Source: a bacterium
Lineage (GTDB): Bacteria > Electryoneota > RPQS01
Length of the DNA: 64,000 bases
Direction of reading: 5' to 3'
Assembly: GCA_016703065.1 (NCBI GenBank)
Contig: JADJCU010000002.1
Location: 142,797-206,796 of the forward strand
Under the pieces are notes generated by a model, which was given only the letters and a program-made list of their open reading frames with translations, had not been told where the DNA came from and did no database searches. Positions 1 through 64,000 of this stretch are shown here, piece by piece (positions within the stretch are counted from its first letter, which is position 1; every line of letters starts with the position of its first letter). The position numbers were made by a program, and so were the translations under genes.

Positions 1-9
1 CCATTTCGA

Positions 10-933
10 ATGGTTGACCTCGCCGGTGTGGTGACTCTGGCATATCCCGATTCCACCGACTCCACGCGCGTTCGTTACCTCCTGGATGTCGACGCCGACA
101 ATGTGGCTGATTACCGTCTGAACTTCGGCCCCGCTGATTACGTGCCGCCGTCAGAAGCGACGCGTCCCAATGCCGGCGATGAAGTCACCATCTCTGGTGC
201 CCTGATGTCGCACGGTGAACCGCCGATGGTCCACGTTCATACGATCAACGGTCTGCTCTGGTTTGAGCCCCGCGATCACGGCGACGGCGCGCATGGTGGC
301 GACGGCGGCGGTCGTGGCGACGGCTTCGGCTGTGGCAGCGATCTGACCTATGTCGATATGTCCGGCGTCGTGATGTCCGTGATGGTCTTCGAATCGGTCT
401 TCCTCGCTGTTGACTACAACAACGACGGCAATGCCGAGTACGTGATCGACTTTGGCGATAACGTTGACCCGATGAATTCCGTCGTCCCGCAAGTTGGCGA
501 AACTGTTGATATCGTCGGCGGCATGCTTGGTTGCACCGCAGAAGGTATGGATCAGGAGTGGGTCGTCGTATACGAGGTAAACGGCGAGTTCTATCGTATG
601 CCGGGCGACACCGATGGCTTGGATCCAATCCTCGGCTCGGCGGTCTCCGAAAATCCGAATGCTGTCCCCGTCTCGCATCTTGTCGCGACGAACTATCCGA
701 ACCCGTTCAACCCGACCACAACGATTGACTTCTCGACTCCGATCACTGGTTTGGTTACCATGACCGTGTTCGATGTGTTGGGTCGTCAAGTCGCTACCTT
801 GATTAATGACAATCTGGCTGCCGGTTCCTACACCACCTCGTGGAATGCGGCCGGTCTGCCTTCCGGTATGTACATGTATCGTTTGACCGTAAACGAGCAG
901 AGCATTGTTAACCGGATGCTGCTTCTGAAGTAA
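10..933 (+). CDS. Secreted protein with T9SS-type C-terminal sorting domain (possibly 5'-truncated by window edge)
   Basis: The frame is open to position 1. The C-terminus NYPNPFNPTTTIDF...GMYMYRLTVNEQSIVNRMLLLK matches the CTD pattern shared by four other ORFs in this window. Confidence 0.8.
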   Translation: MVDLAGVVTLAYPDSTDSTRVRYLLDVDADNVADYRLNFGPADYVPPSEATRPNAGDEVTISGALMSHGEPPMVHVHTINGLLWFEPRDHGDGAHGGDGGGRGDGFGCGSDLTYVDMSGVVMSVMVFESVFLAVDYNNDGNAEYVIDFGDNVDPMNSVVPQVGETVDIVGGMLGCTAEGMDQEWVVVYEVNGEFYRMPGDTDGLDPILGSAVSENPNAVPVSHLVATNYPNPFNPTTTIDFSTPITGLVTMTVFDVLGRQVATLINDNLAAGSYTTSWNAAGLPSGMYMYRLTVNEQSIVNRMLLLK

Positions 934-955
934 GTCTTGCTCCCTCAGGCAAGAG

Positions 956-996
956 CCCCCACCCGGTTTTCCCCGCCGGGTGGGGGTTTTCATTTT
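956..996 (+). terminator. Rho-independent terminator
   Basis: Hairpin CCCCCACCCGG-N9-CCGGGTGGGGG followed by TTTTCATTTT, about 20 nt after the stop at 933. Confidence 0.8.
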
Positions 997-1227
997 CAGC
1001 CATCCGCATTGACGCTTGTCGCCCCGCGGCGATGAAGCGAGGCCGTGCCCAGCCGGAACCTGAAAAACCTCGCGCGTGCGGCGAGCGTCATCATCGGCCA
1101 TGCGAACCACTCATTCCACCGCGTGAGCAAATCCTCTCAGGATTTCGTATAATACCAAGCTTGCCCGGAACACCGGGAACTCAACAGATAAGCCGTTGTA
1201 AACGATAAGAATAGAGTCTTCTCGATC

Positions 1228-4200
1228 ATGACCCCATGGACCCGCCGTAGTCGAATTGATGCCTTGCATCGCCTCGCCAAAGAGCGAACCTCGTTCTCGA
1301 TGGTGCCATGGGCTCGCTCATTCAGCAGCAGCGCCTGTCCGACGCCGACTTCCGCAGTGACCGCTTTGCCGAATGGCCGCGTGATCTAAAGGGCAACAAC
1401 GACCTCCTGTCCCTGACACGCCCGGATGTAATCAAGCAGCTCCACGCACTCTATTTCGATGCCGATGCGGATATCATTTCGACAAACAGCTTCACCGCGA
1501 ATGCCCCGTCGCTTGCAGACTATGGCATGGAAGAATTCGCGCTCGAGTTGAATCTGGCATCTGCAAGAATAGCCCGCGAAGTCGCCGATATCTATGAGTC
1601 GTGATCCGTCTCGCCCGCGCTTCGTCGCCGGAAGTATTGGCCCAACCAACAAGACTCTGTCTCTCTCGCCCAACGTCAACGATCCCGGCTACCGCGATCT
1701 AAACTTCGATCAAATGGTCGAAGTCTATCTCGCCTGCGCGCGCGGTCACTTTGACGGCGGTGCCGACATCCTGCTGATTGAGACATCGTTCGATACTCTG
1801 AATGCCAAGGCCGCGATCTTCGCCGTCGAAACCCTGTTCGACGAGCGCAGTGAGCGCATTCCGGTGATCGTCCGGGACCATCACCGATGCCAGTGGCCGC
1901 ACCCTCTCGGGTCAAACAACTGAAGCCTTCTGGAATTCCGTTGCCCACGCGAAACCGTTTGCCGTCGGCCTGAATTGCGCGCTCGGCGCTCAGAGTCTCT
2001 ATCCGTACCTGCAGGAACTCTCCCGCGTTGCTGATTGCCATGTCAGCTTGCATCCCAATGCCGGGTTGCCAAATGAGTTCGGCGAGTATGACGACACACC
2101 CGGGAACATGGGCCGGGTCATGGGCCAATTTGCCGAAGCCGGACTGCTGAACATTGCTGGCGGCTGTTGCGGCACGCGTCCCGAACATATCCGCGCAATC
2201 GCCGCGTCGGTGCGCCGTTATTCGCCGCGTAAGCCTGTCAGCCTGCCCGTGCGTCTCCGTGTGTCCGGTCTCGAACCGCTGACCATTGGCGAAGAGAGCG
2301 GCTTCGTGAATGTCGGTGAACGTACCAATGTCACAGGCTCGGCGCGGTTCTCAAAACTCGTTCTGAACGGCGACTACGAAACCGCCGTCGAAGTTGCGCG
2401 TCAGCAGGTCGAGAGCGGTGCGCAGATGATCGACATCAATATGGATGAAGGTCTGCTGGATTCGCAGGCCGCCATGACGCGTTTTCTGAACCTGATTGCG
2501 ACCGAACCCTCAATCGCTCGCGTCCCTTTCGTCATCGACTCCTCAAAATGGTCGGTGATCGAGGCAGGCCTGAAGTGCATTCAAGGCAAACCGGTCGTCA
2601 ACTCCATCAGCCTGAAAGAAGGCGAAGCCGAATTCCTGCGGCAAGCCAAACTCTGCCAGCGCTACGGCGCGGCAGTCATTGTCATGGCCTTCGATGAGCA
2701 GGGTCAGGCCGACACGGTTGAGCGTCGAGTGGCTATCGCTCAACGCGCCTGCAAGCTGCTGATAGAACAGGCAGGCTTTGTCCCGCAGGACATCATCATT
2801 GATCCCAACATCTTCGCAATTGCCACCGGGATCGACGAGCACAACGACTACGCCGTGCAGTATTTCGAGGCCGCGCGGCAAATCAAAGCGAAATCTCCGC
2901 GTGTGCGCATCAGCGGCGGTTTGAGTAACGTCTCTTTCTCCTTCCGCGGCAATAACCCCGTGCGCGAAGCGAAGCGGTACGCCGTGTTCCTCTATCACGC
3001 GATTCGCGCGGGCCTTGACATGGCCATCGTCAACGCCGGCGCGCTGCCCATCTACGACGACATCGAGCCCGATCTGTTGGAAAGGGTGGAGGATGTCGTG
3101 CTAAATCGCCGCGCCGACGCCACCGAACGTCTGCTCACCTTCGCGTCGACCGTCAAAGGCAAAGCGAAAGAGAAACCGCAGAACTCGAGTGGCGCACCCG
3201 CGATGTCGCCGAGCGTCTGAAACATGCGCTCGTGGAAGGGATCGATGATTTCATCGTCGAGGACACCGAGGCCGCGCGCCTGATGTTCCCCGAACCGATT
3301 GAAGTCATTGAAGGTCCGCTTATGGCCGGCATGAATCACGTCGGCGACCTGTTTGGCGCGGGGAAAATGTTCTTGCCTCAAGTCGTGAAGAGCGCGCGCG
3401 TCATGAAAAAAGCGGTCGCGCATCTGATTCCCTACATAGAAGCGTCGAAAAAGGCCGGCGAATCCAGCAGCAAGGGCCGCATCCTGCTCGCAACCGTGAA
3501 GGGCGATGTGCACGACATCGGCAAGAATATTGTCGGCGTCGTCCTGCAATGCAATGGTTTCGAAGTCATCGACCTCGGAGTCATGGTCCCCTCCTCGAAA
3601 ATCCTCGAACGTGCGCAGGAAGAGCGCGTCGATCTGATCGGATTAAGCGGTCTAATCACCCCCTCGCTCGAAGAGATGACTTTCGTTGCGTCGGAAATGG
3701 AACGTCTGCGCATGTCTACGCCGCTCTTGATCGGCGGCGCGACAACGTCGCGCGTACACACCGCCGTCAAGATCAGCCCGAATTATTCCGGCCCGACCGT
3801 ACACGTCCTTGACGCGTCACGGGCGGTCGGCGTGGCCACCAGTTTGATTAGCAAGCAGCTCCGTGCAGAGTACATTCGCGATGTCGCCGCCGACTACGAA
3901 AAGGTCCGCGTCCTGCGCGCTCAGCAGAGCGGTGCCACGAGACTCGCCGCCCTCGCGGACGCTCGTGCCAATCGCGCCGCGCTCGAGTTCGCTTCGCCTC
4001 CCAAACCCGCACAGACCGGTGTCACGGTTCTGAGTGACTATCCCCTCAACCGTCTTGTGGAACGCATCGACTGGACGCCGTTTTTCCAGGCGTGGGAGTT
4101 GAGTGGCCGTTACCCCGCAATTCTCGAAGACCAAGTAGTCGGCGACAGCGCCCGCTCACTCTTCGCCGATGCGCAGACAATGCTCGCGACTCTGGTGCGT

Positions 4201-4908
4201 GAGAAGAGCATCTCTGCGCATGCCGCATTCGGCCTGTTCCCAGCCAACAGCGTCGGCGATTCAATTGAGCTTTACACCGATGAGTCGCGCAAACATGTGT
4301 TGACCACATTCCATATGCTCCGCCAGCAAATGCAGAAGGACAAGAACTCGCCGAATCTATCACTTGCGGATTTTGTCGCTACGAAAGCGTCCGGCATCCC
4401 CGACTACATGGGCGCATTTTGCGTTACGGCAGGCGGCAACCTGACTGAACTCGTAACCGCGTACGAGTGCCAGCATGACGATTATCGCGCCATCATGCTG
4501 AAAGCTCTCGCCGATCGCCTCGCCGAGTCGTTTGCTGAGCATCTCCACGAGCGTGTCCGCCGCGAATTCTGGGGCTATGCGCCCGCCGAGTCGCTCACGA
4601 ACGAAGAGCTTATCAAAGAAACCTATCAGGGCGTTCGTCCCGCTCCCGGGTATCCCGCCTGCCCTGAGCACTCCGAAAAGCGCACTATCTTTGATCTGCT
4701 TCACGCCGAACAAAATTGCGGCATGACCCTCACAGAGCATTTCGCCATGCTCCCGGCGTCATCCGTCTCTGGCTTCTACTTCTCGCATCCGCAGGCAAAA
4801 TACTTCGGCGTCGGCAAAATCGCCGATGACCAGGTGCACGACTATGCCCATCGTAAGGGCATCTCCTTCGAGCAGGCCAAGCGGCTGCTCTCGGCAAATC
4901 AGGACTAA
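1228..4908 (+). pseudogene. metH: Cobalamin-dependent methionine synthase MetH, frame-disrupted (at least 4 frame changes; pseudogene or assembly indels)
   Basis: Five colinear pieces read as MetH:
- MTPWTRRSRIDALHRLAKER (from ATG 1228)
- LVLDGAMGSLIQ...
- RFVAGSIGPTNKT...
- [16 protein letters not shown]...[14 protein letters not shown], the pterin-binding part
- [16 protein letters not shown], the B12 motif [10 protein letters not shown], and the AdoMet-activation domain running to 4908
Frame changes lie near 1288, 1600, 1870 and 3178. Confidence 0.9.
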
Positions 4909-4946
4909 ACCAATGCGGCAAGCTCATCGCTTGCCGCTTCCCTATC

Positions 4947-5972
4947 ATGATCGACCTCCGCTCCGACACAATTACAAAACCCACTGTGGAAATGCGCGCG
5001 GCGATGGCCGCCGCCGATGTTGGTGATGATCAGTTCGGTGAAGACCCCACCGTCAATCAACTGCAGCGTCGCGTCGCCGAATTACTCGGCAAGGAAGCAT
5101 CCCTCTTCTTCCCGACCGGTGTCATGGCCAACCAATGCGCCCTGCGCACACTGACTCATCCCGGCGACGATGTCATCGTCATGAAAGATGCCCACACCGT
5201 CTGTCATGAAACCGGCGCCTCAGCAGCCAACTCAGGAATCCAATTCACCGAAATCGGTAGGCTGGGAGAGTTCACGTTCGAGGAGTTCACGTCCGCCATC
5301 AAGCATCGCGGTCACATCGTGCATCCGCCGACCACCGTAGTCGAAATCGAAAACACCCACAATCGCGCTGGCGGCGTGATCGTGCCGCAAGACTTGATCG
5401 AAAGCGTGTGCGCCGCCGCGCGCGAGGGGAACATCGCGAGCTTTTGTGACGGCGCCCGGCTGTGGAACGCCGCACTGGCCTCAGGCAAGACCTTCGCCGA
5501 GCTTGCAGCGCCGTTTGATCTCGTGTCCGTTGCGTTCTCGAAAGGCCTCGGCTGCCCTGCCGGCTCCATGCTCGTTGGGTCAAGAGATATCATCCACCGT
5601 GCCGTGCGCTATCGTCGAATGTTAGGCGGAGCCATGCGCCAATCCGGTATCCTCGCCGCCGCCTGTCTCTACGCTCTCGACAATCACTTGGAACAGCTCC
5701 ACAACGATCACCGCAATGCGCGAATGCTCGCCGAACTGCTCACAAAGTCGTCGCGCGTCGCAATGAATCTCGCGACCGTACAAACCAATATTGTCATCTT
5801 TGATCTGATCGACGGACCAGATGCGCCTGCATTGGTCACTCGCTGCGAGCGGGTAGGCGTACGCTTCTTCGCTTTCGGCCCGCGTACGGTACGCCTTGTC
5901 ACACATCGCGACATATCAACCGCCGATTGTGAGCAGGCCGCCAAGCAGATCCTCGCTTCGCTCGCCCCCTGA
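4947..5972 (+). CDS. ltaE: Low-specificity L-threonine aldolase (PLP-dependent)
   Basis: 341 aa. The N-terminus [30 protein letters not shown] is typical of the threonine aldolase family. Confidence 0.8.
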
Positions 5973-6243
5973 TATTCCTCGCTCCTCCTCTCTATCCCTC
6001 ACTCCTCTCTCGTCAATTCCCGCTCGTTTTGCTCGATCGTTCTTCTCGTTTCGTTCCCGTTTCCATTGCCTTGGTTTAACGGACGTTATGCTCCTCTCGC
6101 ATCATGTGCCGCACCCGTATGGAGGAGCCTGCCTCCTCGCGTAAGTTGACAATCGAGGGCGGATTTGCGGAAAATACAGAAGATATCTTCAAGTGACCTC
6201 TGCACTTAATTCAAACTAACTAACTCATAGCCACTATTTCTGC

Positions 6244-6272
6244 TTGACTGCTCCTAATTGCTTTCCGATATT
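6244..6272 (+). promoter_or_regulatory. Candidate sigma70 promoter upstream of the first cytochrome operon
   Basis: TTGACT-N17-GATATT in an AT-richer stretch about 190 nt upstream of the 6458 start. Confidence 0.3.
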
Positions 6273-6457
6273 AAGGGTGGAGTCAGCCGGACTGAGGAAC
6301 TACTGCCACAGATTGTCGGCCGCCGCTTCCATGGTGCGCAACTACTTTCGCATCTACATAAATGCGCGCCTCGGGGCTGTGCGGCTTGGCGCCATACGCC
6401 GTGCTCCCACACCGTAGACAACTTGCAGCAGGCCCACCGTAGCCAGAGTCACACTCC

Positions 6458-8395
6458 TTGGATAGATTGGAGTTTATTGTTCGCGAATTTTTCATAGCCT
6501 GTTGGGAGACGATCAAGCTTCCCTTCTGGCTCTTCGGAGTAGGGTGGAAGCGGCTGAAGGCCTTCGGACCGAGACGTATCGGGCTGGTCCTCTTCGCCAC
6601 CGCAATGGTCACTGTGGTCTCACTGCTGTTCTTTGTAAGAGTAACGTCGCAGCCTTCGTTTTGTAGGTCTTGCCACGTCATGGAGCCGTACTTCCAGGCC
6701 TGGGAAACCTCTACGCACAGCAACGTCACCTGTACCGAGTGCCATATCCCGCCCGGAATCGAAGGCACAGTGCATTCGAAGTTCTTGGCGATGTCAATGG
6801 TCGCCAACTATTTCACCGGCGTCTACAAGCGCTCCAAACCGTGGGCAGAGATCGATGATCGCAGCTGCCTGCGCTCCGGTTGCCACGACACACGTCTCCT
6901 GCAAAGTACGGAGAACTTCCGCGGTGTGATGTTTGATCACAAGCCGCACCTGGAGAATGTCCGTCGCGGCCGCCAACTGCGCTGCACATCTTGTCACGCG
7001 AATATCGTGCAGGGTGAGCACATCGCGGTCAACGAATCGACCTGCTTCCTTTGTCACTTCAAGCCCGATTCAGTCGGTCAAGCTACTGAACTGTCGCGTT
7101 GCACACACTGCCACAATCCGCCGCAGGGCGAAATGGCCGCCGATACGAGCTTCGACCACACCGAAATGCTTGCGCGAAAAACGGATTGTTCCAGCTGTCA
7201 CGCTACCGAAGTGGCGGGCGACGGTTTTGTTCCGCGCGAACGTTGCAACTCGTGCCACGCGCAGGTCGATCACATTCAGCGCTATGACGACCATGAATTC
7301 GTCCACCAGATACATGTGACCGATCGCAAAGTCGAGTGCACACAGTGTCATATTCAAATCCGTCACGGCAAGGAAGCGGTGCAGCTCGCCAGTGAAGAGC
7401 GCACCTGTGGCGAGTGTCACGGCGCTCCGGATAACGCGGTTGAACGGGTCTGGAAGGGCGATCTGCCCGGCCTCCCCCTGTCGCCGTCGTCAATGTCCCG
7501 CGCCGGAATGGCCTGCACCTCCTGCCACGTCGGTGAGATTCACACCAAGTCTGAAAGTCGCCCCAAGCCCGCCTGCATGCCGTGCCATGATGCCGACTAT
7601 GACAACCTCTGGCCGCTCTGGGCGGAGCCGATGACGCGCCATATCAGTGAACTCGAACAGCAGACGGCAAAGCTTGAGCCCGCTCTGCGTGACTCGATGC
7701 GCATCGCCTTGGAGTTGTACCGACGAGGTAACCCGCTCCACAACCCCGAGCTAATCAGGCTTCTGAGTGAGAAGATCACCGGGACCTCGACTCCCGGCGG
7801 CCAAGCCTGCGCAACCTGTCATCCGGGCGCTGCGAGCGCGGTCGTGGCCTACCATAATGGCACGTTCGACCATCGCAAGCATACAGCGCTTAAAGACTGT
7901 GCCCAGTGCCATGAGCCCGAGCGTAATGACCGCCACGGCAGACTGAAGCTCTCTGCAAACGAGTGCAATTCATGCCATCACGAGCCGCTGGCGAACGGCG
8001 AAACGGAGTGCGCCAGCTGCCACGCCACGCAGGCCGCCGTGTTTGCCGGCCGGGTCCCCGAGTTCGCGGCGGCCATGCCGTCGTTCAAAGTAGACCTTGA
8101 CGTGACCTGCAAAGACTGTCATAGCGTAAGCGGCGCCAACGTCTCTCGCGACGCCTCGTCGGCCTGCATCATGTGCCACGACGAGGACATTGCCGACACG
8201 CTTGCGCACTGGAAGACCGCATCCGTTCAAATGGCCAAACAGGTACAACACGCGCTGACTGCCTACCGGGCAGGCAGTGAACAATATAGAAGAAACCATC
8301 AATTCGCAGTCATGCTTCAGAAAGATGGGAGTGGGACTGCACATAATCCTGAACTATTCAAGCGGTGGTTTGAATCGCTTGGAGCGGCACAATGA
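6458..8395 (+). CDS. Membrane-anchored multiheme cytochrome c: NapC/NirT/NrfH-like N-terminus fused to a long multiheme extension (17 CxxCH + 1 CX4CH)
   Basis: 645 aa with an N-terminal TM helix (LVLFATAMVTVVSLLFFV). This is followed by CRSCHVMEPYFQAWETSTHSNVTCTECH, which is typical of NapC/NirT quinol dehydrogenases. Hand count gives 17 CxxCH, plus CLRSGCH. The start codon is TTG and uncertain. Confidence 0.85.
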   Translation: MDRLEFIVREFFIACWETIKLPFWLFGVGWKRLKAFGPRRIGLVLFATAMVTVVSLLFFVRVTSQPSFCRSCHVMEPYFQAWETSTHSNVTCTECHIPPGIEGTVHSKFLAMSMVANYFTGVYKRSKPWAEIDDRSCLRSGCHDTRLLQSTENFRGVMFDHKPHLENVRRGRQLRCTSCHANIVQGEHIAVNESTCFLCHFKPDSVGQATELSRCTHCHNPPQGEMAADTSFDHTEMLARKTDCSSCHATEVAGDGFVPRERCNSCHAQVDHIQRYDDHEFVHQIHVTDRKVECTQCHIQIRHGKEAVQLASEERTCGECHGAPDNAVERVWKGDLPGLPLSPSSMSRAGMACTSCHVGEIHTKSESRPKPACMPCHDADYDNLWPLWAEPMTRHISELEQQTAKLEPALRDSMRIALELYRRGNPLHNPELIRLLSEKITGTSTPGGQACATCHPGAASAVVAYHNGTFDHRKHTALKDCAQCHEPERNDRHGRLKLSANECNSCHHEPLANGETECASCHATQAAVFAGRVPEFAAAMPSFKVDLDVTCKDCHSVSGANVSRDASSACIMCHDEDIADTLAHWKTASVQMAKQVQHALTAYRAGSEQYRRNHQFAVMLQKDGSGTAHNPELFKRWFESLGAAQ

Positions 8396-8700
8396 CAACT
8401 CGCAAGACGACGAAAGCCTCCGCGAAAGGAGACGCTATGAACACCCTGCCTCGAACGCGCGTTAGTAAGCAGGCACGTACTGATGGTGGACCGGCCGCCC
8501 GAACGGCTGCTGAGTCTCCCCAAGGACTTCTGACTTTGTCAGAAGCCGCCGAGATGCTCGGACGCGTTCACCGTACCACAATCATGCGCTGGGTGCGTGA
8601 AGACCGCCTAAAATGTGTGCGTTTGTCACGCAAAGTCATTCTTTTTGAGCGCGACGAGATCACACGCTTCATCCGAGAGCATCGCGCAACGGGTCACTAG
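8392..8700 (+). CDS. Small helix-turn-helix DNA-binding protein (excisionase/MerR-like HTH_17 type)
   Basis: 102 aa. The segment LLTLSEAAEMLGRVHRTTIMRWVREDRLKCVRLSRKVILFERDEITRFI matches the excisionase-family HTH pattern. The start overlaps the cytochrome stop as ATGA. The N-terminal 45 aa are basic and low-complexity. Confidence 0.7.
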   Translation: MTTRKTTKASAKGDAMNTLPRTRVSKQARTDGGPAARTAAESPQGLLTLSEAAEMLGRVHRTTIMRWVREDRLKCVRLSRKVILFERDEITRFIREHRATGH

Positions 8701-9122
8701 GCAATTTCTTGCCTGCCATCGCCTTTTGCACGAGCAATTGCGCAAATTCGGCGAAAACAAGAGCAATCAAACCATCAAACGACCGTAATGAAGGGATACC
8801 GGATAAATTAATCTTCAATAATGCCTCCGTTTTGTGAAGACGTGAATTAGAGTATTTGAGTCTACAAATCTGAATTCTTTGTGCTTGAGGAACTGACCGT
8901 GCAAGGAGACAGACAGCCTCAGGTTGGTAAGAGTATTGCTGTTGGAGAAGAAGTTGTTTACAATTGGTGCAGTGACTTAGCATTGCGCTGAGTCGCAACA
9001 ATTCGACTACACAATGATCCTCCTACAGCGTCGAACCAACAACCGTATCAATGAGTTGCACTTCACTGCGACAAGCGTGACTTGCGGCCTTAATCAGACC
9101 AGACTTATCAACATTTATATTT

Positions 9123-9172
9123 CCCCCTGTGGATGCTCCACAGGGGGCGTTATATTCCGGTAAAGGCCGGAA
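9123..9172 (+). promoter_or_regulatory. Two adjacent stem-loops in the leader of the lipoprotein cytochrome gene
   Basis: CCCCCTGTGG-atgct-CCACAGGGGG (9123-9147) and TTCCGG-taaagg-CCGGAA (9155-9172), 45-90 nt upstream of ATG 9215. Function unknown. Confidence 0.35.
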
Positions 9173-9214
9173 CAACACTAAATGGGAGCAAGGCCCTAAC
9201 CCAGGGGTGCCAAA

Positions 9215-10933
9215 ATGAACCGTAAAAGACTACATCCCGCACTATTCCTGCTGATCAGCCTTCTAACCGTCGGCGTTGCGTTTATCGGCTGCGAAGGCGA
9301 CCAAGGTCCGGCAGGACCTTCCGGACTGAATCCTGATTCGGCGCCGATCATCACGGCGGTCGTCGCCGCACCGGATTCCGTCGGAACAGGCGAGAGCACG
9401 ACGCTGTTTGTCAGCGCCTATGATCCGAATGGCGACGCCATGACCTATCAGTGGTCGGCAACCAGCGGCACGCTGTCGAATCCGACTGCCGCCGTAACGA
9501 ACTACACGCCGCCCAGCGGCATCGGTCTCTACACGATAACCGTGACCGTTACCGACGCCGATGGAAGCACCTCCGGCACAGTAAACGTCGGCGTGAACAC
9601 CTACGTACCGTCAGTCTTCCCGAGCTTCTTGGGTGACAATGCCAACCGGTGCAGCCACTGCCACGAAGCCAAGGTCTCGGGCTGGGAAACAACGCACCAT
9701 GCCGAAGCTTACGCGTCACTCGTAGCCTCTGCCTCTGAGAACAACCCGTACTGCTTGCAGTGTCACACCACCGGATGGGACGACATCGTTGCCTTTGATG
9801 GCAGCGTCACCACTCCCGGCGTGGACAACGGCGGCTACGATGACTATGCAAATGTCAATCTGCGCAACGTAACCTGTGAAGCCTGCCACGGCCCGATGGG
9901 CCCGGACTTCTCGTCCCACGAACCGGACATTGAACTTGTCTCCCGCGGCGAAACCTGTAATCGCTGCCACTCGCAGTACGAAGAATACCAGACTTCGGGT
10001 CACGGTCATGCGATCGAAGTGGCCGGTGGAGTGGAAGAGTTCAACACAGAGTTTAATCGGTCAAGCTGTAACTTCTGCCATATCTCCGAAGGCTTCATCA
10101 AGAAGTGGGATCCCGACTGGGCCGACCGTGCCGTCCCGGCCGACGGCTGGCAGGTCTCCTGCGCAACATGCCACGACGTGCACTCGCTCAACGCCGAGAA
10201 CAACCCCGCCTACTTGCGCGGCCTCGATGAATTCCCGATCGTGTACGCCGGTCCGGATCATCCCGACACACTGTGGATTCCGAACGAAGAAGAAGGCTAC
10301 CTGAGCTTCGGCAAGGGCCAGCAATGCGCCCAGTGCCACCACGCTCGCCGCAACGAAGCCAACATCAATGGCCAGATCAACAACGGCTCGGCTCACCCCG
10401 GTCCGCACGCATCGTGTCAGGCCGATATGATTATCGGCCGCGGCTCATACGAAATTCCGGGCAAGACCTACGTCCGTGAGTCCCCGCACCAACCGGATAC
10501 CGAAAGCGGCGAGACTTCTTTGGAGAATATGTGCGTGACCTGCCACGTTCACACGATTCCCGGCGACACCCCCGGACACGACTATCACGGCCACAGCTTC
10601 GCCCCGGTCGTTGAAGCCTGTCAGCAGTGCCACGGTACCGGCAGTGATTTCGACTACCACGGCAAACGTACCGAGATTCAGGAGTTGATGGATTCCCTGT
10701 TCGCCATGTTGCAGAACGACGGCGCTGAACCGATCTTCGATACGACGCTCACTGAGCGTTACGAGCGTGAAGCCGCCTACGCCTGGTTCTTCGTCAACAA
10801 CGAAGGCTCGATGGGTGTCCACAACTACCCCTACGCACATTCGCTTCTGACCAACGCCATCGACCATCTGCATGAGAATGGCGCTGCGATCACCGAACCG
10901 AAGCCGACCAAGTTCGCGTTCTTCAAGAACTAA
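9215..10933 (+). CDS. Lipoprotein multiheme cytochrome c (9 CxxCH) with N-terminal PKD/Ig-like domain
   Basis: 572 aa. Signal peptide plus lipobox (LLTVGVAFIGC). An Ig/PKD-like segment (YDPNGDAMTYQWSATSGTL...YTITVTVTDADGST). Then nine CxxCH motifs (CSHCH...CQQCH). Confidence 0.85.
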   Translation: MNRKRLHPALFLLISLLTVGVAFIGCEGDQGPAGPSGLNPDSAPIITAVVAAPDSVGTGESTTLFVSAYDPNGDAMTYQWSATSGTLSNPTAAVTNYTPPSGIGLYTITVTVTDADGSTSGTVNVGVNTYVPSVFPSFLGDNANRCSHCHEAKVSGWETTHHAEAYASLVASASENNPYCLQCHTTGWDDIVAFDGSVTTPGVDNGGYDDYANVNLRNVTCEACHGPMGPDFSSHEPDIELVSRGETCNRCHSQYEEYQTSGHGHAIEVAGGVEEFNTEFNRSSCNFCHISEGFIKKWDPDWADRAVPADGWQVSCATCHDVHSLNAENNPAYLRGLDEFPIVYAGPDHPDTLWIPNEEEGYLSFGKGQQCAQCHHARRNEANINGQINNGSAHPGPHASCQADMIIGRGSYEIPGKTYVRESPHQPDTESGETSLENMCVTCHVHTIPGDTPGHDYHGHSFAPVVEACQQCHGTGSDFDYHGKRTEIQELMDSLFAMLQNDGAEPIFDTTLTERYEREAAYAWFFVNNEGSMGVHNYPYAHSLLTNAIDHLHENGAAITEPKPTKFAFFKN

Positions 10934-10991
10934 CTACTCAGGCTTAAGCGCCTGCGGGCCTCATCGCCCGCCGACGCCCATTCTTAGCGGC

Positions 10992-11028
10992 GGCGGATTC
11001 CTTGCAATGCTATGGCAAGGAATCCGCC
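10992..11028 (+). terminator. Strong intra-operon stem-loop (attenuator, partial terminator or processing site)
   Basis: Perfect 14-bp stem GGCGGATTCCTTGC-N9-GCAAGGAATCCGCC between the 572-aa cytochrome stop (10933) and the barrel start (11064). It is followed by ccGCGCATTTTC. Confidence 0.45.
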
Positions 11029-11063
11029 CCGCGCATTTTCAGAAGGGAAATAATCGCACAACC

Positions 11064-12308
11064 ATGCGAATATCCAAGTCTATGCAGATGTTACTGCTGT
11101 TAACTCTGCTTCTCGGAATCGTCGGCCCGCCGTGGACGACCGACGCTGCCGCCGCGCCCACGTTCACGGGCCGAGCCGGACTCTGGTCATACGTCCGCGA
11201 TGATTCCGTCGACCATGTCCAAATCGTCCCGCTGCTCAGCCTAAACGTCAATCGCTTGGGCTGCAGCGAAGAGTGGGCCGTCGAAACTACCTTCCGCGGC
11301 TTCGCAGACTATCAGAATGGCGCAACCAACGGCTCGGCCGTCTTGCGTGCTCACCGTGCCGTGATCATCTGGAAAACCGAAGGTACCGGCTGGGAACTGC
11401 GCGGCGGTCAACAGTGGGTGAGCGAAGGCATCGGTCGCGGCAACGACGTCGGACTCTGGAGTCGCCACGAGTTTAGCCGCAAGACCGACCTCCGCGCCTA
11501 TGTCGGCGCGCGCCTTCCCAATACGCTCGCCTTCGATCACGCGATTCCCGAAACCGGCATGACCGGAGGACTGAATTTCCGCACGAAATTCGGCCCGCGT
11601 CAACTCGGCCTGTCATACTTCTACGTCGGCGACGATGCCCGCGTCTTGTTCTCCGGGTTGGGCTTCGACTACTTTTGCGCATCACTCACCGATGTGACGA
11701 TTCGTATGCGCTTGCACATGAATCTCGAGCAGGAAGCCATCGAGACCGGCCAACTCTCCGTATACTGGCAGACCAATGACAAACTCTTGATCAACGCCGA
11801 CGTGCGCTCGCAGACTCCGCGCATCTTCGAGGACTCCTTCTTCTCAATCTTCCTCGACGAAGCCAAGACCAACACCGCCCGCGCGGGTGCTGAATACGAA
11901 TTCTACAGGCACTTCTTCGCCACCGGAATGGGCTATCTCGTCTTCACGGAAGAGGACATGCTCTACAAGACTCGCCTCGGCCTTGGGTGCAAAAAGATTG
12001 AAGTCGGCTACACCCACTGGCTCTCTGCCGGTAAGGGCGACATGGACGGCTTCTACGGCGAAATCAAGCACGGCTGCAAGGCGCTCGACGGCTACGCAGG
12101 CTTTGACTACGCGCGCGGTTCAAACAGTGAAATTCGCCCCAACAGCGAGGATCAAGTCATCTTCGCCGGCCTCGATTGGTCGCCCAAGTCGTACTTCACG
12201 ATTGGCGCGCGCGGCGAACACTTGAAAGACAGCGAGCGCAGTGAAGACTTCCGCGCTCTCTTTTCGCTCATGACCACGTTTAAGTCAGGCGTAAGGAGCG
12301 GATCATGA
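11064..12308 (+). CDS. Putative outer-membrane beta-barrel (porin-like partner of the cytochromes)
   Basis: The internal ATG at 11064 gives the signal peptide MRISKSMQMLLLLTLLLGIVG...AAAAP. Many alternating amphipathic strands are present (LGLSYFYVG, IRMRLHMNL, LSVYWQT, GAEYEFY, IEVGYTHW, GYAGFDYA, VIFAGLDWS). There is an aromatic near-terminal strand, ALFSLMTTF. No heme motifs. Confidence 0.6.
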   Translation: MRISKSMQMLLLLTLLLGIVGPPWTTDAAAAPTFTGRAGLWSYVRDDSVDHVQIVPLLSLNVNRLGCSEEWAVETTFRGFADYQNGATNGSAVLRAHRAVIIWKTEGTGWELRGGQQWVSEGIGRGNDVGLWSRHEFSRKTDLRAYVGARLPNTLAFDHAIPETGMTGGLNFRTKFGPRQLGLSYFYVGDDARVLFSGLGFDYFCASLTDVTIRMRLHMNLEQEAIETGQLSVYWQTNDKLLINADVRSQTPRIFEDSFFSIFLDEAKTNTARAGAEYEFYRHFFATGMGYLVFTEEDMLYKTRLGLGCKKIEVGYTHWLSAGKGDMDGFYGEIKHGCKALDGYAGFDYARGSNSEIRPNSEDQVIFAGLDWSPKSYFTIGARGEHLKDSERSEDFRALFSLMTTFKSGVRSGS

Positions 12309-13081
12309 GAACCATGGTGATTCTTTTCACGCTCTGCGCGGCCTCCGCATTTGCGTCTGAACACGCGCTCGTCGGCTCCGACGGCAAATTACCTTCGGCC
12401 TTCAAGCATGACGTCCACATCGAGCAGGGCGTCACCTGCGCCGCCTGTCACGTCGGCGTGGAAACCAGCGTCAAGGGCACGGACAACCTGATGCCCCTCT
12501 GGTCCGTCTGCTCCGACTGCCACTCACCCGAAGACGTCGCCAACAAGGGCGTCGCATTGGGCGAGCAAAAAGACGGCTTCGTCTATAAGACCGTAACCAA
12601 CTACAGCCCGATCTTCCGTCATCAGCGCCATCTCGAGAAAGCCAAACTGGACTGCAACGTCTGCCACGCGAATCTCGATCAACCCGTCGCCGACGGCAAG
12701 CGCGGTCACTTCCCGCTGATGTCCGACTGCATGTCATGCCACGAGCAGCGCTCAGTGCATCGCGATTGCAAGACCTGCCACCTGCCCGGCGAAAAGCTGA
12801 CTCCCGACGATCACAATCTAATGTGGGATCAGCGTCACGGCTTGGCCTCAACCGCTCCCGATGCGCAGTGCATGATGTGCCACATCAGCGGCACGAAGCT
12901 CGACTGTCAGGCCTGTCATCAGGGCGACGCGGTGATCAATCCGCATCCGCGCAACTATCTCCGAAGCCATGGTCAGGACGCGCATCTTTCGGACTTCCGC
13001 TGTGGAACCTGCCACGAGCAGCGCAGCTTCTGCGTCGACTGTCACCGCGACATTCACCCTCGCCTTCATCTCGTGCAGTGA
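12305..13081 (+). CDS. Periplasmic multiheme cytochrome c (9 CxxCH, c3/c7-like spacing)
   Basis: 258 aa with a Sec signal (MRTMVILFTLCAASAFASE). Nine CxxCH motifs, many in the F.H..H....C..CH context. The start overlaps the barrel stop as ATGA. Confidence 0.85.
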   Translation: MRTMVILFTLCAASAFASEHALVGSDGKLPSAFKHDVHIEQGVTCAACHVGVETSVKGTDNLMPLWSVCSDCHSPEDVANKGVALGEQKDGFVYKTVTNYSPIFRHQRHLEKAKLDCNVCHANLDQPVADGKRGHFPLMSDCMSCHEQRSVHRDCKTCHLPGEKLTPDDHNLMWDQRHGLASTAPDAQCMMCHISGTKLDCQACHQGDAVINPHPRNYLRSHGQDAHLSDFRCGTCHEQRSFCVDCHRDIHPRLHLVQ

Positions 13082-13892
13082 AGATCGTGTCACCGAAAGC
13101 TACGACACGCATCCGAGTAACTGGATGGATCCGTTTAGCCCCGACTGGCATGGACAAGCGGCAATTGGTTCAAGTGGTGCGAGCTGCTTGGATTGCCATG
13201 CGATCAGTAGCGCCTCGAATAGCATGAACGGTGAAGGCGCAAGTGCCGCGACACCGACGGCAGGTGCTGCCTGCTATGATTGCCACTCTTATCCGCATGT
13301 CGCGGACATGAATCGATCACATGCCGAGCACTTCCGCACTCTGCAGAACTGGTCAACGGTCAGCAACTGTCGATCCTGTCACGGTGCGGACTTCGCCGGA
13401 GGCCGCAGCGGCGCGAGCTGTAACGAATGCCATACGCAGCAGGGTGGACCCGCGGCGTGCAACACCTGTCACGGCATGCCACCCACCACGACTCGTCCCA
13501 TTGGCGGCTACAACCCCGGCGTACATGCCGCGCATTCGCGCTATGCCTGCACCGAGTGTCATGCTCGCGTGAATGGCTTGGATCATATTGACGCGTTGCC
13601 TGCCGATGTGTCGTTCGAGAATGCTCGCATCTCAAATCAACACGGCTATCCTGTGAGCTACGAGAGTCTCGGCGGCGGCAACGGGACGTGCGCTACCTAC
13701 TGTCACTCGGACTTGCACAGCGGTCCGCCGCGCGTCGCGGTGGCTTGGGCAGCTGGCCAGACATTAACAACGTGTGTCTCGTGCCATTCCGTGCCGCCGG
13801 TGTCGGACTTTCATCCAAACAATCCGCGCTGCCACGAGTGCCATCTGAACATCGATCCGGAATTCGAACTACAACAATCCGAACGCGATTAG
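12969..13892 (+). CDS. Lipoprotein multiheme cytochrome c (8 CxxCH + 1 CX3CH), Geobacter-type C..YCH...CxxCH..PP repeat
   Basis: Lipobox FTLAFISC near the N-terminus. The motif GTCATYCHSD...W....TCVSCHSVPP resembles the Geobacter CxxxxCH...CXXCH domain. The start is uncertain: ATG 12969 or GTG 13002, and both overlap the upstream gene by 80-113 nt. Confidence 0.7.
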   Translation: MVRTRIFRTSAVEPATSSAASASTVTATFTLAFISCSEDRVTESYDTHPSNWMDPFSPDWHGQAAIGSSGASCLDCHAISSASNSMNGEGASAATPTAGAACYDCHSYPHVADMNRSHAEHFRTLQNWSTVSNCRSCHGADFAGGRSGASCNECHTQQGGPAACNTCHGMPPTTTRPIGGYNPGVHAAHSRYACTECHARVNGLDHIDALPADVSFENARISNQHGYPVSYESLGGGNGTCATYCHSDLHSGPPRVAVAWAAGQTLTTCVSCHSVPPVSDFHPNNPRCHECHLNIDPEFELQQSERD

Positions 13893-13975
13893 GTTCTTGC
13901 CCGGCGACACCCTTCACGTAAACGGCGTCGTCAACGCGATCTTCCCCGGATAATCGCCATCTGCCTTGAAATAGC

Positions 13976-14017
13976 AAGCGGCCCGGCATACGAGAGATGT
14001 CGGGCCGCTTCATTTCC
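13976..14017 (+). terminator. Terminator-like hairpin after the plus-strand cytochrome operon
   Basis: 10-bp stem AAGCGGCCCG-N15-CGGGCCGCTT followed by CATTTCC. The T-tract is weak. Confidence 0.55.
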
Positions 14018-14760
14018 GCTCCGCTCTCCCCCCAAAGTTGCCGCAACTTTGGGGGACAAAGGGGGGCCTCTGGCCGGAATCTCAAGCGCTAGCGCAACCA
14101 GTCCAGCGGCACGCTAGCTCCCCTTCTCCGTTTACGGGGAAGGGGCGGGGGATGGGGTTTTGCCTCCGCTCGTCGGGGCGGCAGAACAGGCAGCCCGTCT
14201 CGTAAGGATGCCGCCCGCCCTCCGCTCTCCCCCAAAGTTGCCGCAACTTTGGGGGGACAAAGGGGGCCTCTGACCGGAATCTCAAGCGCCAGCGCAACCA
14301 GCCCAGCGGCACGCTAGCTCCCCTTCTCCGTTCACGGGGAAGGGGCAGGGGGATGGGGTTTTGCCTCCGCTCGTCGGGGCGGCAGAACAGGCAGCCCGTC
14401 TCGTAAGGATGCCGCCCGCCCTCCGCTCTCCCCCCAAAGTTGCCGCAACTTTGGGGGGACAAAGGGGGGCCTCTGACCGGAATCAGGAGCGCCAGCACAA
14501 CCAGTCCAGCGGCACGCTGGTCTCCCCCCAAAGTTGTCTGCAACTTTGGGGGGACAAAGGGGGGCCTCTGACCGGAATCAGGAGCGCCAGCACAACCAGT
14601 CCAGCGGCACGCTGGTCTCTCCCCAAAGTTGCCACAACTTCGGGGGGACAAAGGGGGCCCTCTGACCGGAATCAGGAGCGCCAGCACAACCAGTCCAGCG
14701 GCACGCTGGTCTCTCCCCAAAGTTGCCACAACTTCGGGGGGACAAAGGGGGGCCTCTCGC
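14018..14760. repeat. Nested tandem array of palindrome-bearing repeats (2 units of ~200 bp, then ~3.5 units of ~94-95 bp)
   Basis: Six copies of the 27-nt palindrome CCCCCAAAGTTG-ccg-CAACTTTGGGGG are centred near 14042, 14242, 14444, 14538, 14633 and 14727. Each is followed by conserved sequence that includes a second hairpin, CCAGCG-gca-CGCTGG. The 200-bp units carry an extra ~105-bp structured insert. Confidence 0.9.
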
Positions 14761-14796
14761 GCCTCCCCACTTATTGCCCAAATGTATAACATATTG

Positions 14797-14824
14797 ATTA
14801 TAATTGATTGTCTATATTTGACAA
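14797..14824 (-). promoter_or_regulatory. Near-consensus sigma70 promoter pointing into the repeat array
   Basis: On the minus strand: TTGTCA-N16-TATAAT (11 of 12 consensus positions) within an AT-rich island. No ORF lies downstream, only the repeat array. Confidence 0.45.
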
Positions 14825-14846
14825 ATCCCGATTTATGTATTATATT
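14818..14846 (+). promoter_or_regulatory. Near-consensus sigma70 promoter with no downstream ORF (orphan; possible ncRNA or antisense transcript)
   Basis: TTGACA-N17-TATATT (11 of 12) with an AT-rich upstream region. Its -35 overlaps the -35 of the minus-strand promoter. About 350 nt of non-coding sequence follow before the 3' end of the convergent gene at 15206. Confidence 0.45.
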
Positions 14847-15205
14847 AGCGTCAGCTAACCAAACAAAACCGCCCCGGAGGAACCCGGCGGAAGAGGCCAA
14901 CCACACGGCCTGAACGGGCGGTCCAGTCTGATCAGCAAAGAACTTGTCGTGCTGGCACGCCCCTCCAAGTACCTGCGGGGAAACCGAGACCACTACAACA
15001 GACGACCGCTTAGAAAACACTCATTGTAAGCGTAAACGCAGCGCCTGCGGGTCCAGCGTCTACGCTGGAAAAGAAAGCGGCCTCAGCTTTCGCCGAGACC
15101 GCCACTACATCAATCGTCCAATCATCAGCGAAGCGCATTAGGTCCAGCGGTACGCTGGCCAAGGCCGCAGGTGCAGGACCCAACCCGGCTTCCGCCGGAG
15201 CTTGT

Positions 15206-17698
15206 CTACCCAAACATCGAGTAGAGAATAAACACTAACAACACCAATCCAGTAAGAAACGCTAGCCAGCCCCACGTCGAGAGCACGATCTTGTGCCACC
15301 GTTTCATAGGCGGAACAATGTGACCGTCGAGCTTGCCTTCGTTGACCAACTGCTCAATCTCCCGCGGACGTTCACGTTCAAGCTCTTCAGTCGACTCACG
15401 GCCCGTGAAGATCACATCGTCAAACGGGAACTTCGACGGACGCAAATGCCCGTTGAAGAAGTGCACAGTGAAGATGAATGCCGTCGCCAGCAGTGCCTCT
15501 TCACTGTGAACAATGTGCGCCAGATTGATCATCCAGCCCGGCAGCAGTTGCGTGAAGAACTCCGGATACCACAGAATGAAACCGCTTGACCCAATGATCA
15601 CGACACCCCAGAAGACCGCGAAGTAGTCGAACTTCTCCCAGTAGGTGAACTTACCAAAGCGCGGTTTCGGACCAAGACCCAGGAAATAACGGAAGTGGCC
15701 GAACATATCCTTGGCGTCTTGAACCTGCGGAACCATCGAACCATCACCCCAGAACAGTCCGCGCTTCTTCTGAATCAGCGCCGCATAGAGAAGACTCAGA
15801 ACGTGCAGAATGAAGGTCGCGATCATCAGTATAGCGCCGACGCGATGAATAATTGCCATCTCGCGCAAACCGATGACGTGGTTGGTAATCCAGTAAGCCG
15901 CTTCCGAATGCGAGAACTTGAGCGGCAAACCAGTCATTGCCTGCACCAGGAAGCTCGAGGCCAGCGTGATGTGCAGCGTCCGCTGCCATGGTGAGAAGCG
16001 GCGAACCCACTTGCGCATCACTTCGGGCGTCCGCTTCGGTCGGCCTTCGATCAAGCCGCGAATGAACCACAGAATCGTGTGCAGTCCGAAGAATCCGAAA
16101 ACTCCAAACAGCAGCGAGGTCATGAACTTCTCCGCGACCGTTACGTTGCTCTGCGGAGCCGTCGCGCCCTCGCCGCCGCCGTGCGGGTCGTAATGTGACA
16201 AGAACTGTACGAAGTTCTCGTTTGCGTCCTTGTGACAGCGCGCGCACGTCTGAATGATCTTGTCCCGGCTGACCTTCGATTCCGGATCGTTTTGACTTCT
16301 GATGTCGTGATTGCCGTGACAATTCACGCATGTTGCAAAGTCGTCGCCCTGATAGCCAAGGTTGTACGCCTGTCCGTGATACGTCCGTTCGTAGGAGCGG
16401 ACAACTTCCGGATTGAGTTGGAATTTCAGCGCGAAGTCGCGGTTGCCGTGACACTTGCTGCACATGTCGATGATGTGCCGGGGCCGCATGTCGTCGCTGA
16501 CCTTCTTGATATCTTTGTCTCCGTGACACGTCACGCACGTCGGCGCCTCGGTGTGACCTTTGGCGTAAGCAATGCCGTGCTCGGACTTCATGTACTCCTG
16601 ATATTCCGTCGGATGGCAGTTTTCGCACTGCATCCTTAGGTTCGACTTTGGCTCTTCGCCCGCGACCTTCCTTCTGAAGTGATAGACGTGACATTGCGTG
16701 CAGTTTGCGATGTCACCGGTCTCGGTTTGCGTCATCACCTTGCCGTGCGCGAGGAACTCCTTGGCGTGTCGCTCGCCTTCGTGACAGCGGTTGCACGTTG
16801 CCGGGAGCTGCTCGCGGAAGATGCCTCCGCCGGCATGAACCATCTGCGTTTGGTGGCCGGTGTGGCAGGCGACGCAGGTCATCAGTCTTGCATCGACACT
16901 GTCTTTGCGATGCAATGACTCTTCGTATCCGGTATGGCAGGTTGCGCAAAGTGCGTCCAATCGTTCCACGGACGCGTGCGACGCCGGATCACTTGGTGAC
17001 AACACACCATGTTCGCCGTGGCATGTGACGCAGTTGGGAGCGTCCAAATCGCCGCTCTTCAGCTTGTTGAAATGCTGACTGGCGACGTAGTTCTTGGTTT
17101 CGCTCTTGTGGCACTCCATGCAGCCGTGCACGTTGTATTCGCGCCACTCGGCCACCGACATGCTGTCGCGCCGCGATTTGAAATGCGGGTCATGACACGA
17201 CGTGCAGCTCATTTGCGCGCTGGCCGCCTTGCCCGTTCTCGAGTGCACGCTCTTATCAAAGGCTTCAAGTTCAGTCCGGTGGCAGATTCCGCACACCCGT
17301 CTGGAGTCCGCATGATCGGTAATCTGGTGCGAACCGTGACAGTCCGAGCATTCAGGAACGCCGCGGAACCCCATCGCATTCAGCTTGTTGAAGAAGCCGG
17401 CCATGAAGGTCTTCATTTCGGCATCATGGCAGGTGCCGCAGTTAACCTCACGCGGTCGCTCGTGCGGGAATTCCGCGCTTTTCAGATCGGCGTGGCAGTC
17501 AATGCAGTCCAGACCTTCGTGAACGGAGCCTTTCAGGCTGTCCGTCGTCACGCAGAGGAGTTTTTTGCCCGTCAGCGTCTCGGAGGTGAGCGTAGGGTCG
17601 TTGTGGCAATCCATGCAGTCGTTGTTGGTTTGCGCTCGCAACGGAACGCCAACCATCAGTACTGCAAGAACGAGGAGAATCTTGGCCTCTAAGGTCAT
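15206..17698 (-). CDS. Fusion protein: 17-heme c-type cytochrome domain + C-terminal membrane cytochrome-b domain (CbcL-like, FdnI/HydC-type)
   Basis: 830 aa with a signal peptide and 17 CxxCH motifs in the first ~520 aa. These are followed by about 5 TM helices with conserved His (LHTILWF, LHITLASSF, IHRVGAILMIATFILHV, AHIVHSEEALLATAFIFTVHFF). Confidence 0.85.
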   Translation of the reverse strand: MTLEAKILLVLAVLMVGVPLRAQTNNDCMDCHNDPTLTSETLTGKKLLCVTTDSLKGSVHEGLDCIDCHADLKSAEFPHERPREVNCGTCHDAEMKTFMAGFFNKLNAMGFRGVPECSDCHGSHQITDHADSRRVCGICHRTELEAFDKSVHSRTGKAASAQMSCTSCHDPHFKSRRDSMSVAEWREYNVHGCMECHKSETKNYVASQHFNKLKSGDLDAPNCVTCHGEHGVLSPSDPASHASVERLDALCATCHTGYEESLHRKDSVDARLMTCVACHTGHQTQMVHAGGGIFREQLPATCNRCHEGERHAKEFLAHGKVMTQTETGDIANCTQCHVYHFRRKVAGEEPKSNLRMQCENCHPTEYQEYMKSEHGIAYAKGHTEAPTCVTCHGDKDIKKVSDDMRPRHIIDMCSKCHGNRDFALKFQLNPEVVRSYERTYHGQAYNLGYQGDDFATCVNCHGNHDIRSQNDPESKVSRDKIIQTCARCHKDANENFVQFLSHYDPHGGGEGATAPQSNVTVAEKFMTSLLFGVFGFFGLHTILWFIRGLIEGRPKRTPEVMRKWVRRFSPWQRTLHITLASSFLVQAMTGLPLKFSHSEAAYWITNHVIGLREMAIIHRVGAILMIATFILHVLSLLYAALIQKKRGLFWGDGSMVPQVQDAKDMFGHFRYFLGLGPKPRFGKFTYWEKFDYFAVFWGVVIIGSSGFILWYPEFFTQLLPGWMINLAHIVHSEEALLATAFIFTVHFFNGHLRPSKFPFDDVIFTGRESTEELERERPREIEQLVNEGKLDGHIVPPMKRWHKIVLSTWGWLAFLTGLVLLVFILYSMFG

Positions 17699-17711
17699 TA
17701 ATCGGATCGCG

Positions 17712-20189
17712 TTACTTGTGATTCGATTCGGTTTCGGGAGTAGTCTTCGACCCTTCGTCTGCAGCTTCGCCGCCCGGGGAAGTGAGTTTCTCGTACCAGC
17801 GGCGATGCCGGTGTTTGACGAGGTCGAGGGAGATCTTACCGGTGAGCCACGTCCAGCTCATCGGATACTCTTCGGGATGGAAGATCACGAAGAAGAAGTG
17901 CCAGACGACGATGGCGAGCGTCGCCAGCCAAGCCTCGTAGAGGTGAATGGTCTGGCTAACTGGCACGGCCCACGCGGGCAACAGCGGGGAGAGTTCTGCG
18001 GGAAACCATAGGACGAATCCGGTCGCGATCATCAGGATCGTTCCCCAGATGAGGGCCCAGTATTCGGCCTTCTGTGAATAATCGTAGCGGTCAAATCTCG
18101 GGGCTTCTTTCGACCTATTCAAATGGTAGGCCATGTTGCCGGTCATCTCAGAGATATCGGACTTACCGGGCAGCAGCGCGGACCATTCTTCACGTCCTCG
18201 TCGGGTCATGAAGAGATAAACAACATGATAGACCGAACATCCGATCAGCCCAATGGCCATGACGCGGTGGGTGACGCTGCGAATGCCTTCATCAACACCG
18301 ACCATGGCCAGGAGCTTCACCCACCATGCTTCAGGGTATTTCAAGGCGAAGCCTGTGACCGCGAGTAGAATAAAGGTCACGGAGAGCGCCATGTGCTGAA
18401 TGATCTGGTGCTTGTCAAACCGCGTGACCTTCTTGCCGGCCGTCTGATGTTCTTTGGCTTTGGCGAGATGGTAGTTCAGGATGACGAGATTATGCAGGAC
18501 CATTCCGCCGATAACGACGATGATCATGATCCAGTAGATGCGCGCAATCCACCACTGGGCGCCGCCTTCGGTCGGCTGGAGTGCCTGATGGGTGTACGAC
18601 TGGGCGAAATTCGCGTCCGCCTTGGGATGGCATTTCGCGCACGTTTCCACAAGATTGCTCTTGTAGATGGACGATAACGAGTCGTTTGCCGTGCGCACGT
18701 CATGAGCGCCGTGGCAGTCGTTGCAAGTCGGCGTCTTGTCGTCCTTCGCGACGGTCGCGAGTCCATGATAGCTATCCGTGTAAGTCGAGACCACATCCGG
18801 TGCGAGACCATACTTGCGGATGATATCGGGGTCTTCGTGACACTTACCGCATGTTTCCGCCGCGATCTTCGCATGACTGACTTTGCTCTTGGGGTCTTTC
18901 GGCGAGATCAGCAGGTGTTCGCCGTGGCACCCGGTGCAGGTCGGGCTGTCATAGATTCCGCTGCTCAGCGCGCGATAGTGAATCGAGACCTCATAGAGGT
19001 CTTTTTCATCTGTATGACACTGGCCGCACGTCTTGTGAATATTCTGAATATTGATCGTCGAATTGGGATTGCTGCTTCCGAGCACGGCGTGACCGCCGTG
19101 GCAGTCGATGCAAACGGGAACGTCCTGGTTCCCCTGCTGCAGCAGTTTGCCGTGTGTGCTTTCGAGATAGTTCTCGAACGAGCGCGGCAGTCTCACATCC
19201 GGATCCAGGGCAATCCCGATTTGACTGTGGCATGTGGCGCACGTGGAAACCTGATTGCCGCGGTGCATCGGCGACTCGGGGTCCGATACTTTGCGGATGT
19301 TGTGCGCTCCGTGACAGCTCTCGCATCTTGGGGCGCGGGGTGAACCGCTGGCAAGCGCGTAAGCATGCAGGCTCATATTGTAGCGGCGCACGGATTCCGC
19401 ATGGCACGCACCGCAGGTCGCTTCAGCGGGAGATTCATTCGTCACGCGCAAAGACGTATCGGAGGGAGCTCGACTGCGGTGTTCGCCGTGGCAGTCGAAG
19501 CAATGCGAGAGATTGCGGCCTTCGTTGAATTGCCCGTGGACGGACTTCTTGAACTCAGCCTGAATATCCTGATGGCAATTCAGGCAGGCCTGTTCGAGCA
19601 TCTGAGGTTGCTTGTCTTCGGCATGCACAGAGTGTGAGCTATGACAATCGGTGCAGCTCGGCAGGCCCTCCTTGCCGGAGTTGGCCAGACGACCGTGAAT
19701 ACCGACGTCATAGCTTGCATACGACGCGGTGCGTCCGTGCCGCGGTACGTGAAGCCTGTTGTGGCACTGTTCGCACGTCTGATCGATTCGTTCTTTGGAG
19801 ACTTTGGCGTTACCGTTCTTGGTGCCGAGTACGTTGTGCGTGCCATGGCAAGCCGCGCACTTCAGCACGCCCTCGTGACCACCTGAAGCGACTTGTGCGG
19901 CGGCGTCTTTGTGACATGCGGCACAGTCCACCGCCTTGAGCTTCTCGTCATGGGGGAAATCGTCAAAGCCCTTGAGGTCGGCGTGACAGGCGACGCATGC
20001 GAGCGCGGCATGTTTTGAGCGTGACAGCGAATCGGACGTCACGCACAATGAGACGACTGAACCATCCGGATTTGTCCTTGTCAGGGAAGCATCGGAGTGG
20101 CAGTCGACACAGGCCGCATCATCACCCGCATAGGCGGGGGCGAGCAGGCACACGAGCAGGAGCAGGGGATAGATGAGGAGACGGTTCAT
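17712..20189 (-). CDS. Paralogous 17-heme cytochrome c::cytochrome b fusion (CbcL-like)
   Basis: 825 aa with the same architecture as the downstream gene. 17 CxxCH motifs, then TM helices with His (HNLVILNYH, IIQHMALSVTF, THRVMAIGLIGCSVYHV, IHLYEAWLATLAIVVWHFFFVIFH). Confidence 0.85.
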   Translation of the reverse strand: MNRLLIYPLLLLVCLLAPAYAGDDAACVDCHSDASLTRTNPDGSVVSLCVTSDSLSRSKHAALACVACHADLKGFDDFPHDEKLKAVDCAACHKDAAAQVASGGHEGVLKCAACHGTHNVLGTKNGNAKVSKERIDQTCEQCHNRLHVPRHGRTASYASYDVGIHGRLANSGKEGLPSCTDCHSSHSVHAEDKQPQMLEQACLNCHQDIQAEFKKSVHGQFNEGRNLSHCFDCHGEHRSRAPSDTSLRVTNESPAEATCGACHAESVRRYNMSLHAYALASGSPRAPRCESCHGAHNIRKVSDPESPMHRGNQVSTCATCHSQIGIALDPDVRLPRSFENYLESTHGKLLQQGNQDVPVCIDCHGGHAVLGSSNPNSTINIQNIHKTCGQCHTDEKDLYEVSIHYRALSSGIYDSPTCTGCHGEHLLISPKDPKSKVSHAKIAAETCGKCHEDPDIIRKYGLAPDVVSTYTDSYHGLATVAKDDKTPTCNDCHGAHDVRTANDSLSSIYKSNLVETCAKCHPKADANFAQSYTHQALQPTEGGAQWWIARIYWIMIIVVIGGMVLHNLVILNYHLAKAKEHQTAGKKVTRFDKHQIIQHMALSVTFILLAVTGFALKYPEAWWVKLLAMVGVDEGIRSVTHRVMAIGLIGCSVYHVVYLFMTRRGREEWSALLPGKSDISEMTGNMAYHLNRSKEAPRFDRYDYSQKAEYWALIWGTILMIATGFVLWFPAELSPLLPAWAVPVSQTIHLYEAWLATLAIVVWHFFFVIFHPEEYPMSWTWLTGKISLDLVKHRHRRWYEKLTSPGGEAADEGSKTTPETESNHK

Positions 20190-20192
20190 GAG

Positions 20193-21296
20193 TTATTTCA
20201 TCTTAGTTCCCGGCAGCGCTGCAGGATACGAGATATCCGCATCGTGGCAGCCGGAACACGTAGGAGTAAGCGCAAAATTACGATTCGGATGACACTCTTC
20301 ACAGGAGATTTCGACGTGTTCTTCGTTCAGCGAGAGGCCGGCAAGTTTGTGATTGAACGACTTCATGTCCCACGACTTGTGGCACGAGTTACAGTCGGGT
20401 GAAGGCTTCGTGAAATGATGCGAGTTTCCGTGGCACCGTTTGCACGACAACCGTTCGTGGTAACCTTTGAGCGGCCAGCCGGTACGATCATGCGAGAAGG
20501 CCTTTGCCTCAGTTTTGAGGTGACACTGATCACAGCTCATTTCGGCATGGCAGGAGTTGCAGATGCCATGCAGGGCCTCTTCGCTGTGGCGGATCTCTGT
20601 GGTAGTCTGATCCGACTTAGCATGGCAGGACGCGCAACCTTCGGCGTGGTGACAAGAGGCGCAGTCAATGCCGTATTTGTCGGTATGATTGCGATGGAAC
20701 AGGGTTACGACGGTGCCTCCGCCGTAGGTTGAGTTCCAGACTTTCTTTTCAGGCTGGACGAGACCTTTGAAACGACTTCCCGACTTGGGCATTCCGGCAT
20801 GCGCAGGCGGAGTTTCGCCCTTCTTGACATGGCAGATCTCGCAGGCGGTGTCGTGGCTCCAGTCCTGATGGCATCCAAGACACTGGCGGTGATAAGCGCC
20901 TTTTAAGCTCGGTTGTTCGAGGTTATCATCGGCGGCATCAGGCGGGTGGCAGTTTTTGCAGGCGGTGATGCCACCGATTTCCTGAAAGTGGTGGCAATCT
21001 TGACAGCCGCGATCCATGGCCGTCATTTCGGCATGGAGGCGATGTGAAAAGTCAACGGGCTCGTATTCGGCTTCGATTTCGTTTATTAGAATCCGATCGG
21101 GTCCCAATTTCAGTTCCTGCGGCGTAACACGCGGTCGGGGACAGCCGCGCAGGCAGGGATCTTCAAGGGTTGGGGTGCTGCAGACGTGACATTCAGTACA
21201 GCCGTTCGTAACTTTCGAAGGTTGTGCTTTGGCCAGAGAGTTATCGCTATACAGTAGCAGCGCGAGGAGTGCAGCGATGAGTGAGAATAATTGCAT
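20193..21296 (-). CDS. Periplasmic 13-heme cytochrome c (c3-family, Hmc/Nhc-like)
   Basis: 367 aa with a Sec signal (MQLFSLIAALLALLLYSDNSLAKA). 13 CxxCH motifs by hand count, with F.H..H contexts. Confidence 0.85.
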   Translation of the reverse strand: MQLFSLIAALLALLLYSDNSLAKAQPSKVTNGCTECHVCSTPTLEDPCLRGCPRPRVTPQELKLGPDRILINEIEAEYEPVDFSHRLHAEMTAMDRGCQDCHHFQEIGGITACKNCHPPDAADDNLEQPSLKGAYHRQCLGCHQDWSHDTACEICHVKKGETPPAHAGMPKSGSRFKGLVQPEKKVWNSTYGGGTVVTLFHRNHTDKYGIDCASCHHAEGCASCHAKSDQTTTEIRHSEEALHGICNSCHAEMSCDQCHLKTEAKAFSHDRTGWPLKGYHERLSCKRCHGNSHHFTKPSPDCNSCHKSWDMKSFNHKLAGLSLNEEHVEISCEECHPNRNFALTPTCSGCHDADISYPAALPGTKMK

Positions 21297-21323
21297 GGCC
21301 GGATTGCTCCGACTCTCTATGGT

Positions 21324-21449
21324 TTAGTATTTACGGGTCGAACGCTTGTTTAAGGCCTTCCAAAAGGGAACGAAGGAGAGGAGCCCAAGAATGGCCACGA
21401 TATACTCTCCAGCCTGAGTAACAAGGGTGAACTCATGTAGTGTATGCAT
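21324..21449 (-). CDS. Unannotated 41-aa single-TM ORF between the NrfD-like and 13-heme genes
   Basis: Not in the ORF track because it is shorter than 60 aa. My translation is MHTLHEFTLVTQAGEYIVAILGLLSFVPFWKALNKRSTRKY. GAGAGGA lies about 8 nt upstream of the ATG. It has a hydrophobic core and a basic tail and fills the only gap in a tightly packed operon. Confidence 0.5.
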   Translation of the reverse strand: MHTLHEFTLVTQAGEYIVAILGLLSFVPFWKALNKRSTRKY

Positions 21450-21464
21450 AGTGGTCGTCCTCTC

Positions 21465-22706
21465 TTAGTGGTTTTCGCCGGCGTAATCCGGATGCTGCAA
21501 GAGGATCGGCATGCGATTGACGATGAACTCGTAAATCAGCACGCCCAGGGTGAAGATGCTGACGGTGACTGCGATCTCTTTCCAATGCGGGACATAGCGT
21601 TCGGCGGCGTTCCAGTTCAGGGCGATCGTGGAGACGTTCAGGCGATTCAAGACAAGTCCGATGACCGTCCAGACTCCTGCGATGCGTGCCCACGAAGGTT
21701 TGAGATTACGGACCGAGAACATGAACAGGAATGCGGGCGCCAGAATGAATCCGAAGACTTCGACGAGCCACCACTGGCCATAACCTGTGGTCAGGAGAGC
21801 CCATTGATGTTCATGGGCGACGCCGATGACCTTTAGCCAGAAGTAGAGATAGAGCACGAGTGCGCCGCCCTTTGCCAGTCCGAGGATCAAGCGGTCCAAG
21901 TCGCGGTGACTAAGATGTCCGGTTTGCTTCTCGAAAAACTTGTGGGCCAGTGTTGACTCGATGATGATCATCCCGATACCGCCAGAGACGGCGGAGATGA
22001 GGAAGAAGACTGGCAGGTACATGCTGTACCAGAGCGGATGCAGTTTGCCGGGCGCGATCAAGAGGAGCGCGCCGAGCGAAGACTGATGGAGGGTTGACAG
22101 GACGACGGCCATGACCGTTGCGCCAAGCGTAAGGCGGACCGCCCACGTGCGGAGTCGTTTTGCGCCGATCCATTCAAAGAGCGGGGGCAGAAATTCGATG
22201 AACTGGCAGCCGAGGTAGAGGGCGACGCACCAGCCGACTTCGAACATCACGGAGCTTGTGCCCCACGAAACAAACATGGGGTAGGGGAGACGCCAGGGGC
22301 GACCGAGGTCGAAGGCCAGACCAACGACGACGAGTATGTAGCCCAGGAAGCCGGTGAGAATTGCCGGCCGAACCAAGGAATTATACTCGCGCAAGCCGAA
22401 GATGTGCGAGATTGTGCCGATCGTGAACCCACCGGCGGCGAGTGCAACACCGCAGAGAACATCGATACCGATCCAAATACCCCAGGGGTTGGCATCCGTG
22501 AGATTGGACACGGCGGCGAGGCCTCCGGTGAAGCGCTGAAACGCGACGGGAATACCCACGGCGAGAATTGCCCATGCGATGAAGTGACCGGGAGTAAGGA
22601 GACTTTTGAAGTAGTCGCGCGGAGTCATGCCGAGGAAGATTTTGTCCCGCATGAAGTTCGGCGCGATGAGTGGAGTTCGGTGGACAGGGGCAGTGACCGT
22701 AGCCAT
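21465..22706 (-). CDS. NrfD/PsrC-family integral membrane quinone-interacting subunit
   Basis: 413 aa and polytopic (8 or more TM helices), with typical NrfD-like composition. The start is adjacent to the stop of the FeS gene (shared position 22706). Confidence 0.75.
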   Translation of the reverse strand: MATVTAPVHRTPLIAPNFMRDKIFLGMTPRDYFKSLLTPGHFIAWAILAVGIPVAFQRFTGGLAAVSNLTDANPWGIWIGIDVLCGVALAAGGFTIGTISHIFGLREYNSLVRPAILTGFLGYILVVVGLAFDLGRPWRLPYPMFVSWGTSSVMFEVGWCVALYLGCQFIEFLPPLFEWIGAKRLRTWAVRLTLGATVMAVVLSTLHQSSLGALLLIAPGKLHPLWYSMYLPVFFLISAVSGGIGMIIIESTLAHKFFEKQTGHLSHRDLDRLILGLAKGGALVLYLYFWLKVIGVAHEHQWALLTTGYGQWWLVEVFGFILAPAFLFMFSVRNLKPSWARIAGVWTVIGLVLNRLNVSTIALNWNAAERYVPHWKEIAVTVSIFTLGVLIYEFIVNRMPILLQHPDYAGENH

Positions 22707-23653
22707 TAGTGCTCCTCCCCCGGCTCTTTGTTATTGCCGTGCGGCTTGCCATTCTGTTTGGCGGCCAGCTCGTCTTTGCGCTTTGTGAATAGATAGATGC
22801 TCAAGAAGAAGGCGGGCCAGATGGCCATGACCAGCGGTGCGGCAGAGAGGTAGTTGCGAGTTAGCGAAGGATACGGTGTTTTGCCGAGATCCGTTCGGAA
22901 TCCGAGCGTGTCGAAGGGCTGCGCCGCGAGATACATCCAGCTTGTCCCGCCGACTTCGTGCTCGCCGTATATGTGGTCGACATATTTCTCGTGGTGACGA
23001 GCGATTTTTTGGCGCGCGACTTTGATCAAGTCTTCGCGTTTGCCGAAGGTCATCACTTCCCGGGGGCAGGCCTCGGTACAGGCAGGTGGTTTGCCTTCTT
23101 TCAGGCGGGTCTCCAAACAGAAAGTGCACTTCCGGACTCGGGGGTGGAGTGCACTCGCGTATTCATAGGTAGGGATATCGAATGGGCAGGCTATCATGCA
23201 GTAGCGGCAGCCGATGCAGACGCTGGCGTCGTAGGCGACGGCGCCTTGATCGGTTTTTGTGAATGCACCGACGAGACAGGCGGACGCGCAGGCGGGTTCG
23301 TCGCAGTGCATACACTGTTTCTTGACGTAAACCGGCGAGTCAGGATTCGAACCGGGGAAACGATTGACAACGGTAAATTGTCCGGGATGTGTGCGGCGGG
23401 GTTGGTCGAACACTGTTGCATCTTCCGGCGCCTTGTCGAGGGCGGGGAGATTATGTTCTTTGGCACAAGCGAGTTCGCAGCGCCGGCAGTTTTGGCCGAT
23501 GCACTGAGTGGTATCAACGAGAATTCCAAAGCGGTCAGGATTGCCTTCGAATTCCTCCACTGCGGCAGACGCGTCATTAGGCAGCGCACCTGCTCCGACT
23601 CGCACGGCGGCCAAACCGGCGAGCTTGAGGAAGTCTTTTCGACTGATATTCAT
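22706..23653 (-). CDS. Tat-exported 4x[4Fe-4S] ferredoxin subunit (NrfC/HybA/HmcB-like) with C-terminal TM anchor
   Basis: 315 aa. Tat-like signal MNISRKDFLKLAGLAAV. Cys clusters CIGQNCRRCELAC, CMHCDEPACASAC, CIGCRYCMIACP and CTFC...CTEACP. C-terminal helix LVMAIWPAFFLSIYLF. Confidence 0.85.
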   Translation of the reverse strand: MNISRKDFLKLAGLAAVRVGAGALPNDASAAVEEFEGNPDRFGILVDTTQCIGQNCRRCELACAKEHNLPALDKAPEDATVFDQPRRTHPGQFTVVNRFPGSNPDSPVYVKKQCMHCDEPACASACLVGAFTKTDQGAVAYDASVCIGCRYCMIACPFDIPTYEYASALHPRVRKCTFCLETRLKEGKPPACTEACPREVMTFGKREDLIKVARQKIARHHEKYVDHIYGEHEVGGTSWMYLAAQPFDTLGFRTDLGKTPYPSLTRNYLSAAPLVMAIWPAFFLSIYLFTKRKDELAAKQNGKPHGNNKEPGEEH

Positions 23654-23817
23654 TTTCTGCTCCCCCCTTTATCGGCTCTATGCGACTTTTTTCACAAAGA
23701 TAGTTGCGAGAAGTTGCGGCAAGTTGCGTTTCAGGGAATTGCAATAACAACTACAGCCGGTACACGATACGGAATTCCGCAACGATGCACCGGCTGTAGT
23801 CATAGGTGTGAAGAGAG

Positions 23818-24393
23818 TTATTCTGTCTTACCGGCGGTGCTATCGGCAACTTCCGGTACGTGGTGTACGATCTTGTCGTAGGCTTCCTTGAAGTTGAAGC
23901 CCTTGAAGGTCGGCGACTTTTCGTTATGGCACTTGGTGCAGGTGGCTTCTGTCGGGATGATCATCCCGGCCGCCAGCGACGCTTCGCGGCTTTCCATGAC
24001 CTTCTTCGACTTGTAGTTCGAGCCCGGTCCGTGGCAGGCTTCGCAACCGACGCTGCCGAGGGCTTCGGCATTGTGCATCGTGGTGTCTGCACCAAAGCCG
24101 CTGGGGGTACCGTAGCCGGTGGTATGGCAGGCTAAACACTCGGCGTTATTCTGCTCGCCCTTGGCAACTAACGATTCCATGGACTTGGCGTGCTTGGTCT
24201 CAAGCCAGCCTTCCCAGATATTGCCGTTCTTTTCGCCCTTGTGACACATCTTGCACTTACCGGAGCCGATGTAGGCCGGATCACCGGTCGGGGCTGCATC
24301 TTCAGCGTAGACGGACAATGCCGAGAGGGCAAAGCCAAACACAATCAATGCACCGAGGATCTTTGAACTAGTTCTGCTCATTGCTCTTTCCAT
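23818..24393 (-). CDS. Small tetraheme cytochrome c (cytochrome c554-like family)
   Basis: 191 aa with a signal peptide. Four CxxCH motifs (CKMCH, CLACHTTGYG, CEACHGPGS, CTKCH). First gene of the minus-strand operon. Confidence 0.8.
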   Translation of the reverse strand: MERAMSRTSSKILGALIVFGFALSALSVYAEDAAPTGDPAYIGSGKCKMCHKGEKNGNIWEGWLETKHAKSMESLVAKGEQNNAECLACHTTGYGTPSGFGADTTMHNAEALGSVGCEACHGPGSNYKSKKVMESREASLAAGMIIPTEATCTKCHNEKSPTFKGFNFKEAYDKIVHHVPEVADSTAGKTE

Positions 24394-24408
24394 TTAGCTG
24401 GGTGTGGG

Positions 24409-24440
24409 AGTGCCGTGAAACTGTTCAATAGCACGGCACT
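24409..24440 (-). promoter_or_regulatory. Inverted repeat / leader hairpin immediately upstream of the minus-strand cytochrome operon
   Basis: AGTGCCGTG-N14-CACGGCACT, 16 nt upstream of the start codon at 24393. A second small inverted repeat, GTGAC-gaaa-GTCAC, lies at 24486-24499. A TATAAT on the minus strand lies at 24523-24528. Confidence 0.35.
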
Positions 24441-24897
24441 GACTGTTATTTTGCGATCAGTTCTGCGTCGCACATAATTCCCCGCGTGACGAAAGTCACA
24501 GATGTCGTGGTGGCGGGGTGAGATTATACCCACTTTTCGGCCTTCACGACTCGGACAATATAGCAGTTACACCCACAAATAGCAACCGAGGTTTCCGGGT
24601 TATCCCTTTGCAAAATATGATATTCGGGGTCTAATTAAAGGGTCAATTGGGCCTAATTCAGCGGACAAATTTATCCAATTTCGACCGATTGTCGGCCAGA
24701 AACGGTGAATATTGAAGCAGATAGGGTCGGAGTCTGGGGACGAGTGAGCAAGGGGTAGCGGCGGCTCAGCGATATGTGAGATTAGCACTGATTAGCGTGA
24801 CAGGATCACAACTCTCGGTGATAAGGAGGAAAGGCGAATTTTGGGGAGCAGGTCCAGCGCCAGACCGGACGCGCAGGACATCCTCTTCAAGCAAAGA

Positions 24898-24930
24898 GAA
24901 CGGGCCGCAGGAACATCCTGCGGCCCGTTC
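24898..24930 (-). terminator. Rho-independent terminator of the T9SS/vWA cargo gene
   Basis: Perfect 14-bp stem GAACGGGCCGCAGG-N5-CCTGCGGCCCGTTC, followed on the minus strand by TCTTTGCTT. Confidence 0.75.
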
Positions 24931-24954
24931 AGGCAATACAACAGACGGACAGGA

Positions 24955-27231
24955 TTACTTCAGCAGGAGCATCTTCTTCTGTAGGACAGACTCGCCAGAG
25001 GTCAGTCGATAGAAGTAGAGACCGCTGGGTAGACCCGCAGCGTCAAACTGAACCGCATGACGGCCTGCGCCGAGTGTTCCATTCACCAAGGTCGCAACTT
25101 CCTGGCCGACCGCGTTGAAAATGGACAGCTTCACGAAGCCCATTTCAATCAAGTCGAACGAGATGCTGGTTTCCGGGTTGAACGGATTCGGGTAGTTCTG
25201 GTACAGAGCGAGTTCGGTTACGACCTCAGCGCCAGCGCGCGGAGCGGACTCGAGTTCGCCTGCCCTTTCGCGCACACCGTCAATGCTAACGCTGACGAGT
25301 TCGTAACGATAGACACGACCGTTTACGAGACCATTGTCGACGTAGGAGTAGGTCGAGCCGGACGACGAATTCGTAGCGGAGATCTGCGCGGTGAGCACGC
25401 CATCGCGAAGCAGTTCAAAACGGTCGTTATCGGTTTCGGACGCGGTGCTCCAGTTCAACTGGATTTCGCTATCACGCGGAACAGCGGAGAACGAGGCCAT
25501 CTCAACCGACAGATAGCGCTCGAAGCAGATGCAGACGCAGCCATCCGTGCCGGGGATCAAGATGTTGTGCCAGCAGGAGTCACCCCAGAGGGTCCAACCG
25601 GTTTCACTGAAGAGGAACTGAGCCGGCTCGCAGTCTTCCGAGCAATCGTCAGTCATGCAGCCGGGGGTGATATGCAGTACGGGGTAGTCGCCCGCAATCA
25701 AACCCGTGCCGCAGACGAAGATATCAACCAACTGACCGGCGCAGAGGTAGGCACACTGGCAGCCGGGCGGAAGGCGATCGTTATCTTCGTAGATGTAGAT
25801 TTCACGGTCACCATCACACGAGTCGCAGTCGGGAACTTCAATGACGATATCCAGGAAGTTCGGCGGGCAATTGTCGCTGGTCACTGTGACAGTCAGGATT
25901 AAATTCCCACCATCGGAGTCGGGTGTCAAGAAGATGTCAAAGAACGGCGAGATGGTCTGGCCAATGGCGATATTGCCAAGAGCGACCGGGTTTGCCGAGG
26001 TGACATTAGCTGCACCGGCGTCGCCGCCGATGTTCGTGAGTTCCAAGACGGCGTTCAAGCACTCGGCCGTTCCGTCGTTGAAAACGTCAATGCTTACGGT
26101 GAAGTTCGGCGTGGTGATACCACTGCCATCCGGATTACAGCGCAACGTTGCGCCAGCGGAAGAGAGACGCAGTTCACCCTGACCGCAGTCGCTGATAATC
26201 TGGTTGATCGCGCCGCCCGTGCCGGCCCCGTTCGGAGCAACGATGCGCAGGCTTCCCGCCGTAGTCGCCGCATAGTCGGACAGAGCAGGGAGGACGATAC
26301 CGGGGCCCGCATTGCCCGGAGTCGGGACGTAGACAGAGCTAATGCGGATTCCGAGGCCAGCTGCATCAAGAGCACGCTGGTGAGCATTGACGAGATCGGA
26401 CGCATCATGGGCATCATCGCATCCGCCGGGAGCGGCGTCGGTAATCAAGACGATGATCTTCGCGGCAGCGACACGGAAGGGTGACGTGAAGTCGGCAGCA
26501 ACACACTGGCCATCCATCGTGATGATCTCACGGAGGGCTTCGTCGGACGCTTCGGGCAGGTTTGCGCCACCGCTCGCGACCAATCCGGCGATAGTCGCTT
26601 GCACGGCTGCCGTATTAAAGGTCAAGTCATGTAGGCCATAGACCTGATCGTCAAAAGTAACGAGTCCGATGCGCAGGTCGCCTGCAGCGGAGTTGTTTGC
26701 CAGCGCAATAATATTGGGCAAGCTCGCTACGATGTTGGCCAGGGCACCGCCCATGGAGCCGGTAATGTCAACGGCGAAGACGAGGTCGATGGGTCCGCAA
26801 TCACCCGGGGCCGGACATTCATCCGCGCACGTCACGCCGGGTGTCCACTCGCCGCCCAAGGTGAAGAGGCAAGTCGGCTCGTTCAGACCGGAAATGCACG
26901 CGGATTCACCATTGCTGAAATAGCAGCAACGGCCGGTTGGGCAGGGATCTTCTTCGCAGGAGGCATTGGGTTCCCATGTGCCATTAAGGTCTTCGCAGGC
27001 GCTCTCCCCGGTGTCGGCGCAGCCGGGTCCGGTAGCTGACGCATAGCAGCATCGGCCGGCCGGGCAAGGTTGAACGTCGAGGACGAATTCACCGCAGCCG
27101 GCAAGCCCTTCGACGGTCACGTAGATTGTGCCTTCGGCAAGATACAAGCACTCGCAACGCGCGTTTGGATACCCAGCGCCGTCATCGTTTGTGCAAATAT
27201 CGTTCGTGCAGCACTCGTAGCCGATGAACAT
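24955..27231 (-). CDS. T9SS-sorted secreted protein with Cys-rich modules and a vWA domain (C-terminal part of a frame-split gene)
   Basis: 758 aa. Two GRCCY...C...G.W.P...C...CP repeats. vWA MIDAS-like motif VFAVDITGSMGG. An FN3-like module (VEMASFSAVP...LNWSTASE). T9SS CTD (YQNYPNPFNPETSISF...LLLK). Confidence 0.85.
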   Translation of the reverse strand: MFIGYECCTNDICTNDDGAGYPNARCECLYLAEGTIYVTVEGLAGCGEFVLDVQPCPAGRCCYASATGPGCADTGESACEDLNGTWEPNASCEEDPCPTGRCCYFSNGESACISGLNEPTCLFTLGGEWTPGVTCADECPAPGDCGPIDLVFAVDITGSMGGALANIVASLPNIIALANNSAAGDLRIGLVTFDDQVYGLHDLTFNTAAVQATIAGLVASGGANLPEASDEALREIITMDGQCVAADFTSPFRVAAAKIIVLITDAAPGGCDDAHDASDLVNAHQRALDAAGLGIRISSVYVPTPGNAGPGIVLPALSDYAATTAGSLRIVAPNGAGTGGAINQIISDCGQGELRLSSAGATLRCNPDGSGITTPNFTVSIDVFNDGTAECLNAVLELTNIGGDAGAANVTSANPVALGNIAIGQTISPFFDIFLTPDSDGGNLILTVTVTSDNCPPNFLDIVIEVPDCDSCDGDREIYIYEDNDRLPPGCQCAYLCAGQLVDIFVCGTGLIAGDYPVLHITPGCMTDDCSEDCEPAQFLFSETGWTLWGDSCWHNILIPGTDGCVCICFERYLSVEMASFSAVPRDSEIQLNWSTASETDNDRFELLRDGVLTAQISATNSSSGSTYSYVDNGLVNGRVYRYELVSVSIDGVRERAGELESAPRAGAEVVTELALYQNYPNPFNPETSISFDLIEMGFVKLSIFNAVGQEVATLVNGTLGAGRHAVQFDAAGLPSGLYFYRLTSGESVLQKKMLLLK

Positions 27232-28136
27232 AAAGGGGTCAAGTTGAAGTCCGTGATGCTGCAGGTCACAGTCCAGAGGCCCGCATAGGGAATCTGCACG
27301 GCGACGACGCGGTCTTCACCGTCCCACAGATCGCACTCGCGCCCGGAGCCGCAATTGGTGGACGTCAGACTGCCCGGAGCGGTCAGGCCGGCCTCCGCAC
27401 AGGGCGCATTGCAGTCGAAGATGGACAGCACGTAGCTTCCTACAGAGTTGCTCCAACCGTCGACGACGACGTAGATCGACTGACCTTCAATGAGGTCGAT
27501 GCAGGCGACAGTGGATTGCGTGGTAGGCGTACCAGAGCACGCCGCATCATCGTTACCGCAGATGTAATCGTCAGGGTAGGTCGGAGCTTCAGCATCGGTT
27601 ACGTTCCAGAGCGACAGTTCGGTATCAAAACTCGAACCGCACAGGCTGAAGGTGAACGACGTAGAATACGGGGCAGTCCAGCGGTAGACGACATCCGGCG
27701 CAACTGCACTATTCGTGTAATGAAATCCCTGATAGCAGGATGGATCCGTGACGTGAGGTACGTTGTCAGCGGCCTCGGCCGTCGAACCGCTTTCGAGTCT
27801 TCTGCCCATGTGTGATCCAAGGTCCACGGCGTCCGACCAGGTTTCACCGCCTTGATCAAGTGACGCATCGAGTTCAACCGTACGGCCAGACTCTGCCAAC
27901 AGGCCATTGAACTCGCTGGTCAAGGCCTCAGGTACGAGTCCGGATTGCTTGGCCGCAGTGATCTGGGCGAACAGGTCGGCCAAACGGAGCTCGCGTTCGG
28001 CTTGCTGGCGCAAGAGGGCCTGCTTCTCGGCGGTCACCGTCTGGTCAAAGTTCTTTAGGGCGGCGAATACCTGCATGGCACACACCGCCAGAATACAACA
28101 CAACAACATCATTCTTTTCATGAACTCTCTCCTCAA
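27117..28136 (-). CDS. N-terminal part (signal peptide + Cys-rich module) of the same T9SS cargo gene, separated by a frameshift near 27232-27238
   Basis: 339 aa with the signal peptide MKRMMLLCCILAVCAMQVFA. The module SLCGSSFDTELSLW...YICGNDDAACSG...YVVVDGWSNSVGSYVLSI is paralogous to the 28549 gene. It reads through in-frame into FIGYECCTNDICTNDDGAGYP once a 1-nt shift is allowed. Confidence 0.75.
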   Translation of the reverse strand: MRREFMKRMMLLCCILAVCAMQVFAALKNFDQTVTAEKQALLRQQAERELRLADLFAQITAAKQSGLVPEALTSEFNGLLAESGRTVELDASLDQGGETWSDAVDLGSHMGRRLESGSTAEAADNVPHVTDPSCYQGFHYTNSAVAPDVVYRWTAPYSTSFTFSLCGSSFDTELSLWNVTDAEAPTYPDDYICGNDDAACSGTPTTQSTVACIDLIEGQSIYVVVDGWSNSVGSYVLSIFDCNAPCAEAGLTAPGSLTSTNCGSGRECDLWDGEDRVVAVQIPYAGLWTVTCSITDFNLTPLCSSATSAARTIFAQTMTALGIQTRVASACILPKAQST

Positions 28137-28548
28137 TTAGAGCATAGTTGATTTCATCCGTTTTGGATTCGCACGTAATATAGGGACGGATGCGTGCGAA
28201 AAGCGAAAAATTGACAACATATGTCAACAATTGTTCATATTGACCGCGAATCAATTAGTATAGTAAGTATATGAAAGGGATTGAGTTTTATGCGAGATAG
28301 CCAGTCGGCGCCTGTATTGTGGGTCTGAATTGTTGCAGAGGCCTCTTACGGAGCGGCGGATCGGGCGAATGTGTAATAGCATACAGACGCGACGGATCGA
28401 CACGAGCGAAGCTACTAACTATATGCGATGGCGAGCTCAGGAGACCCCGTCAGATTTCTTAGCGCGGACGTTGAGGTTTCAAGACAAATGAGTGCGAGTT
28501 ATATTTCGGCCATGATTAGTCAAACTAAATCGTAACGGAGGATAGATT

Positions 28549-30837
28549 ATGTGTAGAATTGCGACAATCTGTTTAGCTCTTTGCATGATCGTCGGCGTAA
28601 GCATGGCAAGTGTGAAGACCGATCCAGTAACGGGCACGGTATCTACTGGGCGTATGCCGGAGCAGTCGATCTTGACACTTGGCGAATGGGGCCTGCAGGC
28701 CATGGCCGGGGATTCGGAGCTTGAGGCGTTGTATGCGGAAGCGTATGCTCGCAAGGAAGCAGGTCAGGATGCTACGGAGATATGGGCGCGGATTAACGCT
28801 CTTGTGAACGAGGATAGAGGCCGCAACGAGTCCAGACTCGACGAGGGCGGCGAAGATTGCGCGTCGGCCGTTGTGATTACGAGCTTGCCGTTTTGTGATA
28901 CCGGTAACACTTCGGACAACGCGAACGACTACATTCCGCCGGCAGGAGTGAATTGCAGCAGCGCGCCTCCGGCAGGCGCGGGCAGGGACGTTGTGTATCA
29001 GTACACTCCGACGGTGACTGAAGTCGTGAGTGTTTCGCTGTGCGGCTCGACCTTTGATACGTTTCTGCACATTTATCGGAATTGTCCGGGGAGCGAAAAT
29101 GCCGAGCTTATTTGCTGCAATGACGACAATGTCGGTTGCGGACCGAACAGCCTCCGGAGCTGCTGTCCTGAGGTTGTGCTGATTCCCGGAGCGACGTATT
29201 ACATCGTTGTTGACGGATGGCGCGAGAACAGCAGCGGCGACTACGAGATTTCGATCAAATACGATTTGACCTGCACGCCGTGTCCGTGCGTGACCTGCCC
29301 GGCCGACGCCTATCACAGCACGGAACCGGATTGCGTGAACGGTTACTCTGACGAGACTAATGGCGGGTGTGTACCGGGTACGCCCGGTTTCTTTGAGCCG
29401 TTGCCGTGCAACATAACGCTTTGTGCCACGGGCGGCCGGTATTTCGTGAATGATGTTGCCCTTAACGATGTCGACTACTACACGTTGAATGTCGGACCCG
29501 AAGGTGACAGCCTGTCTTTGCATTTACGACCCGGTGCGGCCGGCGATTGGGCGATGTGGCGAGTCGTCGAGGGGCCGATCTGCTCTGGAAATGTTCAATC
29601 TATCTTCGGGATGAACTTCGCGGCCTGTCAGGATCGGTTCTTTTCGGCTTGTCTGACACCGGGTGAATATGTGATCGGCGTGTTGTTGAGCGGTAACATT
29701 CCGTGCGGGACGCCGTATACGATTGATATCCAGTGCTTGAACTGCCCGGAGCGGTGCTGTTATCGTACGGAAGACGGCCCGGCGTGTGCAGAAGATTGGA
29801 CGCGCGAAGAGTGTGCGGCCGTGGAAGGTCTGTGGCAGCCCGGTTTGACGTGTGATGACTGCTGCCCGACGGATTTCTGTCAGGATTTCATTCAGATTCC
29901 GGGCGTCTACGAGTATACGAATACAGCGAACAGCTGCTGCAGCGCTCCGGTCAGTTTCTGCGTAGGCCTTGATGGTTGCGATCATGGGACGTGCTACGCA
30001 GCTTACCGCGCAGTCATCTATCAGTTCACGATTGAGGATGATGCGATCATGACCTTGACCGCCAGCGGACCGGGTGATAATCAGATCATGGTGTTTACCG
30101 ATTGCGCCGATCCGACGGCCTCGTGTGTCGCCGCGCTCGACGCAGGCGTACTTGGCGGCCCAGAGACTATTACGGATCTGTCGCTTCCGGCCGGGACGTA
30201 TTATGTCGCCACATCGCACTACCTCTGGAGTCAATTCGTCTGCGGCGAGATTACGCTTCATATAATTAGCGACACACCGTTGCCCGTGGAGCTGGCGAGT
30301 TTCGCGGCGACACCGCTTAACGGCGCGCTTGAGTTGAACTGGTCGACCGGATCAGAGCAGAACAGCAGCCACTTCAATGTGCTTCGCGACGACGTGAAGA
30401 TGACTGAAGTTGCGGCGACGAACAGCCCGTCCGGTTCGAGCTACAGCTGGACAGACACGCCGCTTGAAAACGGCCGGTCGTATCATTACGCGTTGGTGGC
30501 CGTCGACCTGAATGGTCATGAGAGCATTGTCGCCGAGACGGATGCCTCGCCGTCCGCCGACGGTGCGGTTGCGACCGAGTTCGCGCTGTACCAGAACTAC
30601 CCGAATCCGTTTAACCCGGAGACGCAGATCGCGTTTGATCTGCCAACCGAGACGGTGGCCCGTCTGATCGTTACGAACGCACTCGGTCAGCAGGTCGCGA
30701 CTTTGGTCGATGGAACACTGGTATCGGGCCATCATACGGTGACTTTCGACGGTTCATTGTTGCCCTCCGGTCTGTACTTCTACCATTTGCAAGCGGGTCA
30801 TTTCTCTACGGTTCAGAAGATGATTCTGCTGAAGTAA
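28549..30837 (+). CDS. T9SS-sorted secreted Cys-rich protein (paralogous module architecture)
   Basis: 762 aa. Contains SLCGSTFDTFLHIY...LICCNDDNVGCG...YYIVVDGWRENSSGDYEISI, a CPERCCY motif, an FN3-like VELASFAATP...LNWSTGSE module, and the CTD YQNYPNPFNPETQIAF...MILLK. Confidence 0.85.
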   Translation: MCRIATICLALCMIVGVSMASVKTDPVTGTVSTGRMPEQSILTLGEWGLQAMAGDSELEALYAEAYARKEAGQDATEIWARINALVNEDRGRNESRLDEGGEDCASAVVITSLPFCDTGNTSDNANDYIPPAGVNCSSAPPAGAGRDVVYQYTPTVTEVVSVSLCGSTFDTFLHIYRNCPGSENAELICCNDDNVGCGPNSLRSCCPEVVLIPGATYYIVVDGWRENSSGDYEISIKYDLTCTPCPCVTCPADAYHSTEPDCVNGYSDETNGGCVPGTPGFFEPLPCNITLCATGGRYFVNDVALNDVDYYTLNVGPEGDSLSLHLRPGAAGDWAMWRVVEGPICSGNVQSIFGMNFAACQDRFFSACLTPGEYVIGVLLSGNIPCGTPYTIDIQCLNCPERCCYRTEDGPACAEDWTREECAAVEGLWQPGLTCDDCCPTDFCQDFIQIPGVYEYTNTANSCCSAPVSFCVGLDGCDHGTCYAAYRAVIYQFTIEDDAIMTLTASGPGDNQIMVFTDCADPTASCVAALDAGVLGGPETITDLSLPAGTYYVATSHYLWSQFVCGEITLHIISDTPLPVELASFAATPLNGALELNWSTGSEQNSSHFNVLRDDVKMTEVAATNSPSGSSYSWTDTPLENGRSYHYALVAVDLNGHESIVAETDASPSADGAVATEFALYQNYPNPFNPETQIAFDLPTETVARLIVTNALGQQVATLVDGTLVSGHHTVTFDGSLLPSGLYFYHLQAGHFSTVQKMILLK

Positions 30838-30860
30838 GAGCGGCAGAAATCAGGTAGGTC

Positions 30861-30893
30861 GAACGGGTCCCGTGAGGGACCCGTTCGCGTTTG
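30861..30893 (+). terminator. Rho-independent terminator
   Basis: GAACGGGTCCC-gtga-GGGACCCGTTC followed by GCGTTTGG. Confidence 0.7.
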
Positions 30894-31199
30894 GGGCGTT
30901 AGCTGGGGAGGGTCGATAACCGTCAACATGCCTCTTGTTAGAGCAGACTAGGGGGCAGGTCCTCGACCCTCGGTCAGAGCACTAAAGATATGAATATGTT
31001 AAAGATGACTCTGACGGGGCGGACCAGATATCAAAGGACATTGAGGGATTAGGCAACCTGATCGAAGGAGCTGTGCAGATGCTAACATATTTTCGCAGGG
31101 TGCAGGCTATTGTCTTCCGTGAAATAATGCGATACCTTGTGCAAACGTGGATATGCCACGATGAAATGATCTTGGAACCCCAATTGAAAGGTCAGAAAC

Positions 31200-34100
31200 A
31201 TGAAGCATGGGTCTCGGTTATTGCTGGCATTGCTGTTTCTGTGGGTCGCCTCGCTGCAGGCGGCGGAGTTTTCCCCGGCGCTGGACTACCAGCTCGACGA
31301 CGCGCAGTCAGGCGACTTCGTCAGCGCGCTGGTGATCTTGGAGAGTCCGGTAGATATTATGGCCCTTGACTTCCAACTTCACGCGCGCAAGGCGTCGCTG
31401 CTGGAACGTCATCAGGAGGTCATCGGCGCATTGAAGTACAACGCGGCGCAGACTCAGCCGGCCTTCCGGGCCGAGTTGGATCAGGCCACGCGCGCGGGAC
31501 TGGTTCGCGGTTATACGGCCTACTGGATTGAGAATTTGTTCGTCGTATACGCCTCGAAAGACTATCTTGAGACACTTCGCGATCGTGGCGATATCAAGGC
31601 GGTTACCGAGAATTTCCGCGCCGAGTTGATCGAGCCGATTCTGTCGGAAGACCGCGGCCCGGTGCGCGACCATTTGGATATTGAGACCACGACTCCGGGT
31701 CAAGATGCGATTCGCGCGACAGAAGTGAATCGCGTGCTCGGTATCACAGGAAACGGCGTCCTGGTGGCTAACTGCGACACCGGTGTTGACGGAGCTCACC
31801 CGGCACTTGCCTCGCGTTGGCGTGGTTTGACGGAACCTGCTTCTGAGTGCTGGCGCGATGCGCTGGGCGGCGGGACGACGTTCCCGTCGGACGGCAATGG
31901 TCACGGCACGCACGTTATGGGAACGATTACGGGCCGCGAGTTCAGCGGCGGGGACACCAACACGGTTGGTTCGGCTCCGAACGCTCGGTGGATCGCGACC
32001 AACTCGATCAATCAAGGCGTTAGCGGCGATTTTGACAATGATATCATTGCGGACTATCAGTGGTTCGCGGATCCGGACGGCAACCCAGGCTCGTTGGACG
32101 ATGTGCCGGACGTCATTCAGAATTCGTGGGGTGTGTTCACCGGTCTTGGCTATGCGCAGTGTTTCGACCTTTGGAACACGGTTATCACCAACTGCGAAGC
32201 AGCGGGCCCGGTGATCACCTGGTCGGCGGGTAATGAGAGCACGAGCGGCCTGCGCAGCCCGGCGATTTACTCGCTGAATGCCTATCAGATATTCTCGGTT
32301 GGCGCCGTGGACGCGACGAACTTCGGCGCGCCGTATCCGTTGGCCGGTTTCTCCAGTCAGGGTCCGACTCCGTGTACTCCGGCAAGCCCCGACAACATCA
32401 AGCCTGAGATCAGCGCCCCCGGTGTCAATGTGTACTCATCGATCCCCGGCGGCGGCTATAGCAGCGGTTATTCGGGAACGTCGATGGCCGGTCCGCACGT
32501 CGCGGGCGTTGTCGCGTTGATGCGTGAAGCCTGCCCGAATTGTGATCACATCACGATTAAAGATGCGATCATGTCGACTGCGATTGACTATGGCACGGCC
32601 GGTCAGGACAACCAGTACGGACACGGTTTCATCGACGCGTACGAGGCGGTTCTTGCCGTGTCGAACCTTGGCCGCGTTTGCGGTGTTGTTACGGATGTTT
32701 CGAGCAACCCGATTGCGGGCGCGCGCGTCAGCATCACGTCGGGTCCGAATTTCACGTTGACGGCGCCGGACGGTTCGTACTGTTTGCCGTTGGGTGAAGG
32801 CACGTACACTGTTGAGTGTTCCGCGTTTGGCTACATCACGCAGAGCGCGGCCGGCATCGTGATCGTTGAAGGCGACACGACGTCGCAGAACTTCACGCTT
32901 CCGCTTGCGGCTCAAGGCACCGTTTCGGGTATTGTGACGGATTGTTTTGGCAATCCAGCAGTTGGCGCGACGGTTGAGGTTTTGAACACGCCGGTACTAC
33001 CTGTGACCACGAACGGTTCGGGTTTCTACACGATAACGCTTCCGCAGGGGACGTACGATATGCGCGCATCGGGCGCGGGTTGTGCACCGCATGATGTGGC
33101 GGGAGTTGTGATCGGCGCGTCGGCGACGCAGCACTTCACGCTGTTGTCAGACCCGATCTACTCTTGCAGTGATCCTGACGCTTACGGATACTACGCTTGC
33201 GAAAACGGTGATACGGGCGGTCCGACCTATTCTTGGACGGAAATCGCACCTGACGCAGGTGGTCCGGGAACGGACACGGGTCAATCTTGCGACGACTGTG
33301 CGACCGGCCCGCTGGCGATGCCCTTCCCGTTCCAGTTTTACGGGACGGTCTACACGGACTATTACATTGGTTCTAATGGCATGGTCACGTTCGGCGCACC
33401 GTTTACAAGTTTCTCGAACCAGTGCCTGCCTAACGCGTTTGGTCCGGCAGGAATCTACCCATTCTGGGACGATTTGTACACGGCCTGCTCGACGGCTCAG
33501 CTTGCGACCTATTATGATGTCGCGGGTCACCGTTTGATCATCGAGTGGTACAACACGTGTCATTGCTGCGGCGAAGGCACGCTGGAGAACATTCAGGTTA
33601 TCATCTACGACGCCGCGTTCTATCCGACGGCTACGGGCGACAACGATTTCGCGGTTCAGTACGGTCCAGTGACGTCATTGGCCAGCAACACGGTCGGTAT
33701 TCAGTCCATCAATGGCGGCATCGCCCTGCAGTATGTTTGCGACGGCACGCTTGACGTTCACTCTCAGGGCGTGCAGGACGGCCGCGTGATCTATTTCACG
33801 ACGGGCCCAGGCTGTGACCTTGGTGATCCGAACATCACGGTGACTCCGGCGACGCTGGACGGCGCTGCACCTGAAGGCGGCACGGACACAGGCAGTATCG
33901 AAATCTGCAACACAGGTCTTTGCCCGCTGCGCTGGAACATCGGCTGGAATCAGACGACACCGACGCTTGCGCTCTCGAGCTATGTTCCGACTAACACAGT
34001 GGAGCTCACGAAGGAGCAGATTGAGTTGATCGACGCGATCAATCGCGGCGAGAAGCCGATCATCAACGTTGAGACTCGTGAAGGACATGCGCCGCTGGAC

Positions 34101-35105
34101 GCGCAGGGCGGACCGGACGCATTTGGCTACCGTTGGATCGACTCGGATGAGCCGGGCGGCCCAGTTTATGATTGGTTCGAGATCAACGCGATCGGCACCA
34201 ACACTGGGTTGTCTTTCGACGACGAAGTTACAAACGTAGGACTGCCTTTCACATTTGATTTGTACGGCGTTTCGTACAATTCCGTGAATATCTCGTCGAA
34301 TGGTAACATTCACTTCGGCGCGGCGAACGTATCCTACACGAACCAATCGCTGCCAGTCAACTTTGGCCCGTTTGCGATGATTGCGCCGTTCTGGGACGAC
34401 CTATATCTTCCGACTCAGGGCGAAGTCTACTACTACGACGACGCGGCAAACAATCGCTTCATCGTGGAGTGGGACGCGATTGCGCACATCGCCTCGCCGA
34501 CCGATATCTACACGTTCCAGGTTATTCTGTATCAGAACGGCCGCATCGTGCTGCAGTACGAAGACCTGCAAGGGAACGGCAGCTACGGCTTGACGTCCTG
34601 CACGGTGGGTTTGAACGACCAGGCCGGGACGGTTGGTCTTGAAGTGGTCTTTGACGCTGCGTATTTGCACAACAACATGGCTATTCAGCTTCAGGCCACG
34701 ACTGATTGGTTGACGATCACCCCGCCTCTGAACGGGGAGTTGGAAGCGGGTCAGTGCACGAACGTTGCAGTAACGTTTGAAGCGGGAGAACTTCCTGCCG
34801 GAACGTACACGGGCACGCTGGACATCTTGAGTAACGATCCGGACGGCTCACCGACTTCCGTCCCAGTGACGTTCGTCGTTGGCAGCTATCCTGCACCGCT
34901 GAACTTGACGATCATTTATCTTCCGTCGACGAACGAGCTGCGATTTGAGTGGATCGGAGTGGGTGCACCGACCTACACACTGTGGTCGGCTACGGATTCA
35001 GACGGACCGTATTCGACGCTTGTGACGACGACGTCAGGGACGACCGTTACGATCCCGAATCCGGGTATCAACCGGAACTTCTACATTGTGACCGCGTCGA
35101 ATTAA
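31200..35105 (+). CDS. Secreted S8 subtilisin-like serine protease, 1301 aa, with I9-like propeptide, CarboxypepD_reg-like repeats and two NIDO-like modules
   Basis: Catalytic triad contexts VANCDTGVD, HGTHVMGTI and SGTSMAGPHVAGVVALM. Signal peptide present. Repeats of the form G.V.D....PI.GA.V........T..DG.Y...L..G.Y. C-terminal FN3-like module ending FYIVTASN. No T9SS CTD. Confidence 0.9.
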   Translation: MKHGSRLLLALLFLWVASLQAAEFSPALDYQLDDAQSGDFVSALVILESPVDIMALDFQLHARKASLLERHQEVIGALKYNAAQTQPAFRAELDQATRAGLVRGYTAYWIENLFVVYASKDYLETLRDRGDIKAVTENFRAELIEPILSEDRGPVRDHLDIETTTPGQDAIRATEVNRVLGITGNGVLVANCDTGVDGAHPALASRWRGLTEPASECWRDALGGGTTFPSDGNGHGTHVMGTITGREFSGGDTNTVGSAPNARWIATNSINQGVSGDFDNDIIADYQWFADPDGNPGSLDDVPDVIQNSWGVFTGLGYAQCFDLWNTVITNCEAAGPVITWSAGNESTSGLRSPAIYSLNAYQIFSVGAVDATNFGAPYPLAGFSSQGPTPCTPASPDNIKPEISAPGVNVYSSIPGGGYSSGYSGTSMAGPHVAGVVALMREACPNCDHITIKDAIMSTAIDYGTAGQDNQYGHGFIDAYEAVLAVSNLGRVCGVVTDVSSNPIAGARVSITSGPNFTLTAPDGSYCLPLGEGTYTVECSAFGYITQSAAGIVIVEGDTTSQNFTLPLAAQGTVSGIVTDCFGNPAVGATVEVLNTPVLPVTTNGSGFYTITLPQGTYDMRASGAGCAPHDVAGVVIGASATQHFTLLSDPIYSCSDPDAYGYYACENGDTGGPTYSWTEIAPDAGGPGTDTGQSCDDCATGPLAMPFPFQFYGTVYTDYYIGSNGMVTFGAPFTSFSNQCLPNAFGPAGIYPFWDDLYTACSTAQLATYYDVAGHRLIIEWYNTCHCCGEGTLENIQVIIYDAAFYPTATGDNDFAVQYGPVTSLASNTVGIQSINGGIALQYVCDGTLDVHSQGVQDGRVIYFTTGPGCDLGDPNITVTPATLDGAAPEGGTDTGSIEICNTGLCPLRWNIGWNQTTPTLALSSYVPTNTVELTKEQIELIDAINRGEKPIINVETREGHAPLDAQGGPDAFGYRWIDSDEPGGPVYDWFEINAIGTNTGLSFDDEVTNVGLPFTFDLYGVSYNSVNISSNGNIHFGAANVSYTNQSLPVNFGPFAMIAPFWDDLYLPTQGEVYYYDDAANNRFIVEWDAIAHIASPTDIYTFQVILYQNGRIVLQYEDLQGNGSYGLTSCTVGLNDQAGTVGLEVVFDAAYLHNNMAIQLQATTDWLTITPPLNGELEAGQCTNVAVTFEAGELPAGTYTGTLDILSNDPDGSPTSVPVTFVVGSYPAPLNLTIIYLPSTNELRFEWIGVGAPTYTLWSATDSDGPYSTLVTTTSGTTVTIPNPGINRNFYIVTASN

Positions 35106-35127
35106 GGACTCGGAAGTTAGTGTAGTA

Positions 35128-35165
35128 CAGCCCCCGGGGAGGACCCCGGGGGCTGTTTTATTTTC
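35128..35165 (+). terminator. Rho-independent terminator
   Basis: CAGCCCCCGGGG-agga-CCCCGGGGGCTG followed by TTTTATTTT. Confidence 0.85.
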
Positions 35166-35385
35166 GGGCAGGGGGTGAAAAAGCGTTTGAAAATTGTTGT
35201 CTTCAGGCCTCAGGCCTCTCGCACGGACTAAATGAATCGGCTCTGTGATGAGATGAAGTCAATGGGATAGAGTAAGTTGTTCAGATATTGAGTTTGTGAG
35301 GACGGGGCTGCAAGCGGGCGGGGGTTTTGACGATGACAGGGCGATTCTTGAGGATTCAGGAAGTTTTTTCGGCGACGGTGAAGGC

Positions 35386-35414
35386 TTGAAACCTTGAGAT
35401 AATTCAGATATCAT
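35386..35414 (+). promoter_or_regulatory. Candidate sigma70 promoter of the second S8 protease gene
   Basis: TTGAAA-N17-TATCAT. The -10 lies inside a 22-nt motif that is also conserved upstream of the first S8 gene (31025-31046). Confidence 0.45.
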
Positions 35415-35477
35415 AGGACATTGTGGAAAGTCCACAAACACATCCATGCATGAGGGAATCGGGAAAGGTTGATTACG

Positions 35478-38400
35478 ATGAAGAAACAAGTTTATCTAGT
35501 CTTATTCGCGGTCTGTATGTTGGCAACGGGTGCAGGTGCAGCGGACTACTCGCCGGCCCTGGACGCCCAGTTAGCGGCGGCGCGGTCGGGCGAATTCGTG
35601 AGCGCAATCGTTATTCTTGAGAGTCCGATTGATATCATGAGTTTGGATTTTGAACTTCATGCGCGCAAGGCCTCGCTTGCCGAGCGGCACGGAGAGGTAA
35701 TTGGCGCACTGAAGTACAATGCGGAACAGACACAGCCGGCGTTTCGCGCGGAACTTGAACAGGCGCGATCCGTTGGCGCCGTGCGTGGACTCACGGCATA
35801 TTGGATTGAGAACCTGTTTGTCGTGAGTGCGACCAAGGAATTCCTGGAAACATTGCGGGATCGTGGTGATATCAAGTACGTCACGGACAACTTCCGCCCG
35901 GAGTTGATTGAACCGATTCGAACGGACGGTCGCGGTCCGGTGCGGGATCATCTGGACACAGAAACGACGACACCGGGGCAGGATGCCATACGCGCGACGG
36001 AAGTGAACCGGACGCTGGGCATCACGGGCAACGGAGTGCTTGTCGCAAATTGTGACACCGGTGTGGACAGGACACACCCGGCCTTGATGTCGCGTTGGCG
36101 TGGCAATACGGCGCCTGCAGCAGAGTGCTGGCGTGACGCAGCGGGATTTGGCGATGCTGCGCCCGCCGATTGGCATGGCCACGGGACGCACGTGATGGGC
36201 ACGATTTGTGGTCGGGCGATTTCGGGAGCCGATACGGTTACCGTGGGTTCGGCGCCGAACGCTCTGTGGATCGCGTCGAATTCAATCAATCAGGGAGTCG
36301 GTACTGAGTTTGACAACGACATCCTTGGCGACTACCAGTGGTTTGCGGATCCGGATGGCAATACGGGGACACTGGACGATGTTCCTGATGTGATTCAGAA
36401 CTCGTGGGGTGTATTTACGGGTTTGGGCTACGCGCAGTGCTTTGATTTGTGGAATACGGTGATTACGAACTGCGAAGCCGCAGGCCCCGTGGTCACGTGG
36501 TCGGCGGGCAACGAGAGTACGAGCGGTTTGAGGAGCCCGGCGATCTATTCGCTAAATGCCTATCAGATTTTCTCGGTGGGTGCAGTTGACGCGACTAACT
36601 CGGGTTGGCCTTATCCGTTGGCATGGTTCTCGAGTCAGGGTCCAACGCCATGCGCGCCTGCGGTCCCGGACAACTTCAAGCCTGAAATCAGCGCGCCGGG
36701 CGTCGACGTGTATTCGAGCATACCGGGCGGCGGCTATGACGGTACGTACAGCGGCACGTCGATGGCAGGTCCGCACGTGGCGGGCGTCGTGGCCTTGATG
36801 CGCGAAGCGTGTCCGGATTGCGACCACATTACGATCAAGGATGCGATCATCGCCACGGCGCGCGATCTCGGCGCGGTTGGTCAGGACAATGAATTCGGTC
36901 ATGGGTTCATTGATGCCTACGACGCAGTGCTTGCGGTGTCGACGATGGGCCGGATTTGCGGCGTCGTCACGGATGCATCGAGCGCACCGATTGCCGGCGC
37001 CCGTGTCGGCATTACGACGGGCAGCAACGCAGTCTTGACGGCCCCCGACGGTTCCTATTGCATCGCCTTGCCGGAAGATATCTATACACTTGAAGTCTCG
37101 GCGTTTGGATACATCTCGCAGAGTTTTTCCGGGCTAACGGTCGTCGAGGGTGACACGGTTTCTCAAGACGTCGTGCTTTCGCTTGCTCCGGTTGGCACTG
37201 TGTCGGGAACGGTAACGGATTGCAACGGCGGAGCGGCTGTTGGTGCCACGGTTGCGGTGTTAAACGTTCCGATTCCGCCTACGACGACGGATGGCGCAGG
37301 CTTCTACTCGATCACCCTGCCACAAGGCACATATGATATGCGGGCGAGCGGGGCAGGATGCGCTCCGCACGTGGCGAACGGCGTTGCTATCGGGGCAAGC
37401 ACAACTCAGGACTTCACGCTCCTGACCGATCCGCGTTATCTTTGTTCTGTTGCCGATCCATATGGTTACACGATGTGTGAAGACGTGGACACGGGCGGCG
37501 CGCCGTTCAACTGGCAGGCAATTACACCGTCGGAAGGCGGCTCCGGTATGTCGGTTGGTCTGATTTGCGGAGACTGCGCGACCGGGCCGATCGCATTTCC
37601 GTTTCCCGTGCAATTCTATGGCACGACCTACAACGATTTCTACATTACGACAAAGGGCTACATCACATTTGATTTCGAGACATTCGAATATCTCAGCGCA
37701 TGTTTCCCGGCAGACTGGATGCCAGCAGGGATGTATTGTTTCTGGGACGATCTGACCGGTGCGAATCCCGAGGCTGATATCGCGACGTATTATGACGCGA
37801 CAAACCACTGGTTCGTAATTTCGTGGCACAATGTTGGACACTTCTCAAGCTGGACCACTCTTGAGAGCTTCCAGATTATCATCTATGATCAGATCTTCTA
37901 CTCGAGCGCGACGGGCGACAACAATGTTCTGTTCCAATACCAGTTGGAATCTGATGGCGCGGGTATTACAACCGGTCTGAAGACGGCCTCCGGCGGGAAC
38001 TTTTCGCAGTATGACTGCGACGGCACTGCGGACGCGTCGAGTTTTGGCGTGGAGACGGGCCGCTCGGTATTTTTCTCGACGGGACCGGGCTGCGACTTGG
38101 GTGACCCGGTCCTGGCTTGGACCGCGAACAACTTGGATGGTGTTGCGCCATTGGGCGGGAGTGACGCAGGCTCCGTGCAGATTTGCAATTCCGGTCCCTG
38201 CCCGCTGCACTGGAGCGTGACTTGGGAACAGACCACGCCAGCCCTTGCGGCCACGCTTGCGATCCAGCCGACGGTGCGTGAGATGCCGCGATCACATCTT
38301 GAGCGCTTGGCCGCGCTGCGGCGCGGTGAACGTCCGGCCTCTGAGCCGGAAGCGGAGCGCGGTACGTCGCCGCTGGACGCACAGGGCGGACCTGACGAAT

Positions 38401-39380
38401 TCGGATATCGGTGGATTGATTCCGACGAGCCGGGCGGTCCGGTTTTCAACTGGCTGGATCTCGACGCAATCGGCACCAACACCGGAATGTCGCAGGACTT
38501 TGAGACGGTGGCATTGACGTTGCCTTGGACGTTCGAGTTCTACGGCGTGGGGTACAACACGATCAACGTTTCCACGAAGGGGAATGCGCACTTCGGCGCA
38601 CCGAACTTCGACTATTTTAACACGTCGTTGCCAAACGAATTTGCTCCACTTGCATTGCTCGCGCCGTTCTGGGATGATATCTATCTCCCGGCATCCGGTC
38701 AGGTCTTCTACTATGACGATGCGGCGAACAACCGATTCATCATTGAGTGGGACGACTGCGAGCACTATCCGGGAACGGGAGACAATTACAACTTCCAAAT
38801 CATTCTGTACAGCAACGGGCGCATCGTCTTCCAGTATGACGACATGGGGGTAGGCGCGATTGGTGTTGTCGAGGCAACTGTTGGTATCCAGAATGAATCA
38901 GGCACGGTGGGTCTGGAAGTAGTCTATAACGCGCCATATCTGCACAACGAAATGGCGATTGAGATTGCGGCGACTCCGACTTGGCTGACGGCTCTGCCTC
39001 CGTACAATGGGACTGTAGACCCGGGTCAGTGCGTGACGGTCGATTTTCTGTATGAAGCCGGAGACTTGCCGGCCGGTGTATACACCGGTGATCTAGTGTT
39101 CACGAGCAGTGATCCGACGCAGGCGTCGGTTGACCTTCCGGTTACGTTCAGTGTTGGAGCGTATCCTGCGCCGCAGGCGTTGACGATCACATATCTCGTC
39201 AGCACGAATGAACTGCGGTTCGACTGGGTCGGTGTCGGCGCTCCGAACTACAGTCTGTGGTCAGCGGCGGATTCTGACGGGCCGTATGTAACGTTAGTCG
39301 GCACAACACCGACCACGTCGCTGACTGTTCCGTACCCGGGAATCGGCAAGTTGTTCTACATCGTGACGGCCTCTAATTAG
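35478..39380 (+). CDS. Paralogous secreted S8 subtilisin-like serine protease (~1300 aa)
   Basis: Same architecture and triad contexts (VANCDTGVD, HGTHVMGTI, SGTSMAGPHVAGVVALM). ATG 35478 has GGAAAGG upstream and gives the signal peptide MKKQVYLVLFAVCMLATGAGA. Ends FYIVTASN. Confidence 0.9.
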   Translation: MKKQVYLVLFAVCMLATGAGAADYSPALDAQLAAARSGEFVSAIVILESPIDIMSLDFELHARKASLAERHGEVIGALKYNAEQTQPAFRAELEQARSVGAVRGLTAYWIENLFVVSATKEFLETLRDRGDIKYVTDNFRPELIEPIRTDGRGPVRDHLDTETTTPGQDAIRATEVNRTLGITGNGVLVANCDTGVDRTHPALMSRWRGNTAPAAECWRDAAGFGDAAPADWHGHGTHVMGTICGRAISGADTVTVGSAPNALWIASNSINQGVGTEFDNDILGDYQWFADPDGNTGTLDDVPDVIQNSWGVFTGLGYAQCFDLWNTVITNCEAAGPVVTWSAGNESTSGLRSPAIYSLNAYQIFSVGAVDATNSGWPYPLAWFSSQGPTPCAPAVPDNFKPEISAPGVDVYSSIPGGGYDGTYSGTSMAGPHVAGVVALMREACPDCDHITIKDAIIATARDLGAVGQDNEFGHGFIDAYDAVLAVSTMGRICGVVTDASSAPIAGARVGITTGSNAVLTAPDGSYCIALPEDIYTLEVSAFGYISQSFSGLTVVEGDTVSQDVVLSLAPVGTVSGTVTDCNGGAAVGATVAVLNVPIPPTTTDGAGFYSITLPQGTYDMRASGAGCAPHVANGVAIGASTTQDFTLLTDPRYLCSVADPYGYTMCEDVDTGGAPFNWQAITPSEGGSGMSVGLICGDCATGPIAFPFPVQFYGTTYNDFYITTKGYITFDFETFEYLSACFPADWMPAGMYCFWDDLTGANPEADIATYYDATNHWFVISWHNVGHFSSWTTLESFQIIIYDQIFYSSATGDNNVLFQYQLESDGAGITTGLKTASGGNFSQYDCDGTADASSFGVETGRSVFFSTGPGCDLGDPVLAWTANNLDGVAPLGGSDAGSVQICNSGPCPLHWSVTWEQTTPALAATLAIQPTVREMPRSHLERLAALRRGERPASEPEAERGTSPLDAQGGPDEFGYRWIDSDEPGGPVFNWLDLDAIGTNTGMSQDFETVALTLPWTFEFYGVGYNTINVSTKGNAHFGAPNFDYFNTSLPNEFAPLALLAPFWDDIYLPASGQVFYYDDAANNRFIIEWDDCEHYPGTGDNYNFQIILYSNGRIVFQYDDMGVGAIGVVEATVGIQNESGTVGLEVVYNAPYLHNEMAIEIAATPTWLTALPPYNGTVDPGQCVTVDFLYEAGDLPAGVYTGDLVFTSSDPTQASVDLPVTFSVGAYPAPQALTITYLVSTNELRFDWVGVGAPNYSLWSAADSDGPYVTLVGTTPTTSLTVPYPGIGKLFYIVTASN

Positions 39381-39453
39381 GCGCCGGAGCCGGAAGTGAC
39401 AAGCGGTTAACTTGAATAAGAGCCGCGAAATCAACGGGTAGGTATAAACAGGA

Positions 39454-39490
39454 ACAGCCTTCGGAACGAATCCGGAGGCTGTTTCTTTGT
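39454..39490 (+). terminator. Rho-independent terminator
   Basis: ACAGCCTTCGGA-acgaa-TCCGGAGGCTGT (one mismatch) followed by TTCTTTGTG. Confidence 0.65.
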
Positions 39491-39567
39491 GTCATTTGAG
39501 TTGCGAAACAAGGGGCTTCATGCGTACCTTGTTCCAGTAATGATGTTTCAAATCGAGAAAGGCTGAG

Positions 39568-41712
39568 ATGAATCGTAACGTGAAGACTGCCTTGTGGCTG
39601 ATGTTGGTTGTCCTATTACCGCTGTCCGGCAGAGCTGAAGTAGAGCGGAATGCGTTGCGCAATGGCATCGTGAGATATGCATCGGATCACTTTGGCGCGT
39701 TGGCGAACAGCCCGCTTGAGTCCGGCATTCTGTATGACTTGGTGGCACCACTATCCGGGATCGAGCGCTTCGATGGCGGGTTGGCGGCTGAACCGACAAC
39801 GTTCGCCGCTTGGGCGCAAGTTGCTCATGAGCTGCGGCGCGCATCGCTGGCGAGCAGTGCGCTGCCGGACCGGAGTGTGCTGCGAGCGCTTCGGCAAGAG
39901 GCGCAGCGGACCGACGGGCATCCTTTGATTTTTCTTGCCTACGACTATCTGCGCGTCATTGACGGAGTGGATCGCGATAAGCTGATCGAAATGCAAGGCA
40001 ACAAAGTGATAGGGTTGCGGACAGAGTGGCTCACCGAGCGCCGGGTTGCGGCGATGACATCGCTGCACGACTGGACCTATCACGGATCTTCCGTGCGGTT
40101 TGATTTGGACTTACGGGAAGGGTATTTCAGCAATCTCGCGCCCGCAGAGAAAGTAGAAGTCGATTTTGATGACGGCGCTGGTTATCGCGATATCACCGGG
40201 AGCGCGGAGGTTGTGGTCCGTTATGCCGCGACGGGTGAGAAGACACTCGCTGCGCGACTCACGCTGACATCAGGTGAGGTGCTCGTTGCGCGGACGCGCT
40301 TTGACGTGCGCAGTCTGGATGCGCCGCCGCCTTCGGCAACGTGGTCCTTGACGGCAAGTCATAGCGTGTCGGGACCGAATGCCACGGGGGAAGCGTACAT
40401 CTTGTATGCTCCGGGGCACACGATGCTTGAGCGGCCCGTAGTGCTGGTGGAAGGGCTTGATTTGGACAATAGCCGGAATTGGGACGAGCTGTACGATCTG
40501 ATGAATCAGGAGCTGATGATCGAGTCGCTGCTTGAGCTCGGGTTTGATGCTGTGGTCTTGAACTACGGGAACTCGACCGTGCATGTGCAGAACAACGCAT
40601 TTCTTGTGCAGGAGCTGATTGAAGAGCTCAACTCCGCGACGGGTGGAGTCTACCCGCTTGTGATTGTCGGAACCAGTCTTGGCGGATTGGCGACGCGTTA
40701 CGCTTTGACCTACATGGAGGCCAATAGTCTGCCGCACAACGTGAGCCGTTTTCTATCGGTGGATTCGCCGCAGAACGGGGCGAATATTCCGGTGGGGATT
40801 CAGCACTGGGCGGACTTTTTTGCGGGGGAGAGTGATGAAGCCGCGGCAAGCCGCGACGCGCTGAACACACCGGCCGCGCGGCAGATGCTACTCTATCATT
40901 TTGGTTCGTCGGGCGGCGGCACGGCGAATGCGGACCCGATGTTTACGGCGTTTCAGGCGGAGCTTGCGGGGCTTGGCGACTATCCGGAGCTGCCGCGCAT
41001 TGTGTCGATCAGCAACGGGAGCAGTACCATGCAGAACAGCGGTTTCCTGCCGGGTGCGCAGATTATCCGCTGGGTGTATGACAGTTTCTTTGTTGACATT
41101 CGCGGCAACGTTTGGGCCGTGAGCAATTCGGCGAATACGCGGGTACTTCAGGGCGAGATCAACGTGATTTGGCCGTTACCCGACTCGTACCGTGACGTCT
41201 TCATTCAGCCGTGTTTGTCGTGGGACAATGCGCCGGGGGGAACGACGCCGACGATGCTGGAGCTTGCGGCTGTTCCGGCGCCGTACGGCGATATTGAGGC
41301 GCTCTATCCGTCGCACTGTTTCATTCCTTCAATCAGCGCACTCGATTTGAACGTTACTGATCCGTTTTTCAACATTGCCGGGGCGCCGAATCTGTATGCG
41401 TTGACGCCGTTCGACAGTCTGTATTTTCCAAATGCGAATCAGGAGCATGTACAGATTACGCCGGAGAATGCGGACTGGTTCATCAGCGAGATTGTGGGAC
41501 CGTTGGAGGCGCCGCAGGTGACGATTGCCGCAAGTGTTGACAGCGTCATTCTGAATTGGGAGTCCGTGTTTGGCGCGAACAGCTATCGCGTTTACACGTC
41601 TTCGGACGGCGCGATATGGCCGCTCAGCTATGCAACGACACCGGCCTCGACGTGGAGCGCGGCGGCGGGTGATTCCATCTCCTTTTTCAGGGTCGTTGCG
41701 GTGCGCGAATAG
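39568..41712 (+). CDS. Secreted alpha/beta-hydrolase (lipase/esterase-like) with C-terminal FN3-like module
   Basis: 714 aa with a signal peptide. Nucleophile-elbow context VIVGTSLGGLATRYAL (G-x-S-x-G). The C-terminal module ...LNWESVFGANSYRVYTSSDG...FFRVVAVRE resembles the S8 C-termini. Confidence 0.65.
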   Translation: MNRNVKTALWLMLVVLLPLSGRAEVERNALRNGIVRYASDHFGALANSPLESGILYDLVAPLSGIERFDGGLAAEPTTFAAWAQVAHELRRASLASSALPDRSVLRALRQEAQRTDGHPLIFLAYDYLRVIDGVDRDKLIEMQGNKVIGLRTEWLTERRVAAMTSLHDWTYHGSSVRFDLDLREGYFSNLAPAEKVEVDFDDGAGYRDITGSAEVVVRYAATGEKTLAARLTLTSGEVLVARTRFDVRSLDAPPPSATWSLTASHSVSGPNATGEAYILYAPGHTMLERPVVLVEGLDLDNSRNWDELYDLMNQELMIESLLELGFDAVVLNYGNSTVHVQNNAFLVQELIEELNSATGGVYPLVIVGTSLGGLATRYALTYMEANSLPHNVSRFLSVDSPQNGANIPVGIQHWADFFAGESDEAAASRDALNTPAARQMLLYHFGSSGGGTANADPMFTAFQAELAGLGDYPELPRIVSISNGSSTMQNSGFLPGAQIIRWVYDSFFVDIRGNVWAVSNSANTRVLQGEINVIWPLPDSYRDVFIQPCLSWDNAPGGTTPTMLELAAVPAPYGDIEALYPSHCFIPSISALDLNVTDPFFNIAGAPNLYALTPFDSLYFPNANQEHVQITPENADWFISEIVGPLEAPQVTIAASVDSVILNWESVFGANSYRVYTSSDGAIWPLSYATTPASTWSAAAGDSISFFRVVAVRE

Positions 41713-41734
41713 AGGAGAGTTTATCGCAGAAGTG

Positions 41735-41768
41735 AAAGCCCCGGCTGCTTGGCCGGGGCTTTTTGTTG
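41735..41768. terminator. Bidirectional terminator between convergent genes
   Basis: AAAGCCCCGGC-tgcttg-GCCGGGGCTTT flanked by an A-run and TTTTGTTG. Confidence 0.8.
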
Positions 41769-41787
41769 ACCAGAGATCATACCGGGG

Positions 41788-42741
41788 CTACTCAGGCACA
41801 GGGATGCGGTCGGCATTTTCCTTGACCCATTGTGCGAACGTATTCAGCCCGGGATTCAACGAACGGGCCACGTTCAGATCACGCGCGCCGACAAACTGTT
41901 CCTGAAAGTCATGCTTGAACTGGAACATATTGCTGATATCGTCTGCGCCGGGGAATCCGAAGCCGCGATAGACCTCGAATGGAGGGGAGACGTGTGTGAT
42001 GGTCTTACCCAGTTCCTTGCTAAGCGTCGCGGCCATCTCCGCGCCCGTGACATGCTCACCGGCGATGCCCACGGTTTTGCCGATGAAGTCGCCGCCCCTG
42101 AGGAAGATGCCAAAGGCGCATTTGCCTATATCTTCAGCGGCAATCCCCGGGAGTTTCTTGTCCCCCATTGGCAGCACGAACATGAGCGTACCGTCGTGAC
42201 CCTTTTGCGGACCCATTCCGAAGAAGATCAGGTTTTCCCAATAGAAACTGGTCCAGAGATTTGTCGACGGCAGGCCGATTTGGGCGAGATACGGTTCGAC
42301 CTTACCCTTAGCATCAAAGTGCGGCACCTTGTATTTGCCATGCAAGGTCGGCATTCGCGGGTCATCGATCGGCATGAAGTTCCGGGTGTCCTCGAAGGAC
42401 GACCAAATGTAATGCTTCACATCTGTGGCCTTGGCGGCATCGGCAATGTTCTTGGCCTGCTGAGTTTCTTTCGCGGGCGAGAAGTGATCCCAGAAGAACG
42501 TTACGCCGAAAACGCCATACGCTCCGGCGAACGCGCGCTTCAGACTTTCGATGTCATCCACATCGCCTGGTACAACGTCTGCACCGAGCACGGCCAGAGC
42601 TTTGGCCTTTTCGGAATTGGGATCGCGGGTGACGGCGCGGGCAACGAAGCCGCTTTCAGGGTGACTGAGAATTGCGCGTACCAGTCCGCCGCCTTGCGCA
42701 CCGGTCGCCCCCATTACGGCAATAATCTTCTTGTCAGACAT
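41788..42741 (-). CDS. NmrA-family NAD(P)-binding protein
   Basis: 317 aa. N-terminal Rossmann motif KIIAVMGATGAQGGGLVRAIL and overall NmrA-like pattern. Confidence 0.75.
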   Translation of the reverse strand: MSDKKIIAVMGATGAQGGGLVRAILSHPESGFVARAVTRDPNSEKAKALAVLGADVVPGDVDDIESLKRAFAGAYGVFGVTFFWDHFSPAKETQQAKNIADAAKATDVKHYIWSSFEDTRNFMPIDDPRMPTLHGKYKVPHFDAKGKVEPYLAQIGLPSTNLWTSFYWENLIFFGMGPQKGHDGTLMFVLPMGDKKLPGIAAEDIGKCAFGIFLRGGDFIGKTVGIAGEHVTGAEMAATLSKELGKTITHVSPPFEVYRGFGFPGADDISNMFQFKHDFQEQFVGARDLNVARSLNPGLNTFAQWVKENADRIPVPE

Positions 42742-42838
42742 GGACTTCCTTTGTATTTCGTGAACGGGTTAGGGTCTTCAAACAGTCAGCCCCGCCATGG
42801 GCGGGGCTGAGGAAACGACTCGAATCAGGAACTGGTTG

Positions 42839-43180
42839 TCATTTGACCAAGAGCGCATCGACGCGCGCTTGCAGCGCGTGCTTGGGCAGCGCGCCAACCT
42901 GACGGTCCACCATTTCACCATTCTTGAAGAAGAGCAGCGTGGGGATCGAACTCACATGGTATGTGCGGCTGATTTCCGGCGACTGATCGACATCCACCTT
43001 CGCAAAAGCCACGCGGCCCGAATATTCATTGGCCAGGTCTTCGACAATCGGGGCAATCATCCGGCAGGGACCGCACCAATCAGCATAGCAATCAACGACC
43101 ACCAGATTATTAGCCTTAACGGTCTGCCCAAACGACTGGTCTGTCACCTTGAGCACCGAGTTAGCGGCGACATTCGACAT
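42839..43180 (-). CDS. trxA: Thioredoxin
   Basis: 113 aa with the WCGPC active site in a canonical thioredoxin context (VVVDCYADWCGPCRMIAP...IPTLLFFKNGE). Confidence 0.9.
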   Translation of the reverse strand: MSNVAANSVLKVTDQSFGQTVKANNLVVVDCYADWCGPCRMIAPIVEDLANEYSGRVAFAKVDVDQSPEISRTYHVSSIPTLLFFKNGEMVDRQVGALPKHALQARVDALLVK

Positions 43181-43224
43181 CTTCCAAACTCCGATATATT
43201 GTTCAATTCAAAGAGTGAATTAAG

Positions 43225-43776
43225 TTACGACTTCAGGAGGGCTTGAATCTTCTGTTCGAAGAATTCCTTGGGGCGATAACCGACGACGGTTTCCGCGATC
43301 TCGCCGTCCTTGCCAATAATGAAGCAGGTCGGAATCGAGCGCGGGCTGCCGAAAATTTTGGCCGCATCTTCACCGAAAATACCGTTGTGGTAGTTCATCT
43401 TGATTTGATCGGCAAACTCTTTGACTTTGGGCGCACCGTAACGCGCGAAGGCGAGTCCGACGATCTCCACGTCACCCTTGTACTGATCGTACAATTCGAT
43501 CAGATGCGGGATGCCCTTCTTGCAGGGGCCGCACCACGTGTCCCAAATGTCAACGATGACGACTTTGCCATAGTATTGCCGCGCGTCCACGGTCTGACCG
43601 TCCACAGTCTGATACGTGAAGTTGAGTTTCTTTGCATCATCGACTTTAACGGCCGCAGCCTTCTCGCTCGACTGACCGCAGCCGATTGAGGCAAACATAA
43701 GCGTGGCGAGCACGAGCGTGAGCATGGACTTCATAATGGCTTTCACAGTTGACTTACGATGGACTCTCAAAATCAT
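43225..43776 (-). CDS. TlpA/ResA-like thiol:disulfide oxidoreductase lipoprotein (redoxin family)
   Basis: WDTWCGPCKKGIPHL active site. The internal ATG at 43776 has GGGAGA upstream and gives a signal peptide plus the lipobox MFASIGC. The longer ORF extends to 43908. Confidence 0.75.
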   Translation of the reverse strand: MILRVHRKSTVKAIMKSMLTLVLATLMFASIGCGQSSEKAAAVKVDDAKKLNFTYQTVDGQTVDARQYYGKVVIVDIWDTWCGPCKKGIPHLIELYDQYKGDVEIVGLAFARYGAPKVKEFADQIKMNYHNGIFGEDAAKIFGSPRSIPTCFIIGKDGEIAETVVGYRPKEFFEQKIQALLKS

Positions 43777-43948
43777 GTCGTCTCCCGAAGGAACAAAGGG
43801 TGAACGAAATCTGTTTGCGATTGGTTCCGGTCCACGAAGATACACAAAAAAACGGGGACTCACAAGCCGTACAAGGCACTTAATCAATGACTTGGTTATC
43901 CAGTGCAAATAAGGGGTTAGGACTTGTCCGCAGGAATGGCCGGGGCCA

Positions 43949-44533
43949 TTAGTGGTGAATCAGGATGCCACAGGCGGAGAAGAAATTGGCAAGCAGCTTT
44001 TGGCCCTGCGGAGTGAGGATCGACTCGGGGTGAAATTGTACGCCCTCGACGGGCAGGGTGCGGTGGCGCAGCCCCATGACTTCGCGGTCAGCCGTCCACG
44101 CGGAGACTTCGAGTTCCGTTGGTAGGTCGCGTGACTCGACGAGCAGGGAGTGGTAACGCCCGGCATCGAACGGATTTGTCAGGTCGCGGAAGCTGGTTCT
44201 ACCGTCATGAAAGACGGGCGTTGCCTTACCGTGAACGATATGGTCTGCCGTGACGATGTGCGCGCCATAGTGGAGCGCAAGCATCTGGAGGCCGAGGCAG
44301 ATCCCCAGAACCGGCAGACGGCCGATGGCGCTCGCGACGATATCAGGCATATTCCCGGCATCCTCAGGCCTTCCCGGTCCGGGGGACAGGACGAGGGCGG
44401 CTGGATTCAGTTTCACCAGATCGGTTGCGGAAATCTCGTCGTTTCGCGCGACAACCGTGCTGACCCCGAAGCTGCCGATGGCCTGTACGAGGTTGTAGGT
44501 GAAGGAATCGTAGTTGTCGAGGACGAGAATCAC
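43949..44533 (-). CDS. Glutamine amidotransferase, anthranilate/aminodeoxychorismate synthase component II
   Basis: (M)ILVLDNYDSFTYNLVQ... from GTG 44533. Contains GICLGLQ and the HPES catalytic contexts. The track ORF extends to a TTG at 44611. No trpE/pabB gene is adjacent. Confidence 0.85.
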   Translation of the reverse strand: MILVLDNYDSFTYNLVQAIGSFGVSTVVARNDEISATDLVKLNPAALVLSPGPGRPEDAGNMPDIVASAIGRLPVLGICLGLQMLALHYGAHIVTADHIVHGKATPVFHDGRTSFRDLTNPFDAGRYHSLLVESRDLPTELEVSAWTADREVMGLRHRTLPVEGVQFHPESILTPQGQKLLANFFSACGILIHH

Positions 44534-44798
44534 GTGCGGCGAGGCAACACCGAGTGGATTAGTGCAATGGACGACATGTGCGAAGATAGGCAGGTTGGCC
44601 ACGAGAATCAAGGAGTAGGGGATCGAAAGGCCAATGCCTCCGAATCGAAAAGAGGCCGAAATATTCCCTTGGATGCGCGGGGCAAGGTGCGCCTGTTGTT
44701 CGGATTAATCATTGTTTATAAATAGCTTGCCAAGATGAAGTAACAGGCGGGTCGGTATGGTTTTGCGAGAGAAAAGAGCATCGATACCGCGAAAAGAA

Positions 44799-44827
44799 TT
44801 GACTTCCAGAGCATATCGAAATATATT
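44799..44827 (+). promoter_or_regulatory. Candidate sigma70 promoter
   Basis: TTGACT-N17-TATATT, about 55 nt upstream of ATG 44882. Confidence 0.5.
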
Positions 44828-44881
44828 AGATATACTGCAACCGATACAACTTGCAATCATGAAAGGACACGGAGCAGTTCC

Positions 44882-46534
44882 ATGAAATCGATTAAAGCTA
44901 TGTTTTTGTTTGCGATGCTGTTTGCTTTTGGGCTCAGCACCGCAGAGGCAGCAGTCGGCTGGGCAGGCCAGATTTGGCCGACGAGCGGACAGACGCGCGT
45001 TCCCTATAGCAACATAGGCGTCTACGTACAGGTTTGGAAAGGCGGCTGCACAGAAGCCGCAGGCCCGTGCGCTGATCTCGAAGCGTTCTTGTATTACAAG
45101 CGCGCGAGCGAAGCTATGTACACTGAGGTCCCGATGGCGTTCAATGTGCAGATCGGCAGTAACGATGAGTGGTGGGCCGACATTCCGTCGTCCGCGCTCA
45201 ACGGTGGCGAAGACGAGTATTTCTATGTTCGTTTCCACGATCTGACTGACGACACGTGGTATGACGGCGCGACAGATCAGAATGGCATTGCTCCGCCGTT
45301 GACGCTTCACATTCTGCCTGGCATATCGCAGGACGTGGCGGTCACGTTTCGAGTTGACATGAACTGTGTCAATCCTCTGGGTTACGCGGGCGGTGTCTAT
45401 TTCACGGGCGACTTCTTTGGCTGGGGCCAGTGCAATCCGTTTGGCTTGATGGCTGACGGCGACAACGACGGGATCTGGGAAGGCACGTATGTATTCCCGG
45501 CAGGTTCGAACACGGCCCTGCAGTATAAGTTCCAGCGCAATGACGGCACGACGTGCCACTGGGAGTGCGGCGGCAACCGTGAAGCGACGATCAACGACGA
45601 TTCCCCGACTCAGGTACTTGATCTGCAGGTTTACTGCTGCGAGACTTGGGGACCGAGCGAGATTTCCGAAGCCGGTTCGTATTGCGTGAGCCTTTGTTGC
45701 TGCACGCAGGAGCTGTGGATTCGTCTGGTGTCGCAGTACAATCCTCCGATTTTCAGCAACTTTGATTGGACGAATGGCTGCGTCGCATGCGGCAATCCGG
45801 ATTGTTTGGCCGGCAGCGGCGACATCATTTGGGATATCCGTCAAGGCGGCGACATGAATTGGTATCTCGTACTTTGTTTGGCCCCGAACGCGGGTCGCGA
45901 GATTCCGCCGGGTGAGCCCTCGTATGCCGGATGCTTCTGTATTACGATCGATGAAATCCTGCCGGTTGAGATGTCTTCATTTGATGCGATTGGCATGGAC
46001 CACGCGGTTCGTGTTGATTGGGCAACGGCGACGGAGCAGAATACGAGCCACTTTGTGCTCGAACGTTCGACTTCGCAGGCAAACTGGAGCACGCTGGCTC
46101 AGGTTCCGGCTGCTGGGGAGAGCTCTTCCGAGCGTCGTTACAGCTTCACGGATGAGAACGTAACGGTCGGCACGCTTTACAGCTATCGTCTGACGACGGT
46201 TGATCTGGACGGCAGCGTATCGGTGCACAGCGAAATCGCGAGCGCGACGCCGACGAACGGCGCGACGGTGAGCGAGTATGCGCTGTCGCAGAACTACCCG
46301 AATCCGTTTAACCCGGAAACGAACATCAGCTACTCGCTGGCGGATGTTTCGGAAGTCAACTTGACGGTGTTCACGGTGACGGGCGAAGAGGTTGCGACGT
46401 TGGTGAACGGCACGCAGAATGCCGGTTCGTATAACGTCAACTTCAATGCATCATCGCTTCCGACGGGCGTGTACTTCTACCGCTTGACGGCCGGATCGTT
46501 CACGGCAACGCACAAGATGCTGCTGCTGAAGTAG
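44882..46534 (+). CDS. T9SS-sorted secreted protein with a possible carbohydrate-binding beta-sandwich (CBM20/48-like)
   Basis: 550 aa with a signal peptide. The segment VAVTFRVDM...GGVYFTGDFFGWG....DGIWEGTYVFPAGSNTALQYKF is CBM-like. FN3-like VEMSSFDAIG...VDWATATE module and the CTD QNYPNPFNPETNISY...MLLLK. Confidence 0.75.
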   Translation: MKSIKAMFLFAMLFAFGLSTAEAAVGWAGQIWPTSGQTRVPYSNIGVYVQVWKGGCTEAAGPCADLEAFLYYKRASEAMYTEVPMAFNVQIGSNDEWWADIPSSALNGGEDEYFYVRFHDLTDDTWYDGATDQNGIAPPLTLHILPGISQDVAVTFRVDMNCVNPLGYAGGVYFTGDFFGWGQCNPFGLMADGDNDGIWEGTYVFPAGSNTALQYKFQRNDGTTCHWECGGNREATINDDSPTQVLDLQVYCCETWGPSEISEAGSYCVSLCCCTQELWIRLVSQYNPPIFSNFDWTNGCVACGNPDCLAGSGDIIWDIRQGGDMNWYLVLCLAPNAGREIPPGEPSYAGCFCITIDEILPVEMSSFDAIGMDHAVRVDWATATEQNTSHFVLERSTSQANWSTLAQVPAAGESSSERRYSFTDENVTVGTLYSYRLTTVDLDGSVSVHSEIASATPTNGATVSEYALSQNYPNPFNPETNISYSLADVSEVNLTVFTVTGEEVATLVNGTQNAGSYNVNFNASSLPTGVYFYRLTAGSFTATHKMLLLK

Positions 46535-46604
46535 TCCAGCCAGCGTGGACGTTGGACCCGATTGCCGCCGGCGCGATGCGCTCGGCGAAGATTGGACTGA
46601 AAAT

Positions 46605-46642
46605 ACAAGCGGGCCGCTCGAACGAGCGGCCCGCTTGTGTTG
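46605..46642. terminator. Bidirectional terminator between convergent genes
   Basis: ACAAGCGGGCCGCTCG-aac-GAGCGGCCCGCTTGT followed by GTTGTT. Confidence 0.75.
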
Positions 46643-46659
46643 TTAAAACTGAGTGCGCG

Positions 46660-47280
46660 TTACCTAAGCACCAGCGTCAGCGCTCCGTTTTTCAGGACGC
46701 GATAGAGTGTCAAAGCGACTTCGCGATTGCATTGGACCTCGTAGCCAGAAGAACCGCTGAAGCTCTGGAGCCAAAGGCCGAGCTTTTCCCGCCACGGGAC
46801 TTCGATCTCGACGGGCTGATTTTCAGGCAGGGAATGCACCATAAGAGTGGGGCCATCGAGCCATTTGACCTCGAACATGACGGGGATTTCGCGCTGCAAG
46901 AGCGAGGGATCCATGTCCATGGCGTTGCTTACGATTTCGAGGAGCGAATCAGGGAAGCGGGGCTCATACTTCAAGAGCCGCAGACCGGAGAGACCGAAGA
47001 CGAGCGCCGTATCCGGCTGGAAATCGAGCGCAAGTTGATTGACGTCGAGCGGTTTCGTGCCGGAGTCCTCGTGCATGGTCCATACGACTCCGCTGCCAAT
47101 CCGGATTTCGAGTTCCTGATGTGCGGCGTCCAGAACCACGTAGGGTTTATTTGACTTAATCAGCTCATTCTGCGTCGCGAGAAAGCGCCATTCGCGGTAC
47201 AGTGAGTCCGACTGGGCAAACGAGGCGGAGCACGTCAGCGATAGCGCGAGAACGGTCCACAGAGCGCGCTTAGAACACAT
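46660..47280 (-). CDS. Secreted hypothetical protein (last gene of the L,D-transpeptidase operon)
   Basis: 206 aa with the signal peptide MCSKRALWTVLALSLTCSASFA. No recognisable motif. Overlaps the upstream gene by 11 nt. Confidence 0.55.
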   Translation of the reverse strand: MCSKRALWTVLALSLTCSASFAQSDSLYREWRFLATQNELIKSNKPYVVLDAAHQELEIRIGSGVVWTMHEDSGTKPLDVNQLALDFQPDTALVFGLSGLRLLKYEPRFPDSLLEIVSNAMDMDPSLLQREIPVMFEVKWLDGPTLMVHSLPENQPVEIEVPWREKLGLWLQSFSGSSGYEVQCNREVALTLYRVLKNGALTLVLR

Positions 47281-47911
47281 ACACGCCGGTTCCTATTGGC
47301 ACGGTTTCATATAGGTATTTCAGGTCGTCGGAGCCGAGTCTAACGCAGCCATGACTGACGGACATTCCGAGCAGGCGCTCGTAGAGCGTGCCGTGAATGA
47401 AATAGCCGTCACCGAAGCCCATCGCGAAATCGCCCATGACATTGGGATCAAGGCGATCCGAGTTGCTTTTGGGAACATCTTCGCCTTCTTCGATGAACGC
47501 CCAATCGGGTTTGCGCCACCACGGTTCGACAATCTTGTTTTTGATTGCAAAGACGCCGGACGGCGTATGGAAGACCCACTTCTTGCCGGTCTTGGGATCG
47601 GTGAGTTCGCCCCCGGAGCCGGTTGAGCAGACCGCTTTGAAGAAGACGGAATCGGCGGTGCGCAGATAGGCCGTATTCGTGTGTGAATCAATCACAATGT
47701 ACTTGTTCCTGGGCAGCGTCTTCTCAAGGTCTTTGCGCAGCCGCTTCACTTCCTTGGCGATAGTCTTCCCGTCCGGGATAACGGCGAGCGCAGAGTCGAG
47801 TTGATCGAGCGCCACAGGTCTGGGCAATCCGGGGGGCGTTTTGGCGAGCGCAAAAGCGACCGCAACACCGACTGCAAGCAGCAGAATCAGGATGACGATT
47901 ACTCGCTTCAT
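47270..47911 (-). CDS. L,D-transpeptidase (YkuD domain)
   Basis: 213 aa with an N-terminal anchor. Catalytic motif YFIHGT...SVSHGCVRL. Confidence 0.85.
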   Translation of the reverse strand: MKRVIVILILLLAVGVAVAFALAKTPPGLPRPVALDQLDSALAVIPDGKTIAKEVKRLRKDLEKTLPRNKYIVIDSHTNTAYLRTADSVFFKAVCSTGSGGELTDPKTGKKWVFHTPSGVFAIKNKIVEPWWRKPDWAFIEEGEDVPKSNSDRLDPNVMGDFAMGFGDGYFIHGTLYERLLGMSVSHGCVRLGSDDLKYLYETVPIGTGVYVF

Positions 47912-48981
47912 TGGAAACCCTCGAGCTTTCGAACGATGGTCACGGGAGTACCCACAGTCGCATATCTCATCAGGTCAGACATATCATTGTCGGCGAGCGC
48001 GACACAGCCGTCAGTCCAGTTCTTGTTCTGACCGCCGTGTCCGTGTATCTCAATAAGTTTGCCAATGCCCGCGCGAGAGGAGATTCGTCCGTTGCGCTTA
48101 TTGGCGGCAAACCGCTTCTTGTCGTCATCATTGGGGTAGTTCAGCAAGAGCGCCTTGTAGTAACGGCTGGCGTGGTTGATCTTGCTGACCTTGTAGCGGC
48201 CTTCGGGGGTCGCGCCGTCGCCCGCGAACATCTTCTGGTAGGCGGCGTTGAATCCCAGGTCACATTTGTAGGTCTTGAGCTTCTTGCCGCCGTCAAACAG
48301 ATGAATGCGGTTCTCTTCTTTGTCAACTATCAGGGCGACACTCCCGTTCCGTCTGCTTTCGGCGAGAGTATTGGCAACCCATGATTTTGCGGCTTTTATG
48401 CGTTCGAGCTCATCGGCATCGTGATGATTAATAGCGATGCGGAGCCCGGCGAGCTGTTCGCGACACTCTTGGCCAGCGGCAAGTGCGCCGTCGATATCCT
48501 CCTGTTGAAGGAGACTCATGGCTGTGGCCTGACTCATTTGCGCGAGGCTCCAGAGCTTTTCGGCACGATAGAGCGTCAATTTGTCATCCAGAGCCTTGCG
48601 CCACTGGGTCAAGTCTTCAGTAAGATCATTGAGCTCCGTGTTGGCCTGAGCGAGGGCGGATTCGCGGCGGTTCTTTGCGGAATCTTCGGCCGCTTGAGTC
48701 AGTGTGCGGGCGTACGCAAGTAGAGTATCGGCGGAATTGTAGTTTCGGAAGAGGGACATTTTGCCCTGTTGGAAGGCCATCTCTTCGCGGGCCTTCTGGA
48801 GCGCAACTTCAGCAGATTCCAATTCGTCTTTGGCGTACTTGCGGGGGCCATTGACGCGGGCATTTGACAGCGCAGATTCCGCTCTGACCATATCGGCGAG
48901 CGGGGGGGTGTCACAGCCGTACCACGCGAAGGCCAGGAACAGTGGTACGAGTAAGATAAGACGTCGAATTTTCCGGTGCAA
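47908..48981 (-). CDS. L,D-transpeptidase-family protein with N-terminal coiled-coil domain
   Basis: 357 aa. Motif IEIHGHGG...WTDGCVAL (YkuD/YafK-like Cys). Ala/Glu-rich helical N-terminal half. Confidence 0.7.
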   Translation of the reverse strand: MHRKIRRLILLVPLFLAFAWYGCDTPPLADMVRAESALSNARVNGPRKYAKDELESAEVALQKAREEMAFQQGKMSLFRNYNSADTLLAYARTLTQAAEDSAKNRRESALAQANTELNDLTEDLTQWRKALDDKLTLYRAEKLWSLAQMSQATAMSLLQQEDIDGALAAGQECREQLAGLRIAINHHDADELERIKAAKSWVANTLAESRRNGSVALIVDKEENRIHLFDGGKKLKTYKCDLGFNAAYQKMFAGDGATPEGRYKVSKINHASRYYKALLLNYPNDDDKKRFAANKRNGRISSRAGIGKLIEIHGHGGQNKNWTDGCVALADNDMSDLMRYATVGTPVTIVRKLEGFQ

Positions 48982-49017
48982 TGTCTTAGGATGCGAAAAC
49001 GTTATAGGTTAGAGCAG

Positions 49018-49051
49018 GCAGGGAGCCGCGCTCTAAAACGCGGCTCCCTGC
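49018..49051 (-). terminator. Intergenic 13-bp-stem hairpin within the operon
   Basis: GCAGGGAGCCGCG-N8-CGCGGCTCCCTGC between the 49093 gene stop and the 48981 start. No clear U-tract. Confidence 0.4.
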
Positions 49052-49092
49052 CCATTGGTTCGATTCGTGCGACCGCGCGAGGCGGTCACAAG

Positions 49093-49695
49093 TTACTTCT
49101 TCTTGCCTTTGGCCATTTCAGAAGCGCGGGTGATTTCGTTCATGATGTTCTGAACGCGCTGCTGAACGGTTTGCATCTTGGTGCGGGCGGAGAGATACTT
49201 GGCCTGATTAAACTCGGCCACTGCGGCGTCATAGGCGGCGCGGGCGGCAGACAGGTCGCTCTTGATCAGTTCGATATCAGCCTTGTTACCCTTGCCGACC
49301 GGAGCCTTCATGAGGGCGGTGTCAGCGGCGGCGAGCGAAGCGGTCAACGTAGCCTGCATGGCGGTCAGCTCGTTTTTGAGGCGCTCTTTCTCAGCAGCGG
49401 CAGCCGTTGCAGCCTGATTGGCCATTTCGGTGGCCTTGACGAGCTGGGCCTTTGCGGCGTCGTAGTTGCGGAACAGGGCGAACTTTCCATCCTGCTCTTT
49501 GACCGCTGCGAGACCTGCATTCAGGGTGTCACGAGCGGCGGTGAACGCCTGACCAGCATACTGCTCGGCTTCAGCGGTACGGGCAGAGGTGAGTGCGGCA
49601 TTGGCGGCATCCGCTTCCATCTTGGGCGGTTCCGCGCAACCCGCCAAGAACAGCAGCGGGGCAACCCAGAGAGCTACGAACAAAGTCTTCTTCAT
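49093..49695 (-). CDS. Ala-rich coiled-coil lipoprotein
   Basis: 200 aa. Signal peptide plus lipobox LLFLAGC. Highly helical Ala/Lys/Glu composition resembling the N-terminus of the next gene. Confidence 0.65.
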   Translation of the reverse strand: MKKTLFVALWVAPLLFLAGCAEPPKMEADAANAALTSARTAEAEQYAGQAFTAARDTLNAGLAAVKEQDGKFALFRNYDAAKAQLVKATEMANQAATAAAAEKERLKNELTAMQATLTASLAAADTALMKAPVGKGNKADIELIKSDLSAARAAYDAAVAEFNQAKYLSARTKMQTVQQRVQNIMNEITRASEMAKGKKK

Positions 49696-49817
49696 GGTGT
49701 CCTTCCTAAACCCGGATTGGAGTGGATTGACACGGAGTCGTTGCGGCCGGGTAACCTTGGCGGCCCGTGGGCAGGCAGCGAACCGCCCGCCAACTTCAAG
49801 TAAATGGAAAGTAATAT

Positions 49818-50471
49818 CTAAGAGTGCAATCCGGCGTCAGCCGGGAAAGGCAGCAGGTGATTTTCGAGCATCAAAGTGGCCTCACGGGCGATATCCGCCT
49901 GTTTGTCCGCAGGCAGCATCGACGCGCGTTGCCGGATCAGGAGCGAGGCGATACCGTGCACAGCGCCCCATAGACCAAGCGCGGCGGCGTCAGTTGACGT
50001 GTTCATCATGTGCCCCTTGGCTTGGCATTCGGCAACCGTTTTGACGAGCATCCGGTAGGCGCGTCGGCCATAGCGCCACTCCGCGGTCTTGATGATTTTC
50101 GGCAGCGGAGTAAAGAGCATGAACATAAGATCATAATATTCAGGCTCTTGCAAAGCAAATTCGAGGTATCCTTCGAGTAGACCACGAAGCCTTGCTACGG
50201 GATCAGCGATCTTTGCCTGGTGCTTTTGGCGGGTGAAAAGATCGCGAAAACCCTCGTTATGCAAAGCGAACAAGATAGCATCTTTATCCTGAAAATACAA
50301 GTATATAGTTGCCGGACTATACTCGATTTTTTCAGCTATCTTGCGAATCGAGACGTTCTGGAAACCGTCTTCCGCAAAAAGCGCTTTTGCGGATTCCAGA
50401 ATTCTGGAGCGCATCTCGGCTTTTTCCCGCAGTTTACGGTCAACGATCGCCACGCAAGTCCCTCTGAACAA
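49818..50471 (-). CDS. TetR-family transcriptional regulator
   Basis: HTH segment RILESAKALFAEDGFQNVSIRKIAEKIEYSPATIYLYFQDKDAIL. The start may be the internal Met. Confidence 0.85.
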   Translation of the reverse strand: MFRGTCVAIVDRKLREKAEMRSRILESAKALFAEDGFQNVSIRKIAEKIEYSPATIYLYFQDKDAILFALHNEGFRDLFTRQKHQAKIADPVARLRGLLEGYLEFALQEPEYYDLMFMLFTPLPKIIKTAEWRYGRRAYRMLVKTVAECQAKGHMMNTSTDAAALGLWGAVHGIASLLIRQRASMLPADKQADIAREATLMLENHLLPFPADAGLHS

Positions 50472-50518
50472 CGTTTACTAATAGAACAGAGTATACTAAA
50501 TTACAGAGACGGTGTCAA

Positions 50519-51316
50519 GTGGGATTGTGGATAACTCTGGACGCTGGAAATAAAGATTTACTTTATTATCTTGTAGTTACATACATCATCCAATGGCCTT
50601 CTGTGCGAGTGTCACATAAAGACTGTTTCACGCCTCCCGATTCATCATTTATCGCCATTTTGTCGCATAGCTGGCGTTGGCCCCTGCTCATAGCGGTTGG
50701 TTTGACTGGTTTGGTCCTGTGGGGCGGGCAGCGGTCCGAGGGAGCTGCCGTTGGGCGGCTGCCGGTGTTTGCAGCGTCGTCTCAAATTGGCGAGATCGAA
50801 CTCCGGCATCTTTCACCGGACGGTCAATTGCGGCTTGGGTTCAAGGGAGCAGGTGTGGATGCCGTATCTCAGCACCGACTTGAGTGGTGGCAGCTCGCTG
50901 AACGCGAAGACCGACCGGGTTATCCCCGGATTGATCCGCAGAGCGGAGGTTCAGGGCTTCCGGGCGCGAAAGGGGAGGACGAAGATCCGGCATACTACTC
51001 ACCAGCGGATTTCGCGACTCCGGAATTGGCGGCACGCATCTTCGCGGAGGGAGGCTTGTATCTGCTGGACAGGCCGACGCACGACAGCGGTTTTCGGCTC
51101 GAGTCGTGGTTAGTGCAGCGTATTGGGCCGAAGCACGTGAAGCGATTGGTTGGAGTGCGCTGGGGAATCACGGTTCGGGACGGCGCACTCGTCGCGCTGC
51201 ACCATCCTGAACCAGTGGCGCAGCGGTCGCGCTTTGACTGGGAAGAGTCGCTTAGAATCAGCGGGTTTGGTATCGGGTGGGACATTGAGGATGAACGCGG
51301 CGGGATTCTGCCGTAA
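50519..51316 (+). CDS. Hypothetical membrane-anchored protein
   Basis: 265-aa ORF with one TM helix (WRWPLLIAVGLTGLVLWGG). No recognisable motif. Start uncertain. Confidence 0.4.
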   Translation: MGLWITLDAGNKDLLYYLVVTYIIQWPSVRVSHKDCFTPPDSSFIAILSHSWRWPLLIAVGLTGLVLWGGQRSEGAAVGRLPVFAASSQIGEIELRHLSPDGQLRLGFKGAGVDAVSQHRLEWWQLAEREDRPGYPRIDPQSGGSGLPGAKGEDEDPAYYSPADFATPELAARIFAEGGLYLLDRPTHDSGFRLESWLVQRIGPKHVKRLVGVRWGITVRDGALVALHHPEPVAQRSRFDWEESLRISGFGIGWDIEDERGGILP

Positions 51317-51346
51317 ACGATCTGCATCTACCAAGAGGAACCCATT

Positions 51347-51862
51347 ATGCGCATCACTGTGGCGTTGAGCGCCTTCGTGCTGTCCGTTGGAATTTTGTAC
51401 GGGGCCGTCACACCGAATCCAGCCGGCGGATTCACGTCTGTGCAGTCGGTGGCGCTACCGGGTACTCCGGAGCAGACCTTTGACGTAATGACCGGCGAGA
51501 TCGGTGCGTGGTGGGATCATTCGTTTACTGAGAAGCCGCACAGTTTGCGGATCGAACCGTGGCCGGGGGGGAAGTTCATCGAGGAGTTTGATGACAAGGG
51601 GAACGGGGCGCTCCATGCGACGGTGATCTACGCGGAGCGCGGCAAGCGGCTGCGATACGACGGGCCGCTCGGACTATCGGGGCGCGCTTTGAACTGTGTC
51701 GTGACATACGATTACGCGGCGCAGGGCGACAGCACGATGGTCAAGGTGACGGTGGAGATGAGCGGTCAGATTGATGAGGAGTGGGCGAATAGTGTCGACG
51801 GCGTGTGGCACCACTTTCTGGTGGAAGCGTTGCAGCCGTATGTCGAGAAGAACAGGAAATAG
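51347..51862 (+). CDS. SRPBCC/AHSA1-like (START-fold) protein with signal peptide
   Basis: 171 aa. Pattern ...W.D..F.....L..EP..GG.F.E.......G..HA.V....PGK.L... is typical of Activator-of-Hsp90-ATPase-like SRPBCC proteins. Confidence 0.55.
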   Translation: MRITVALSAFVLSVGILYGAVTPNPAGGFTSVQSVALPGTPEQTFDVMTGEIGAWWDHSFTEKPHSLRIEPWPGGKFIEEFDDKGNGALHATVIYAERGKRLRYDGPLGLSGRALNCVVTYDYAAQGDSTMVKVTVEMSGQIDEEWANSVDGVWHHFLVEALQPYVEKNRK

Positions 51863-51882
51863 AATTCAGAATGCAGAAAGCA

Positions 51883-51917
51883 GAAGCCCCCGGCGTGCTT
51901 GCCGAGGGCTTTGCTTT
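51883..51917. terminator. Bidirectional terminator between convergent genes
   Basis: AAGCCCccGGC-gtgctt-GCCgaGGGCTT followed by TGCTTTTTC. Confidence 0.6.
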
Positions 51918-51935
51918 TTCAGTGGAGCCGGATGG

Positions 51936-53318
51936 CTACTTCATCAACAGCATTTTGTTCGTGAATAGCTGACCGGCAGTTTCGAGCTTGGCAAAATAGA
52001 CGCCGCTGGCGAGTCCCGTGCCATCGAACCGCACCGCATGCTGACCACGGGTGATGTCGTGATCCAACAGTGTGCGGATCATGCGACCGTTCACATCAAA
52101 GACCTCAATCTTGGCGTGTCCATCTTTAGCGACCGCGAAGGAAATCGTCGTGGACGGATTGAACGGATTGGGATAGTTCTGATGGAGCACGGCCTCGGCG
52201 GGAGCCGGGACACGAGGTTCATTTGCCGAGACGATTTGCGTGGTCCAGAAGATCACCTGACCGGCGGTGATGTAGACCGGTTGCGTGTGGCCCGTGCTAT
52301 TATAGTTGCAATCGGTACACGTCACTCCGTTCTGACACTCGGGATTGCTCGGGCGGCAGAAATTCTCGTATGGTTCAATAGTCGGCCAGATATCGATGGT
52401 CTGATTCGGTGTGACTTCGACAAAGGGCACATCCCACGGGTAGACGCGGTCTCCGGGGCACCATCCGGCCCGGCTGAATTGCCACGTGCCGCCCTGGGGA
52501 CTGCACGGATTAATTGCGCAGTCATTTCGCCAGAGCAGATGGTCGTATTGATCGAGCCCGACCCAGACTCCGTGGGTTTTTTGCGAGAATTCCGCAGCGT
52601 TATGCGTGTTGCCTTGTCCGTGTCCGGTGGTCCACAGGCGTACAGTGGCAAACTCGGCTACTTCGTCGACCGGGACGAACGAGATATCAAGATGATTCTC
52701 GATCGGGTCCGCCGGGTCGCCGTAGACTAACCCGCCGAAGTTCCACAGTTGTTCGACGCGATAGGGCTTCAAGGGCATCGGTCCTTCGATGAAATAGAAG
52801 GTGCAGGACACGAGCCACCCCTGATTGCCTCCGATCCAAGTGTCGACGAAGCTATGCAGCGAGACGTTTCCGCGCAAGAGGGACTGGTACTCCAGCATGT
52901 CAAAGCGCCACTCGCAATGGCCCGGTCCACCGCCGCCGGTGATATCGTAGGGGGTGATGACGCGGGCGATCTCGATGTCTTCGAGCGTGGTGTCCGTGAG
53001 AGCACGCTGGACGTAAAGCCGGGCGGTCCGGTCCCAGGGGTCGCAGTCTCCGGGCGAGCCGGGGCAATCCAGCCGGTAAATCATATAAATTTCGCCGCAC
53101 TCAAGAGCCGGCTCTGGAAACTCGAAGGAGGCCGTGTTATCCCGGCCACCGGCCGCGAAGTTGTGCAGCTCTTGCAGGAATGTCAAGACGACGGTTGTAT
53201 CACCCACTTCGGCTACGGCAGGCACGGTAAAGGCCACGAGCAACATAAAGACGAGCGAACGCATGGAGAACTCCTTTGTGAGACAGGTCCTAATGTACCG
53301 AACTGCTCGCACTCTCAC
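51936..53318 (-). CDS. T9SS-sorted secreted protein of unknown function
   Basis: 460 aa. Signal peptide after an internal Met (MRSLVFMLLVAFTVPAVA). CTD HQNYPNPFNPSTTISF...GVYFAKLETAGQLFTNKMLLMK. Confidence 0.8.
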   Translation of the reverse strand: MRVRAVRYIRTCLTKEFSMRSLVFMLLVAFTVPAVAEVGDTTVVLTFLQELHNFAAGGRDNTASFEFPEPALECGEIYMIYRLDCPGSPGDCDPWDRTARLYVQRALTDTTLEDIEIARVITPYDITGGGGPGHCEWRFDMLEYQSLLRGNVSLHSFVDTWIGGNQGWLVSCTFYFIEGPMPLKPYRVEQLWNFGGLVYGDPADPIENHLDISFVPVDEVAEFATVRLWTTGHGQGNTHNAAEFSQKTHGVWVGLDQYDHLLWRNDCAINPCSPQGGTWQFSRAGWCPGDRVYPWDVPFVEVTPNQTIDIWPTIEPYENFCRPSNPECQNGVTCTDCNYNSTGHTQPVYITAGQVIFWTTQIVSANEPRVPAPAEAVLHQNYPNPFNPSTTISFAVAKDGHAKIEVFDVNGRMIRTLLDHDITRGQHAVRFDGTGLASGVYFAKLETAGQLFTNKMLLMK

Positions 53319-53482
53319 AATAGGGAGCTTAAACAGAAATTTCTTAAAAGGTTGCGCCGATTGACGCCGGGCATCTGGTCACATCAAGGGATTTCTCGAC
53401 AATACATGTAAAACAGTTGCTTGTCTACGAGGGCGTTCGTAAATTGTACGGTTACATTCAGCACAAACAAGGAGAAATCGAG

Positions 53483-54058
53483 ATGAGAATGCTGACTTTG
53501 ATTGTCCTTTTGGCGGCATTTGCACTGCCGGGTTGGGCCGCCTACCCGCTCGGAGTCGGGGTGCACGGCGGCTACGACATGCCGGTGATTCAAGGGGATG
53601 TCGGAGCGGGTCCGTTGTTTGGGATTTCAGTGCGCGGAAACATCGTAGGACCGCTGCACGGGCAACTGCTGTTCCGCAGCACCTCGCAAGCGGATGTGGA
53701 AGAGGATATCGACTTTCCGGGTGAGCCGACGTTGACCATTCCGGGGGGAACGCTATCCGGGTTTGGCTTGAATCTGCTTCTGGCGAAGAAAGACCCAGCG
53801 AGCTTCTGGCCGTACTTCCACCTTGGCGTGTCGAGTAATTCGTTGTCACCGGGGGCGGACTTCAAGGAAGACGAATCGCTTTCGGGCATCAGCGGCGGTC
53901 TTGGTGCAGGAATCAATCTGTATCAGCGCAAGGTGTATCTTGATATCAACACGGGGCTGTTGGTCATGCGGTTCCACGACAACAACGCGTCGCGCAAGAA
54001 CTGGCAGACGACGTTGGGCGTGCAGTATTTTATTCCGATCAAAGGCAAGTCCAACTAA
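53483..54058 (+). CDS. Small outer-membrane beta-barrel protein (OmpA-barrel/OmpW-like)
   Basis: ATG 53483 is preceded by AAGGAGA. Signal peptide MRMLTLIVLLAAFALPGWA. Alternating strands, with a near-C-terminal strand TLGVQYFIPI. Confidence 0.6.
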   Translation: MRMLTLIVLLAAFALPGWAAYPLGVGVHGGYDMPVIQGDVGAGPLFGISVRGNIVGPLHGQLLFRSTSQADVEEDIDFPGEPTLTIPGGTLSGFGLNLLLAKKDPASFWPYFHLGVSSNSLSPGADFKEDESLSGISGGLGAGINLYQRKVYLDINTGLLVMRFHDNNASRKNWQTTLGVQYFIPIKGKSN

Positions 54059-54079
54059 ACCGCGCACAAGGAGCGTAAC

Positions 54080-54655
54080 ATGAAGCTGAAACTTTGTATT
54101 CTTGCCGCGTTGTTGGTGACGATTGTCAGCGGCTGTGGTTTGACTTCGGGCACCGCGTTTGTATCGCAGGAGATAGAGCGAGACATTTATACGGACACGC
54201 GGCCTTCGGGCGTGACGCGGGGCGACGGCCACCTCGACGTCGAGCGTATGGACAGTGTGATCGTGAATCTGACTGACAACAGTGATTGGTCGGATTTTAC
54301 GATCGAGGGTGTTGAGGATGGCTGCATCAATGTCACGGCGACGAATCACCTTGATTCGCCTGTGTCCGGTGAGATTTGGATTGTCCCCGATATTACTTTC
54401 AGCGCAGGCAACGATCCGGATGCTGTCCGCAACGCGCCGGGCGCATTCCGCGTTTTCAGCGGCCTTGCGCTGGCCCCTCTCGAGACGCGCCAATTCATGT
54501 GCTTCGAGACGATCGAAATGCTCGAGAACACTGATCAACTCGTCGATGTCGTCCGCGCGGGCACATTGCAGGCTTGGGGACTTGGCGACCAGACGATCTA
54601 CTGCTTCAGCCTGACTGGAATAGTCTTCGGGTTCCACATAACGGGTTCACTCTAA
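54080..54655 (+). CDS. Hypothetical lipoprotein
   Basis: 191 aa with a signal peptide plus the lipobox LLVTIVSGC. Confidence 0.6.
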   Translation: MKLKLCILAALLVTIVSGCGLTSGTAFVSQEIERDIYTDTRPSGVTRGDGHLDVERMDSVIVNLTDNSDWSDFTIEGVEDGCINVTATNHLDSPVSGEIWIVPDITFSAGNDPDAVRNAPGAFRVFSGLALAPLETRQFMCFETIEMLENTDQLVDVVRAGTLQAWGLGDQTIYCFSLTGIVFGFHITGSL

Positions 54656-54675
54656 TTGGAGCTTTCGTGGTCATG

Positions 54676-54712
54676 GCGCCCGGCGGGAAACCTTGCCGGG
54701 CGTCTTTTTTTT
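54676..54712 (+). terminator. Rho-independent terminator
   Basis: GCGCCCGGC-N10-GCCGGGCG followed by TCTTTTTTTT. Confidence 0.85.
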
Positions 54713-54845
54713 GGTTGGGAACTGAGCGGAATTTGCCGGCGTTTTCCCTTTTTGACCACGAGCCGGGTGCGGCGCCGCGCAGACGGGTTGCCAATCACGC
54801 CGCTAAAGGCATGATATATAATGAAGTTGGGTGAAAACGCCCCGC

Positions 54846-54874
54846 TTGACAATCGGCGTGCATCTCGCTATCTT
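54846..54874 (+). promoter_or_regulatory. Sigma70-type promoter of hrcA-grpE-dnaJ
   Basis: TTGACA-N17-TATCTT, about 25 nt upstream of ATG 54900. Confidence 0.6.
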
Positions 54875-54899
54875 ATCAGATTACCCTGAATCGAACTCC

Positions 54900-55940
54900 A
54901 TGGCCCTTCAACAACCGACTCCGCAGCTAACCGAACGCGAGAAGCTCATCCTTCGCGCGGTGGTTCAGCATTTCATCCTCACGGCAAATCCGGTGGGGTC
55001 GCGGCACGTTGCACGGAAGTTTGGCATCGCGCTGTCGGCAGCCACGATTCGTAATGTCATGTCCGACCTTGAGGAGATGGGGCTGCTTAGTCATCCACAT
55101 ACGTCGGCGGGGCGCATGCCTTCGGATTTGGGCTATCGCCTGTACGTTGATGATCTGATGGACCTGGGCGAGCTGACCGGGGAAGAGCGCGAGGCCATCG
55201 AACGTGAGATAGAATCCGTCCCTGCGGAGCTTGAAGGAGTCTTAGACGCCACGACCCGTGTGCTGGCTTCGGCCTCGAACCTGCTGGGGATTGTTGTGAT
55301 TCCCGAACTGCAGAAGGCGGTGCTGGGTCGAATAGAGTTGGCGCGGCTTAGCGAACGAAGGTTATTGGTTGTGATAACGCTTGAATCGGGTCCGATGAAG
55401 TCGATCATGGTCGAACTCGAGCAACAGATGAGCGAGGAGTCTGTTCGTCATGTGACGGCGGCGTTGAATCGGCGGCTGGTTGGTTTGACGGTTGGGGCTA
55501 TTCGTGAACAGATTGCGTCGCGGATGCAGAATCTCGGTGAAACGCCGCAGAGTCTAATCAGACTATTCGTGGAATCAACGGACGAGCTGTTTAATTTTTC
55601 GGGCAAAGAGCATGTGAAGATCGGAGGGCGAGCGCAGGTGATCAATCAGCCGGAGTTTTCGACGCCGGGCTCGATGCGCGGGATCATCGAATTGGTGGAA
55701 GACAAGGACATTATCATCCACCTGTTGCAGAATCCGGACTCGCGGGGGCCGATTTCAATTTCCATTGGCCGCGAGAATCCCGACACGCGCGCGAAAGACC
55801 TGTCAGTGCTTTCGGCGGACTACAAGACGAGTTCGAGTTCGGGGAAACTTGGGGTGATTGGACCGACGCGCATGGATTACTCGCGGTTGACGAGTCTGCT
55901 GGAGTATACGGCGCGAGTGGTCAGTAAACGACTTGCATAA
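54900..55940 (+). CDS. hrcA: Heat-inducible transcription repressor HrcA
   Basis: LTEREKLILRAVVQHFILTANPVGSRHVARKF...ATIRNVMSDLEEMGLLSHPHTSAGRMPSDLGYRLYVD is canonical HrcA. The internal ATG at 54900 is preferred over 54831. Confidence 0.9.
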   Translation: MALQQPTPQLTEREKLILRAVVQHFILTANPVGSRHVARKFGIALSAATIRNVMSDLEEMGLLSHPHTSAGRMPSDLGYRLYVDDLMDLGELTGEEREAIEREIESVPAELEGVLDATTRVLASASNLLGIVVIPELQKAVLGRIELARLSERRLLVVITLESGPMKSIMVELEQQMSEESVRHVTAALNRRLVGLTVGAIREQIASRMQNLGETPQSLIRLFVESTDELFNFSGKEHVKIGGRAQVINQPEFSTPGSMRGIIELVEDKDIIIHLLQNPDSRGPISISIGRENPDTRAKDLSVLSADYKTSSSSGKLGVIGPTRMDYSRLTSLLEYTARVVSKRLA

Positions 55941-55945
55941 CACGG

Positions 55946-56503
55946 ATGAAGATGAACGAACAAGATAAGACAACGCCAGAGGTATTGGAATCGCAACCGA
56001 GTCCGGACGAGCTTTCATCCGGTCCATCGGAGCATGAGCTTGCGCGCGCGGAAGCGGCGGAGTGGCGGGACAAGTACGTTCGGCAATTGGCCGAGTTTGA
56101 CAACTATCGCAAGCGGATGCGCGGCGAGTTGGAGAATGTGCGCGAGAGCGTTGCTGAAACGGTGTTGCTGAATCTGCTGACGGTATATGACGATTTGAAT
56201 CGTACGCTCGATGCTCCGGCGGCTGACGACGCTACATTGCGGCGCGGTGTGGAGTTGGTACAGCAGAAGTTTCAGGCATATTTGGAGTCGCGAGGAATTA
56301 CGCGGCTTGAGTGCCGCGGCAAGGAGTTTAATCCGGACGAGCACGATGCGATTTTGATGCAGGCGCGCGGGGGATTTCCGGCGCATGTTGTTTTGGAAGA
56401 GGTGACGCCTGGCTACAAACTGGGAGATCGTGTTATTCGCCATGCGCAAGTGATCGTGTCGAGTGAGCCGGACGACGGCGCAAACGATGGGGAGCAGCAG
56501 TAG
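55946..56503 (+). CDS. grpE: Nucleotide exchange factor GrpE
   Basis: 185 aa. GrpE pattern ...[18 protein letters not shown]...FNPDEHDAI...[16 protein letters not shown]. Confidence 0.9.
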
Positions 56504-56507
56504 TAAG

Positions 56508-57656
56508 ATGGCGAAACGTGACTACTACGAGATCTTGGGCGTCGAACGCGGCGCGAGTCAGGACGAGGTCAAGAAGGCTTACCGCAAGTTAGCGATGCAG
56601 TATCACCCGGATAAGAACAAGGGTGACGCCGCAGCGGAAGAGAAGTTCAAAGAGGTTGGCGAAGCCTACGCCGTGCTGTCGGATCAGCAGAAGCGCGCGC
56701 AGTATGACCGGTTCGGTCATACGGCAGGCAGCGCCGGTCCACGCGGCGGCCAGCAAGGCGGAAGTTTCGAGTTTGATTTGAGCGATGCGCTGCGGCAGTT
56801 CATGGAAGGCGGGATGTTTGGGGACATCTTTGGCCAACAGCAGCGAGGCGGGCGAGGATCAGCGCGCGTTCGCGGTAACGATTTGCAGTTGAAGTTGTCG
56901 CTGACGCTGGAAGAGATATCGGACGGAGTTCGCAATACGATTCGCGTGAAGCGGCGGCGTCCATGTCAATCGTGCGGTGGCAAAGGAGCGGCGGCGGGAA
57001 GCGCTCCGCAGGAATGTCCGACTTGTCGCGGACAGGGTCAGGTGCGGCAGGTGTCACGCACGATACTCGGGCAGTTTGTAAATATCCAGACTTGTCCGCA
57101 ATGTCACGGCGATGGGAAGATCATTTCGAATCCATGCAAGACGTGCGAGGGTGAAGGGCGGACGCGTGTTGAGGATACGATTCACGTCGATGTCCCTGCG
57201 GGTGTTGCGGCGGGACAATATCTCACGCTGCGAGGCGAAGGGCACTCGGGGCCGCGCAACGGTCCGGCGGGCGATTTGATAGTGCTGATTGAAGAAAAGG
57301 AGCACGAGTATTTCGAACGCGACGGCGACAATATCATCTACAAGTTGACTGTTTCGGTTCCGCAGCTGCTGTTGGGAGCGACGCTTGAAGTGCCGACGCT
57401 GTCCGGGAAAGCGCAATTGAAGCTCGAACCGGGGATGTCACCGGGTAAGATGCTGCGAATGCGCGGCAAGGGGCTTCCGGCGCTGAACGGGTACGGGCGG
57501 GGTGATCAACTGGTTGAGATTGAACTGCATGTTCCGAAGAAGCTGAGTGCAGCGGAACGGGCGGCGATTGAAAAGCTGATGGAGAGTGAGAACTTCAAGG
57601 TGCAGACGAACGAGAAGGGATTTTTCGAGCGTGTACGCGAAGCATTCGGGCAATGA
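56508..57656 (+). CDS. dnaJ: Molecular chaperone DnaJ
   Basis: J-domain [12 protein letters not shown]...YHPDKN. G/F region. Four CxxCxGxG zinc-finger repeats ([32 protein letters not shown]). Confidence 0.95.
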
Positions 57657-58057
57657 TCTGGAAGTTTGACTTCAGTCGCCGCTCACTCGTCTGGCTGCTG
57701 GGGCTAAGCTTTGTTGCGGGCACCGGACTGGAGATTTGGGAGCAGTGGAGCGGACGGCGCGCAGTTTCGAGCGCAGGGATCGTCTCGATGGGTCACGATG
57801 CCCGGCTTGCGGAGTTAGCGGATTCGCTATATAAGGCGCGGCAGGTCGAGTTAGCGAAACCGATTGATATCAATCTTGCCAGTGCATCGGAGCTCGAACG
57901 ACTGCCGGGAATTGGGCCGGTGCTGGCAGAGCGGATCCTTTCAGAGCGGGAAACGAACGGGCCGTTCGTGACTGTTGATGATCTTGACCGTGTGTCGGGA
58001 ATCGGAGTGAAGAAGCTCGCGGAGCTGCGCGCTCGCGTAACAGTAGCAACAGAGTGA
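57653..58057 (+). CDS. ComEA-like helix-hairpin-helix DNA-binding protein
   Basis: N-terminal TM helix. [24 protein letters not shown]...[18 protein letters not shown] is the tandem HhH pattern. ATGA overlap with dnaJ. Confidence 0.8.
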
Positions 58058-58060
58058 CAG

Positions 58061-58642
58061 TTGGCTGCCCGGGGGCAGTCTTGCCATAAGGAGCGGGAAG
58101 ATGGCGGTGCGGATATCCGCGGAGCGCGGCGCGGCAAGCTTCAGGTTGAACTGCGGCCAACCGCGGCGCGAACATTGGAATCGGTGTTCGACATGCTGCG
58201 CAATGACATTGCTGAGACGCGTGTGCTGGACTTGTTTGCGGGTGTGGGATCGTACGGCGTACTGGCGTTGCGGCGCGGGGCGGATGTCGCAGTGTTCGTT
58301 GACAAGTCGCGCGAAGCGGAGAAGAGGATGAAGAATGCCCTTGCGCAGTATCATCTCGAAGACCGTTCAGTTGTGCATTGCGAGGACGTTCATCATTTTC
58401 TGCACAACGCGGCGCGCTTCACAGAACCGTTCAATGTTATTTTTGCGGATCCGCCGTACGAGAAAATCGTACCTGCGGAACTGATGGAACATATCCTCGA
58501 CTCCAAACTACTCGCGCCGGGCGGATTAATTGTATTCGAGCATTCCAAGCGACAGGCTCCGCCGGATGTTGTTGGTCTAAGACTTCGCAAGTCACGCGTG
58601 TTTGGTGACACCACGGTCAGTATCTGGGATTCGATGGCTTAG
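58061..58642 (+). CDS. rsmD: 16S rRNA (guanine966-N2)-methyltransferase RsmD (N-terminus frame-disrupted)
   Basis: Contains RPTAARTLESVFDML, LDLFAGVGSYGVLALRRGA and FADPPY. The likely true start is ATG 58101 (AAGGAG 7 nt upstream, MAVRIS...), which is in another frame. That implies a 1-nt indel near 58118-58124. Confidence 0.8.
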   Translation: MAARGQSCHKEREDGGADIRGARRGKLQVELRPTAARTLESVFDMLRNDIAETRVLDLFAGVGSYGVLALRRGADVAVFVDKSREAEKRMKNALAQYHLEDRSVVHCEDVHHFLHNAARFTEPFNVIFADPPYEKIVPAELMEHILDSKLLAPGGLIVFEHSKRQAPPDVVGLRLRKSRVFGDTTVSIWDSMA

Positions 58643-58644
58643 CC

Positions 58645-59079
58645 ATGCTCACGCATCGCGTCGCAGTCGCAGCTTATGTATTTCGAGGCGGCAAGGTGCT
58701 GCTTCTTAAGCGGGCCACACCGCCGCAGACATTTGCGCCTCCGGGAGGCAAGCTTGAAGTGGGCGAGGATCCGCTGGCCGGGCTGCACCGCGAAGTCTTT
58801 GAGGAAACCGGTCTGGAGATTGAGGTTGTCGGTGTCGCACATACGTGGTATGGGAGGGTGACATCGGGCGACGACCTGCTGCTCTGTATCAATTTTCTTG
58901 CCACGAGTGAACATGGCGAGCCGCGATTAAGTGACGAGCACACAGAGTGGACTTGGGTCGCGCGGGCAGAGCTGGAGAACGGGACATTTCGCACGCAGGA
59001 TGAGCAGGGGAACGGCTATCGCGCGATTAGTTTGCTGGAAGCATTTGACAGTTTCGCGCGATGGATGACGACGCACTGA
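58645..59079 (+). CDS. NUDIX hydrolase
   Basis: Nudix box GGKLEVGEDPLAGLHREVFEETGLEI. Confidence 0.85.
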   Translation: MLTHRVAVAAYVFRGGKVLLLKRATPPQTFAPPGGKLEVGEDPLAGLHREVFEETGLEIEVVGVAHTWYGRVTSGDDLLLCINFLATSEHGEPRLSDEHTEWTWVARAELENGTFRTQDEQGNGYRAISLLEAFDSFARWMTTH

Positions 59080-59852
59080 CTCGCGCGCTGATTCACGCCC
59101 TGCGAGAACGGCGCGACAGTTTTGAAGCGCCCGATGGCCGACGGTATTCCCGGCAGGACATGCAAGCGCGTTTACGCGAACTTATTGCTGCGGATCTTAT
59201 CGTGATGCGCACGTGTTCGCTGTCGGCGGCGATTGTCGTGGCTGCGCCGCACGTGAGTTTTGACAATTGGACTCAGTATTACGCGAATCGGGTAGCGCCG
59301 GCATTGCAGGCGGGCGAAGTTCTCGCGCGCAACTTTCGCGATGAGGACGGCAGCAAGATTCCGGTGTCGATCGGTCGACATCTTCACGTCAATCGTCCGA
59401 CTGAATCAGAGCGGCGGGGAGGACGGGAATTTGAATCGGATCGCGCCCGGGCGGTGCATGCGGACTACATTGGCGCGCTTGTTCAAGCGGGAGGAAAGGC
59501 TCCGCTTGATCTGCTGATAGAACTTCACGGACATCATCGGCACACGGTACTCGAAGCCGCAACGACCGGAATATCAGAGGCGGAGGCCCGAGTAATCTTA
59601 GACGCGTATCGCGCGGCGACAGGCAATCAGACAGGGAGCCCCGAGCTGCACATTGAACCATTGCATGAGTTGCGGTATGCAGCGCGTTCAGCGAAAGAGT
59701 TGGGTTCACTGCGAGACAGCGTCTGTCGACGCGCCCTGCACCTTGAGTTGCCGCGTCAATGCCGGGACACCGCAGCGAATCGCGAGGCATTTCAACCGAT
59801 CCTCACCGAGTGGCTGCGGAGCTGCATGACCATGTTTGAGATGGCGGCGTGA
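59061..59852 (+). CDS. Hypothetical protein (weak resemblance to N-formylglutamate amidohydrolase-type zinc hydrolases)
   Basis: 263-aa ORF. His/Asp-rich segments (PHVSFD, HLHVNRP, LIELHGHH). Assignment not secure. Confidence 0.35.
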   Translation: MDDDALTRALIHALRERRDSFEAPDGRRYSRQDMQARLRELIAADLIVMRTCSLSAAIVVAAPHVSFDNWTQYYANRVAPALQAGEVLARNFRDEDGSKIPVSIGRHLHVNRPTESERRGGREFESDRARAVHADYIGALVQAGGKAPLDLLIELHGHHRHTVLEAATTGISEAEARVILDAYRAATGNQTGSPELHIEPLHELRYAARSAKELGSLRDSVCRRALHLELPRQCRDTAANREAFQPILTEWLRSCMTMFEMAA

Positions 59853-59881
59853 GTGTGCCTTTCGCATTGCCGTTGGCAACC

Positions 59882-61149
59882 ATGTCGAGCGGGGCACCGC
59901 CTGAGTTGTTTTGGGCGATCCCGTTTGTGCTCGTGCTGGCGCAGATTGCGGTCTGCCGTTGGTCGCGCCGCAAGTTTGGGAGAAGTACTATCCGTGGTTG
60001 ACGCTTCCGCTGGGCGTCGTAGTCGCTGCGTACTATTTCTTTGGCAGGCATGCCTCGGAGCAGTTGCTGCACGTCGGTCATGAGTATGTCTCGTTTATCG
60101 CGCTGATCGGCTCTCTGTACGTGGTGTCGGGCGGAATTCTGGTGGCGATGACCGGGCGATTGACACCGCATCAGAATTTGTACATTCTTGGAATTGGGGC
60201 GGTACTGGCAAACATTGTGGGTACGACGGGCGCATCGATGATTCTGATTCGTCCGTTCATGCGCGGCAATGCTTGGCGCTTCAATAAGTACCACGTCGCA
60301 TTTTTTATTTTTATTGTGTCGAATTGCGGCGGCGCCCTGACGCCAATCGGCGATCCGCCGCTGTTTCTCGGCTATTTGCGCGGCGTACCGTTCTTCTGGG
60401 TGTTCGGGGCGCTGTGGTACAAATGGCTAATCGCCACAGTGATTCTGCTTGTTCTTTTCTATATTGTTGACAAACGCGAGTACGACCGACATTCCGAAGG
60501 GGAGCACGTCGCCGCAGAACTTGAAGACCGTTTTCGCGTGCGCGGCTTGATAAACGTCGTCTTTCTGGCCGTCATTATTGGGGCCGCATTTGTGCAAACG
60601 CCGGTCATGCTTCGCGAGGCGCTGATGGTTGGCGCGGCGGTGGCCTCGTATTTTTTGTCATCGAAGCACATTCACGAGCGCAACAATTTCAACTTCCATC
60701 CCGTGCGTGAGGTCGCGATTCTGTTCCTGGCGATCTTTGCCACGATGATGCCCGCGCTGGACTGGCTTGCGCACAACGCGAGTGCCTTGGGGATCGAGAC
60801 AGCGACGCAGTTCTACTTCCTGACCGGCGGACTGTCGGCAGTGCTGGACAACGCGCCGACGTATTTGAACTTTTTGACCACAGGTATGGGTCTGCACGGT
60901 CTCGATGTAGGCAATTCCAAGGATGTGATGACGTTTGCGCTGGAACATCCGGACCTGTTGCGTACGATCTCCATCTCGGCGGTGTTTTTTGGAGCGATGA
61001 CGTATATCGGCAACGGCCCGAACTTCATGTGCAAGTCTATTGTAGAGCATGAGAAACTGCCTACTCCGACGTTTGTCGAGTACATTTACAAGTACGCATT
61101 GCCGTATCTCCTTCCCGTACTGCTCGTGACATGGTTTATGGTCATTTGA
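59882..61149 (+). CDS. ArsB/NhaD-superfamily permease (putative Na+/H+ antiporter-type), N-terminus frame-disrupted
   Basis: The 412-aa polytopic ORF runs from 59911. Upstream ATG 59882 encodes MSSGAPPELFWAIPFVLVLAQIAV in another frame, and this joins naturally to LPLVAPQVWEKYYPWLTL. That implies a 1-nt deletion near 59953. Confidence 0.65.
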
Positions 61150-61718
61150 AAGGCCTGGGTACAGTGCTGGCGCTGGTTCTTTTGAGCGCCGGCTGTGACT
61201 TGTTTGATACCCGGACTCCGGAGACGCCGGAAGGTCCGCAGGGGACCTGGTCGACGCCGCTCGAGAGCACGGACGTCCTGAGCAATTTGTCGTCGGCATT
61301 GTTCGAGCGGAATACGTCAAACTACATGCGTTCTTTCTATTCTGACAGCTTTGTGTTTGTCGCGGATCCTCAGGTGTTGCAGCAGCAGCCGGACATGGTC
61401 GGCTGGGACTACGCCGCTGAAGGGCAGTTTATTGACCAGCTGTTTGGCGAGGGCGTGCTGCCGCAGGATCGAAGCGCGTTTGTGGTGTTCAGCAACATTC
61501 GACCGACAGGCAGCACGGACACCGCAGAAGTCACAGTGGACTATGAGCTTACTGCTCCGATTTCCTTGGCGGGAGCGCCCGGCACGATGTCCGGCCAAGC
61601 GGTGTTTTCAATGCGCATCGGTGATCAGGGTTATTGGGAGATCGACCGTTGGATAGACAGCCGTACAGGCGAACTTTCGTCGTGGAGCGATCTCAAAGCG
61701 CTGCTCTCGCTGCGTTGA
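61131..61718 (+). CDS. Hypothetical lipoprotein
   Basis: 195 aa with a signal peptide plus the lipobox LVLLSAGC. Paralogous to the next ORF. Confidence 0.6.
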   Translation: MVYGHLKGLGTVLALVLLSAGCDLFDTRTPETPEGPQGTWSTPLESTDVLSNLSSALFERNTSNYMRSFYSDSFVFVADPQVLQQQPDMVGWDYAAEGQFIDQLFGEGVLPQDRSAFVVFSNIRPTGSTDTAEVTVDYELTAPISLAGAPGTMSGQAVFSMRIGDQGYWEIDRWIDSRTGELSSWSDLKALLSLR

Positions 61719-62182
61719 TCCTGAGCCTATGGCTGTGCGGCTGCGCGAATCCGTTCGCTCCGGCGTTGCGCGGCGATGCGGGAACGATTTGGTCGGACGC
61801 GCAGACCGTGGGCGGATTGCTCGAGAATTTTGTGACCGCGTACGAGCTGAAGGATTCGCTCAGTTACGCCGAGCTGTTGGATGAGACATTTCAGTTCAGC
61901 TATTTCGACGTGGACTTGCAGCGGCAGGACGGATGGTTTCGCGAAACGGATTTGCGTTCAACTGCGCGTTTGTTTCGCGCGTATGATCGAATATCGTTGA
62001 TCTGGGCGGGCATACCGGCGGAGACGCTGGCATTGTCAACACAGGACAGTGTGATTGAATTCCGCGCCCAGTATCAGCTTGTGTTGGATAACGTCTCTCC
62101 ATTATTGGGGTTTGCCCGGTTTACGGTGATCAAACCCGCAGACAATCGGTTTCGAGTCCTGTTTTGGCAGGATGAATTCTAA
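61682..62182 (+). CDS. Hypothetical lipoprotein (paralogue of the preceding gene)
   Basis: GTG 61682 gives (M)ERSQSAALAALILSLWLCGC. Both proteins end in a similar ...W(EIDR/QDEF) context. Confidence 0.5.
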   Translation: MERSQSAALAALILSLWLCGCANPFAPALRGDAGTIWSDAQTVGGLLENFVTAYELKDSLSYAELLDETFQFSYFDVDLQRQDGWFRETDLRSTARLFRAYDRISLIWAGIPAETLALSTQDSVIEFRAQYQLVLDNVSPLLGFARFTVIKPADNRFRVLFWQDEF

Positions 62183-62203
62183 ATCATATTTGAAAGGTAA
62201 ATC

Positions 62204-63391
62204 GTGCTGACGTCCCGCGTATCACGCCTGACGATCTCCCAAACGTTGGCCATCGTCGAGAAGGTTCGGACCTTGCAGAAGCAGGGGAAGACCATATATG
62301 ACTTGTCGGTAGGCGAGCCGGATCATCCGTCACCCGCCGCAGTCAAGCAGGCCGGCCACCAGGCGATAGATGAGAATTTTACGAAGTACACCGCTGCGGC
62401 GGGAATAATTGAGTTGCGCGAAGCGATCGTGGCGAAGTTGAAGCGCGACAATGATCTTGAGTACTCACCAAAGCAAATTGTGGTGGGGAACGGAGCGAAG
62501 CACATTCTTGCGAGTGCGCTGCTGGCGTTGGTAGAGCCGGGGGACGAAGTGATCGTTCCAGAGCCGTGCTGGCTATCCTACCCGGAGTTAGTGTGGTTGG
62601 CCGGCGGAGAAGTCGTCTTTGCACCAACGAAGGTCGAAGACGGCTTTCACTTGAAGGCGGAGGTGCTTGATCGGTTGATTACTCCGCGCACGAAGGTGGT
62701 GATGCTCAACAGTCCGTGCAATCCCACGGGAGCGGTGTTGGGCGAGAGCGAGATGGAGGCGCTAGCCGAGGTGCTGCGCCGACATCGCGCCTATGTGATT
62801 TCGGATGAAATTTACGAATACCTGCGCTTTGACGGGCGACAGCATGTGAGCCCGGCGCACTTCCCCGGAATGCACGAGCGGACCGTTGTCGTGAATGGCG
62901 TATCGAAAAGTTATGCGATGACGGGCTGGCGCATTGGTTACGGCGCCGCTCCGCAGGAGATTGCGGACGGAATCGCCAAGATTCAGAGTCAGATGACCTC
63001 ATCACCTTGTTCGATTTCCCAGAAGGCGGCGCTCGCCGGACTCAGCAGCGGGTTAGACTATCCGGAGATGATGAATCGCGACTTCTCACGTCGGCGCGAC
63101 ATCTGCCATGACGGTTTGAAGAGTGTGAAGGGAGTTAACATTCCGCGTCCGGAGGGCGCGTTCTATGCATTCCCGCAGATTCCGGGTATGATTGGCGGTA
63201 CGGTCAAAGGGCAGCCGCTGAAGGATTCGATGGGATTCGTTGACTACCTTTTGACTGGGTATCAGGTGTCCGTGGTGCCGGGCACGGCCTTTCGCGCTCC
63301 CGATTGTATCAGGTTGTCGTTCGCTTCATCCGACGAGATTGTTCAAGAAGCTGTGAAGCGAATCGCAGCGGCCGTCGCAGATATCAAGTAG
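62204..63391 (+). CDS. Class-I PLP-dependent aminotransferase (aspartate/aromatic type)
   Basis: 395 aa. Motifs LSVGEPD, NSPCNPTGAV and the PLP-lysine context SKSYAMTGWRIGY. Confidence 0.85.
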   Translation: MLTSRVSRLTISQTLAIVEKVRTLQKQGKTIYDLSVGEPDHPSPAAVKQAGHQAIDENFTKYTAAAGIIELREAIVAKLKRDNDLEYSPKQIVVGNGAKHILASALLALVEPGDEVIVPEPCWLSYPELVWLAGGEVVFAPTKVEDGFHLKAEVLDRLITPRTKVVMLNSPCNPTGAVLGESEMEALAEVLRRHRAYVISDEIYEYLRFDGRQHVSPAHFPGMHERTVVVNGVSKSYAMTGWRIGYGAAPQEIADGIAKIQSQMTSSPCSISQKAALAGLSSGLDYPEMMNRDFSRRRDICHDGLKSVKGVNIPRPEGAFYAFPQIPGMIGGTVKGQPLKDSMGFVDYLLTGYQVSVVPGTAFRAPDCIRLSFASSDEIVQEAVKRIAAAVADIK

Positions 63392-63407
63392 CCCGACTCC
63401 CCTCAAG

Positions 63408-63683
63408 ATGCCAACGTACGAATACGTCTGCCAGAATAGTCATGAGTTCGAAGAGTTCCAGAGTATGCTCGATCCTGCGATAGAGGTGTGTCCGCTGTGC
63501 GGCGCTCCTGCGGAGCGCCGGATTTCGGGTGGTACTGGGTTGATTTTTCGCGGCTCCGGCTTCTACATCACGGACTACGTCAAAAAATCCGGCGAGGGCA
63601 AGAGTGCATCGGCCAAGAGTTCGACTGTAGAGACGAAGTCGACGAGCAGCGGTTCATCGTCAGGTTCAGAAGGGTCGTCATGA
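63408..63683 (+). CDS. FmdB-family zinc-ribbon protein
   Basis: MPTYEYVCQNSHEFEEFQSM......CPLCGAPAERRIS is the CxxC...CxxC putative regulatory zinc ribbon. Ser-rich tail. Confidence 0.85.
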   Translation: MPTYEYVCQNSHEFEEFQSMLDPAIEVCPLCGAPAERRISGGTGLIFRGSGFYITDYVKKSGEGKSASAKSSTVETKSTSSGSSSGSEGSS

Positions 63684-64000
63684 TACTGTTCGATCGTTAC
63701 GCCAAGCTGAAGAAGCAGGCTCCCAATGCCATAGTGCATTCAGGGCAGAAGCAGTTGCTCGCGCACTTGAGCGGGACGCTGCGGAAGAACGATCTTCCGG
63801 AGTTAATCGTGGAACCGACATCGGTTGAGGACTTGCAAGCTGTTGTGCGGTTCGCGGCGGAGAAGGAGATGCGCGTAGCGCTGGCGTGCGGTCAGTCGCC
63901 GACAGCTGTGGCGGAGCTTGAAGGAGCGATGCTGATCTTGACGCACCGCCTGGCCGGGCCGTCACAGTTGTCGAAGGATGGTCTGGGCTTGTGGGTATAC
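63680..64000 (+). CDS. FAD-binding (PCMH-type) oxidase subunit, GlcE/GlcD-like, 3'-truncated by window end
   Basis: Not in the ORF track because it has no stop. My translation from ATG 63680 (ATGA overlap) is MILFDRYAKL...LIVEPTSVEDLQAVVRFAAEKEMRVALACGQSP...MLILTHRL, and the frame stays open to the window end. Confidence 0.5.
   Translation, partial: MILFDRYAKLKKQAPNAIVHSGQKQLLAHLSGTLRKNDLPELIVEPTSVEDLQAVVRFAAEKEMRVALACGQSPTAVAELEGAMLILTHRLAGPSQLSKDGLGLWVY

Follow-up and report, generated by a model that had tools for sequence, protein, structure and literature searches.

A conserved multihaem cytochrome locus that probably encodes a trans-envelope electron conduit in an uncultured FCB-group bacterium

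Gene content and haem motifs

The locus occupies positions 6458-24393 of the window, by which we mean the whole stretch of 64,000 nucleotides analysed, and comprises about 14 genes in two convergent operons, with some 96 haem sites when canonical and atypical motifs are taken together (Table 1). A scripted count gave 94 CxxCH motifs, one CX4CH (residue 137 of the 6458-8395 product) and one CX3CH (residue 241 of the 12969-13892 product) across eight ORFs, exactly the totals and the distribution (17+9+9+8 and 4+13+17+17) that the sequence-only reading had counted by hand. These numbers are far above chance. The 3,995 residues of the eight cytochrome proteins include 94 motifs, against one in 9,326 residues for the 17 other ORFs of the window, and 500 composition shuffles of the eight gave a mean of 0.8 motifs with a maximum of 3; among the six-frame CxxCH matches of the whole window, 94 of 98 fall inside the locus. 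Canonical and atypical motifs alike are kept in orthologues down to 37% identity, and the earlier reading, which had made itself depend on such conservation, stands on this point. All eight of the ORFs that it listed bear haems, but an HTH_17 gene and a 41-aa ORF also belong to the set. The domain scan that it proposed recovered NapC/NirT, Fer4_11, NrfD, Ni_hydr_CYTB and Cytochrome_C554. Predicted Sec or Tat signals, lipoboxes and membrane helices agree with a topology running from the inner membrane to the surface. Motif counts and domain searches detected neither a molybdopterin subunit nor a CxxCK motif among the genes of the locus, which appears to lack a catalytic subunit for a soluble substrate.

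Table 1. Predicted features of the locus, in window coordinates, with the CxxCH count of each cytochrome gene
Feature	Position	Strand	CxxCH	Basis or remark
NapC/NirT/NrfH-type inner-membrane quinol dehydrogenase, 645 aa	6458..8395	+	17	Pfam PF03264, NrfH structure match
Small HTH_17 DNA-binding protein	8392..8700	+		Pfam PF12728, E 1e-11
9-haem lipoprotein, PKD/Ig domain and c554-like module	9215..10933	+	9	Pfam PKD, Big_9, Cytochrome_C554, Cytochrome_C7
Outer-membrane beta-barrel, 414 aa, signal peptide, haem motif absent	11064..12308	+		AlphaFold2 model
Periplasmic multihaem cytochrome, Sec signal, C-terminus truncated	12305..13081	+	9	
8-haem (+CX3CH) lipoprotein cytochrome	12969..13892	+	8	Lipobox Cys codon 13074-13076
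Deletion junction	13050..13060	.		Alignment with L046
Tandem array, 94/200-nt units with GC-rich palindromes	14019..14757	.		Outside the electron-transfer system
Paralogue A, 17-haem cytochrome c + FdnI-type di-haem cytochrome b, 830 aa	15206..17698	-	17	Ni_hydr_CYTB
Paralogue B, 17-haem cytochrome c + FdnI-type di-haem cytochrome b, 825 aa	17712..20189	-	17	Pfam PF01292
13-haem periplasmic cytochrome c3-type protein, weakly HmcA-like	20193..21296	-	13	Pfam Cytochrom_CIII; signal peptide
Conserved 41-aa single-helix membrane ORF	21324..21449	-		Positional homologues
NrfD-family HmcC-like integral membrane quinone-interacting subunit	21465..22706	-		Pfam NrfD, E 1.8e-16
HmcB-like periplasmic four-cluster FeS protein	22706..23653	-		Fer4_11, E 5.7e-19
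Tetrahaem c554-like periplasmic cytochrome	23818..24393	-	4	Cytochrome_C554, E 2.3e-14; signal peptide

Inner-membrane modules

The first gene encodes a protein with 18 putative haems (17 CxxCH plus the CX4CH), which matches PF03264 at 40.7 bits (cut-off, 24.1) and the NrfH structure 2j7a_C with an E value of 2e-11. Like NrfH, CymA and the NapC/NirT proteins, it has a single N-terminal membrane helix (ca. residues 39 to 64 by hydropathy) and a tetrahaem module, here with motifs at 69, 92, 137 (CLRSGCH) and 176, and its first haem motif, CRSCHVM, is the CXXCHxM site of NrfH. However, it adds 14 haems to that plan, uses CX4CH for the third haem of the module, scores only 46.9 bits against the NrfH equivalog (cut-off, 134) and has no NrfA-type partner in the locus. 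All 17 motifs and the CX4CH are kept in 6/6 orthologues, and ImcH may be a functional counterpart. The HTH_17 gene, a candidate regulator, overlaps the stop of this gene by 4 nt, and the same pair is found in the related loci L001 and L004-L008 and in L047, from a distant clade.

The minus-strand operon opens with the c554-like gene, whose four motifs are all kept in 5/5 orthologues. This gene comes before the HmcB-like one without exception in L002, L015 and L017. The next two products come close to the cut-offs of the Desulfovibrio proteins, with 401.2 bits for the FeS protein on the HmcB profile (cut-off, 420) and 499.7 for the NrfD subunit, with ca. 8 to 9 hydrophobic segments, on NCBIfam HmcC (cut-off, 550). 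In the former, a Tat-type signal (SRKDFLK here, SRRDFLK among orthologues) and a membrane anchor at the C-terminus are both conserved. The 41-aa ORF is a candidate small subunit of this HmcBC-like complex, with homologues at the same position of 40 aa in L001 and 45 aa in L002 and L047, the last two sharing LVTQAxEYxVxIxGLLxFVPxW. The 13-haem protein matches the C-terminal region of HmcA (E value of 7e-13) at 48 bits, far under the cut-off of 400, and its motifs are kept in 5 to 6 of 6 orthologues. The module resembles Desulfovibrio Hmc and Nhc in that the pair is accompanied by a small membrane subunit and a large multihaem cytochrome of the c3 type, but the cytochrome has 13 haems instead of 16 or 9, the cytoplasm-facing HmcE and HmcF are absent, the gene order is c554, B, C, small subunit, cytochrome, and the host is no known sulfate reducer.

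The two 17-haem fusions are 30% identical to each other and seem to derive from an ancient duplication of a CbcL-like gene. Paralogue B matches PF01292 at 54.1 bits (cut-off, 30.1) and FdnI (1kqf_C) with an E value of 1e-5 by sequence, aligning with it at the four b-haem His ligands, and its AlphaFold2 model superimposes on FdnI with a TM-score of 0.72 (FdnI length). Paralogue A also matches formate dehydrogenase gamma profiles and has His residues equivalent to FdnI H18, H57, H155 and H169; its 17/17 motifs are kept in 5/5 orthologues, and a terminator-like hairpin (15103-15076) lies by its gene. The CbcL/MtrH/MtoC family spans 15 phyla, with 3 to 23 haems and 416 to 1034 aa (PMC6295460), and our homologue search found >7,000 clusters related to such fusions. 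The architecture is shared with the window proteins, with an N-terminal periplasmic multihaem c domain and a C-terminal HydC/FdnI-like di-haem b domain of 5 to 6 helices. CbcL of Geobacter sulfurreducens (GSU0274) differs in having 9 haems instead of 17, while the window encodes two tandem paralogues, directly downstream of the HmcBC-like complex genes.

Outer-membrane trio and PKD-domain lipoprotein

The beta-barrel proposed earlier was supported by the AlphaFold2 model (41-sequence alignment), which predicted 22 strands with a mean pLDDT of 80.7 and a pTM of 0.70; its gene most likely starts at 11064 rather than at 10872. No Pfam, NCBIfam or PDB sequence match was found for it, and Foldseek retrieved outer-membrane barrels only, of generic kinds and at TM-scores of 0.4 to 0.5. 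The family comprises 493 representative clusters, without annotation, and its named members (Calditrichia, Bacteroidota, Zixibacteria and KSB1) all belong to FCB-group phyla. Within it, the barrel gene is almost always followed by a 10- to 12-haem gene and then by a 6- to 12-haem gene, and this trio recurs both in close relatives and in relatives of 22 to 27% identity. The periplasmic cytochrome has 11 to 12 CxxCH in all homologues, against 9 in the window, and these remaining 9 are kept in 16/16. The lipoprotein cytochrome, the only one of the trio with an atypical CX3-4CH motif, passes the cut-offs of TIGR01904 (34.4 against 27) and PF09698 (24.1 against 21.7), and its eight motifs plus CATYCH are kept in 16/16; the orthologues have a signal peptide followed by [LFV]xSC-SEDR. 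An atypical motif confined to the outer cytochrome is the pattern of porin-cytochrome (Pcc) clusters (Shi et al., PMC4245776).

Upstream of the trio, the PKD-domain lipoprotein is a candidate surface terminal cytochrome. Its lipobox and the next residues, GCEGDQGPAGPSG, are invariant in eight orthologues and all of its nine motifs are kept in 9/9. Pfam found no Por_Secre_tail in it, and it is not conserved at the same place in the distant clade.

Compared with the G. sulfurreducens conduits OmbB-OmaB-OmcB, ExtABCD, ExtEFG and ExtHIJKL (PMC4245776, PMC5585712), the likeness is one of gene layout and domains: a haem-free barrel of ca. 400 to 450 aa (22 predicted strands in the window), a Sec-exported periplasmic multihaem cytochrome, a multihaem lipoprotein that carries the CxxxxCH/CxxCH domain (TIGR01904) and, within the trio, the only CX3-4CH, and associated extra cytochrome genes. 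Gene order and haem numbers are swapped, though, since the window trio runs barrel, 11- to 12-haem periplasmic cytochrome, 8+1-haem lipoprotein, while OmaB (periplasmic) has 8 haems and OmcB (lipoprotein) has 12. The trio also shares one locus with all the inner-membrane modules, which lie dispersed in Geobacter. With Shewanella MtrCAB, MtoAB and PioAB, the shared logic is that of a barrel with one cytochrome running through it and a lipoprotein cytochrome as the cap at the cell surface, but the window barrel falls outside the MtrB_PioB family, with 22 predicted strands instead of 26, and its cytochromes score below the decahaem MtrA/DmsE cut-off.

Nearer to the window, Pcc-like clusters have already been noted in Caldithrix and Ignavibacteria (PMC6137239, PMC4245776). 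Those predicted in Caldithrix abyssi, Caldithrix MAGs and Ignavibacteria (Fortney et al. 2018; Shi et al. 2014) come from the same superphylum, and the Caldithrix porin has been described as homologous to its pcc counterpart in Geobacter (PMC6137239). The barrels that we found at 22 to 27% identity lie in MAGs of Caldithrix and Calditrichaceae, where a barrel gene and two cytochrome genes are laid out in the same way. However, those reports cover the outer-membrane cluster only, to which the clade of the window adds a 9-haem lipoprotein with a PKD domain, together with linked modules of the NapC type, the HmcBC type and, in two copies, the CbcL type. The earlier claim that the combination matches no described system is overstated, each module being of a described kind; the modules appear to be Pcc-like, CbcL/MtoC-like, NapC/NirT and Hmc/Nhc-like.

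We infer that the trio forms a complex with its lipoprotein exposed at the cell surface. A network confined to the periplasm, of the Hmc/Nhc/Tmc kind, would instead tie the quinone pool to dehydrogenases or reductases of the periplasm, with an ordinary porin as the barrel, periplasm-facing lipoproteins and no extracellular transfer. The HmcB, HmcC and HmcA-like similarities would fit it, as would the generic porins that make up the structural matches of the barrel, and surface exposure of the lipoproteins is a prediction. We nevertheless consider it very unlikely. Among the Calditrichia, Rhodothermales, Bacteroidota and members of the window's clade surveyed, the barrel gene precedes two multihaem genes in essentially every case, unlike that of a general porin; the lipoprotein combines an atypical haem motif with the TIGR01904 domain, as do Geobacter outer-surface cytochromes; and domain searches found no hydrogenase or formate dehydrogenase catalytic genes within 6458-24393.

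A deletion within the trio

The sequence-only reading had described the set as complete, which does not hold for the outer-membrane module. At ca. 13054, the window is short of about 240 bp by comparison with L046 and of about 170 bp by comparison with L001-type genes. In L046, positions 3280-3433 correspond to window 12900-13053, and positions 3680-3800 to window 13060-13180. The frame of the periplasmic cytochrome diverges past CVDCHRD, its last two CxxCH are gone (nine homologues aligned), and the missing segment is not encoded in any other frame. The lipoprotein cytochrome lacks its native start, and little of its signal peptide is left, so that the ORF start at 12969 is fortuitous. The 9+8 haem pair hence looks like a damaged 11+8 pair, and the conduit as written in the window is probably not intact; the cause may be an assembly error at this point, or else the strain may have an impaired conduit.

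If the deletion is real, the outer-membrane conduit would be inactive and the locus a relic, its inner-membrane parts perhaps surviving for other uses. This is a possibility to be taken seriously, although we think it the less probable outcome. The gap holds against every homologue, including one from a relative with a 92% identical barrel protein, its microhomology of only 3 nt (CAT) fits a real deletion better than a repeat collapse, and what remains of the lipoprotein N-terminus makes an unconvincing signal peptide. Yet the rest of the set is intact and has kept all of its haem motifs, and metH, a housekeeping gene, is also frameshifted in the window, which points to assembly or consensus errors in the contig.

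Genomic setting and relatives

The synteny search proposed earlier found the gene set linked in L001, L006, L007 and L002+L047. The modules are contiguous in the first three, where the operons converge as in the window, while in L002+L047 all of them run in one direction as a single string, which also includes genes for cytochrome c maturation (ResB/ResC), so that module linkage survives rearrangement. That two organisms had been joined between the operons during assembly might be suspected from their convergence on a repeat-rich spacer of 1.3 kb, in which the tandem array sits and which measures only ca. 95 to 140 bp in L001 and L006. This is extremely unlikely, given that the same convergent layout and flanks occur in L001 (3.37-Mb contig), L006 (1.93-Mb contig) and L007, that GC content is uniform over the region, and that a distant relative has the whole set in one string; conserved synteny effectively refutes it.

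Conservation of the set in MAGs of other uncultured bacteria, where its contigs reach 3.4 Mb, and its single-string form in a distant genome also argue against a mobile island. Base composition is uniform, relatives keep synteny in the flanks with metH and the beta-eliminating lyase, and neither a tRNA nor an integrase was found at the locus, which is a stable chromosomal one rather than the island first described. The window is rich in secreted T9SS peptidases; Pfam places Por_Secre_tail in four of its ORFs, one fewer than the five cargo genes counted before. The host is an uncultured sludge or sediment bacterium of an FCB-group lineage, in keeping with the earlier view of a background away from Desulfobacterota.

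Proposed electron path

Taken together, the locus probably encodes a trans-envelope conduit between the menaquinone pool and the cell surface, which most likely works outward. Of the extracellular electron transfer claimed before, the anatomy of an inner-membrane-to-surface path stands, while direction and extracellular partner are what we infer from gene content. At the inner membrane, three kinds of modules would exchange electrons with quinone: the NrfH/NapC-type quinol dehydrogenase with its 18-haem chain, the HmcB/HmcC-like FeS/NrfD pair with its small membrane subunit and 13-haem partner, and the two 17-haem proteins, each with an FdnI-type di-haem cytochrome b as its anchor. Electrons would cross the periplasm along the long haem chains and the tetrahaem c554-like protein and be taken up at the outer membrane by the porin-cytochrome complex, in which the 22-strand barrel presumably encloses the 11- to 12-haem cytochrome and the 8(+1)-haem lipoprotein lies outside. 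The PKD-domain 9-haem lipoprotein would likely act as an extra surface reductase.

Modules of the FdnI, Hmc and Qrc types classically reduce quinone with periplasmic electrons, and E. coli Fdn-N and Desulfovibrio Hmc and Qrc are quinone reductases in their type organisms. Flow could then run inward, from Fe(II), reduced humics, a cathode or a syntrophic partner through the porin-cytochrome complex and the FdnI-/HmcBC-type modules to menaquinone, reduced at the cytoplasmic side; this redox loop would build a proton gradient, with the quinol oxidised by a terminal oxidase or N-oxide reductase. The FdnI/HydC-like b domains with conserved ligands, the FeS/NrfD pair closest to HmcB and HmcC, and the conservation of two paralogous fusions are consistent with uptake, and homologues of CbcL/MtrH/MtoC are found both in Fe(III) reducers and in Fe(II) oxidisers (PMC6295460). 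Uptake nonetheless seems unlikely to us, as the conserved set includes a NapC/NirT/NrfH-type quinol dehydrogenase, classically outward, Geobacter CbcL works outward with the same architecture (PMC6295460, PMC5585712), and neither carbon-fixation nor oxidase genes are linked in the loci examined. Moreover, the abundance of secreted T9SS peptidases suggests an organoheterotroph in need of electron sinks.

Outward flow would most likely support anaerobic respiration of insoluble or extracellular acceptors, possibly Fe(III)/Mn(IV) minerals, humics, electrodes or partner cells. In Geobacter, ImcH, CbcL and CbcBA serve different redox-potential windows, and the several membrane modules encoded here may do the same for this bacterium.

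Haem motifs and their conservation

A scripted count on the translated ORFs of the multihaem cytochrome cluster (6458-24393) returned 94 canonical CxxCH motifs in eight cytochromes, identical ORF by ORF to the hand count of the sequence-only reading. This is far above chance expectation: composition shuffles of the eight proteins gave a mean of 0.8 motifs and a maximum of 3, the density was 94 in 3,995 residues versus 1 in 9,326 residues for 17 other ORFs of the window, and the locus contained 94 of the 98 matches from a six-frame search of the window. All canonical motifs of the eight proteins were kept in homologues, down to 37% identity, as were the CX4CH and CX3CH motifs in the recovered orthologues. 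The same scripted count found no CxxCK in any protein of the locus. Catalytic cytochromes of the nitrite/hydroxylamine type were ruled out on this absence, the only structural match to HAO being weak (E of 0.12).

Five T9SS-CTD cargo genes had been proposed for the window. The Por_Secre_tail sorting domain was indeed found by Pfam, but in four ORFs, none of them a cytochrome; it was detected in 0 of the 8 cytochromes and not in the barrel protein. Elsewhere in the window there are two tandem paralogues of ca. 1,300 aa, each combining subtilase (S8), CarboxypepD_reg, and NIDO domains.

Features of the cytochrome locus and its surroundings (window positions)
Position	Strand	Feature	CxxCH	Atypical haem motif
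10-933		Por_Secre_tail ORF (Pfam)
3172-3175		Approximate frame break in metH
6458-8395	+	NapC-type cytochrome	17	CX4CH at residue 137
8392-8700	+	HTH_17 protein
9215-10933	+	PKD-domain lipoprotein	9	none
11064-12308	+	Barrel protein
12305-13081	+	Periplasmic cytochrome	9	none
12969-13892	+	Lipoprotein cytochrome	8	CX3CH at residue 241
13050-13060		Deletion junction
13893-15205		Spacer between the operons
14019-14757		Tandem array
14082-15020	-	312-aa ORF, rejected as a gene
14770-14850		AT-rich segment
15068-15147	-	Sub-threshold BjrC68 match
15206-17698	-	Cytochrome b-fused paralogue A	17	none
17712-20189	-	Cytochrome b-fused paralogue B	17	none
20193-21296	-	13-haem c3-type protein	13	none
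21324-21449	-	41-aa single-helix ORF
23818-24393	-	c554-like tetrahaem protein	4	none
24955-27231		Por_Secre_tail ORF (Pfam)
28549-30837		Por_Secre_tail ORF (Pfam)
31200-35105		Subtilase paralogue
35469-39380		Subtilase paralogue
51936-53318		Por_Secre_tail ORF (Pfam)

Gene linkage and stability of the locus

The bipartite convergent layout recurred in three homologous loci of other uncultured bacteria, L001 (3.37-Mb contig), L006 (1.93-Mb contig), and L007; L004 and L008 have an inserted VWA gene, carrying a T9SS tail, between the two operons. In a distant clade represented by two loci on one JGI contig (L002 and L047; barrel 41% identical), every component lies in a single co-directional string: barrel, 12-haem cytochrome, 8-haem cytochrome, ResC, ResB, c554, HmcB-like, HmcC-like, small ORF, 13-haem protein, paralogue B, paralogue A, NapC-type, and HTH_17; after it comes a divergent gene for a 9-haem lipoprotein. 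No other evidence for joint action of the modules is as strong as this linkage, which has outlasted a rearrangement and which also excludes a chimeric assembly. A misjoining of the two operons was ruled out on the synteny shared with L001, L006, and L007 and on the single string of L002 and L047.

The term island, if read as a mobile element, did not hold: GC is 0.55 to 0.60 throughout, no tRNA was found, and the flanks are kept, metH and a beta-eliminating-lyase gene being common to L001, L004 to L006, and L008. The locus is a stable chromosomal one, made of modules of known kinds.

The spacer between the convergent operons, just ca. 95 to 140 bp in L001 and L006, here contains a tandem array of 94/200-nt units in six to seven copies, present nowhere else in the window, and each unit includes a GC-rich palindrome of ca. 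30 nt (CCCCCCAAAGTTGCCGCAACTTTGGGGGG). A CRISPR array was ruled out for this 1.3-kb spacer, the tandem units being identical and without unique spacers. A 312-aa ORF on the minus strand was likewise rejected as a gene, as it had no Pfam match and its translation mirrors the repeats, of which it is a by-product. An AT-rich segment of the spacer contains back-to-back sigma-70-like hexamer pairs with 11/12 matches per strand. Counts from a scan for sigma-70 promoters and terminators were no higher than the shuffled expectation, and hairpins were noted at the operon ends. The Rfam scan of 5.9 to 25.1 kb gave a single sub-threshold match, to the sRNA BjrC68 (26.6 versus 39 bits), which overlaps a terminator-like hairpin with a 12-bp stem right after the last minus-strand gene and is probably merely that terminator.

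Inner-membrane modules

Profile searches (Pfam/NCBIfam) recovered the NapC, FeS/NrfD, cytochrome b, and c554 modules for which the sequence-only reading had proposed a domain scan. The NapC-type protein has a single N-terminal membrane helix (residues 39 to 64) followed by a NapC/NirT tetrahaem module (PF03264, 40.7 bits against a cut-off of 24.1) with sites at residues 69, 92, 137 (CLRSGCH), and 176, after which come 14 further haem sites. It matched the NrfH structure 2j7a_C in a PDB sequence search (E of 2e-11), and its first haem site reads CRSCHVM; the CXXCHxM form is the mark of the quinol-side haem in the NrfH structure. NrfH proper, defined by the TIGR03153 equivalog and a CxxCK NrfA partner, does not describe it, with 46.9 bits against a cut-off of 134.2. 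NapC-type proteins of 640 to 700 aa are also widespread outside the window. The NapC-type and HTH_17 genes share 4 nt, stop over start, and the pair is kept in both clades (L001, L004 to L008, and L047), making the HTH_17 protein a candidate dedicated regulator.

In order of transcription, the minus-strand operon encodes the tetrahaem c554-like protein, an FeS protein, an NrfD-family membrane protein, the 41-aa ORF, the 13-haem c3-type protein, and the two b-fused 17-haem proteins. The FeS protein has a Tat signal (SRKDFLK, SRRDFLK in orthologues) and a C-terminal anchor. Its HmcB score of 401.2 bits, like the HmcC score of 499.7 bits for the NrfD-family protein, was near but under the curated NCBIfam cut-off (420 and 550, respectively). 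Both the sequence and the position of the 41-aa ORF, between the HmcC-like and 13-haem genes, are kept in L001 and L047. The resemblance to the Hmc complex is incomplete: the HmcBC-like pair falls just short of the equivalogs, no HdrD/HdrE-like ORF that would stand for HmcE and HmcF, the subunits facing the cytoplasm, was found within the locus, and the 13-haem protein, set against the 16-haem HmcA, is only weakly HmcA-like (48 bits versus a cut-off of 400).

The cytochrome b domain (PF01292) was recognized in paralogue B at 54.1 bits, over the cut-off of 30.1, and in paralogue A at 26.7 bits, under it. A sequence match to FdnI had an E value of 1e-5, and the AlphaFold2 model of paralogue B (pLDDT of 75.8) superposed on FdnI 1kqf_C with a TM-score of 0.72, on FdnI length. 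Both paralogues, like nine homologues, have equivalents of the E. coli FdnI b-haem ligands H18, H57, H155, and H169; the fourth His is aligned by HMMER and lies one residue off in the MAFFT alignment. The paralogues are mutually just 30% identical and each has an orthologue at 61 to 64% identity in a distant genome; therefore, the duplication is old. Related clusters number more than 7,000. With the CbcL/MtrH/MtoC family, described from 15 phyla with 3 to 23 haems (PMC6295460), the two proteins share an N-terminal multihaem c region and a C-terminal FdnI/HydC-type b domain with four His ligands; compared by description, they fit the reported range in both length and haem number (PMC6295460).

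The outer-membrane trio and its family

The barrel gene and the two cytochrome genes that follow it form a trio on the plus strand. The barrel had no family match in Pfam (E of ≤0.01), NCBIfam, or PDB sequences (E of ≤10). Its AlphaFold2 model, built on a 41-sequence alignment (mean pLDDT of 80.7, pTM of 0.70), has a signal helix and 22 beta strands, and Foldseek retrieved outer-membrane barrels only (among them AlgE, OccD/K, MOMP, and usher pores), with a probability of 1.0 to closed 18- to 24-strand barrels and TM-scores of just 0.4 to 0.54. A barrel of the MtrB_PioB type was ruled out: Pfam and PDB gave no support, and MtrB was missing among the top Foldseek matches. Close relatives form 46 clusters, every one from uncultured genomes, and a GTDB-wide scan gave 42 loci. 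Searched in full with HMMER, the barrel profile extended the family to 493 representative clusters at E of ≤1e-3 (249 at ≤1e-10), whose named members, all annotated as hypothetical protein, come from Calditrichia, Bacteroidota, Zixibacteria, and KSB1.

Of the close loci that reach far enough, 17 of 17 have the trio, as do nearly all distant ones. At the latter (22 to 27% identity; Caldithrix, Calditrichaceae, Rhodothermales, and Bacteroidota) the barrel is almost always followed by a 10- to 12-haem gene and then by a 6- to 12-haem lipoprotein gene with CX4CH; the trio is therefore an old module of the FCB group. A network confined to the periplasm is very improbable, given how regularly two cytochrome genes accompany the barrel. 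A third layout of the outer module, with 368-aa 9-haem and 327-aa proteins preceding the barrel, a 12-haem gene, and an 8-haem gene, was seen in L011, L012, and L016.

The lipoprotein cytochrome has a Geobacter-type CxxxxCH/CxxCH domain (TIGR01904, 34.4 versus a cut-off of 27; PF09698, 24.1 versus 21.7), and its CATYCH is kept in 16 of 16 orthologues, with CxxVYCH in the distant ones; its periplasmic partner, a Sec-exported multihaem cytochrome, has no atypical motif. This is the rule of the Geobacter Pcc conduits, where the atypical CX3-15CH occurs in the outer lipoprotein and not in the periplasmic cytochrome (Shi et al. 2014; PMC4245776), and the trio obeys it. The layout is likewise that of the Geobacter Pcc/Ext conduits, in which genes for a haem-free barrel, a periplasmic multihaem protein exported by Sec, and a multihaem lipoprotein lie side by side. 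The likeness is one of layout and motif rule; gene order and haem numbers are swapped relative to Geobacter Pcc. A Geobacter-like pcc porin homologue with associated cytochromes is reported from Caldithrix abyssi (Fortney et al.; PMC6137239). That account and the Geobacter-type domain of the lipoprotein are indirect hints of possible sequence homology to OmbB, OmaB, or OmcB. MtrCAB/MtoAB/PioAB systems differ in that their barrels belong to the MtrB_PioB family, and against the decahaem MtrA/DmsE type (TIGR03508, cut-off of 192 bits) the periplasmic cytochrome scored only 21 bits and the 17-haem domains 71 to 83 bits.

The second lipoprotein of the plus strand combines 9 haem sites with a c554-like module and a PKD/Ig domain. 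Its lipobox Cys is followed by collagen-like G-x-y triplets (GCEGDQGPAGPSG), invariant in eight orthologues (L001, L004 to L009, and L020). In the divergent 9-haem lipoprotein of L047 the triplet run is longer than in the window.

A deletion in the outer module

The toolkit had been called complete from the sequence alone, and here that description fails: the outer part is damaged at ca. 13054, so that not all genes of the trio are intact. The periplasmic cytochrome has 9 haems and 258 residues, against 11 to 12 haems and 293 to 313 residues in all homologues; in the alignment the frame breaks past CVDCHRD, and the missing C-terminal segment is encoded in no other frame. In the relative L046, whose barrel is 92% identical, positions 3280 to 3433 align with 12900 to 13053 of the window and 3680 to 3800 with 13060 to 13180; ca. 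240 bp is therefore absent here (ca. 170 bp compared with L001-type genes). With this segment the periplasmic cytochrome loses its final two haem sites, and the lipoprotein, whose lipobox (AFISC-SEDR) survives, loses its start codon and most of its signal peptide. At the junction, with microhomology of 3 nt only (CAT), the truncated 11-haem gene is fused to the lipobox of the 8-haem lipoprotein. The gene for B12-dependent methionine synthase, metH, is broken by a frameshift and lies in two frames here, compared with a single 1,227-aa gene in L001, which suggests consensus errors in the contig or pseudogenisation. Deletion and frameshift together are therefore either contig consensus errors or real lesions in the strain.

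Proposed route and direction of electron flow

The best reading, drawn from sequence features, is that the locus probably encodes a trans-envelope conduit between menaquinone and the cell surface. The NapC-type protein would oxidize quinol at the periplasmic face, and the HmcBC-like complex and the two b-fused proteins would offer alternative quinone-coupled routes. Haem chains and the c554-like protein would cross the periplasm, and the barrel, with its 11- to 12-haem insert and the outer lipoprotein, would carry the path through the outer membrane. An extra surface reductase may be provided by the PKD-domain lipoprotein. The Geobacter proteins ImcH, CbcL, and CbcBA serve different acceptor potentials (PMC5585712, PMC6295460), and by analogy the entry modules could be tuned in the same way. 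The claim of a dedicated extracellular electron transfer system is in part sustained: such a system is plausible for the region, and in this sequence its outer part is damaged.

We infer that electrons flow outward. Inward electron uptake is a real rival, since quinone reduction is the classical role of FdnI-, Hmc-, and Qrc-type modules, and we regard it as unlikely. A more ambitious version of the outward conduit can be put forward only tentatively, with little more confidence than we give to uptake. The trio would be a distinct FCB-native porin-cytochrome family that evolved apart from the Geobacter and Shewanella conduits, and in the window's lineage the 17- to 18-haem membrane-anchored "wires" would span the greater part of the periplasm and make direct contact with the outer complex, giving a shuttle-free circuit of ca. 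100 haems with three potential-tuned entry points in one encoded unit. Haems are spaced roughly 0.8 to 1 nm apart in MtrA- or OmcS-type chains, and wires built alike would reach ca. 13 to 15 nm. If this were true, the barrel family, with its ca. 500 representative clusters now annotated just as hypothetical protein, would be a conduit family.

Host lineage and significance

The relatives are labeled "bacterium" or "Calditrichaeota bacterium," and one is the isolate HK-STAS-AABM5-4. The naming scheme of the study behind it (PMC8518188) points to the GTDB phylum AABM5-125-24, also "Ca. Electryoneota," to which the isolate, by its name, would belong, and with it presumably the source of the window. 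Literature searches gave no link between AABM5-125-24 (Electryoneota) and multihaem cytochromes or extracellular electron transfer. Several binchicken TPA assemblies that carry the cluster (L004, L005, L009, L011, L016, L017, L019, and L020) are titled "uncultured Alphaproteobacteria bacterium"; these titles agree neither with the FCB-type content nor with how the other relatives are labeled, and they are probably placeholders or mislabels.

The mechanism of extracellular electron transfer is known almost solely from Shewanella and Geobacter. Here, three inner-membrane entry modules and an outer-membrane conduit are joined in one conserved unit in uncultured FCB-group bacteria of activated sludge and sediments. 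The locus offers a compact single-locus system for heterologous reconstruction, above all in the co-directional form of L002 and L047, and a hypothetical barrel adjoining two multihaem genes provides a search handle for FCB-group conduits. The unannotated barrel family gains a testable function and, if the locus is read right, respiration of metals, humics, or electrodes (or electron uptake) would reach heterotrophs that degrade protein and abound in wastewater plants and sediments.

Follow-up and report, generated by a model that had tools for sequence, protein, structure and literature searches.

Does the three-gene locus at positions 11064-13892 of the window (the whole 64,000-nt stretch of bacterial DNA analysed here) encode a porin-cytochrome conduit, of the kind that lets respiration in Gram-negative bacteria reach minerals, electrodes and partner cells? 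To our knowledge, such conduits have been characterised experimentally in only a handful of lineages, above all Proteobacteria and Desulfuromonadia. The locus specifies a predicted barrel and two multiheme cytochromes and, judged by architecture and by analogy, probably represents a Pcc-type porin-cytochrome conduit, a reading to which we assign a probability of roughly 0.65; the copy in the window, as written, would not yield an intact one. We draw on gene content and motifs, a predicted barrel fold, the lipoprotein signals of relatives, strict synteny and purifying selection, and from these we infer the complex, its topology and the direction of electron flow. For the Pcc class we follow the definition in Liu et al. 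2014 and Shi et al. 2014, which calls for a porin of 18-22 strands, a periplasmic cytochrome of 5-14 hemes and an outer-membrane cytochrome with 1-15 CxxCH motifs, sometimes accompanied by CX3-15CH (PMC4245776).

The trio and its relatives

Gene 1 (11064-12308, forward strand) begins with an ATG at 11064 and encodes a heme-free protein of 414 residues, with an N-terminal signal-like segment and no CxxCH motif. The preliminary description had proposed a signal peptide-bearing outer-membrane barrel of about 415 residues, and structure prediction bears this out. The AF2 model (pLDDT 82.1, pTM 0.71) is that of a barrel, not of a soluble or non-barrel protein, and is obtained with good confidence; its 22 strands fall within the range of about 18-22 transmembrane strands expected of a heme-free Pcc barrel. 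All of the top 50 Foldseek matches are outer-membrane barrels (probability 1.00), including AlgE, OprD/Occ, MOMP and the PapC/FimD ushers. Searches of Pfam and NCBIfam assigned the protein to no family; it has 46 close homologues, whose names are uninformative, and 493 representative clusters at 50% identity, and weak matches to generic porins occur in a few members of the family. The most conserved motif of the family, identified from invariant alignment columns, spans residues 248-268 (11805-11867, forward strand) and comprises R248, the invariant P252, R253, E256 and S258, and F260. Since residues 252-267 have pLDDT values below 50, it lies in a low-confidence loop, which is a candidate for contact with the lumen or with a partner protein.

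An ATGA overlap between genes 1 and 2, noted earlier at 12305-12308, is indeed present, and coupling of this type is common to many relatives. Gene 2 (12305-13081, forward strand) encodes a multiheme cytochrome with a Sec-type signal peptide and no lipobox, which as it stands has 258 residues and 9 CxxCH motifs. The Sec export and the 9 motifs previously described are therefore correct for the open reading frame, but the number reflects a truncated gene, as alignment with relatives places the family at 284-353 residues and 10-13 CxxCH, with 11 in the closest. Both the window copy and its relatives fall within the 5-14 motifs of a Sec-exported, non-lipoprotein Pcc periplasmic cytochrome. The model of gene 2 is mediocre (pLDDT 69) and bears a weak likeness only to the ActA-type pentaheme subunit of ACIII; MtrA was absent among PDB sequence and fold matches.

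Gene 3, read as an open reading frame of 307 residues from an ATG at 12969 (12969-13892, forward strand), carries 8 CxxCH motifs together with CATYCH (13689-13706), a motif conserved in the family. In the gene call of the source the product has 296 residues, as would fit a GTG start at 13002. Conserved coding begins at the codon for the lipid Cys (13074-13076), within a lipobox-like FISC. The Geobacter-type CxxxxCH/CxxCH domain suspected from the letters is supported by profile search (13665-13817, forward strand; residues 233-283): TIGR01904 scores 34.4 bits against a cutoff of 27 and PF09698 24.1 against 21.7, while the first motif of the domain is of the form C-x3-CH, which at least 95% of the 33 family members compared retain. 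All relatives (33/33) have a lipoprotein signal peptide of canonical type with its lipobox; in other respects this is the most variable member of the trio, with 299-723 residues, 6-21 CxxCH and 1-3 atypical heme motifs. One N-terminal segment, Cys-Ser-Glu/Asp-...-HP..W...FHG, is conserved within this variable protein. The family thus has the lipoprotein cytochrome of a Pcc cluster; the window copy keeps the lipobox and mature part, and the core of its signal peptide has been deleted. After the lipid Cys, Ser occupies position +2 in 27 and Glu or Asp position +3 in 30 of the 33 sequences, and with Ser, not Asp, at +2, retention in the inner membrane is not indicated. The family consensus C-S-[E/D]-[D/K]-[R/K]-x resembles in charge and position the Bacteroidetes lipoprotein export signal, given in PMC5080379 as K-(D/E)2 or Q-A-(D/E)2 right after the lipidated Cys, and does not match that published consensus. 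From these residues the lipoprotein would be surface-exposed.

The order of barrel, 10-13-heme cytochrome and lipoprotein cytochrome recurs in every fetched locus that is long enough (about 35 of 46), at barrel identities of 22-92%, and is kept even where the barrel belongs to a remoter subfamily (L046). Homologues are thus always syntenic, the opposite of the outcome named beforehand as damaging to the proposal, and together with the ATGA overlap this recurrence gives the clustered, co-oriented and conserved arrangement expected of a Pcc locus. Comparison of the window with a 92%-identical relative (L002) yields a dN/dS of 0.08 for both the barrel and gene 2 and of 0.13 for gene 3 (0.03 over its last 150 codons), indicative of purifying selection. 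The related loci all derive from MAGs of uncultured organisms, mostly titled Calditrichaeota, Caldithrix, Calditrichaceae, Rhodothermales, Bacteroidota or 'bacterium'; two distant loci are titled otherwise.

Comparison with known conduits

The order ombB-omaB-omcB, first proposed from the sequence, holds as an architecture of outer-membrane barrel, periplasmic multiheme cytochrome and lipoprotein multiheme cytochrome. The gene order is shared with OmbB-OmaB-OmcB (and OmbC-OmaC-OmcC) of Geobacter sulfurreducens, and a small regulator gene lies upstream in both (PMC4589669, PMC4282303). The barrels are of the same size class (20 predicted strands in the OmbB type, 22 here), and gene 3 resembles OmcB-type proteins in its Geobacter-type CxxxxCH/CxxCH domain. 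The two systems differ, however, in heme content (8 + 12 in the Geobacter Pcc, as opposed to 11 + 9 for the intact relatives and 9 + 9 for the window), in the regulator, here an HTH_17-type protein whose gene lies apart from the trio, beyond that of a PKD-domain cytochrome, and in the host, which belongs to a different phylum-level lineage. Profile and sequence searches found no link between the trio proteins and characterised conduit components beyond generic TIGR01904 and c7 motifs; towards the criterion by which Shi et al. 2014 searched, BLAST similarity to OmbB, OmaB or OmcB at E < 0.01, the TIGR01904 domain offers an indirect link. The likeness shown here is organisational, one of gene order and architecture.

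Known conduits are themselves mutually non-homologous across the Pcc and Ext systems, and ExtEFG and ExtABCD share no homology (PMC6148476). The Ext conduits combine a barrel of 18-21 strands, a periplasmic cytochrome of about 12 hemes and a small lipoprotein cytochrome or a pair of them (PMC6148476), a combination similar to that found here. Like ExtABCD, the locus may specify two lipoprotein cytochromes at the cell surface, the product of gene 3 and the PKD protein, and the surface lipoprotein is the most variable component across relatives, like the pattern reported for Desulfuromonadales. Gene order nevertheless differs from that of both ExtEFG and ExtABCD, and as these two share no homology with each other, the likeness is one of design. 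The same can be said of design in Shewanella MtrCAB and in MtoAB and PioAB, which share with the trio, as proposed here, a multiheme cytochrome of the periplasm sheathed by a barrel and a lipoprotein cytochrome at the surface; the approximately 20 hemes of intact relatives equal those of the 20-heme MtrCAB wire (PMC4282303). Membership in the MtrB/PioB barrel family was rejected, as none of 40 aligned barrels matched even at E <= 1, the 22 strands compare with 26-28 in that family (28 predicted trans-membrane motifs in MtrB), and MtrB was not among the top Foldseek matches. Gene 2 was likewise rejected as a member of the MtrA/DmsE decaheme family (TIGR03508, 21.3 bits against a cutoff of 192.2), and gene 3, at about 300 residues, is far smaller than MtrC.

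In occurring outside the Proteobacteria, the trio is like the Pcc cluster of Ignavibacterium album (IALB_1839-1838-1837), which encodes a porin, a 14-heme periplasmic cytochrome and an outer-membrane cytochrome with atypical heme motifs (PMC4245776). In a pattern-based scan of genomes that used the barrel alignment, no locus titled Ignavibacterium appeared. Putative systems for extracellular electron transfer were noted earlier in Caldithrix MAGs from Chocolate Pots (PMC6137239), and 'pcc-like' clusters have been reported in MAGs of Ignavibacteriales and Caldithrix; the genome paper of Caldithrix abyssi describes no such cluster.

A tentative extension, to which we give somewhat less than even odds, is that the trio constitutes a distinct and unnamed porin-cytochrome lineage, unrelated by descent to the conduits of Geobacter and Shewanella, with a lipoprotein brought to the surface by a Bacteroidetes-type signal. 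Such a lineage may be recognised by a barrel of 22 strands in which the loop P-R-x-x-E-x-S is invariant, a periplasmic cytochrome of 11-13 hemes, and a surface lipoprotein of variable size with a constant N-terminal docking segment; export of that lipoprotein may proceed by the Bacteroidetes-type signal and not, as in Shewanella, by type II secretion.

Neighbouring redox modules and the proposed path of electrons

The trio is flanked on both sides by quinol-interacting multiheme modules. Upstream (6458-8395, forward strand) lies the gene for a 645-residue cytochrome with 17 CxxCH motifs, one CxxxxCH and a NapC/NirT-type membrane-anchored N-terminus (PF03264, 40.7 bits), a candidate inner-membrane quinol dehydrogenase that is also present in loci L001 and L003-L008. 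It is followed, with a 4-nt overlap, by a small protein assigned by profile matches to the HTH_17/excisionase family of DNA-binding proteins (8392-8700, forward strand), conserved in L001 and L003 and a possible regulator. Immediately before the trio, the PKD-domain 9-heme lipoprotein of the preliminary description was recovered by motifs and profiles (9215-10933, forward strand; 572 residues, lipobox FIGC with Cys26, a PKD/Ig domain and 9 CxxCH). Its gene is conserved only in the closer subfamily, and the product is a candidate second surface cytochrome. Between this gene and that of the barrel is a strong 18-bp hairpin (10987-11032, forward strand; -36 kcal/mol, z = -3.5), possibly an attenuator, terminator or stabiliser. 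A terminator-like hairpin just past the native stop of gene 3 (13976-14010, forward strand; -32 kcal/mol, z = -3.6), which has a counterpart after the gene 3 stop of L002, marks the end of the transcription unit.

On the reverse strand beyond it, profiles and motifs identify two tandem CbcL-like fusions of 830 and 825 residues (15206-20189), about 30% identical to each other, each with 17 CxxCH followed by a di-heme cytochrome b membrane domain (Ni_hydr_CYTB/FdnI-like), an architecture described for CbcL in PMC6295460. These are adjoined by profile-identified genes, also on the reverse strand (20193-24393), for a 13-heme cytochrome (367 residues), an HmcC/NrfD-like membrane protein (413 residues), an HmcB-like 4Fe-4S protein (315 residues) and a 4-heme c554-like cytochrome (191 residues); the HmcC and HmcB scores, 499.7 bits against 550 and 401.2 against 420, are both below cutoff. 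T9SS sorting domains were also observed on neighbouring proteins.

By analogy with MtrCAB and the Geobacter Pcc, we envisage that the 414-residue protein would form a wide outer-membrane barrel of about 22 strands, as modelled, into which the Sec-exported periplasmic cytochrome (11 hemes in intact close relatives) would be inserted. The lipoprotein cytochrome, with its 8 CxxCH and one CxxxCH, would be lipid-anchored on the outer leaflet and docked on the barrel-cytochrome pair, probably through its conserved N-terminal segment, so that together the three would make up a wire of some 20 hemes. The quinone pool would deliver or receive the electrons by way of the NapC/NirT-type 17-heme, the two CbcL-like and the Hmc-like modules, and exchange outside the cell would be with minerals, humics or partner cells, with the PKD-domain lipoprotein as a putative extra surface component.

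The same architecture could serve inward flow, in which electrons from Fe(II), minerals, cathodes or a syntrophic partner reach the quinone pool, as in MtoAB and PioAB. No feature in the window fixes the direction, and modules of the CbcL/MtoC and NapC/NirT types occur in metal reducers and oxidisers alike, their sequences not distinguishing between the two (PMC6295460). We nevertheless regard this direction as unlikely, given two weak counter-indications: no link to a terminal oxidase or to carbon fixation was seen beside the cluster, and the lineages of related MAGs, such as Caldithrix, are known as anaerobic heterotrophs (PMC6137239).

Less probable still is an arrangement without any transmembrane wire, in which an ordinary solute porin or export channel would adjoin a periplasmic redox system, with the lipoprotein on the inner leaflet of the outer membrane, facing the periplasm. 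The best structural matches of the barrel to solute or polymer channels and ushers and not to MtrB, the weak porin matches cited above, and the resemblance of gene 2 to a periplasmic ACIII subunit are all in keeping with such a system. It is difficult, however, to reconcile with linkage of the trio in every sufficiently long locus across deep divergence, in many cases with the stop codon of one gene overlapping the start of the next, which would be unusual for a generic porin. In addition, the 22 strands exceed the 16-18 of typical diffusion porins, the most conserved barrel motif falls in a flexible loop instead of a solute-selectivity constriction of known type, and acidic residues follow the lipid Cys in a manner reminiscent of the signals for surface export in Bacteroidetes (PMC5080379).

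Lesions in the window copy and meaning of the family

Genes 2 and 3 had been described as tightly coupled by an overlap of 80-113 nt. This exists only at the level of open reading frames (ATG 12969 or GTG 13002 against the stop at 13081) and proved to be a deletion scar. Alignment to L002 reveals a junction at 13054-13060 (forward strand) at which 222 + 18 = 240 nt are missing, so that the body of gene 2 is fused, out of frame, to the end of the gene 3 signal peptide. The parts lost are present in all relatives: gene 2 there runs about 45 residues further, with two additional CxxCH motifs kept in 25/25 aligned sequences, and meets gene 3 in an overlap of about 11 nt or a short gap. Accordingly, the lipobox cytochrome first described for gene 3, with 8 CxxCH and CATYCH, stands in its motifs and FISC, though not in its N-terminus, from which the native start and the hydrophobic core of the signal peptide have been lost; hydropathy at positions -15 to -4 is 0.98, whereas 33 relatives have a median of 2.66 and none falls below 1.67. 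A second lesion, one extra nucleotide at 13859 relative to L002 (affecting 13859-13953, forward strand), shifts gene 3 by +1 and severs its conserved tail, whose 30 C-terminal codons (NSNYNNPNAIRFLPGDTLHVNGVVNAIFPG) are intact in the next frame at 13861-13953, ending with TAA at 13951-13953. A frameshift also affects metH, a housekeeping gene, at about 3173, and the deletion junction was not found in the other assemblies searched.

The low dN/dS values between the window and L002 (0.03-0.13) imply that these lesions are recent or artefactual, and the metH frameshift argues likewise for sequence errors or recent decay. Either very recent decay or assembly error, and not design, thus accounts for the long overlap. 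That it evolved instead, with gene 3 starting at ATG 12969 or GTG 13002 behind a novel signal peptide and the 9-heme gene 2 a functional short variant, would accommodate a frame open for 35 codons upstream of the lipobox, a basic start (MVRTRIFR) and the source gene caller's acceptance of a 296-residue product, but is highly implausible against the universal retention of the C-terminal hemes (25/25) and canonical signal peptides (33/33) in relatives, a hydropathy far outside the family range, a truncated tail in the same gene, the damaged metH and a junction confined to this assembly among those searched.

These lesions carry a lesson for quality control, since in the cluster and in metH they would mislead automated annotation into a 9-heme count, a long overlap and an odd signal peptide. 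In the lipoprotein cytochrome, elsewhere so variable, the conserved segment at the N-terminus offers a testable candidate for a docking interface. From a wider perspective, the barrel defines a family of 493 clusters that lacks a Pfam or NCBIfam model; always linked to the same two types of cytochrome, it could mark extracellular electron transfer in lineages of sediments that bear the label Calditrichaeota or a similar one.

The trio and its barrel family

Three genes on the forward strand make up the cluster. Gene 1 (ATG, 11064-12308) encodes a protein of 414 aa that contains no CxxCH and has the N-terminus MRISKSMQMLLLLTLLLGIVG...AAA; gene 2 (12305-13081) encodes a multiheme cytochrome of 258 aa with nine CxxCH; and gene 3, taken as an ORF (12969-13892), specifies 307 aa with eight CxxCH, one CATYCH and a lipobox-like FISC bearing Cys36. 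Re-reading confirmed these ORFs as the preliminary description gave them, together with the upstream nine-heme lipoprotein (9215-10933, forward strand; 572 aa, nine CxxCH, a PKD/Ig domain and lipobox FIGC) and the ATGA in which the gene 2 ATG overlaps the gene 1 TGA, an overlap type that recurs at this junction in many relatives. A cysteine in the gene 2 signal peptide (FTLC) was ruled out as a lipobox, since Leu occupies position -1 and relatives lack the Cys. The suggested HMM check on gene 3 gave a TIGR01904 match (CxxxxCH/CxxCH domain model) of 34.4 bits, above the cutoff of 27, and PF09698 matched at 24.1 against 21.7. Scanning for sigma-70 promoter and terminator consensus sequences performed no better than on shuffled sequence.

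The AlphaFold2 model of gene 1, computed from a 40-sequence alignment, displays 22 beta-strands after a signal helix (pLDDT 82.1, pTM 0.71). All of its top 50 Foldseek matches in the PDB are outer-membrane barrels (probability 1.00, TM-scores 0.28 to 0.57), among them AlgE, OprD/Occ, MOMP, chitoporin and the PapC/FimD usher pores. MtrB is not among these 50, no member of the barrel family matched an MtrB/PioB model, none of the Pfam or NCBIfam families matched the barrel of the window, and a PDB sequence search with the barrel profile returned no relative even at E <= 10. Conservation within the family is highest at R248, P252, R253, E256, S258 and F260, a motif situated in a loop of low model confidence, possibly one that lines the lumen or contacts a partner.

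Close homologues of the barrel number 46, and a profile search extends the family to 493 representative clusters at E <= 1e-3 (249 at E <= 1e-10). Their named sources are all uncultured MAGs, most commonly titled Calditrichaeota, Caldithrix, Calditrichaceae, Rhodothermales, Bacteroidota or simply "bacterium", with two distant loci titled Deltaproteobacteria and Kofleriaceae. Several "binchicken" TPA MAGs carrying close homologues of the whole cluster (loci L004, L005, L009, L011, L016, L017, L019 and L020) are titled "uncultured Alphaproteobacteria bacterium"; these titles are at odds with those of the other carriers and look like placeholder or erroneous taxonomy.

Far from never being syntenic, a finding that would have spoken against the preliminary description, homologues retain the order barrel followed by two cytochromes, on the same strand, in every sufficiently long locus among the 46 fetched, from 92% down to 22% barrel identity. 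A locus of a still more distant subfamily (L046) has the same trio, with a 13-heme cytochrome and a 16+3-heme lipoprotein. Of two single-protein scans aimed, by way of distant barrel subfamilies, at other phyla, that with database protein P0123 found only its own MAG, where the trio occurs, and that with P0160 found nothing. In relatives, gene 2 encodes 284-353 aa with 10-13 CxxCH, and the lipoprotein cytochrome, the most variable partner, has 299-723 aa with 6-21 CxxCH plus one to three atypical motifs. The lipid Cys and an HP..W...FHG segment are nonetheless always kept, an atypical C-x3-CH motif is kept in at least 95% of members, and the lipid Cys is followed by Ser at +2 in 27 of 33 and by Glu or Asp at +3 in 30 of 33.

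Lesions in the copy carried by the window

The copy in the window is damaged or mis-assembled. Comparison was made with a JGI metagenome contig (L002) whose barrel is 92% identical, and with two more distant loci (L001 and L003); in all three gene 2 encodes 293-301 aa, and gene 3, which overlaps it by about 11 nt, begins with a textbook lipoprotein signal peptide. Nucleotide alignment with L002 shows that 240 nt (222 + 18) are missing from the window at 13054-13060. The missing segment encodes the last ~45 residues of gene 2, including two CxxCH (...FDLESCMSCHDTPN.EPTCARCH), a C-terminal part present in 25 of 25 aligned relatives, along with the start codon, the n-region and most of the signal peptide h-region of gene 3. 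The second junction, an 80-113-nt overlap previously read as tight coupling, is thus a deletion scar, and the signal peptide assigned to gene 3, MVRTRIFRTSAVEPATSSAASASTVTATFTLAFISC, must be withdrawn as well: most of it is out-of-frame gene 2 sequence, and its hydropathy at -15 to -4 is 0.98, below the minimum of 1.67 (median 2.66) among 33 relatives. These most unusual-looking features of the cluster exist because the copy is damaged or mis-assembled. A further lesion, one extra base at 13859, shifts the frame of gene 3; its conserved C-terminus, NSNYNNPNAIRFLPGDTLHVNGVVNAIFPG*, is intact in the next frame up to the TAA at 13951-13953, and the terminator-like hairpin beyond that stop is shared with L002.

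Between the window and L002, pairwise dN/dS is low, at 0.08 for the barrel, 0.08 for gene 2, 0.13 for mature gene 3 and 0.03 for the last 150 codons of gene 3, which argues that the trio has been under purifying selection for essentially all of this divergence. The lesions are therefore either very recent or assembly errors. The sequence of the deletion junction has no exact match in metagenome or genome contig collections, and the sole database entry for this gene 3 (P0047) derives from the window's own contig. In L002 (3590-3645), and also in L005 and L007, a short GC-rich palindrome (e.g. CCCCCCCAGTCCTCTGGGGGGGCAAGGGGGGG) sits precisely after the gene 2 stop and before the true start of gene 3, lengthening the called N-termini of gene 3; this spot is deleted in the window, and the palindrome might be a hotspot for deletion or mis-assembly. 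Upstream in the window, the methionine synthase gene metH (1871-4905) is split into two frames relative to L001 and L003 by a 1-nt indel near 3172-3175, between ...KGKAKEK and AELEWR..., and such a frameshift in a housekeeping gene suggests residual assembly indel errors or recent decay.

The surrounding redox island

The trio is embedded in a redox island, which L001 shares. Upstream, along with the PKD lipoprotein, are an HTH_17 protein and a cytochrome of 17 hemes bearing a NapC/NirT membrane anchor (6458-8395). Downstream and convergent, on the minus strand, are two tandem CbcL-like proteins (15206-17698 and 17712-20189), both kept in L001, each of which joins 17 CxxCH to a di-heme cytochrome b membrane domain. 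Their mutual identity is only ~30%, and by analogy with what has been proposed for Geobacter quinol oxidases the two may be adapted to distinct redox potentials. An Hmc-like module follows on the same strand (20193-24393). Besides a 13-heme cytochrome and a c554-like tetraheme protein, it encodes a membrane subunit resembling HmcC/NrfD, whose 499.7 bits fall just short of the equivalog cutoff (550), and an HmcB-like FeS subunit whose N-terminus is twin-arginine-like. Proteins of the CbcL and NapC/NirT types have been proposed to act in extracellular electron transfer pathways, oxidising quinol or reducing quinone (PMC6295460). The C-terminal ~110 residues of NF041198 ("UshA-like (seleno)protein") match residues 143-253 of the PKD cytochrome (E = 5e-21), and the C-terminal region of the same model matches the 191-aa tetraheme protein (23818-24393; E = 5e-29), sequence similarity that suggests a common c554-like heme module.

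Beyond the island are two large Cys-rich proteins whose C-terminal sorting domains are of T9SS type A, along with a paralogous pair of S8 (subtilisin-like) peptidases of ~1,300 aa (24955-27231, minus strand; 28549-30837, 31200-35105 and 35469-39380, plus strand); the T9SS-sorted proteins suggest a host related to Bacteroidota. The convergent intergenic gap after gene 3 is filled by an array (14015-14760) in which a unit of 95-200 nt is directly repeated five to six times. Each copy has a GC-rich palindromic core, CCCCAAAGTTGCCGCAACTTTGGGG, present at five sites against zero expected by chance, and then AGCRCAACCAGTCCAGCGGCACGCTRG. This array looks like a REP/MITE-like element, and a 312-aa minus-strand ORF (14082-15020) is probably a repeat artefact. 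An Rfam scan of 8600-15300 gave only a sub-threshold sRNA match (BjrC68, 15068-15147, minus strand; 26.6 bits against 39), on a terminator-like hairpin and T-run directly downstream of the 830-aa CbcL-like gene, and most likely just the intrinsic terminator of that gene.

A putative porin-cytochrome conduit

Porin-cytochrome (Pcc) systems form an architectural class, combining porins of 18-22 strands, periplasmic cytochromes with 5-14 hemes and outer-membrane cytochromes with 1-15 CxxCH and sometimes atypical motifs (PMC4245776), and the OmcB and Ext conduits of Geobacter share no mutual homology (PMC6148476). By these architectural criteria the trio family qualifies as Pcc, its likeness to OmbB/OmaB/OmcB being one of organisation. 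The parallel drawn earlier with ombB-omaB-omcB holds for gene order, predicted barrel and TIGR01904 domain. The Mtr/Mto/Pio family is a different matter: the barrel does not belong with MtrB, and against the DmsE/MtrA model gene 2 reaches 21 bits, far below the cutoff of 192. The structure model of gene 2 (pLDDT 69) yielded only weak ACIII matches in a fold search and is uninformative on an MtrA-like shape. PDB sequence searches returned only ACIII ActA-type matches for gene 2 and nothing meaningful for gene 3. Sequence searches with all three proteins returned MAG entries named only "hypothetical", "cytochrome c3 family" or "CxxxxCH/CxxCH domain", and a cluster look-up of ten distant barrel relatives gave no informative names. 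Since earlier work reports "Pcc-like" systems from MAGs of Ignavibacteriales and Caldithrix (PMC6137239), and from Ignavibacterium album (PMC4245776), the trio does not represent a new kind of system.

The best explanation of the trio, to which we assign a probability of roughly 0.65, is a Pcc-type conduit; the motifs, the predicted fold, the export signals of relatives, synteny and purifying selection are what the analysis shows, and the complex, its topology, its surface exposure and the direction of electron flow are what we infer. The barrel would sheathe the periplasmic cytochrome and the lipoprotein cytochrome would cap both from outside, their 11 + 9 hemes giving ~20 in intact relatives, equal to the 20-heme wire of MtrCAB (PMC4282303). 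Neighbouring membrane modules would link this heme wire to the quinone pool. We take the MtrCAB structure to place the C-terminal heme of MtrA at the outer end; if gene 2 had the same polarity, the pair of hemes that the deletion removes would be those passing electrons to the lipoprotein, and the copy as written would be doubly non-functional. The acidic residues that follow the lipid Cys are similar to, but do not match, the K-(D/E)2 signal for lipoprotein export in Bacteroidetes (PMC5080379).

The trio is a real and conserved module, plausibly functional at the level of the family. Its unnamed barrel family offers a possible marker, and the conserved segment of the lipoprotein is a candidate docking motif.

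Follow-up and report, generated by a model that had tools for sequence, protein, structure and literature searches.

CbcL-type proteins are among the few known gates that lead from the quinone pool to extracellular electron transfer, and their genes serve as metagenome markers for metal and electrode respiration. In the 64,000-nucleotide stretch of DNA analyzed here (the window), two adjacent genes, referred to below as A and B, each encode a heme-rich cytochrome c domain fused to a membrane-embedded cytochrome b domain. We describe what these two proteins are and how they are related to each other and to CbcL. Their pairing raises the question of whether they form a complex, serve separate potential windows, or run in two directions. 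Loci fetched for comparison are designated by L and a number.

Two intact genes encoding c::b fusions

The open reading frames of A and B have exactly the positions, lengths, and 13-nt spacer (17699-17711) given in a preliminary description of this DNA (Table 1). Both proteins have the same order of domains, namely a signal peptide, a 17-heme c domain and a C-terminal cytochrome b domain. The export leaders, read from the sequence and not from a predictor, are hydrophobic and end at AYA/GDD in A and LRA/QT in B. Aligned end-to-end, the two proteins are 30% identical (E 1e-101), and are thus paralogs over their full length that diverged anciently.

Since a neighboring gene carries a genuine frame break (at ~13860), the assembly is not error-free, and we considered the possibility, already raised in the preliminary description, that the fusion is an artifact, with two genes joined through the loss of a stop codon or through an indel. 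However, the full length of both A and B aligns with the respective L001 ortholog (79-83% identity) as a single HSP in a single frame, and full-length orthologs of equal length and heme count occur in dozens of independent assemblies. The identical fused architecture, moreover, recurs in hundreds of independent assemblies and has been published (PMC6295460). We therefore regard an artifact as excluded for all practical purposes.

Table 1. Positions of the operon, its signals, the domains of A and B, and the convergent cluster within the window
Feature	Position	Strand	Details
Strong terminator hairpin ending the preceding VWA/T9SS gene	24898-24930		
Two promoter-like sites upstream of the operon	24557-24646	(-)	consensus matches only
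Gene 1, small c554-like cytochrome	23818-24393	(-)	191 aa; 4 CxxCH counted in the translation
Gene 2, periplasmic 4Fe-4S protein, HmcB/HybA-like	22706-23653	(-)	315 aa
Gene 3, NrfD-family integral membrane subunit, HmcC/HybB-like	21465-22706	(-)	413 aa
Gene 4, periplasmic 13-heme cytochrome c	20193-21296	(-)	367 aa; 13 CxxCH
Gene 5 (A), A-lineage bc-cytochrome	17712-20189	(-)	825 aa
A, periplasmic c domain	18570-20126	(-)	residues 22-540; 17 CxxCH
A, membrane domain	17781-18560	(-)	residues 544-803
A, helices (AlphaFold)			TM0 544-577, TM1 593-617, TM2 634-661, TM3 704-728, TM4 741-770
Gene 6 (B), B-lineage (CbcL-type) bc-cytochrome	15206-17698	(-)	830 aa
B, periplasmic c domain	16169-17632	(-)	residues 23-510; 17 CxxCH
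B, membrane domain	15212-16156	(-)	residues 515-829
B, helices			TM0 515-551, TM1 570-594, TM2 611-642, TM3 686-710, TM4 721-747, sixth 800-829
Terminator-like hairpin	15076-15103	(-)	12-bp stem, T-rich tail, ~100 nt after the B stop
Convergent neighboring cluster, multiheme/porin-cytochrome-like	6458-13947	(+)	
NapC/NirT-like protein	6458-8395	(+)	645 aa; 17 CxxCH
PKD + c554-like 9-heme protein	in 6458-13947	(+)	572 aa
No-Pfam protein, candidate outer-membrane barrel	in 6458-13947	(+)	ortholog 411 aa
9-heme and 8-heme cytochromes	in 6458-13947	(+)	

The periplasmic heme domains

A motif count over the whole proteins gave exactly 17 CxxCH in A (residues ~27-521) and exactly 17 in B (~28-489), in agreement with the preliminary description, and no CxxxCH, CxxxxCH, or CxxCK in either; about 0.1 CxxCH would be expected by chance in A, given its composition (37 Cys and 55 His in 825 aa). 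With CxxCHxxH written as a and CxxCH as n, the motifs of A read nnn(an)x7, that is, a three-heme cap followed by seven di-heme units (CxxCHxxH then CxxCH), and those of B read nnn(an)x5-nn-an. If every motif carries a heme, the 24 further histidines and only four methionines of the A c domain would be consistent with bis-His ligation, and its distal His columns are invariant; the c domain of B has 23 further histidines and likewise contains invariant columns. Pfam matches in the A c domain are PF09699 (Paired_CXXCH_1), PF14522, and PF14537. The last five CxxCH motifs are spaced 30/29/42/28 in A and 29/28/43/28 in Geobacter CbcL, which suggests that the two proteins have a membrane-proximal heme module in common.

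Heme number in the family is modular and follows 3+2n, with n=7 for the seventeen of A and B, and n=3 would fit the nine of CbcL by motif count, so that "17 hemes" is not a class of its own. Nor does the claim hold that A and B have far more hemes than known proteins of this kind. In 2018, Zhong & Shi catalogued, from 15 phyla that include Calditrichaeota and Ignavibacteriae, CbcL/MtrH/MtoC homologs that are 416-1034 aa long and have 3-23 CxxCH motifs, 4-6 transmembrane (TM) helices, and conserved TM histidines, among them the 19-heme Cabys_319 of Caldithrix abyssi (920 aa; PMC6295460). The table of that catalogue has no 17-heme entry; public data nevertheless contain many proteins with 17 hemes, which account for 42 and 71 of the best 120 hits in two homolog searches. 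At E<=1e-30, homologs were found in 931 clusters (50% identity).

The membrane domains have the FdnI fold

The preliminary description had assigned to both proteins a C-terminal domain of about five TM helices of the FdnI/HydC/Ni-hydrogenase b-type. A has five such helices and B six, and the assignment of the domain is borne out for both. PF01292 (Ni_hydr_CYTB) matches residues 590-772 of A with 54 bits, above the gathering score of 30.1, and residues 567-743 of B with 26.7 bits (E 5.5e-6), below it. AlphaFold models of A and B (pLDDT 86 and 74) have a single significant fold match in the PDB when searched with Foldseek, and in both cases it is E. coli FdnI (1kqf_C), with TM-scores, normalized to FdnI, of 0.78 for A and 0.77 for B. 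Like FdnI (1KQF chain C), A and B have a four-helix di-heme b fold with four heme ligands. The expected bis-His pattern is present, as H599/H641/H749/H764 of A and H576/H618/H731/H746 of B align to FdnI H18/H57/H155/H169 and are invariant in 228 homologs. Models and alignments thus point to FdnI-fold b domains whose histidines would be able to ligate two b hemes.

The likeness extends to the loop that precedes TM3, whose counterpart in the FdnI alignment is the Y109-K114 loop, where N110 and Q113 are located at the HQNO site. The segment of A that follows TM4 (GKISLDLVKHRHRRWY) is also FdnI-like, and A shares with FdnI a GKxS...HxRWY segment at the C-terminus. There are, however, clear differences. 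FdnI is a stand-alone 217-aa subunit fed by FdnGH, whereas A and B have a fused 17-heme chain as the donor or acceptor. In addition, A and B have an extra N-terminal helix (TM0) with an invariant histidine, which we take to be topologically like the anchor helix of FdnH, and a second invariant histidine in TM2, in place of FdnI Met71. Over 228 sequences, the invariant histidines are H566, H599, H641, H655, H749, and H764 in A and H540, H576, H618, H632, H731, and H746 in B, where H751 is lineage-specific. The di-heme FdnI model leaves two of them unexplained in each protein (H566/H655 in A; H540/H632 in B), which suggests that the membrane module may differ from the FdnI paradigm. B also has an invariant YWEKFDY motif ahead of TM3. 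An identity of A or B with NapC/NirT/CymA/ImcH was rejected, given the C-terminal b domain and no match to PF03264 in either protein.

Six genes in one operon

A and B stand at the end of a six-gene operon, in which they follow genes for a c554-like tetraheme cytochrome, an HmcB-like FeS protein, an HmcC-like NrfD protein, and a 13-heme cytochrome. The intergenic spacings are 1-168 nt; genes 2 and 3 overlap by 1 nt, and only 3 nt separate the gene 4 stop from the start of A. The promoter-like sites come after the hairpin that ends the preceding gene, and a promoter consensus scan of the region found 7 sites vs 4.3 expected. Relatives that are 65-79% identical keep the order FeS-NrfD-13-heme-A-B and have 4-8 nt between A and B.

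Gene 1 encodes an N-terminal hydrophobic signal or anchor, and its counterpart in L001, of 181 aa and in the same position, matches PF13435 (Cytochrome_C554). L002 likewise has a 191-aa c554-like gene upstream, with a 572-aa multiheme gene between it and the FeS gene. The gene 2 product, whose sequence shows a Tat-like signal (SRKDFLK) and a TM anchor at the C-terminus, matches PF13247 (Fer4_11) and, among the NCBIfam profiles, HmcB (401 bits vs a cut-off of 420) and HybA (217 bits). Gene 3 matches PF03916 (NrfD) and HmcC of NCBIfam (500 bits vs a cut-off of 550), and as a member of the NrfD family would be a putative quinone-interacting subunit. Gene 4 matches PF02085, PF14522, and positions 446-541 only of the HmcA profile, so that its likeness is to the C-terminal part of HmcA.

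Many homologs of A and B have been named "formate dehydrogenase gamma subunit" by JGI, TIGR01583 matches the C-termini of both, and HmcB and HmcC are the best NCBIfam matches of genes 2 and 3. We therefore considered whether A and B are formate dehydrogenase gamma subunits, or belong to an Hmc complex for sulfate respiration like that of Desulfovibrio. Indeed, genes 2-4 form a trio equal to that of Desulfovibrio Hmc/Nhc (HmcABC, NhcABCD), with a multiheme cytochrome, an FeS protein, and an NrfD-type protein. However, the Hmc/Nhc cytochrome has 16 or 9 hemes, whereas that of gene 4 has 13 and its match to HmcA (16 hemes) is confined to the ~100 C-terminal positions, and linkage to two bc-cytochromes is found in the operon described here and not in Hmc/Nhc. 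The FdnI- and Hmc-type NCBIfam matches all fall under the curated cut-offs, TIGR01583 scoring 54.6 bits on A and 31.4 bits on B vs 115.85. The operon and the conserved neighborhoods have no FdnG/FdnH-type molybdopterin subunit, Ni-Fe hydrogenase, or HmcDEF gene, and HmcDEF-like genes were likewise absent from the window, L001, and L002. Because there is no gene for a dehydrogenase or hydrogenase catalytic dimer, and TIGR01583 stays below its cut-off, the gamma-subunit label is a domain-level name only, and we consider either identity to be highly improbable.

Two ancient lineages that occur side by side

The preliminary description was right that the two copies are of old divergence, and mistaken in viewing the gene as locally duplicated. 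A is closer to single-copy 11-, 15-, 18-, and 19-heme proteins of other phyla (34-50% identity) than to B (30%). The b domains of A and of B-lineage proteins are 27-31% identical, and B is 31-36% identical to the 19-heme class (E ~1e-150). Of 222 c::b genes, 119 belong to the A lineage and 103 to the B lineage; a WEKFD motif occurs in 99% of the B genes and 0% of the A genes, and six TM helices are typical of B, as five and an FdnI-like C-terminus are of A. As judged from these comparisons, A and B represent two ancient sister lineages, whose split is older than the phyla sampled.

The description of A and B as CbcL-like is well founded, as the single polypeptide of Geobacter sulfurreducens CbcL (GSU0274; 619 aa) likewise comprises a signal peptide, a bis-His c domain with multiple hemes in the periplasm, and a b domain of the FdnI/HydC type. 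It has a menaquinol oxidase role, nine bis-His hemes, and passes electrons to PpcA (PMC9129911; bioRxiv 10.1101/2022.08.31.506072). CbcL and B have six TM helices, ~350-360 aa after the last CxxCH and WEKFD before TM3, whereas A has five helices, no WEKFD, and the FdnI-like C-terminus. A CbcL fragment derived by OCR is identical to B at 25/43 positions and to A at 14/43. This fragment, the helix count and the length of the tail would place CbcL in the B lineage, so that B is probably the CbcL-type lineage and A a sister lineage not previously described. Unlike A and B, CbcL as described is single-copy, with no A-type neighbor and no operon with an NrfCD-type module.

All 48 fetched loci that carry two c::b genes have one A and one B, never A+A or B+B, in many phyla and independently of heme number. 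The occurrence of the two lineages side by side in many phyla seems to be undescribed so far. The catalogue of Zhong & Shi leaves the family unsplit, does not report heterotypic pairing, and lacks the A lineage (PMC6295460). Marker-gene surveys probably undercount or conflate the two.

Why both are kept could be explained if an old tandem duplication of a CbcL-like gene gave copies tuned to different redox windows, as the preliminary description suggested by analogy with Geobacter ImcH/CbcL/CbcBA. Lineage specialization would be the simplest reason for retaining both genes, and all heme motifs and ligands are kept despite only 30% identity. As A and B are co-operonic and 13 nt apart, the tuning cannot be transcriptional; the potential gating of CbcL is indeed post-translational (bioRxiv 10.1101/2022.08.31.506072). 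However, the duplication was not local, the A/B split predates the phyla sampled, and ImcH, CbcL, and CbcBA are three families at separate loci, and so a loose analogy. On balance, this explanation is possible but somewhat doubtful.

Alternatively, A and B may be obligate partners in one heteromeric bc-cytochrome complex, and not two independent enzymes, with two FdnI-type b modules abreast in the membrane and two periplasmic heme chains. Such a complex would account for the strictly heterotypic pairs, and in the window clade A-B spacers of 4-13 nt fit translational coupling, and both partners have exactly 17 hemes, whose occupancy pattern in the family alignment is identical. Fdn-N, of which FdnI is a subunit, is also reported to be oligomeric in the paper on its structure. 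Yet each lineage also occurs alone (45 A-centered and 20 B-centered single genes with ample flanking DNA, e.g., L005-L009), 15/48 pairs are on opposite strands, and Geobacter CbcL works without a known A-type partner. We thus think an obligate complex unlikely.

A proposed route for electrons

Our preferred reading, to which we assign a probability of about 60%, is that the operon encodes an inner-membrane hub between the menaquinone pool and the periplasmic and outer multiheme network, with A and B as co-expressed, parallel, non-identical gates. Their most likely function would be to exchange electrons between the quinone pool and cytochromes of the periplasm; a putative activity as menaquinol oxidase or quinone reductase in extracellular electron transfer would fit the context, namely the co-operonic and neighboring multiheme and porin-cytochrome-like genes. 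In each protein, the FdnI-fold four-helix module would hold two b hemes, with TM0 bringing the chain in from the periplasm, where the three-heme cap and seven di-heme units would form a covalent heme chain. By analogy with FdnI and CbcL, the quinone site would be on the cytoplasmic side, next to heme bC, and include the conserved loop before TM3; from there, electrons would reach heme bP, cross to the c heme nearest the membrane, and travel down the 17-heme chain. They would probably be handed on to soluble or outer-membrane cytochromes, such as the co-operonic 13-heme and c554-like proteins and those of the adjacent porin-cytochrome-like cluster. That convergent cluster is probably a functional partner of the operon, and clusters like it stand beside c::b genes in L001, L008, L009, and L026/L030/L045.

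A comparable arrangement is seen in Geobacter CbcBA, in which a b-type membrane cytochrome and a multiheme c-type partner together oxidize menaquinol in extracellular electron transfer (bioRxiv 10.1101/2021.04.15.440034). Unlike A and B, CbcBA consists of two polypeptides that are not fused, and it is separately induced at very low potential.

Electrons might also flow inward, with A and/or B working in the direction of FdnI and passing periplasmic or extracellular electrons to menaquinone at the cytoplasmic face. The NrfD/FeS/13-heme module would then re-oxidize menaquinol at the periplasmic face, and the operon alone would conserve energy between two extracytoplasmic redox couples. FdnI physiologically reduces quinone, and the b domains of A and B resemble it in fold, ligands, and the loop aligned to its quinone site; FdnI-type and NrfD-type quinone modules are also present in one operon. 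CbcL-family genes (MtoC) are found in Fe(II) oxidizers, as well as in Fe(III) reducers (PMC6295460). We nevertheless consider such a redox loop distinctly unlikely. It is argued purely from topology, CbcL, which alone has been characterized, oxidizes quinol and sends electrons outward, and the Hmc-like module is not a general partner, as it stands beside the pair in the window clade and at a few other loci only.

Equally improbable, in our estimation, is a combination in which A and B form a heteromeric complex, the extra TM0 and TM2 histidines bind a third heme or hold a quinone/proton site, and the complex, in this clade, works with the NrfD/FeS/13-heme module in a self-contained, energy-conserving redox loop between extracytoplasmic donors and acceptors. 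If true, this kind of respiratory complex would be new and would occur widely, in phyla that include Calditrichota, Ignavibacteriota, Bacteroidota, and Acidobacteriota.

The question raised by the pairing may be tractable in Caldithrix abyssi, which is cultured. The published catalogue lists one Calditrichaeota homolog (PMC6295460), whereas a MAG assigned to C. abyssi (L073) contributes one of the 48 A+B loci, an A11+B19 pair, and would be a guide if the type strain is alike. In this MAG, 326 nt separate the upstream A-lineage gene, for 11 hemes, from a B-lineage gene that matches Cabys_319 by heme spacing and is ~44% identical to B in the b domain.

Two intact 17-heme c::b fusions

Two adjacent ORFs in the window, A (825 aa) and B (830 aa), are separated by a 13-nt spacer and lie as described in the preliminary description, with which the lengths, coordinates and 17 CxxCH motifs in each protein all agree. 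A motif scan found no variant heme motifs in either, and only ~0.1 CxxCH would be expected by chance from the Cys and His content of A. The two proteins align over their full length with 30% identity (E 1e-101). Multiheme c Pfam families cover the N-terminal ~520 residues of both, whilst PF01292 (Ni_hydr_CYTB) matches the C-terminus of A at 54 bits, above the gathering score, and that of B at 26.7 bits, below the gathering score (E 5.5e-6). Hydropathy and the AlphaFold models give five TM helices in A and six in B. The labels formate dehydrogenase gamma and Hmc were rejected on the Pfam and NCBIfam evidence.

The concern that the fusion of a multiheme cytochrome c to an FdnI-type cytochrome b (c::b) might result from a missing stop or an indel was reasonable, given the frame break in a neighboring 8-heme gene, yet A and B are untouched. 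Each aligns with its ortholog in L001, a locus from another genome (79–83% identical), as a single HSP in one frame, and dozens of independent assemblies contain full-length orthologs of equal length and heme count. We therefore discarded an assembly artifact as the origin of the fusion.

A and B are the last genes of an operon that also encodes an Hmc-like module (see the table of features). The order FeS protein, NrfD protein, 13-heme cytochrome, A, B recurs in relatives that are 79% and 65% identical, where the A–B spacers measure 8 and 4 nt, and also in locus L012. The module is absent from more distant family loci, with weaker matches to the FeS, NrfD, and 13-heme proteins in L013, L046, L059, and L071. 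Distant family members often adjoin NapC/NirT-like, c554-like, and other multiheme genes, together with a ~410–425-aa protein with no Pfam match.

Table. Features of the operon and its surroundings, in window coordinates
Feature	Position	Strand	Remark
Multiheme cluster convergent to the operon	6458-13947		of the kind often adjoining distant family members
NapC/NirT-like membrane cytochrome	6458-8395	+	645 aa; 17 CxxCH and one CxxxxCH
Protein with no Pfam match	10872-12308	+	478 aa
9-heme gene	12305-13081		adjacent to the 8-heme gene
8-heme gene	12969-13892	+	frame break at ~13860
Intergenic repeat	14015-14757		five to six copies, 94–200 nt
312-aa ORF	14082-15020	-	by-product of the repeat
Further partial repeat copy	15132-15159
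Terminator hairpin after genes 5 and 6	15103-15076	-
Gene 6, B	15206-17698	-	830-aa ORF
Gene 5, A	17712-20189	-	825-aa ORF
Codon of A H655	18225-18227
Codon of A H566	18492-18494
Gene 4, 13-heme cytochrome	20193-21296	-
Gene 3, NrfD protein	21465-22706	-	HmcC, 500 bits (cut-off 550)
Gene 2, Tat-type FeS protein with TM anchor	22706-23653	-	best NCBIfam HmcB, 401 bits (cut-off 420)
Gene 1, c554-like 4-heme protein	23818-24393	-
Promoter-like sites	24646-24557	-
Strong terminator closing the VWA/T9SS gene	24930-24898	-
VWA-domain protein with T9SS C-terminal sorting domain	24955-27231	-
Very large ORFs	28549-41712	+	762, 1301, 1303, and 714 aa

Heme number varies within a modular series

The preliminary description took the nine-heme CbcL of Geobacter as the benchmark and regarded the far longer c domain as unprecedented, which is incorrect: homologs of CbcL/MtrH/MtoC have been described from 15 phyla, with lengths of 416–1034 aa, 3–23 CxxCH motifs, and conserved TM His (Zhong & Shi, 2018; PMC6295460). 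Proteins with 19 hemes are listed in Table S2 of that study for Caldithrix abyssi and Ignavibacteria, as is a single protein with 23; no entry has 17. Such proteins are known and widespread as a type, and the heme number alone is not novel. A search with A, in which 8,000 candidates were scored, found at least 4,523 proteins at E≤1e-10, the best 120 of which include proteins with 11 (50), 15 (8), 17 (42), 18 (6), and 19 (9) hemes. The search with B returned 1,208 proteins, and here 17 hemes were found in 71 of the best 120 and 19 hemes in 37. Among 1.84 billion cluster representatives, searched without an index, 5,869 clusters matched at E≤1e-3, 3,261 at 1e-10, and 931 at 1e-30. More than 576 loci occur in species-representative genomes, from phyla that include Acidobacteriota, Ignavibacteriota, Calditrichota, Bacteroidota, Gemmatimonadota, Planctomycetota, Verrucomicrobiota, Zixibacteria, Latescibacterota, Omnitrophota, and NC10.

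When CxxCHxxH is written "a" and plain CxxCH "n", the motif order in A reads nnn(an)x7, i.e., a three-heme cap followed by seven di-heme units. This arrangement is also seen in the commonest relatives, with 11 (nnn(an)x4) or 15 hemes (nnn(an)x6), and several further variants have 17 or 19. Judged by motif count, n=3 would suit the nine hemes of Geobacter CbcL, in which the spacing of the last five motifs is 29/28/43/28, compared with 30/29/42/28 in A. When the family is aligned, proteins with 11 hemes retain the first two and the last nine heme positions, and what sets the longer forms apart is a middle cassette that varies. Both A and B fill the same 17 of 22 pan-family positions. Given this modular series, 17 hemes represent one setting of a length variable and no new design. 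The c domains contain 24 (A) and 23 (B) His outside the motifs, which would suffice to make every heme bis-His. With Foldseek, matches were confined to the b domain of either model and no structural analog of the c domain emerged, and a PDB sequence search with the c domain of A gave only marginal NrfA-type matches (E ~1e-3).

A and B belong to two lineages

The view of the tandem genes as copies arising from a local duplication was not borne out. B is missing from the best 120 matches of A, which extend down to 620 bits and include proteins from other phyla, whereas A and B score 322 bits against each other; single-copy proteins with 11 to 19 hemes from other phyla are therefore nearer to A than B is. 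The fetched loci contain 222 c::b genes; scoring of each b domain against A and against B assigned 119 to the A-lineage and 103 to the B-lineage. The motif WEKFD, located just ahead of TM3, is present in 99% of the B-lineage and 0% of the A-lineage, and together with the BLAST scores it separates the two cleanly. The tail past the last CxxCH is typically ~348 aa in the B-lineage and ~310 aa in the A-lineage, but was dropped as a lineage marker, since some A-lineage 16-heme proteins have tails of ~345 aa. In addition to having five TM helices compared with the six of B, A carries an FdnI-like C-terminal GKxS...HxRWY segment.

The Caldithrix CbcL homolog of the literature, Cabys_319, corresponds by heme spacing and tail length to a B-lineage gene in the C. 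abyssi MAG HyVt-577 (locus L073). As for Geobacter CbcL itself, the legible piece of an OCR-garbled supplementary alignment (PMC9129911) matches B at 25 of 43 residues and A at 14 of 43, and two short database fragments retrieved with this piece as bait both contain YWEKFDF. For CbcL, six TM helices are predicted and the tail measures 362 aa (PMC6295460). The CbcL heme-spacing signature occurred in none of the fetched proteins or loci. From the OCR-derived fragment, TM count, and tail length, we place Geobacter CbcL in the B-lineage with moderate confidence. A represents a sister lineage absent from the 2018 catalog (PMC6295460).

The two lineages are repeatedly kept as neighbors

Among 80 A-centered genome loci, 19 carry two c::b genes and 45 are well-flanked singles; the corresponding numbers for B-centered metagenome loci, of which 80 were fetched and 77 had a detected c::b gene, are 29 and 20. 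All 48 two-gene loci combine one A with one B, and neither A+A nor B+B was seen among them. Heme number is free to vary within the pairs: A11+B19 is the commonest combination, and A13+B19, A16+B19, A19+B17, A11+B17, and A11+B11 also occur. A17+B17 was found only in the clade of the window (the window, L001–L004, L012, and one metagenome locus, presumably L092, which is 80% identical to B). In HyVt-577, a MAG assigned to the cultured species C. abyssi, an 11-heme A-lineage gene (7001-8929) lies 326 nt upstream of the 19-heme B gene that matches Cabys_319 (9256-11919), and this partner is missing from the published table (PMC6295460). A survey of Desulfuromonadia indicates that one copy of each inner-membrane cytochrome is typical per genome. 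In the literature that we searched, CbcL-like proteins were nowhere described as paired, as having 17 hemes, or as forming two lineages, and the repeated retention of two ancient lineages as A+B neighbors appears to be new.

A and B may form one complex, as the strictly heterotypic pairing and the tiny spacers would suggest. However, single genes are frequent, and whilst 33 pairs lie on the same strand (21 in the order A–B and 12 in the order B–A), 15 are on opposite strands, which speaks for independent specialized enzymes.

Cytochrome b ligands and two additional invariant histidines

The b domain was expected to contain a bis-His ligand pattern, and this is indeed present. The only match in a PDB sequence search with the C-terminus of A was E. 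coli FdnI (1kqf_C; E 1e-5), all four of whose heme ligands (H18, H57, H155, and H169) lie opposite His residues of A. In a C-terminal-domain alignment of 228 homologs drawn from both the A and B searches, H599, H641, H749, and H764 of A (H576, H618, H731, and H746 of B) are 100% conserved. FdnI was also the only significant fold match for the AlphaFold models of A (115 input sequences; mean pLDDT 86.2, pTM 0.72) and B (40 input sequences; pLDDT 74.0, pTM 0.54, with 77–93 in the b domain), with FdnI-normalized TM-scores of 0.78 and 0.77, respectively; Hyd-1 cytochrome b ranked next.

Two further His are invariant across the ~228 homologs, in A and B lineages alike. The first (A H566/B H540) is in TM0, an extra N-terminal helix, and has no FdnI counterpart; the second (A H655/B H632) is in TM2, 14 residues below the bP ligand, where FdnI has Met71. 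Topology places both in the cytoplasmic half of the membrane, and they may ligate a third b heme or belong to a quinone or proton site. The presence of two unexplained invariant His in the b module also appears to be new. The A+B pairing and the extra His are both open to testing in a cultured relative.

By homology to FdnI and CbcL, A and B would each bind two b hemes across the membrane, with a quinone site predicted at the cytoplasmic face, adjoining heme bC. The pre-TM3 loop, which aligns with FdnI Y109–K114, has lineage-specific conservation (RYDYSQK in A and KFTYWEK in B); in the FdnI structures (1KQF/1KQG), N110 and Q113 lie at the HQNO site. From bC the electrons would move to bP, then to the c heme nearest the membrane, and through the rest of the chain toward partners in the periplasm. 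The occurrence of FdnI-type and NrfD-type quinone modules in one operon permits a redox loop, a minority possibility. CbcL is a quinol oxidizer (PMC9129911; bioRxiv 10.1101/2022.08.31.506072) with a c domain that is all bis-His and low-spin, has a midpoint of -194 mV, and reduces PpcA (PMC9129911); it is potential-gated through single residues (bioRxiv 10.1101/2022.08.31.506072). FdnI, unlike CbcL, reduces quinone, the family is found in Fe(III) reducers and Fe(II) oxidizers alike (PMC6295460), and electrons may here flow in either direction.

Surroundings of the operon

The unusually long NapC/NirT-like protein of the convergent cluster adds a third kind of candidate quinol dehydrogenase to the same 20 kb, and its gene is kept near the A/B pair in L001, L002–L004, and L012. 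The protein with no Pfam match also lies between multiheme genes near c::b genes in L001 (16944-18179), L008 (11481-12758), and L009 (4907-6157), and is a candidate for the outer-membrane barrel in a porin-cytochrome conduit. Its start in the window is probably set too far upstream, the ortholog being 411 aa. Residues 16–281 of the L001 ortholog of the 8-heme protein align in frame +3 (13053-13859) and residues 282–310 in frame +1 (13861-13947). In the adjacent 9-heme gene, the final ~53 aa are missing relative to the ortholog (301 aa), and a second affected stretch is at 13045-13081. These breaks are real indels or assembly errors, and lie outside A and B.

An Rfam scan of the window found no RNA families. 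The intergenic repeat between the two convergent cytochrome operons resembles REP or MITE elements, with the palindrome CCCCCCAAAGTTGC(C)GCAACTTTGGGGGG in every copy. Cumulative GC skew has its minimum at 14000-16000, where genes switch from the plus to the minus strand, probably reflecting coding-strand bias and no replication landmark. The VWA/T9SS protein and the very large ORFs, one of which has as its L001 counterpart a 1301-aa S8 peptidase with CarboxypepD_reg domains, point to a protein-degrading organism of the FCB group, an affiliation also indicated by the T9SS sorting domains and the source names of the nearest homologs ("Calditrichaeota bacterium").
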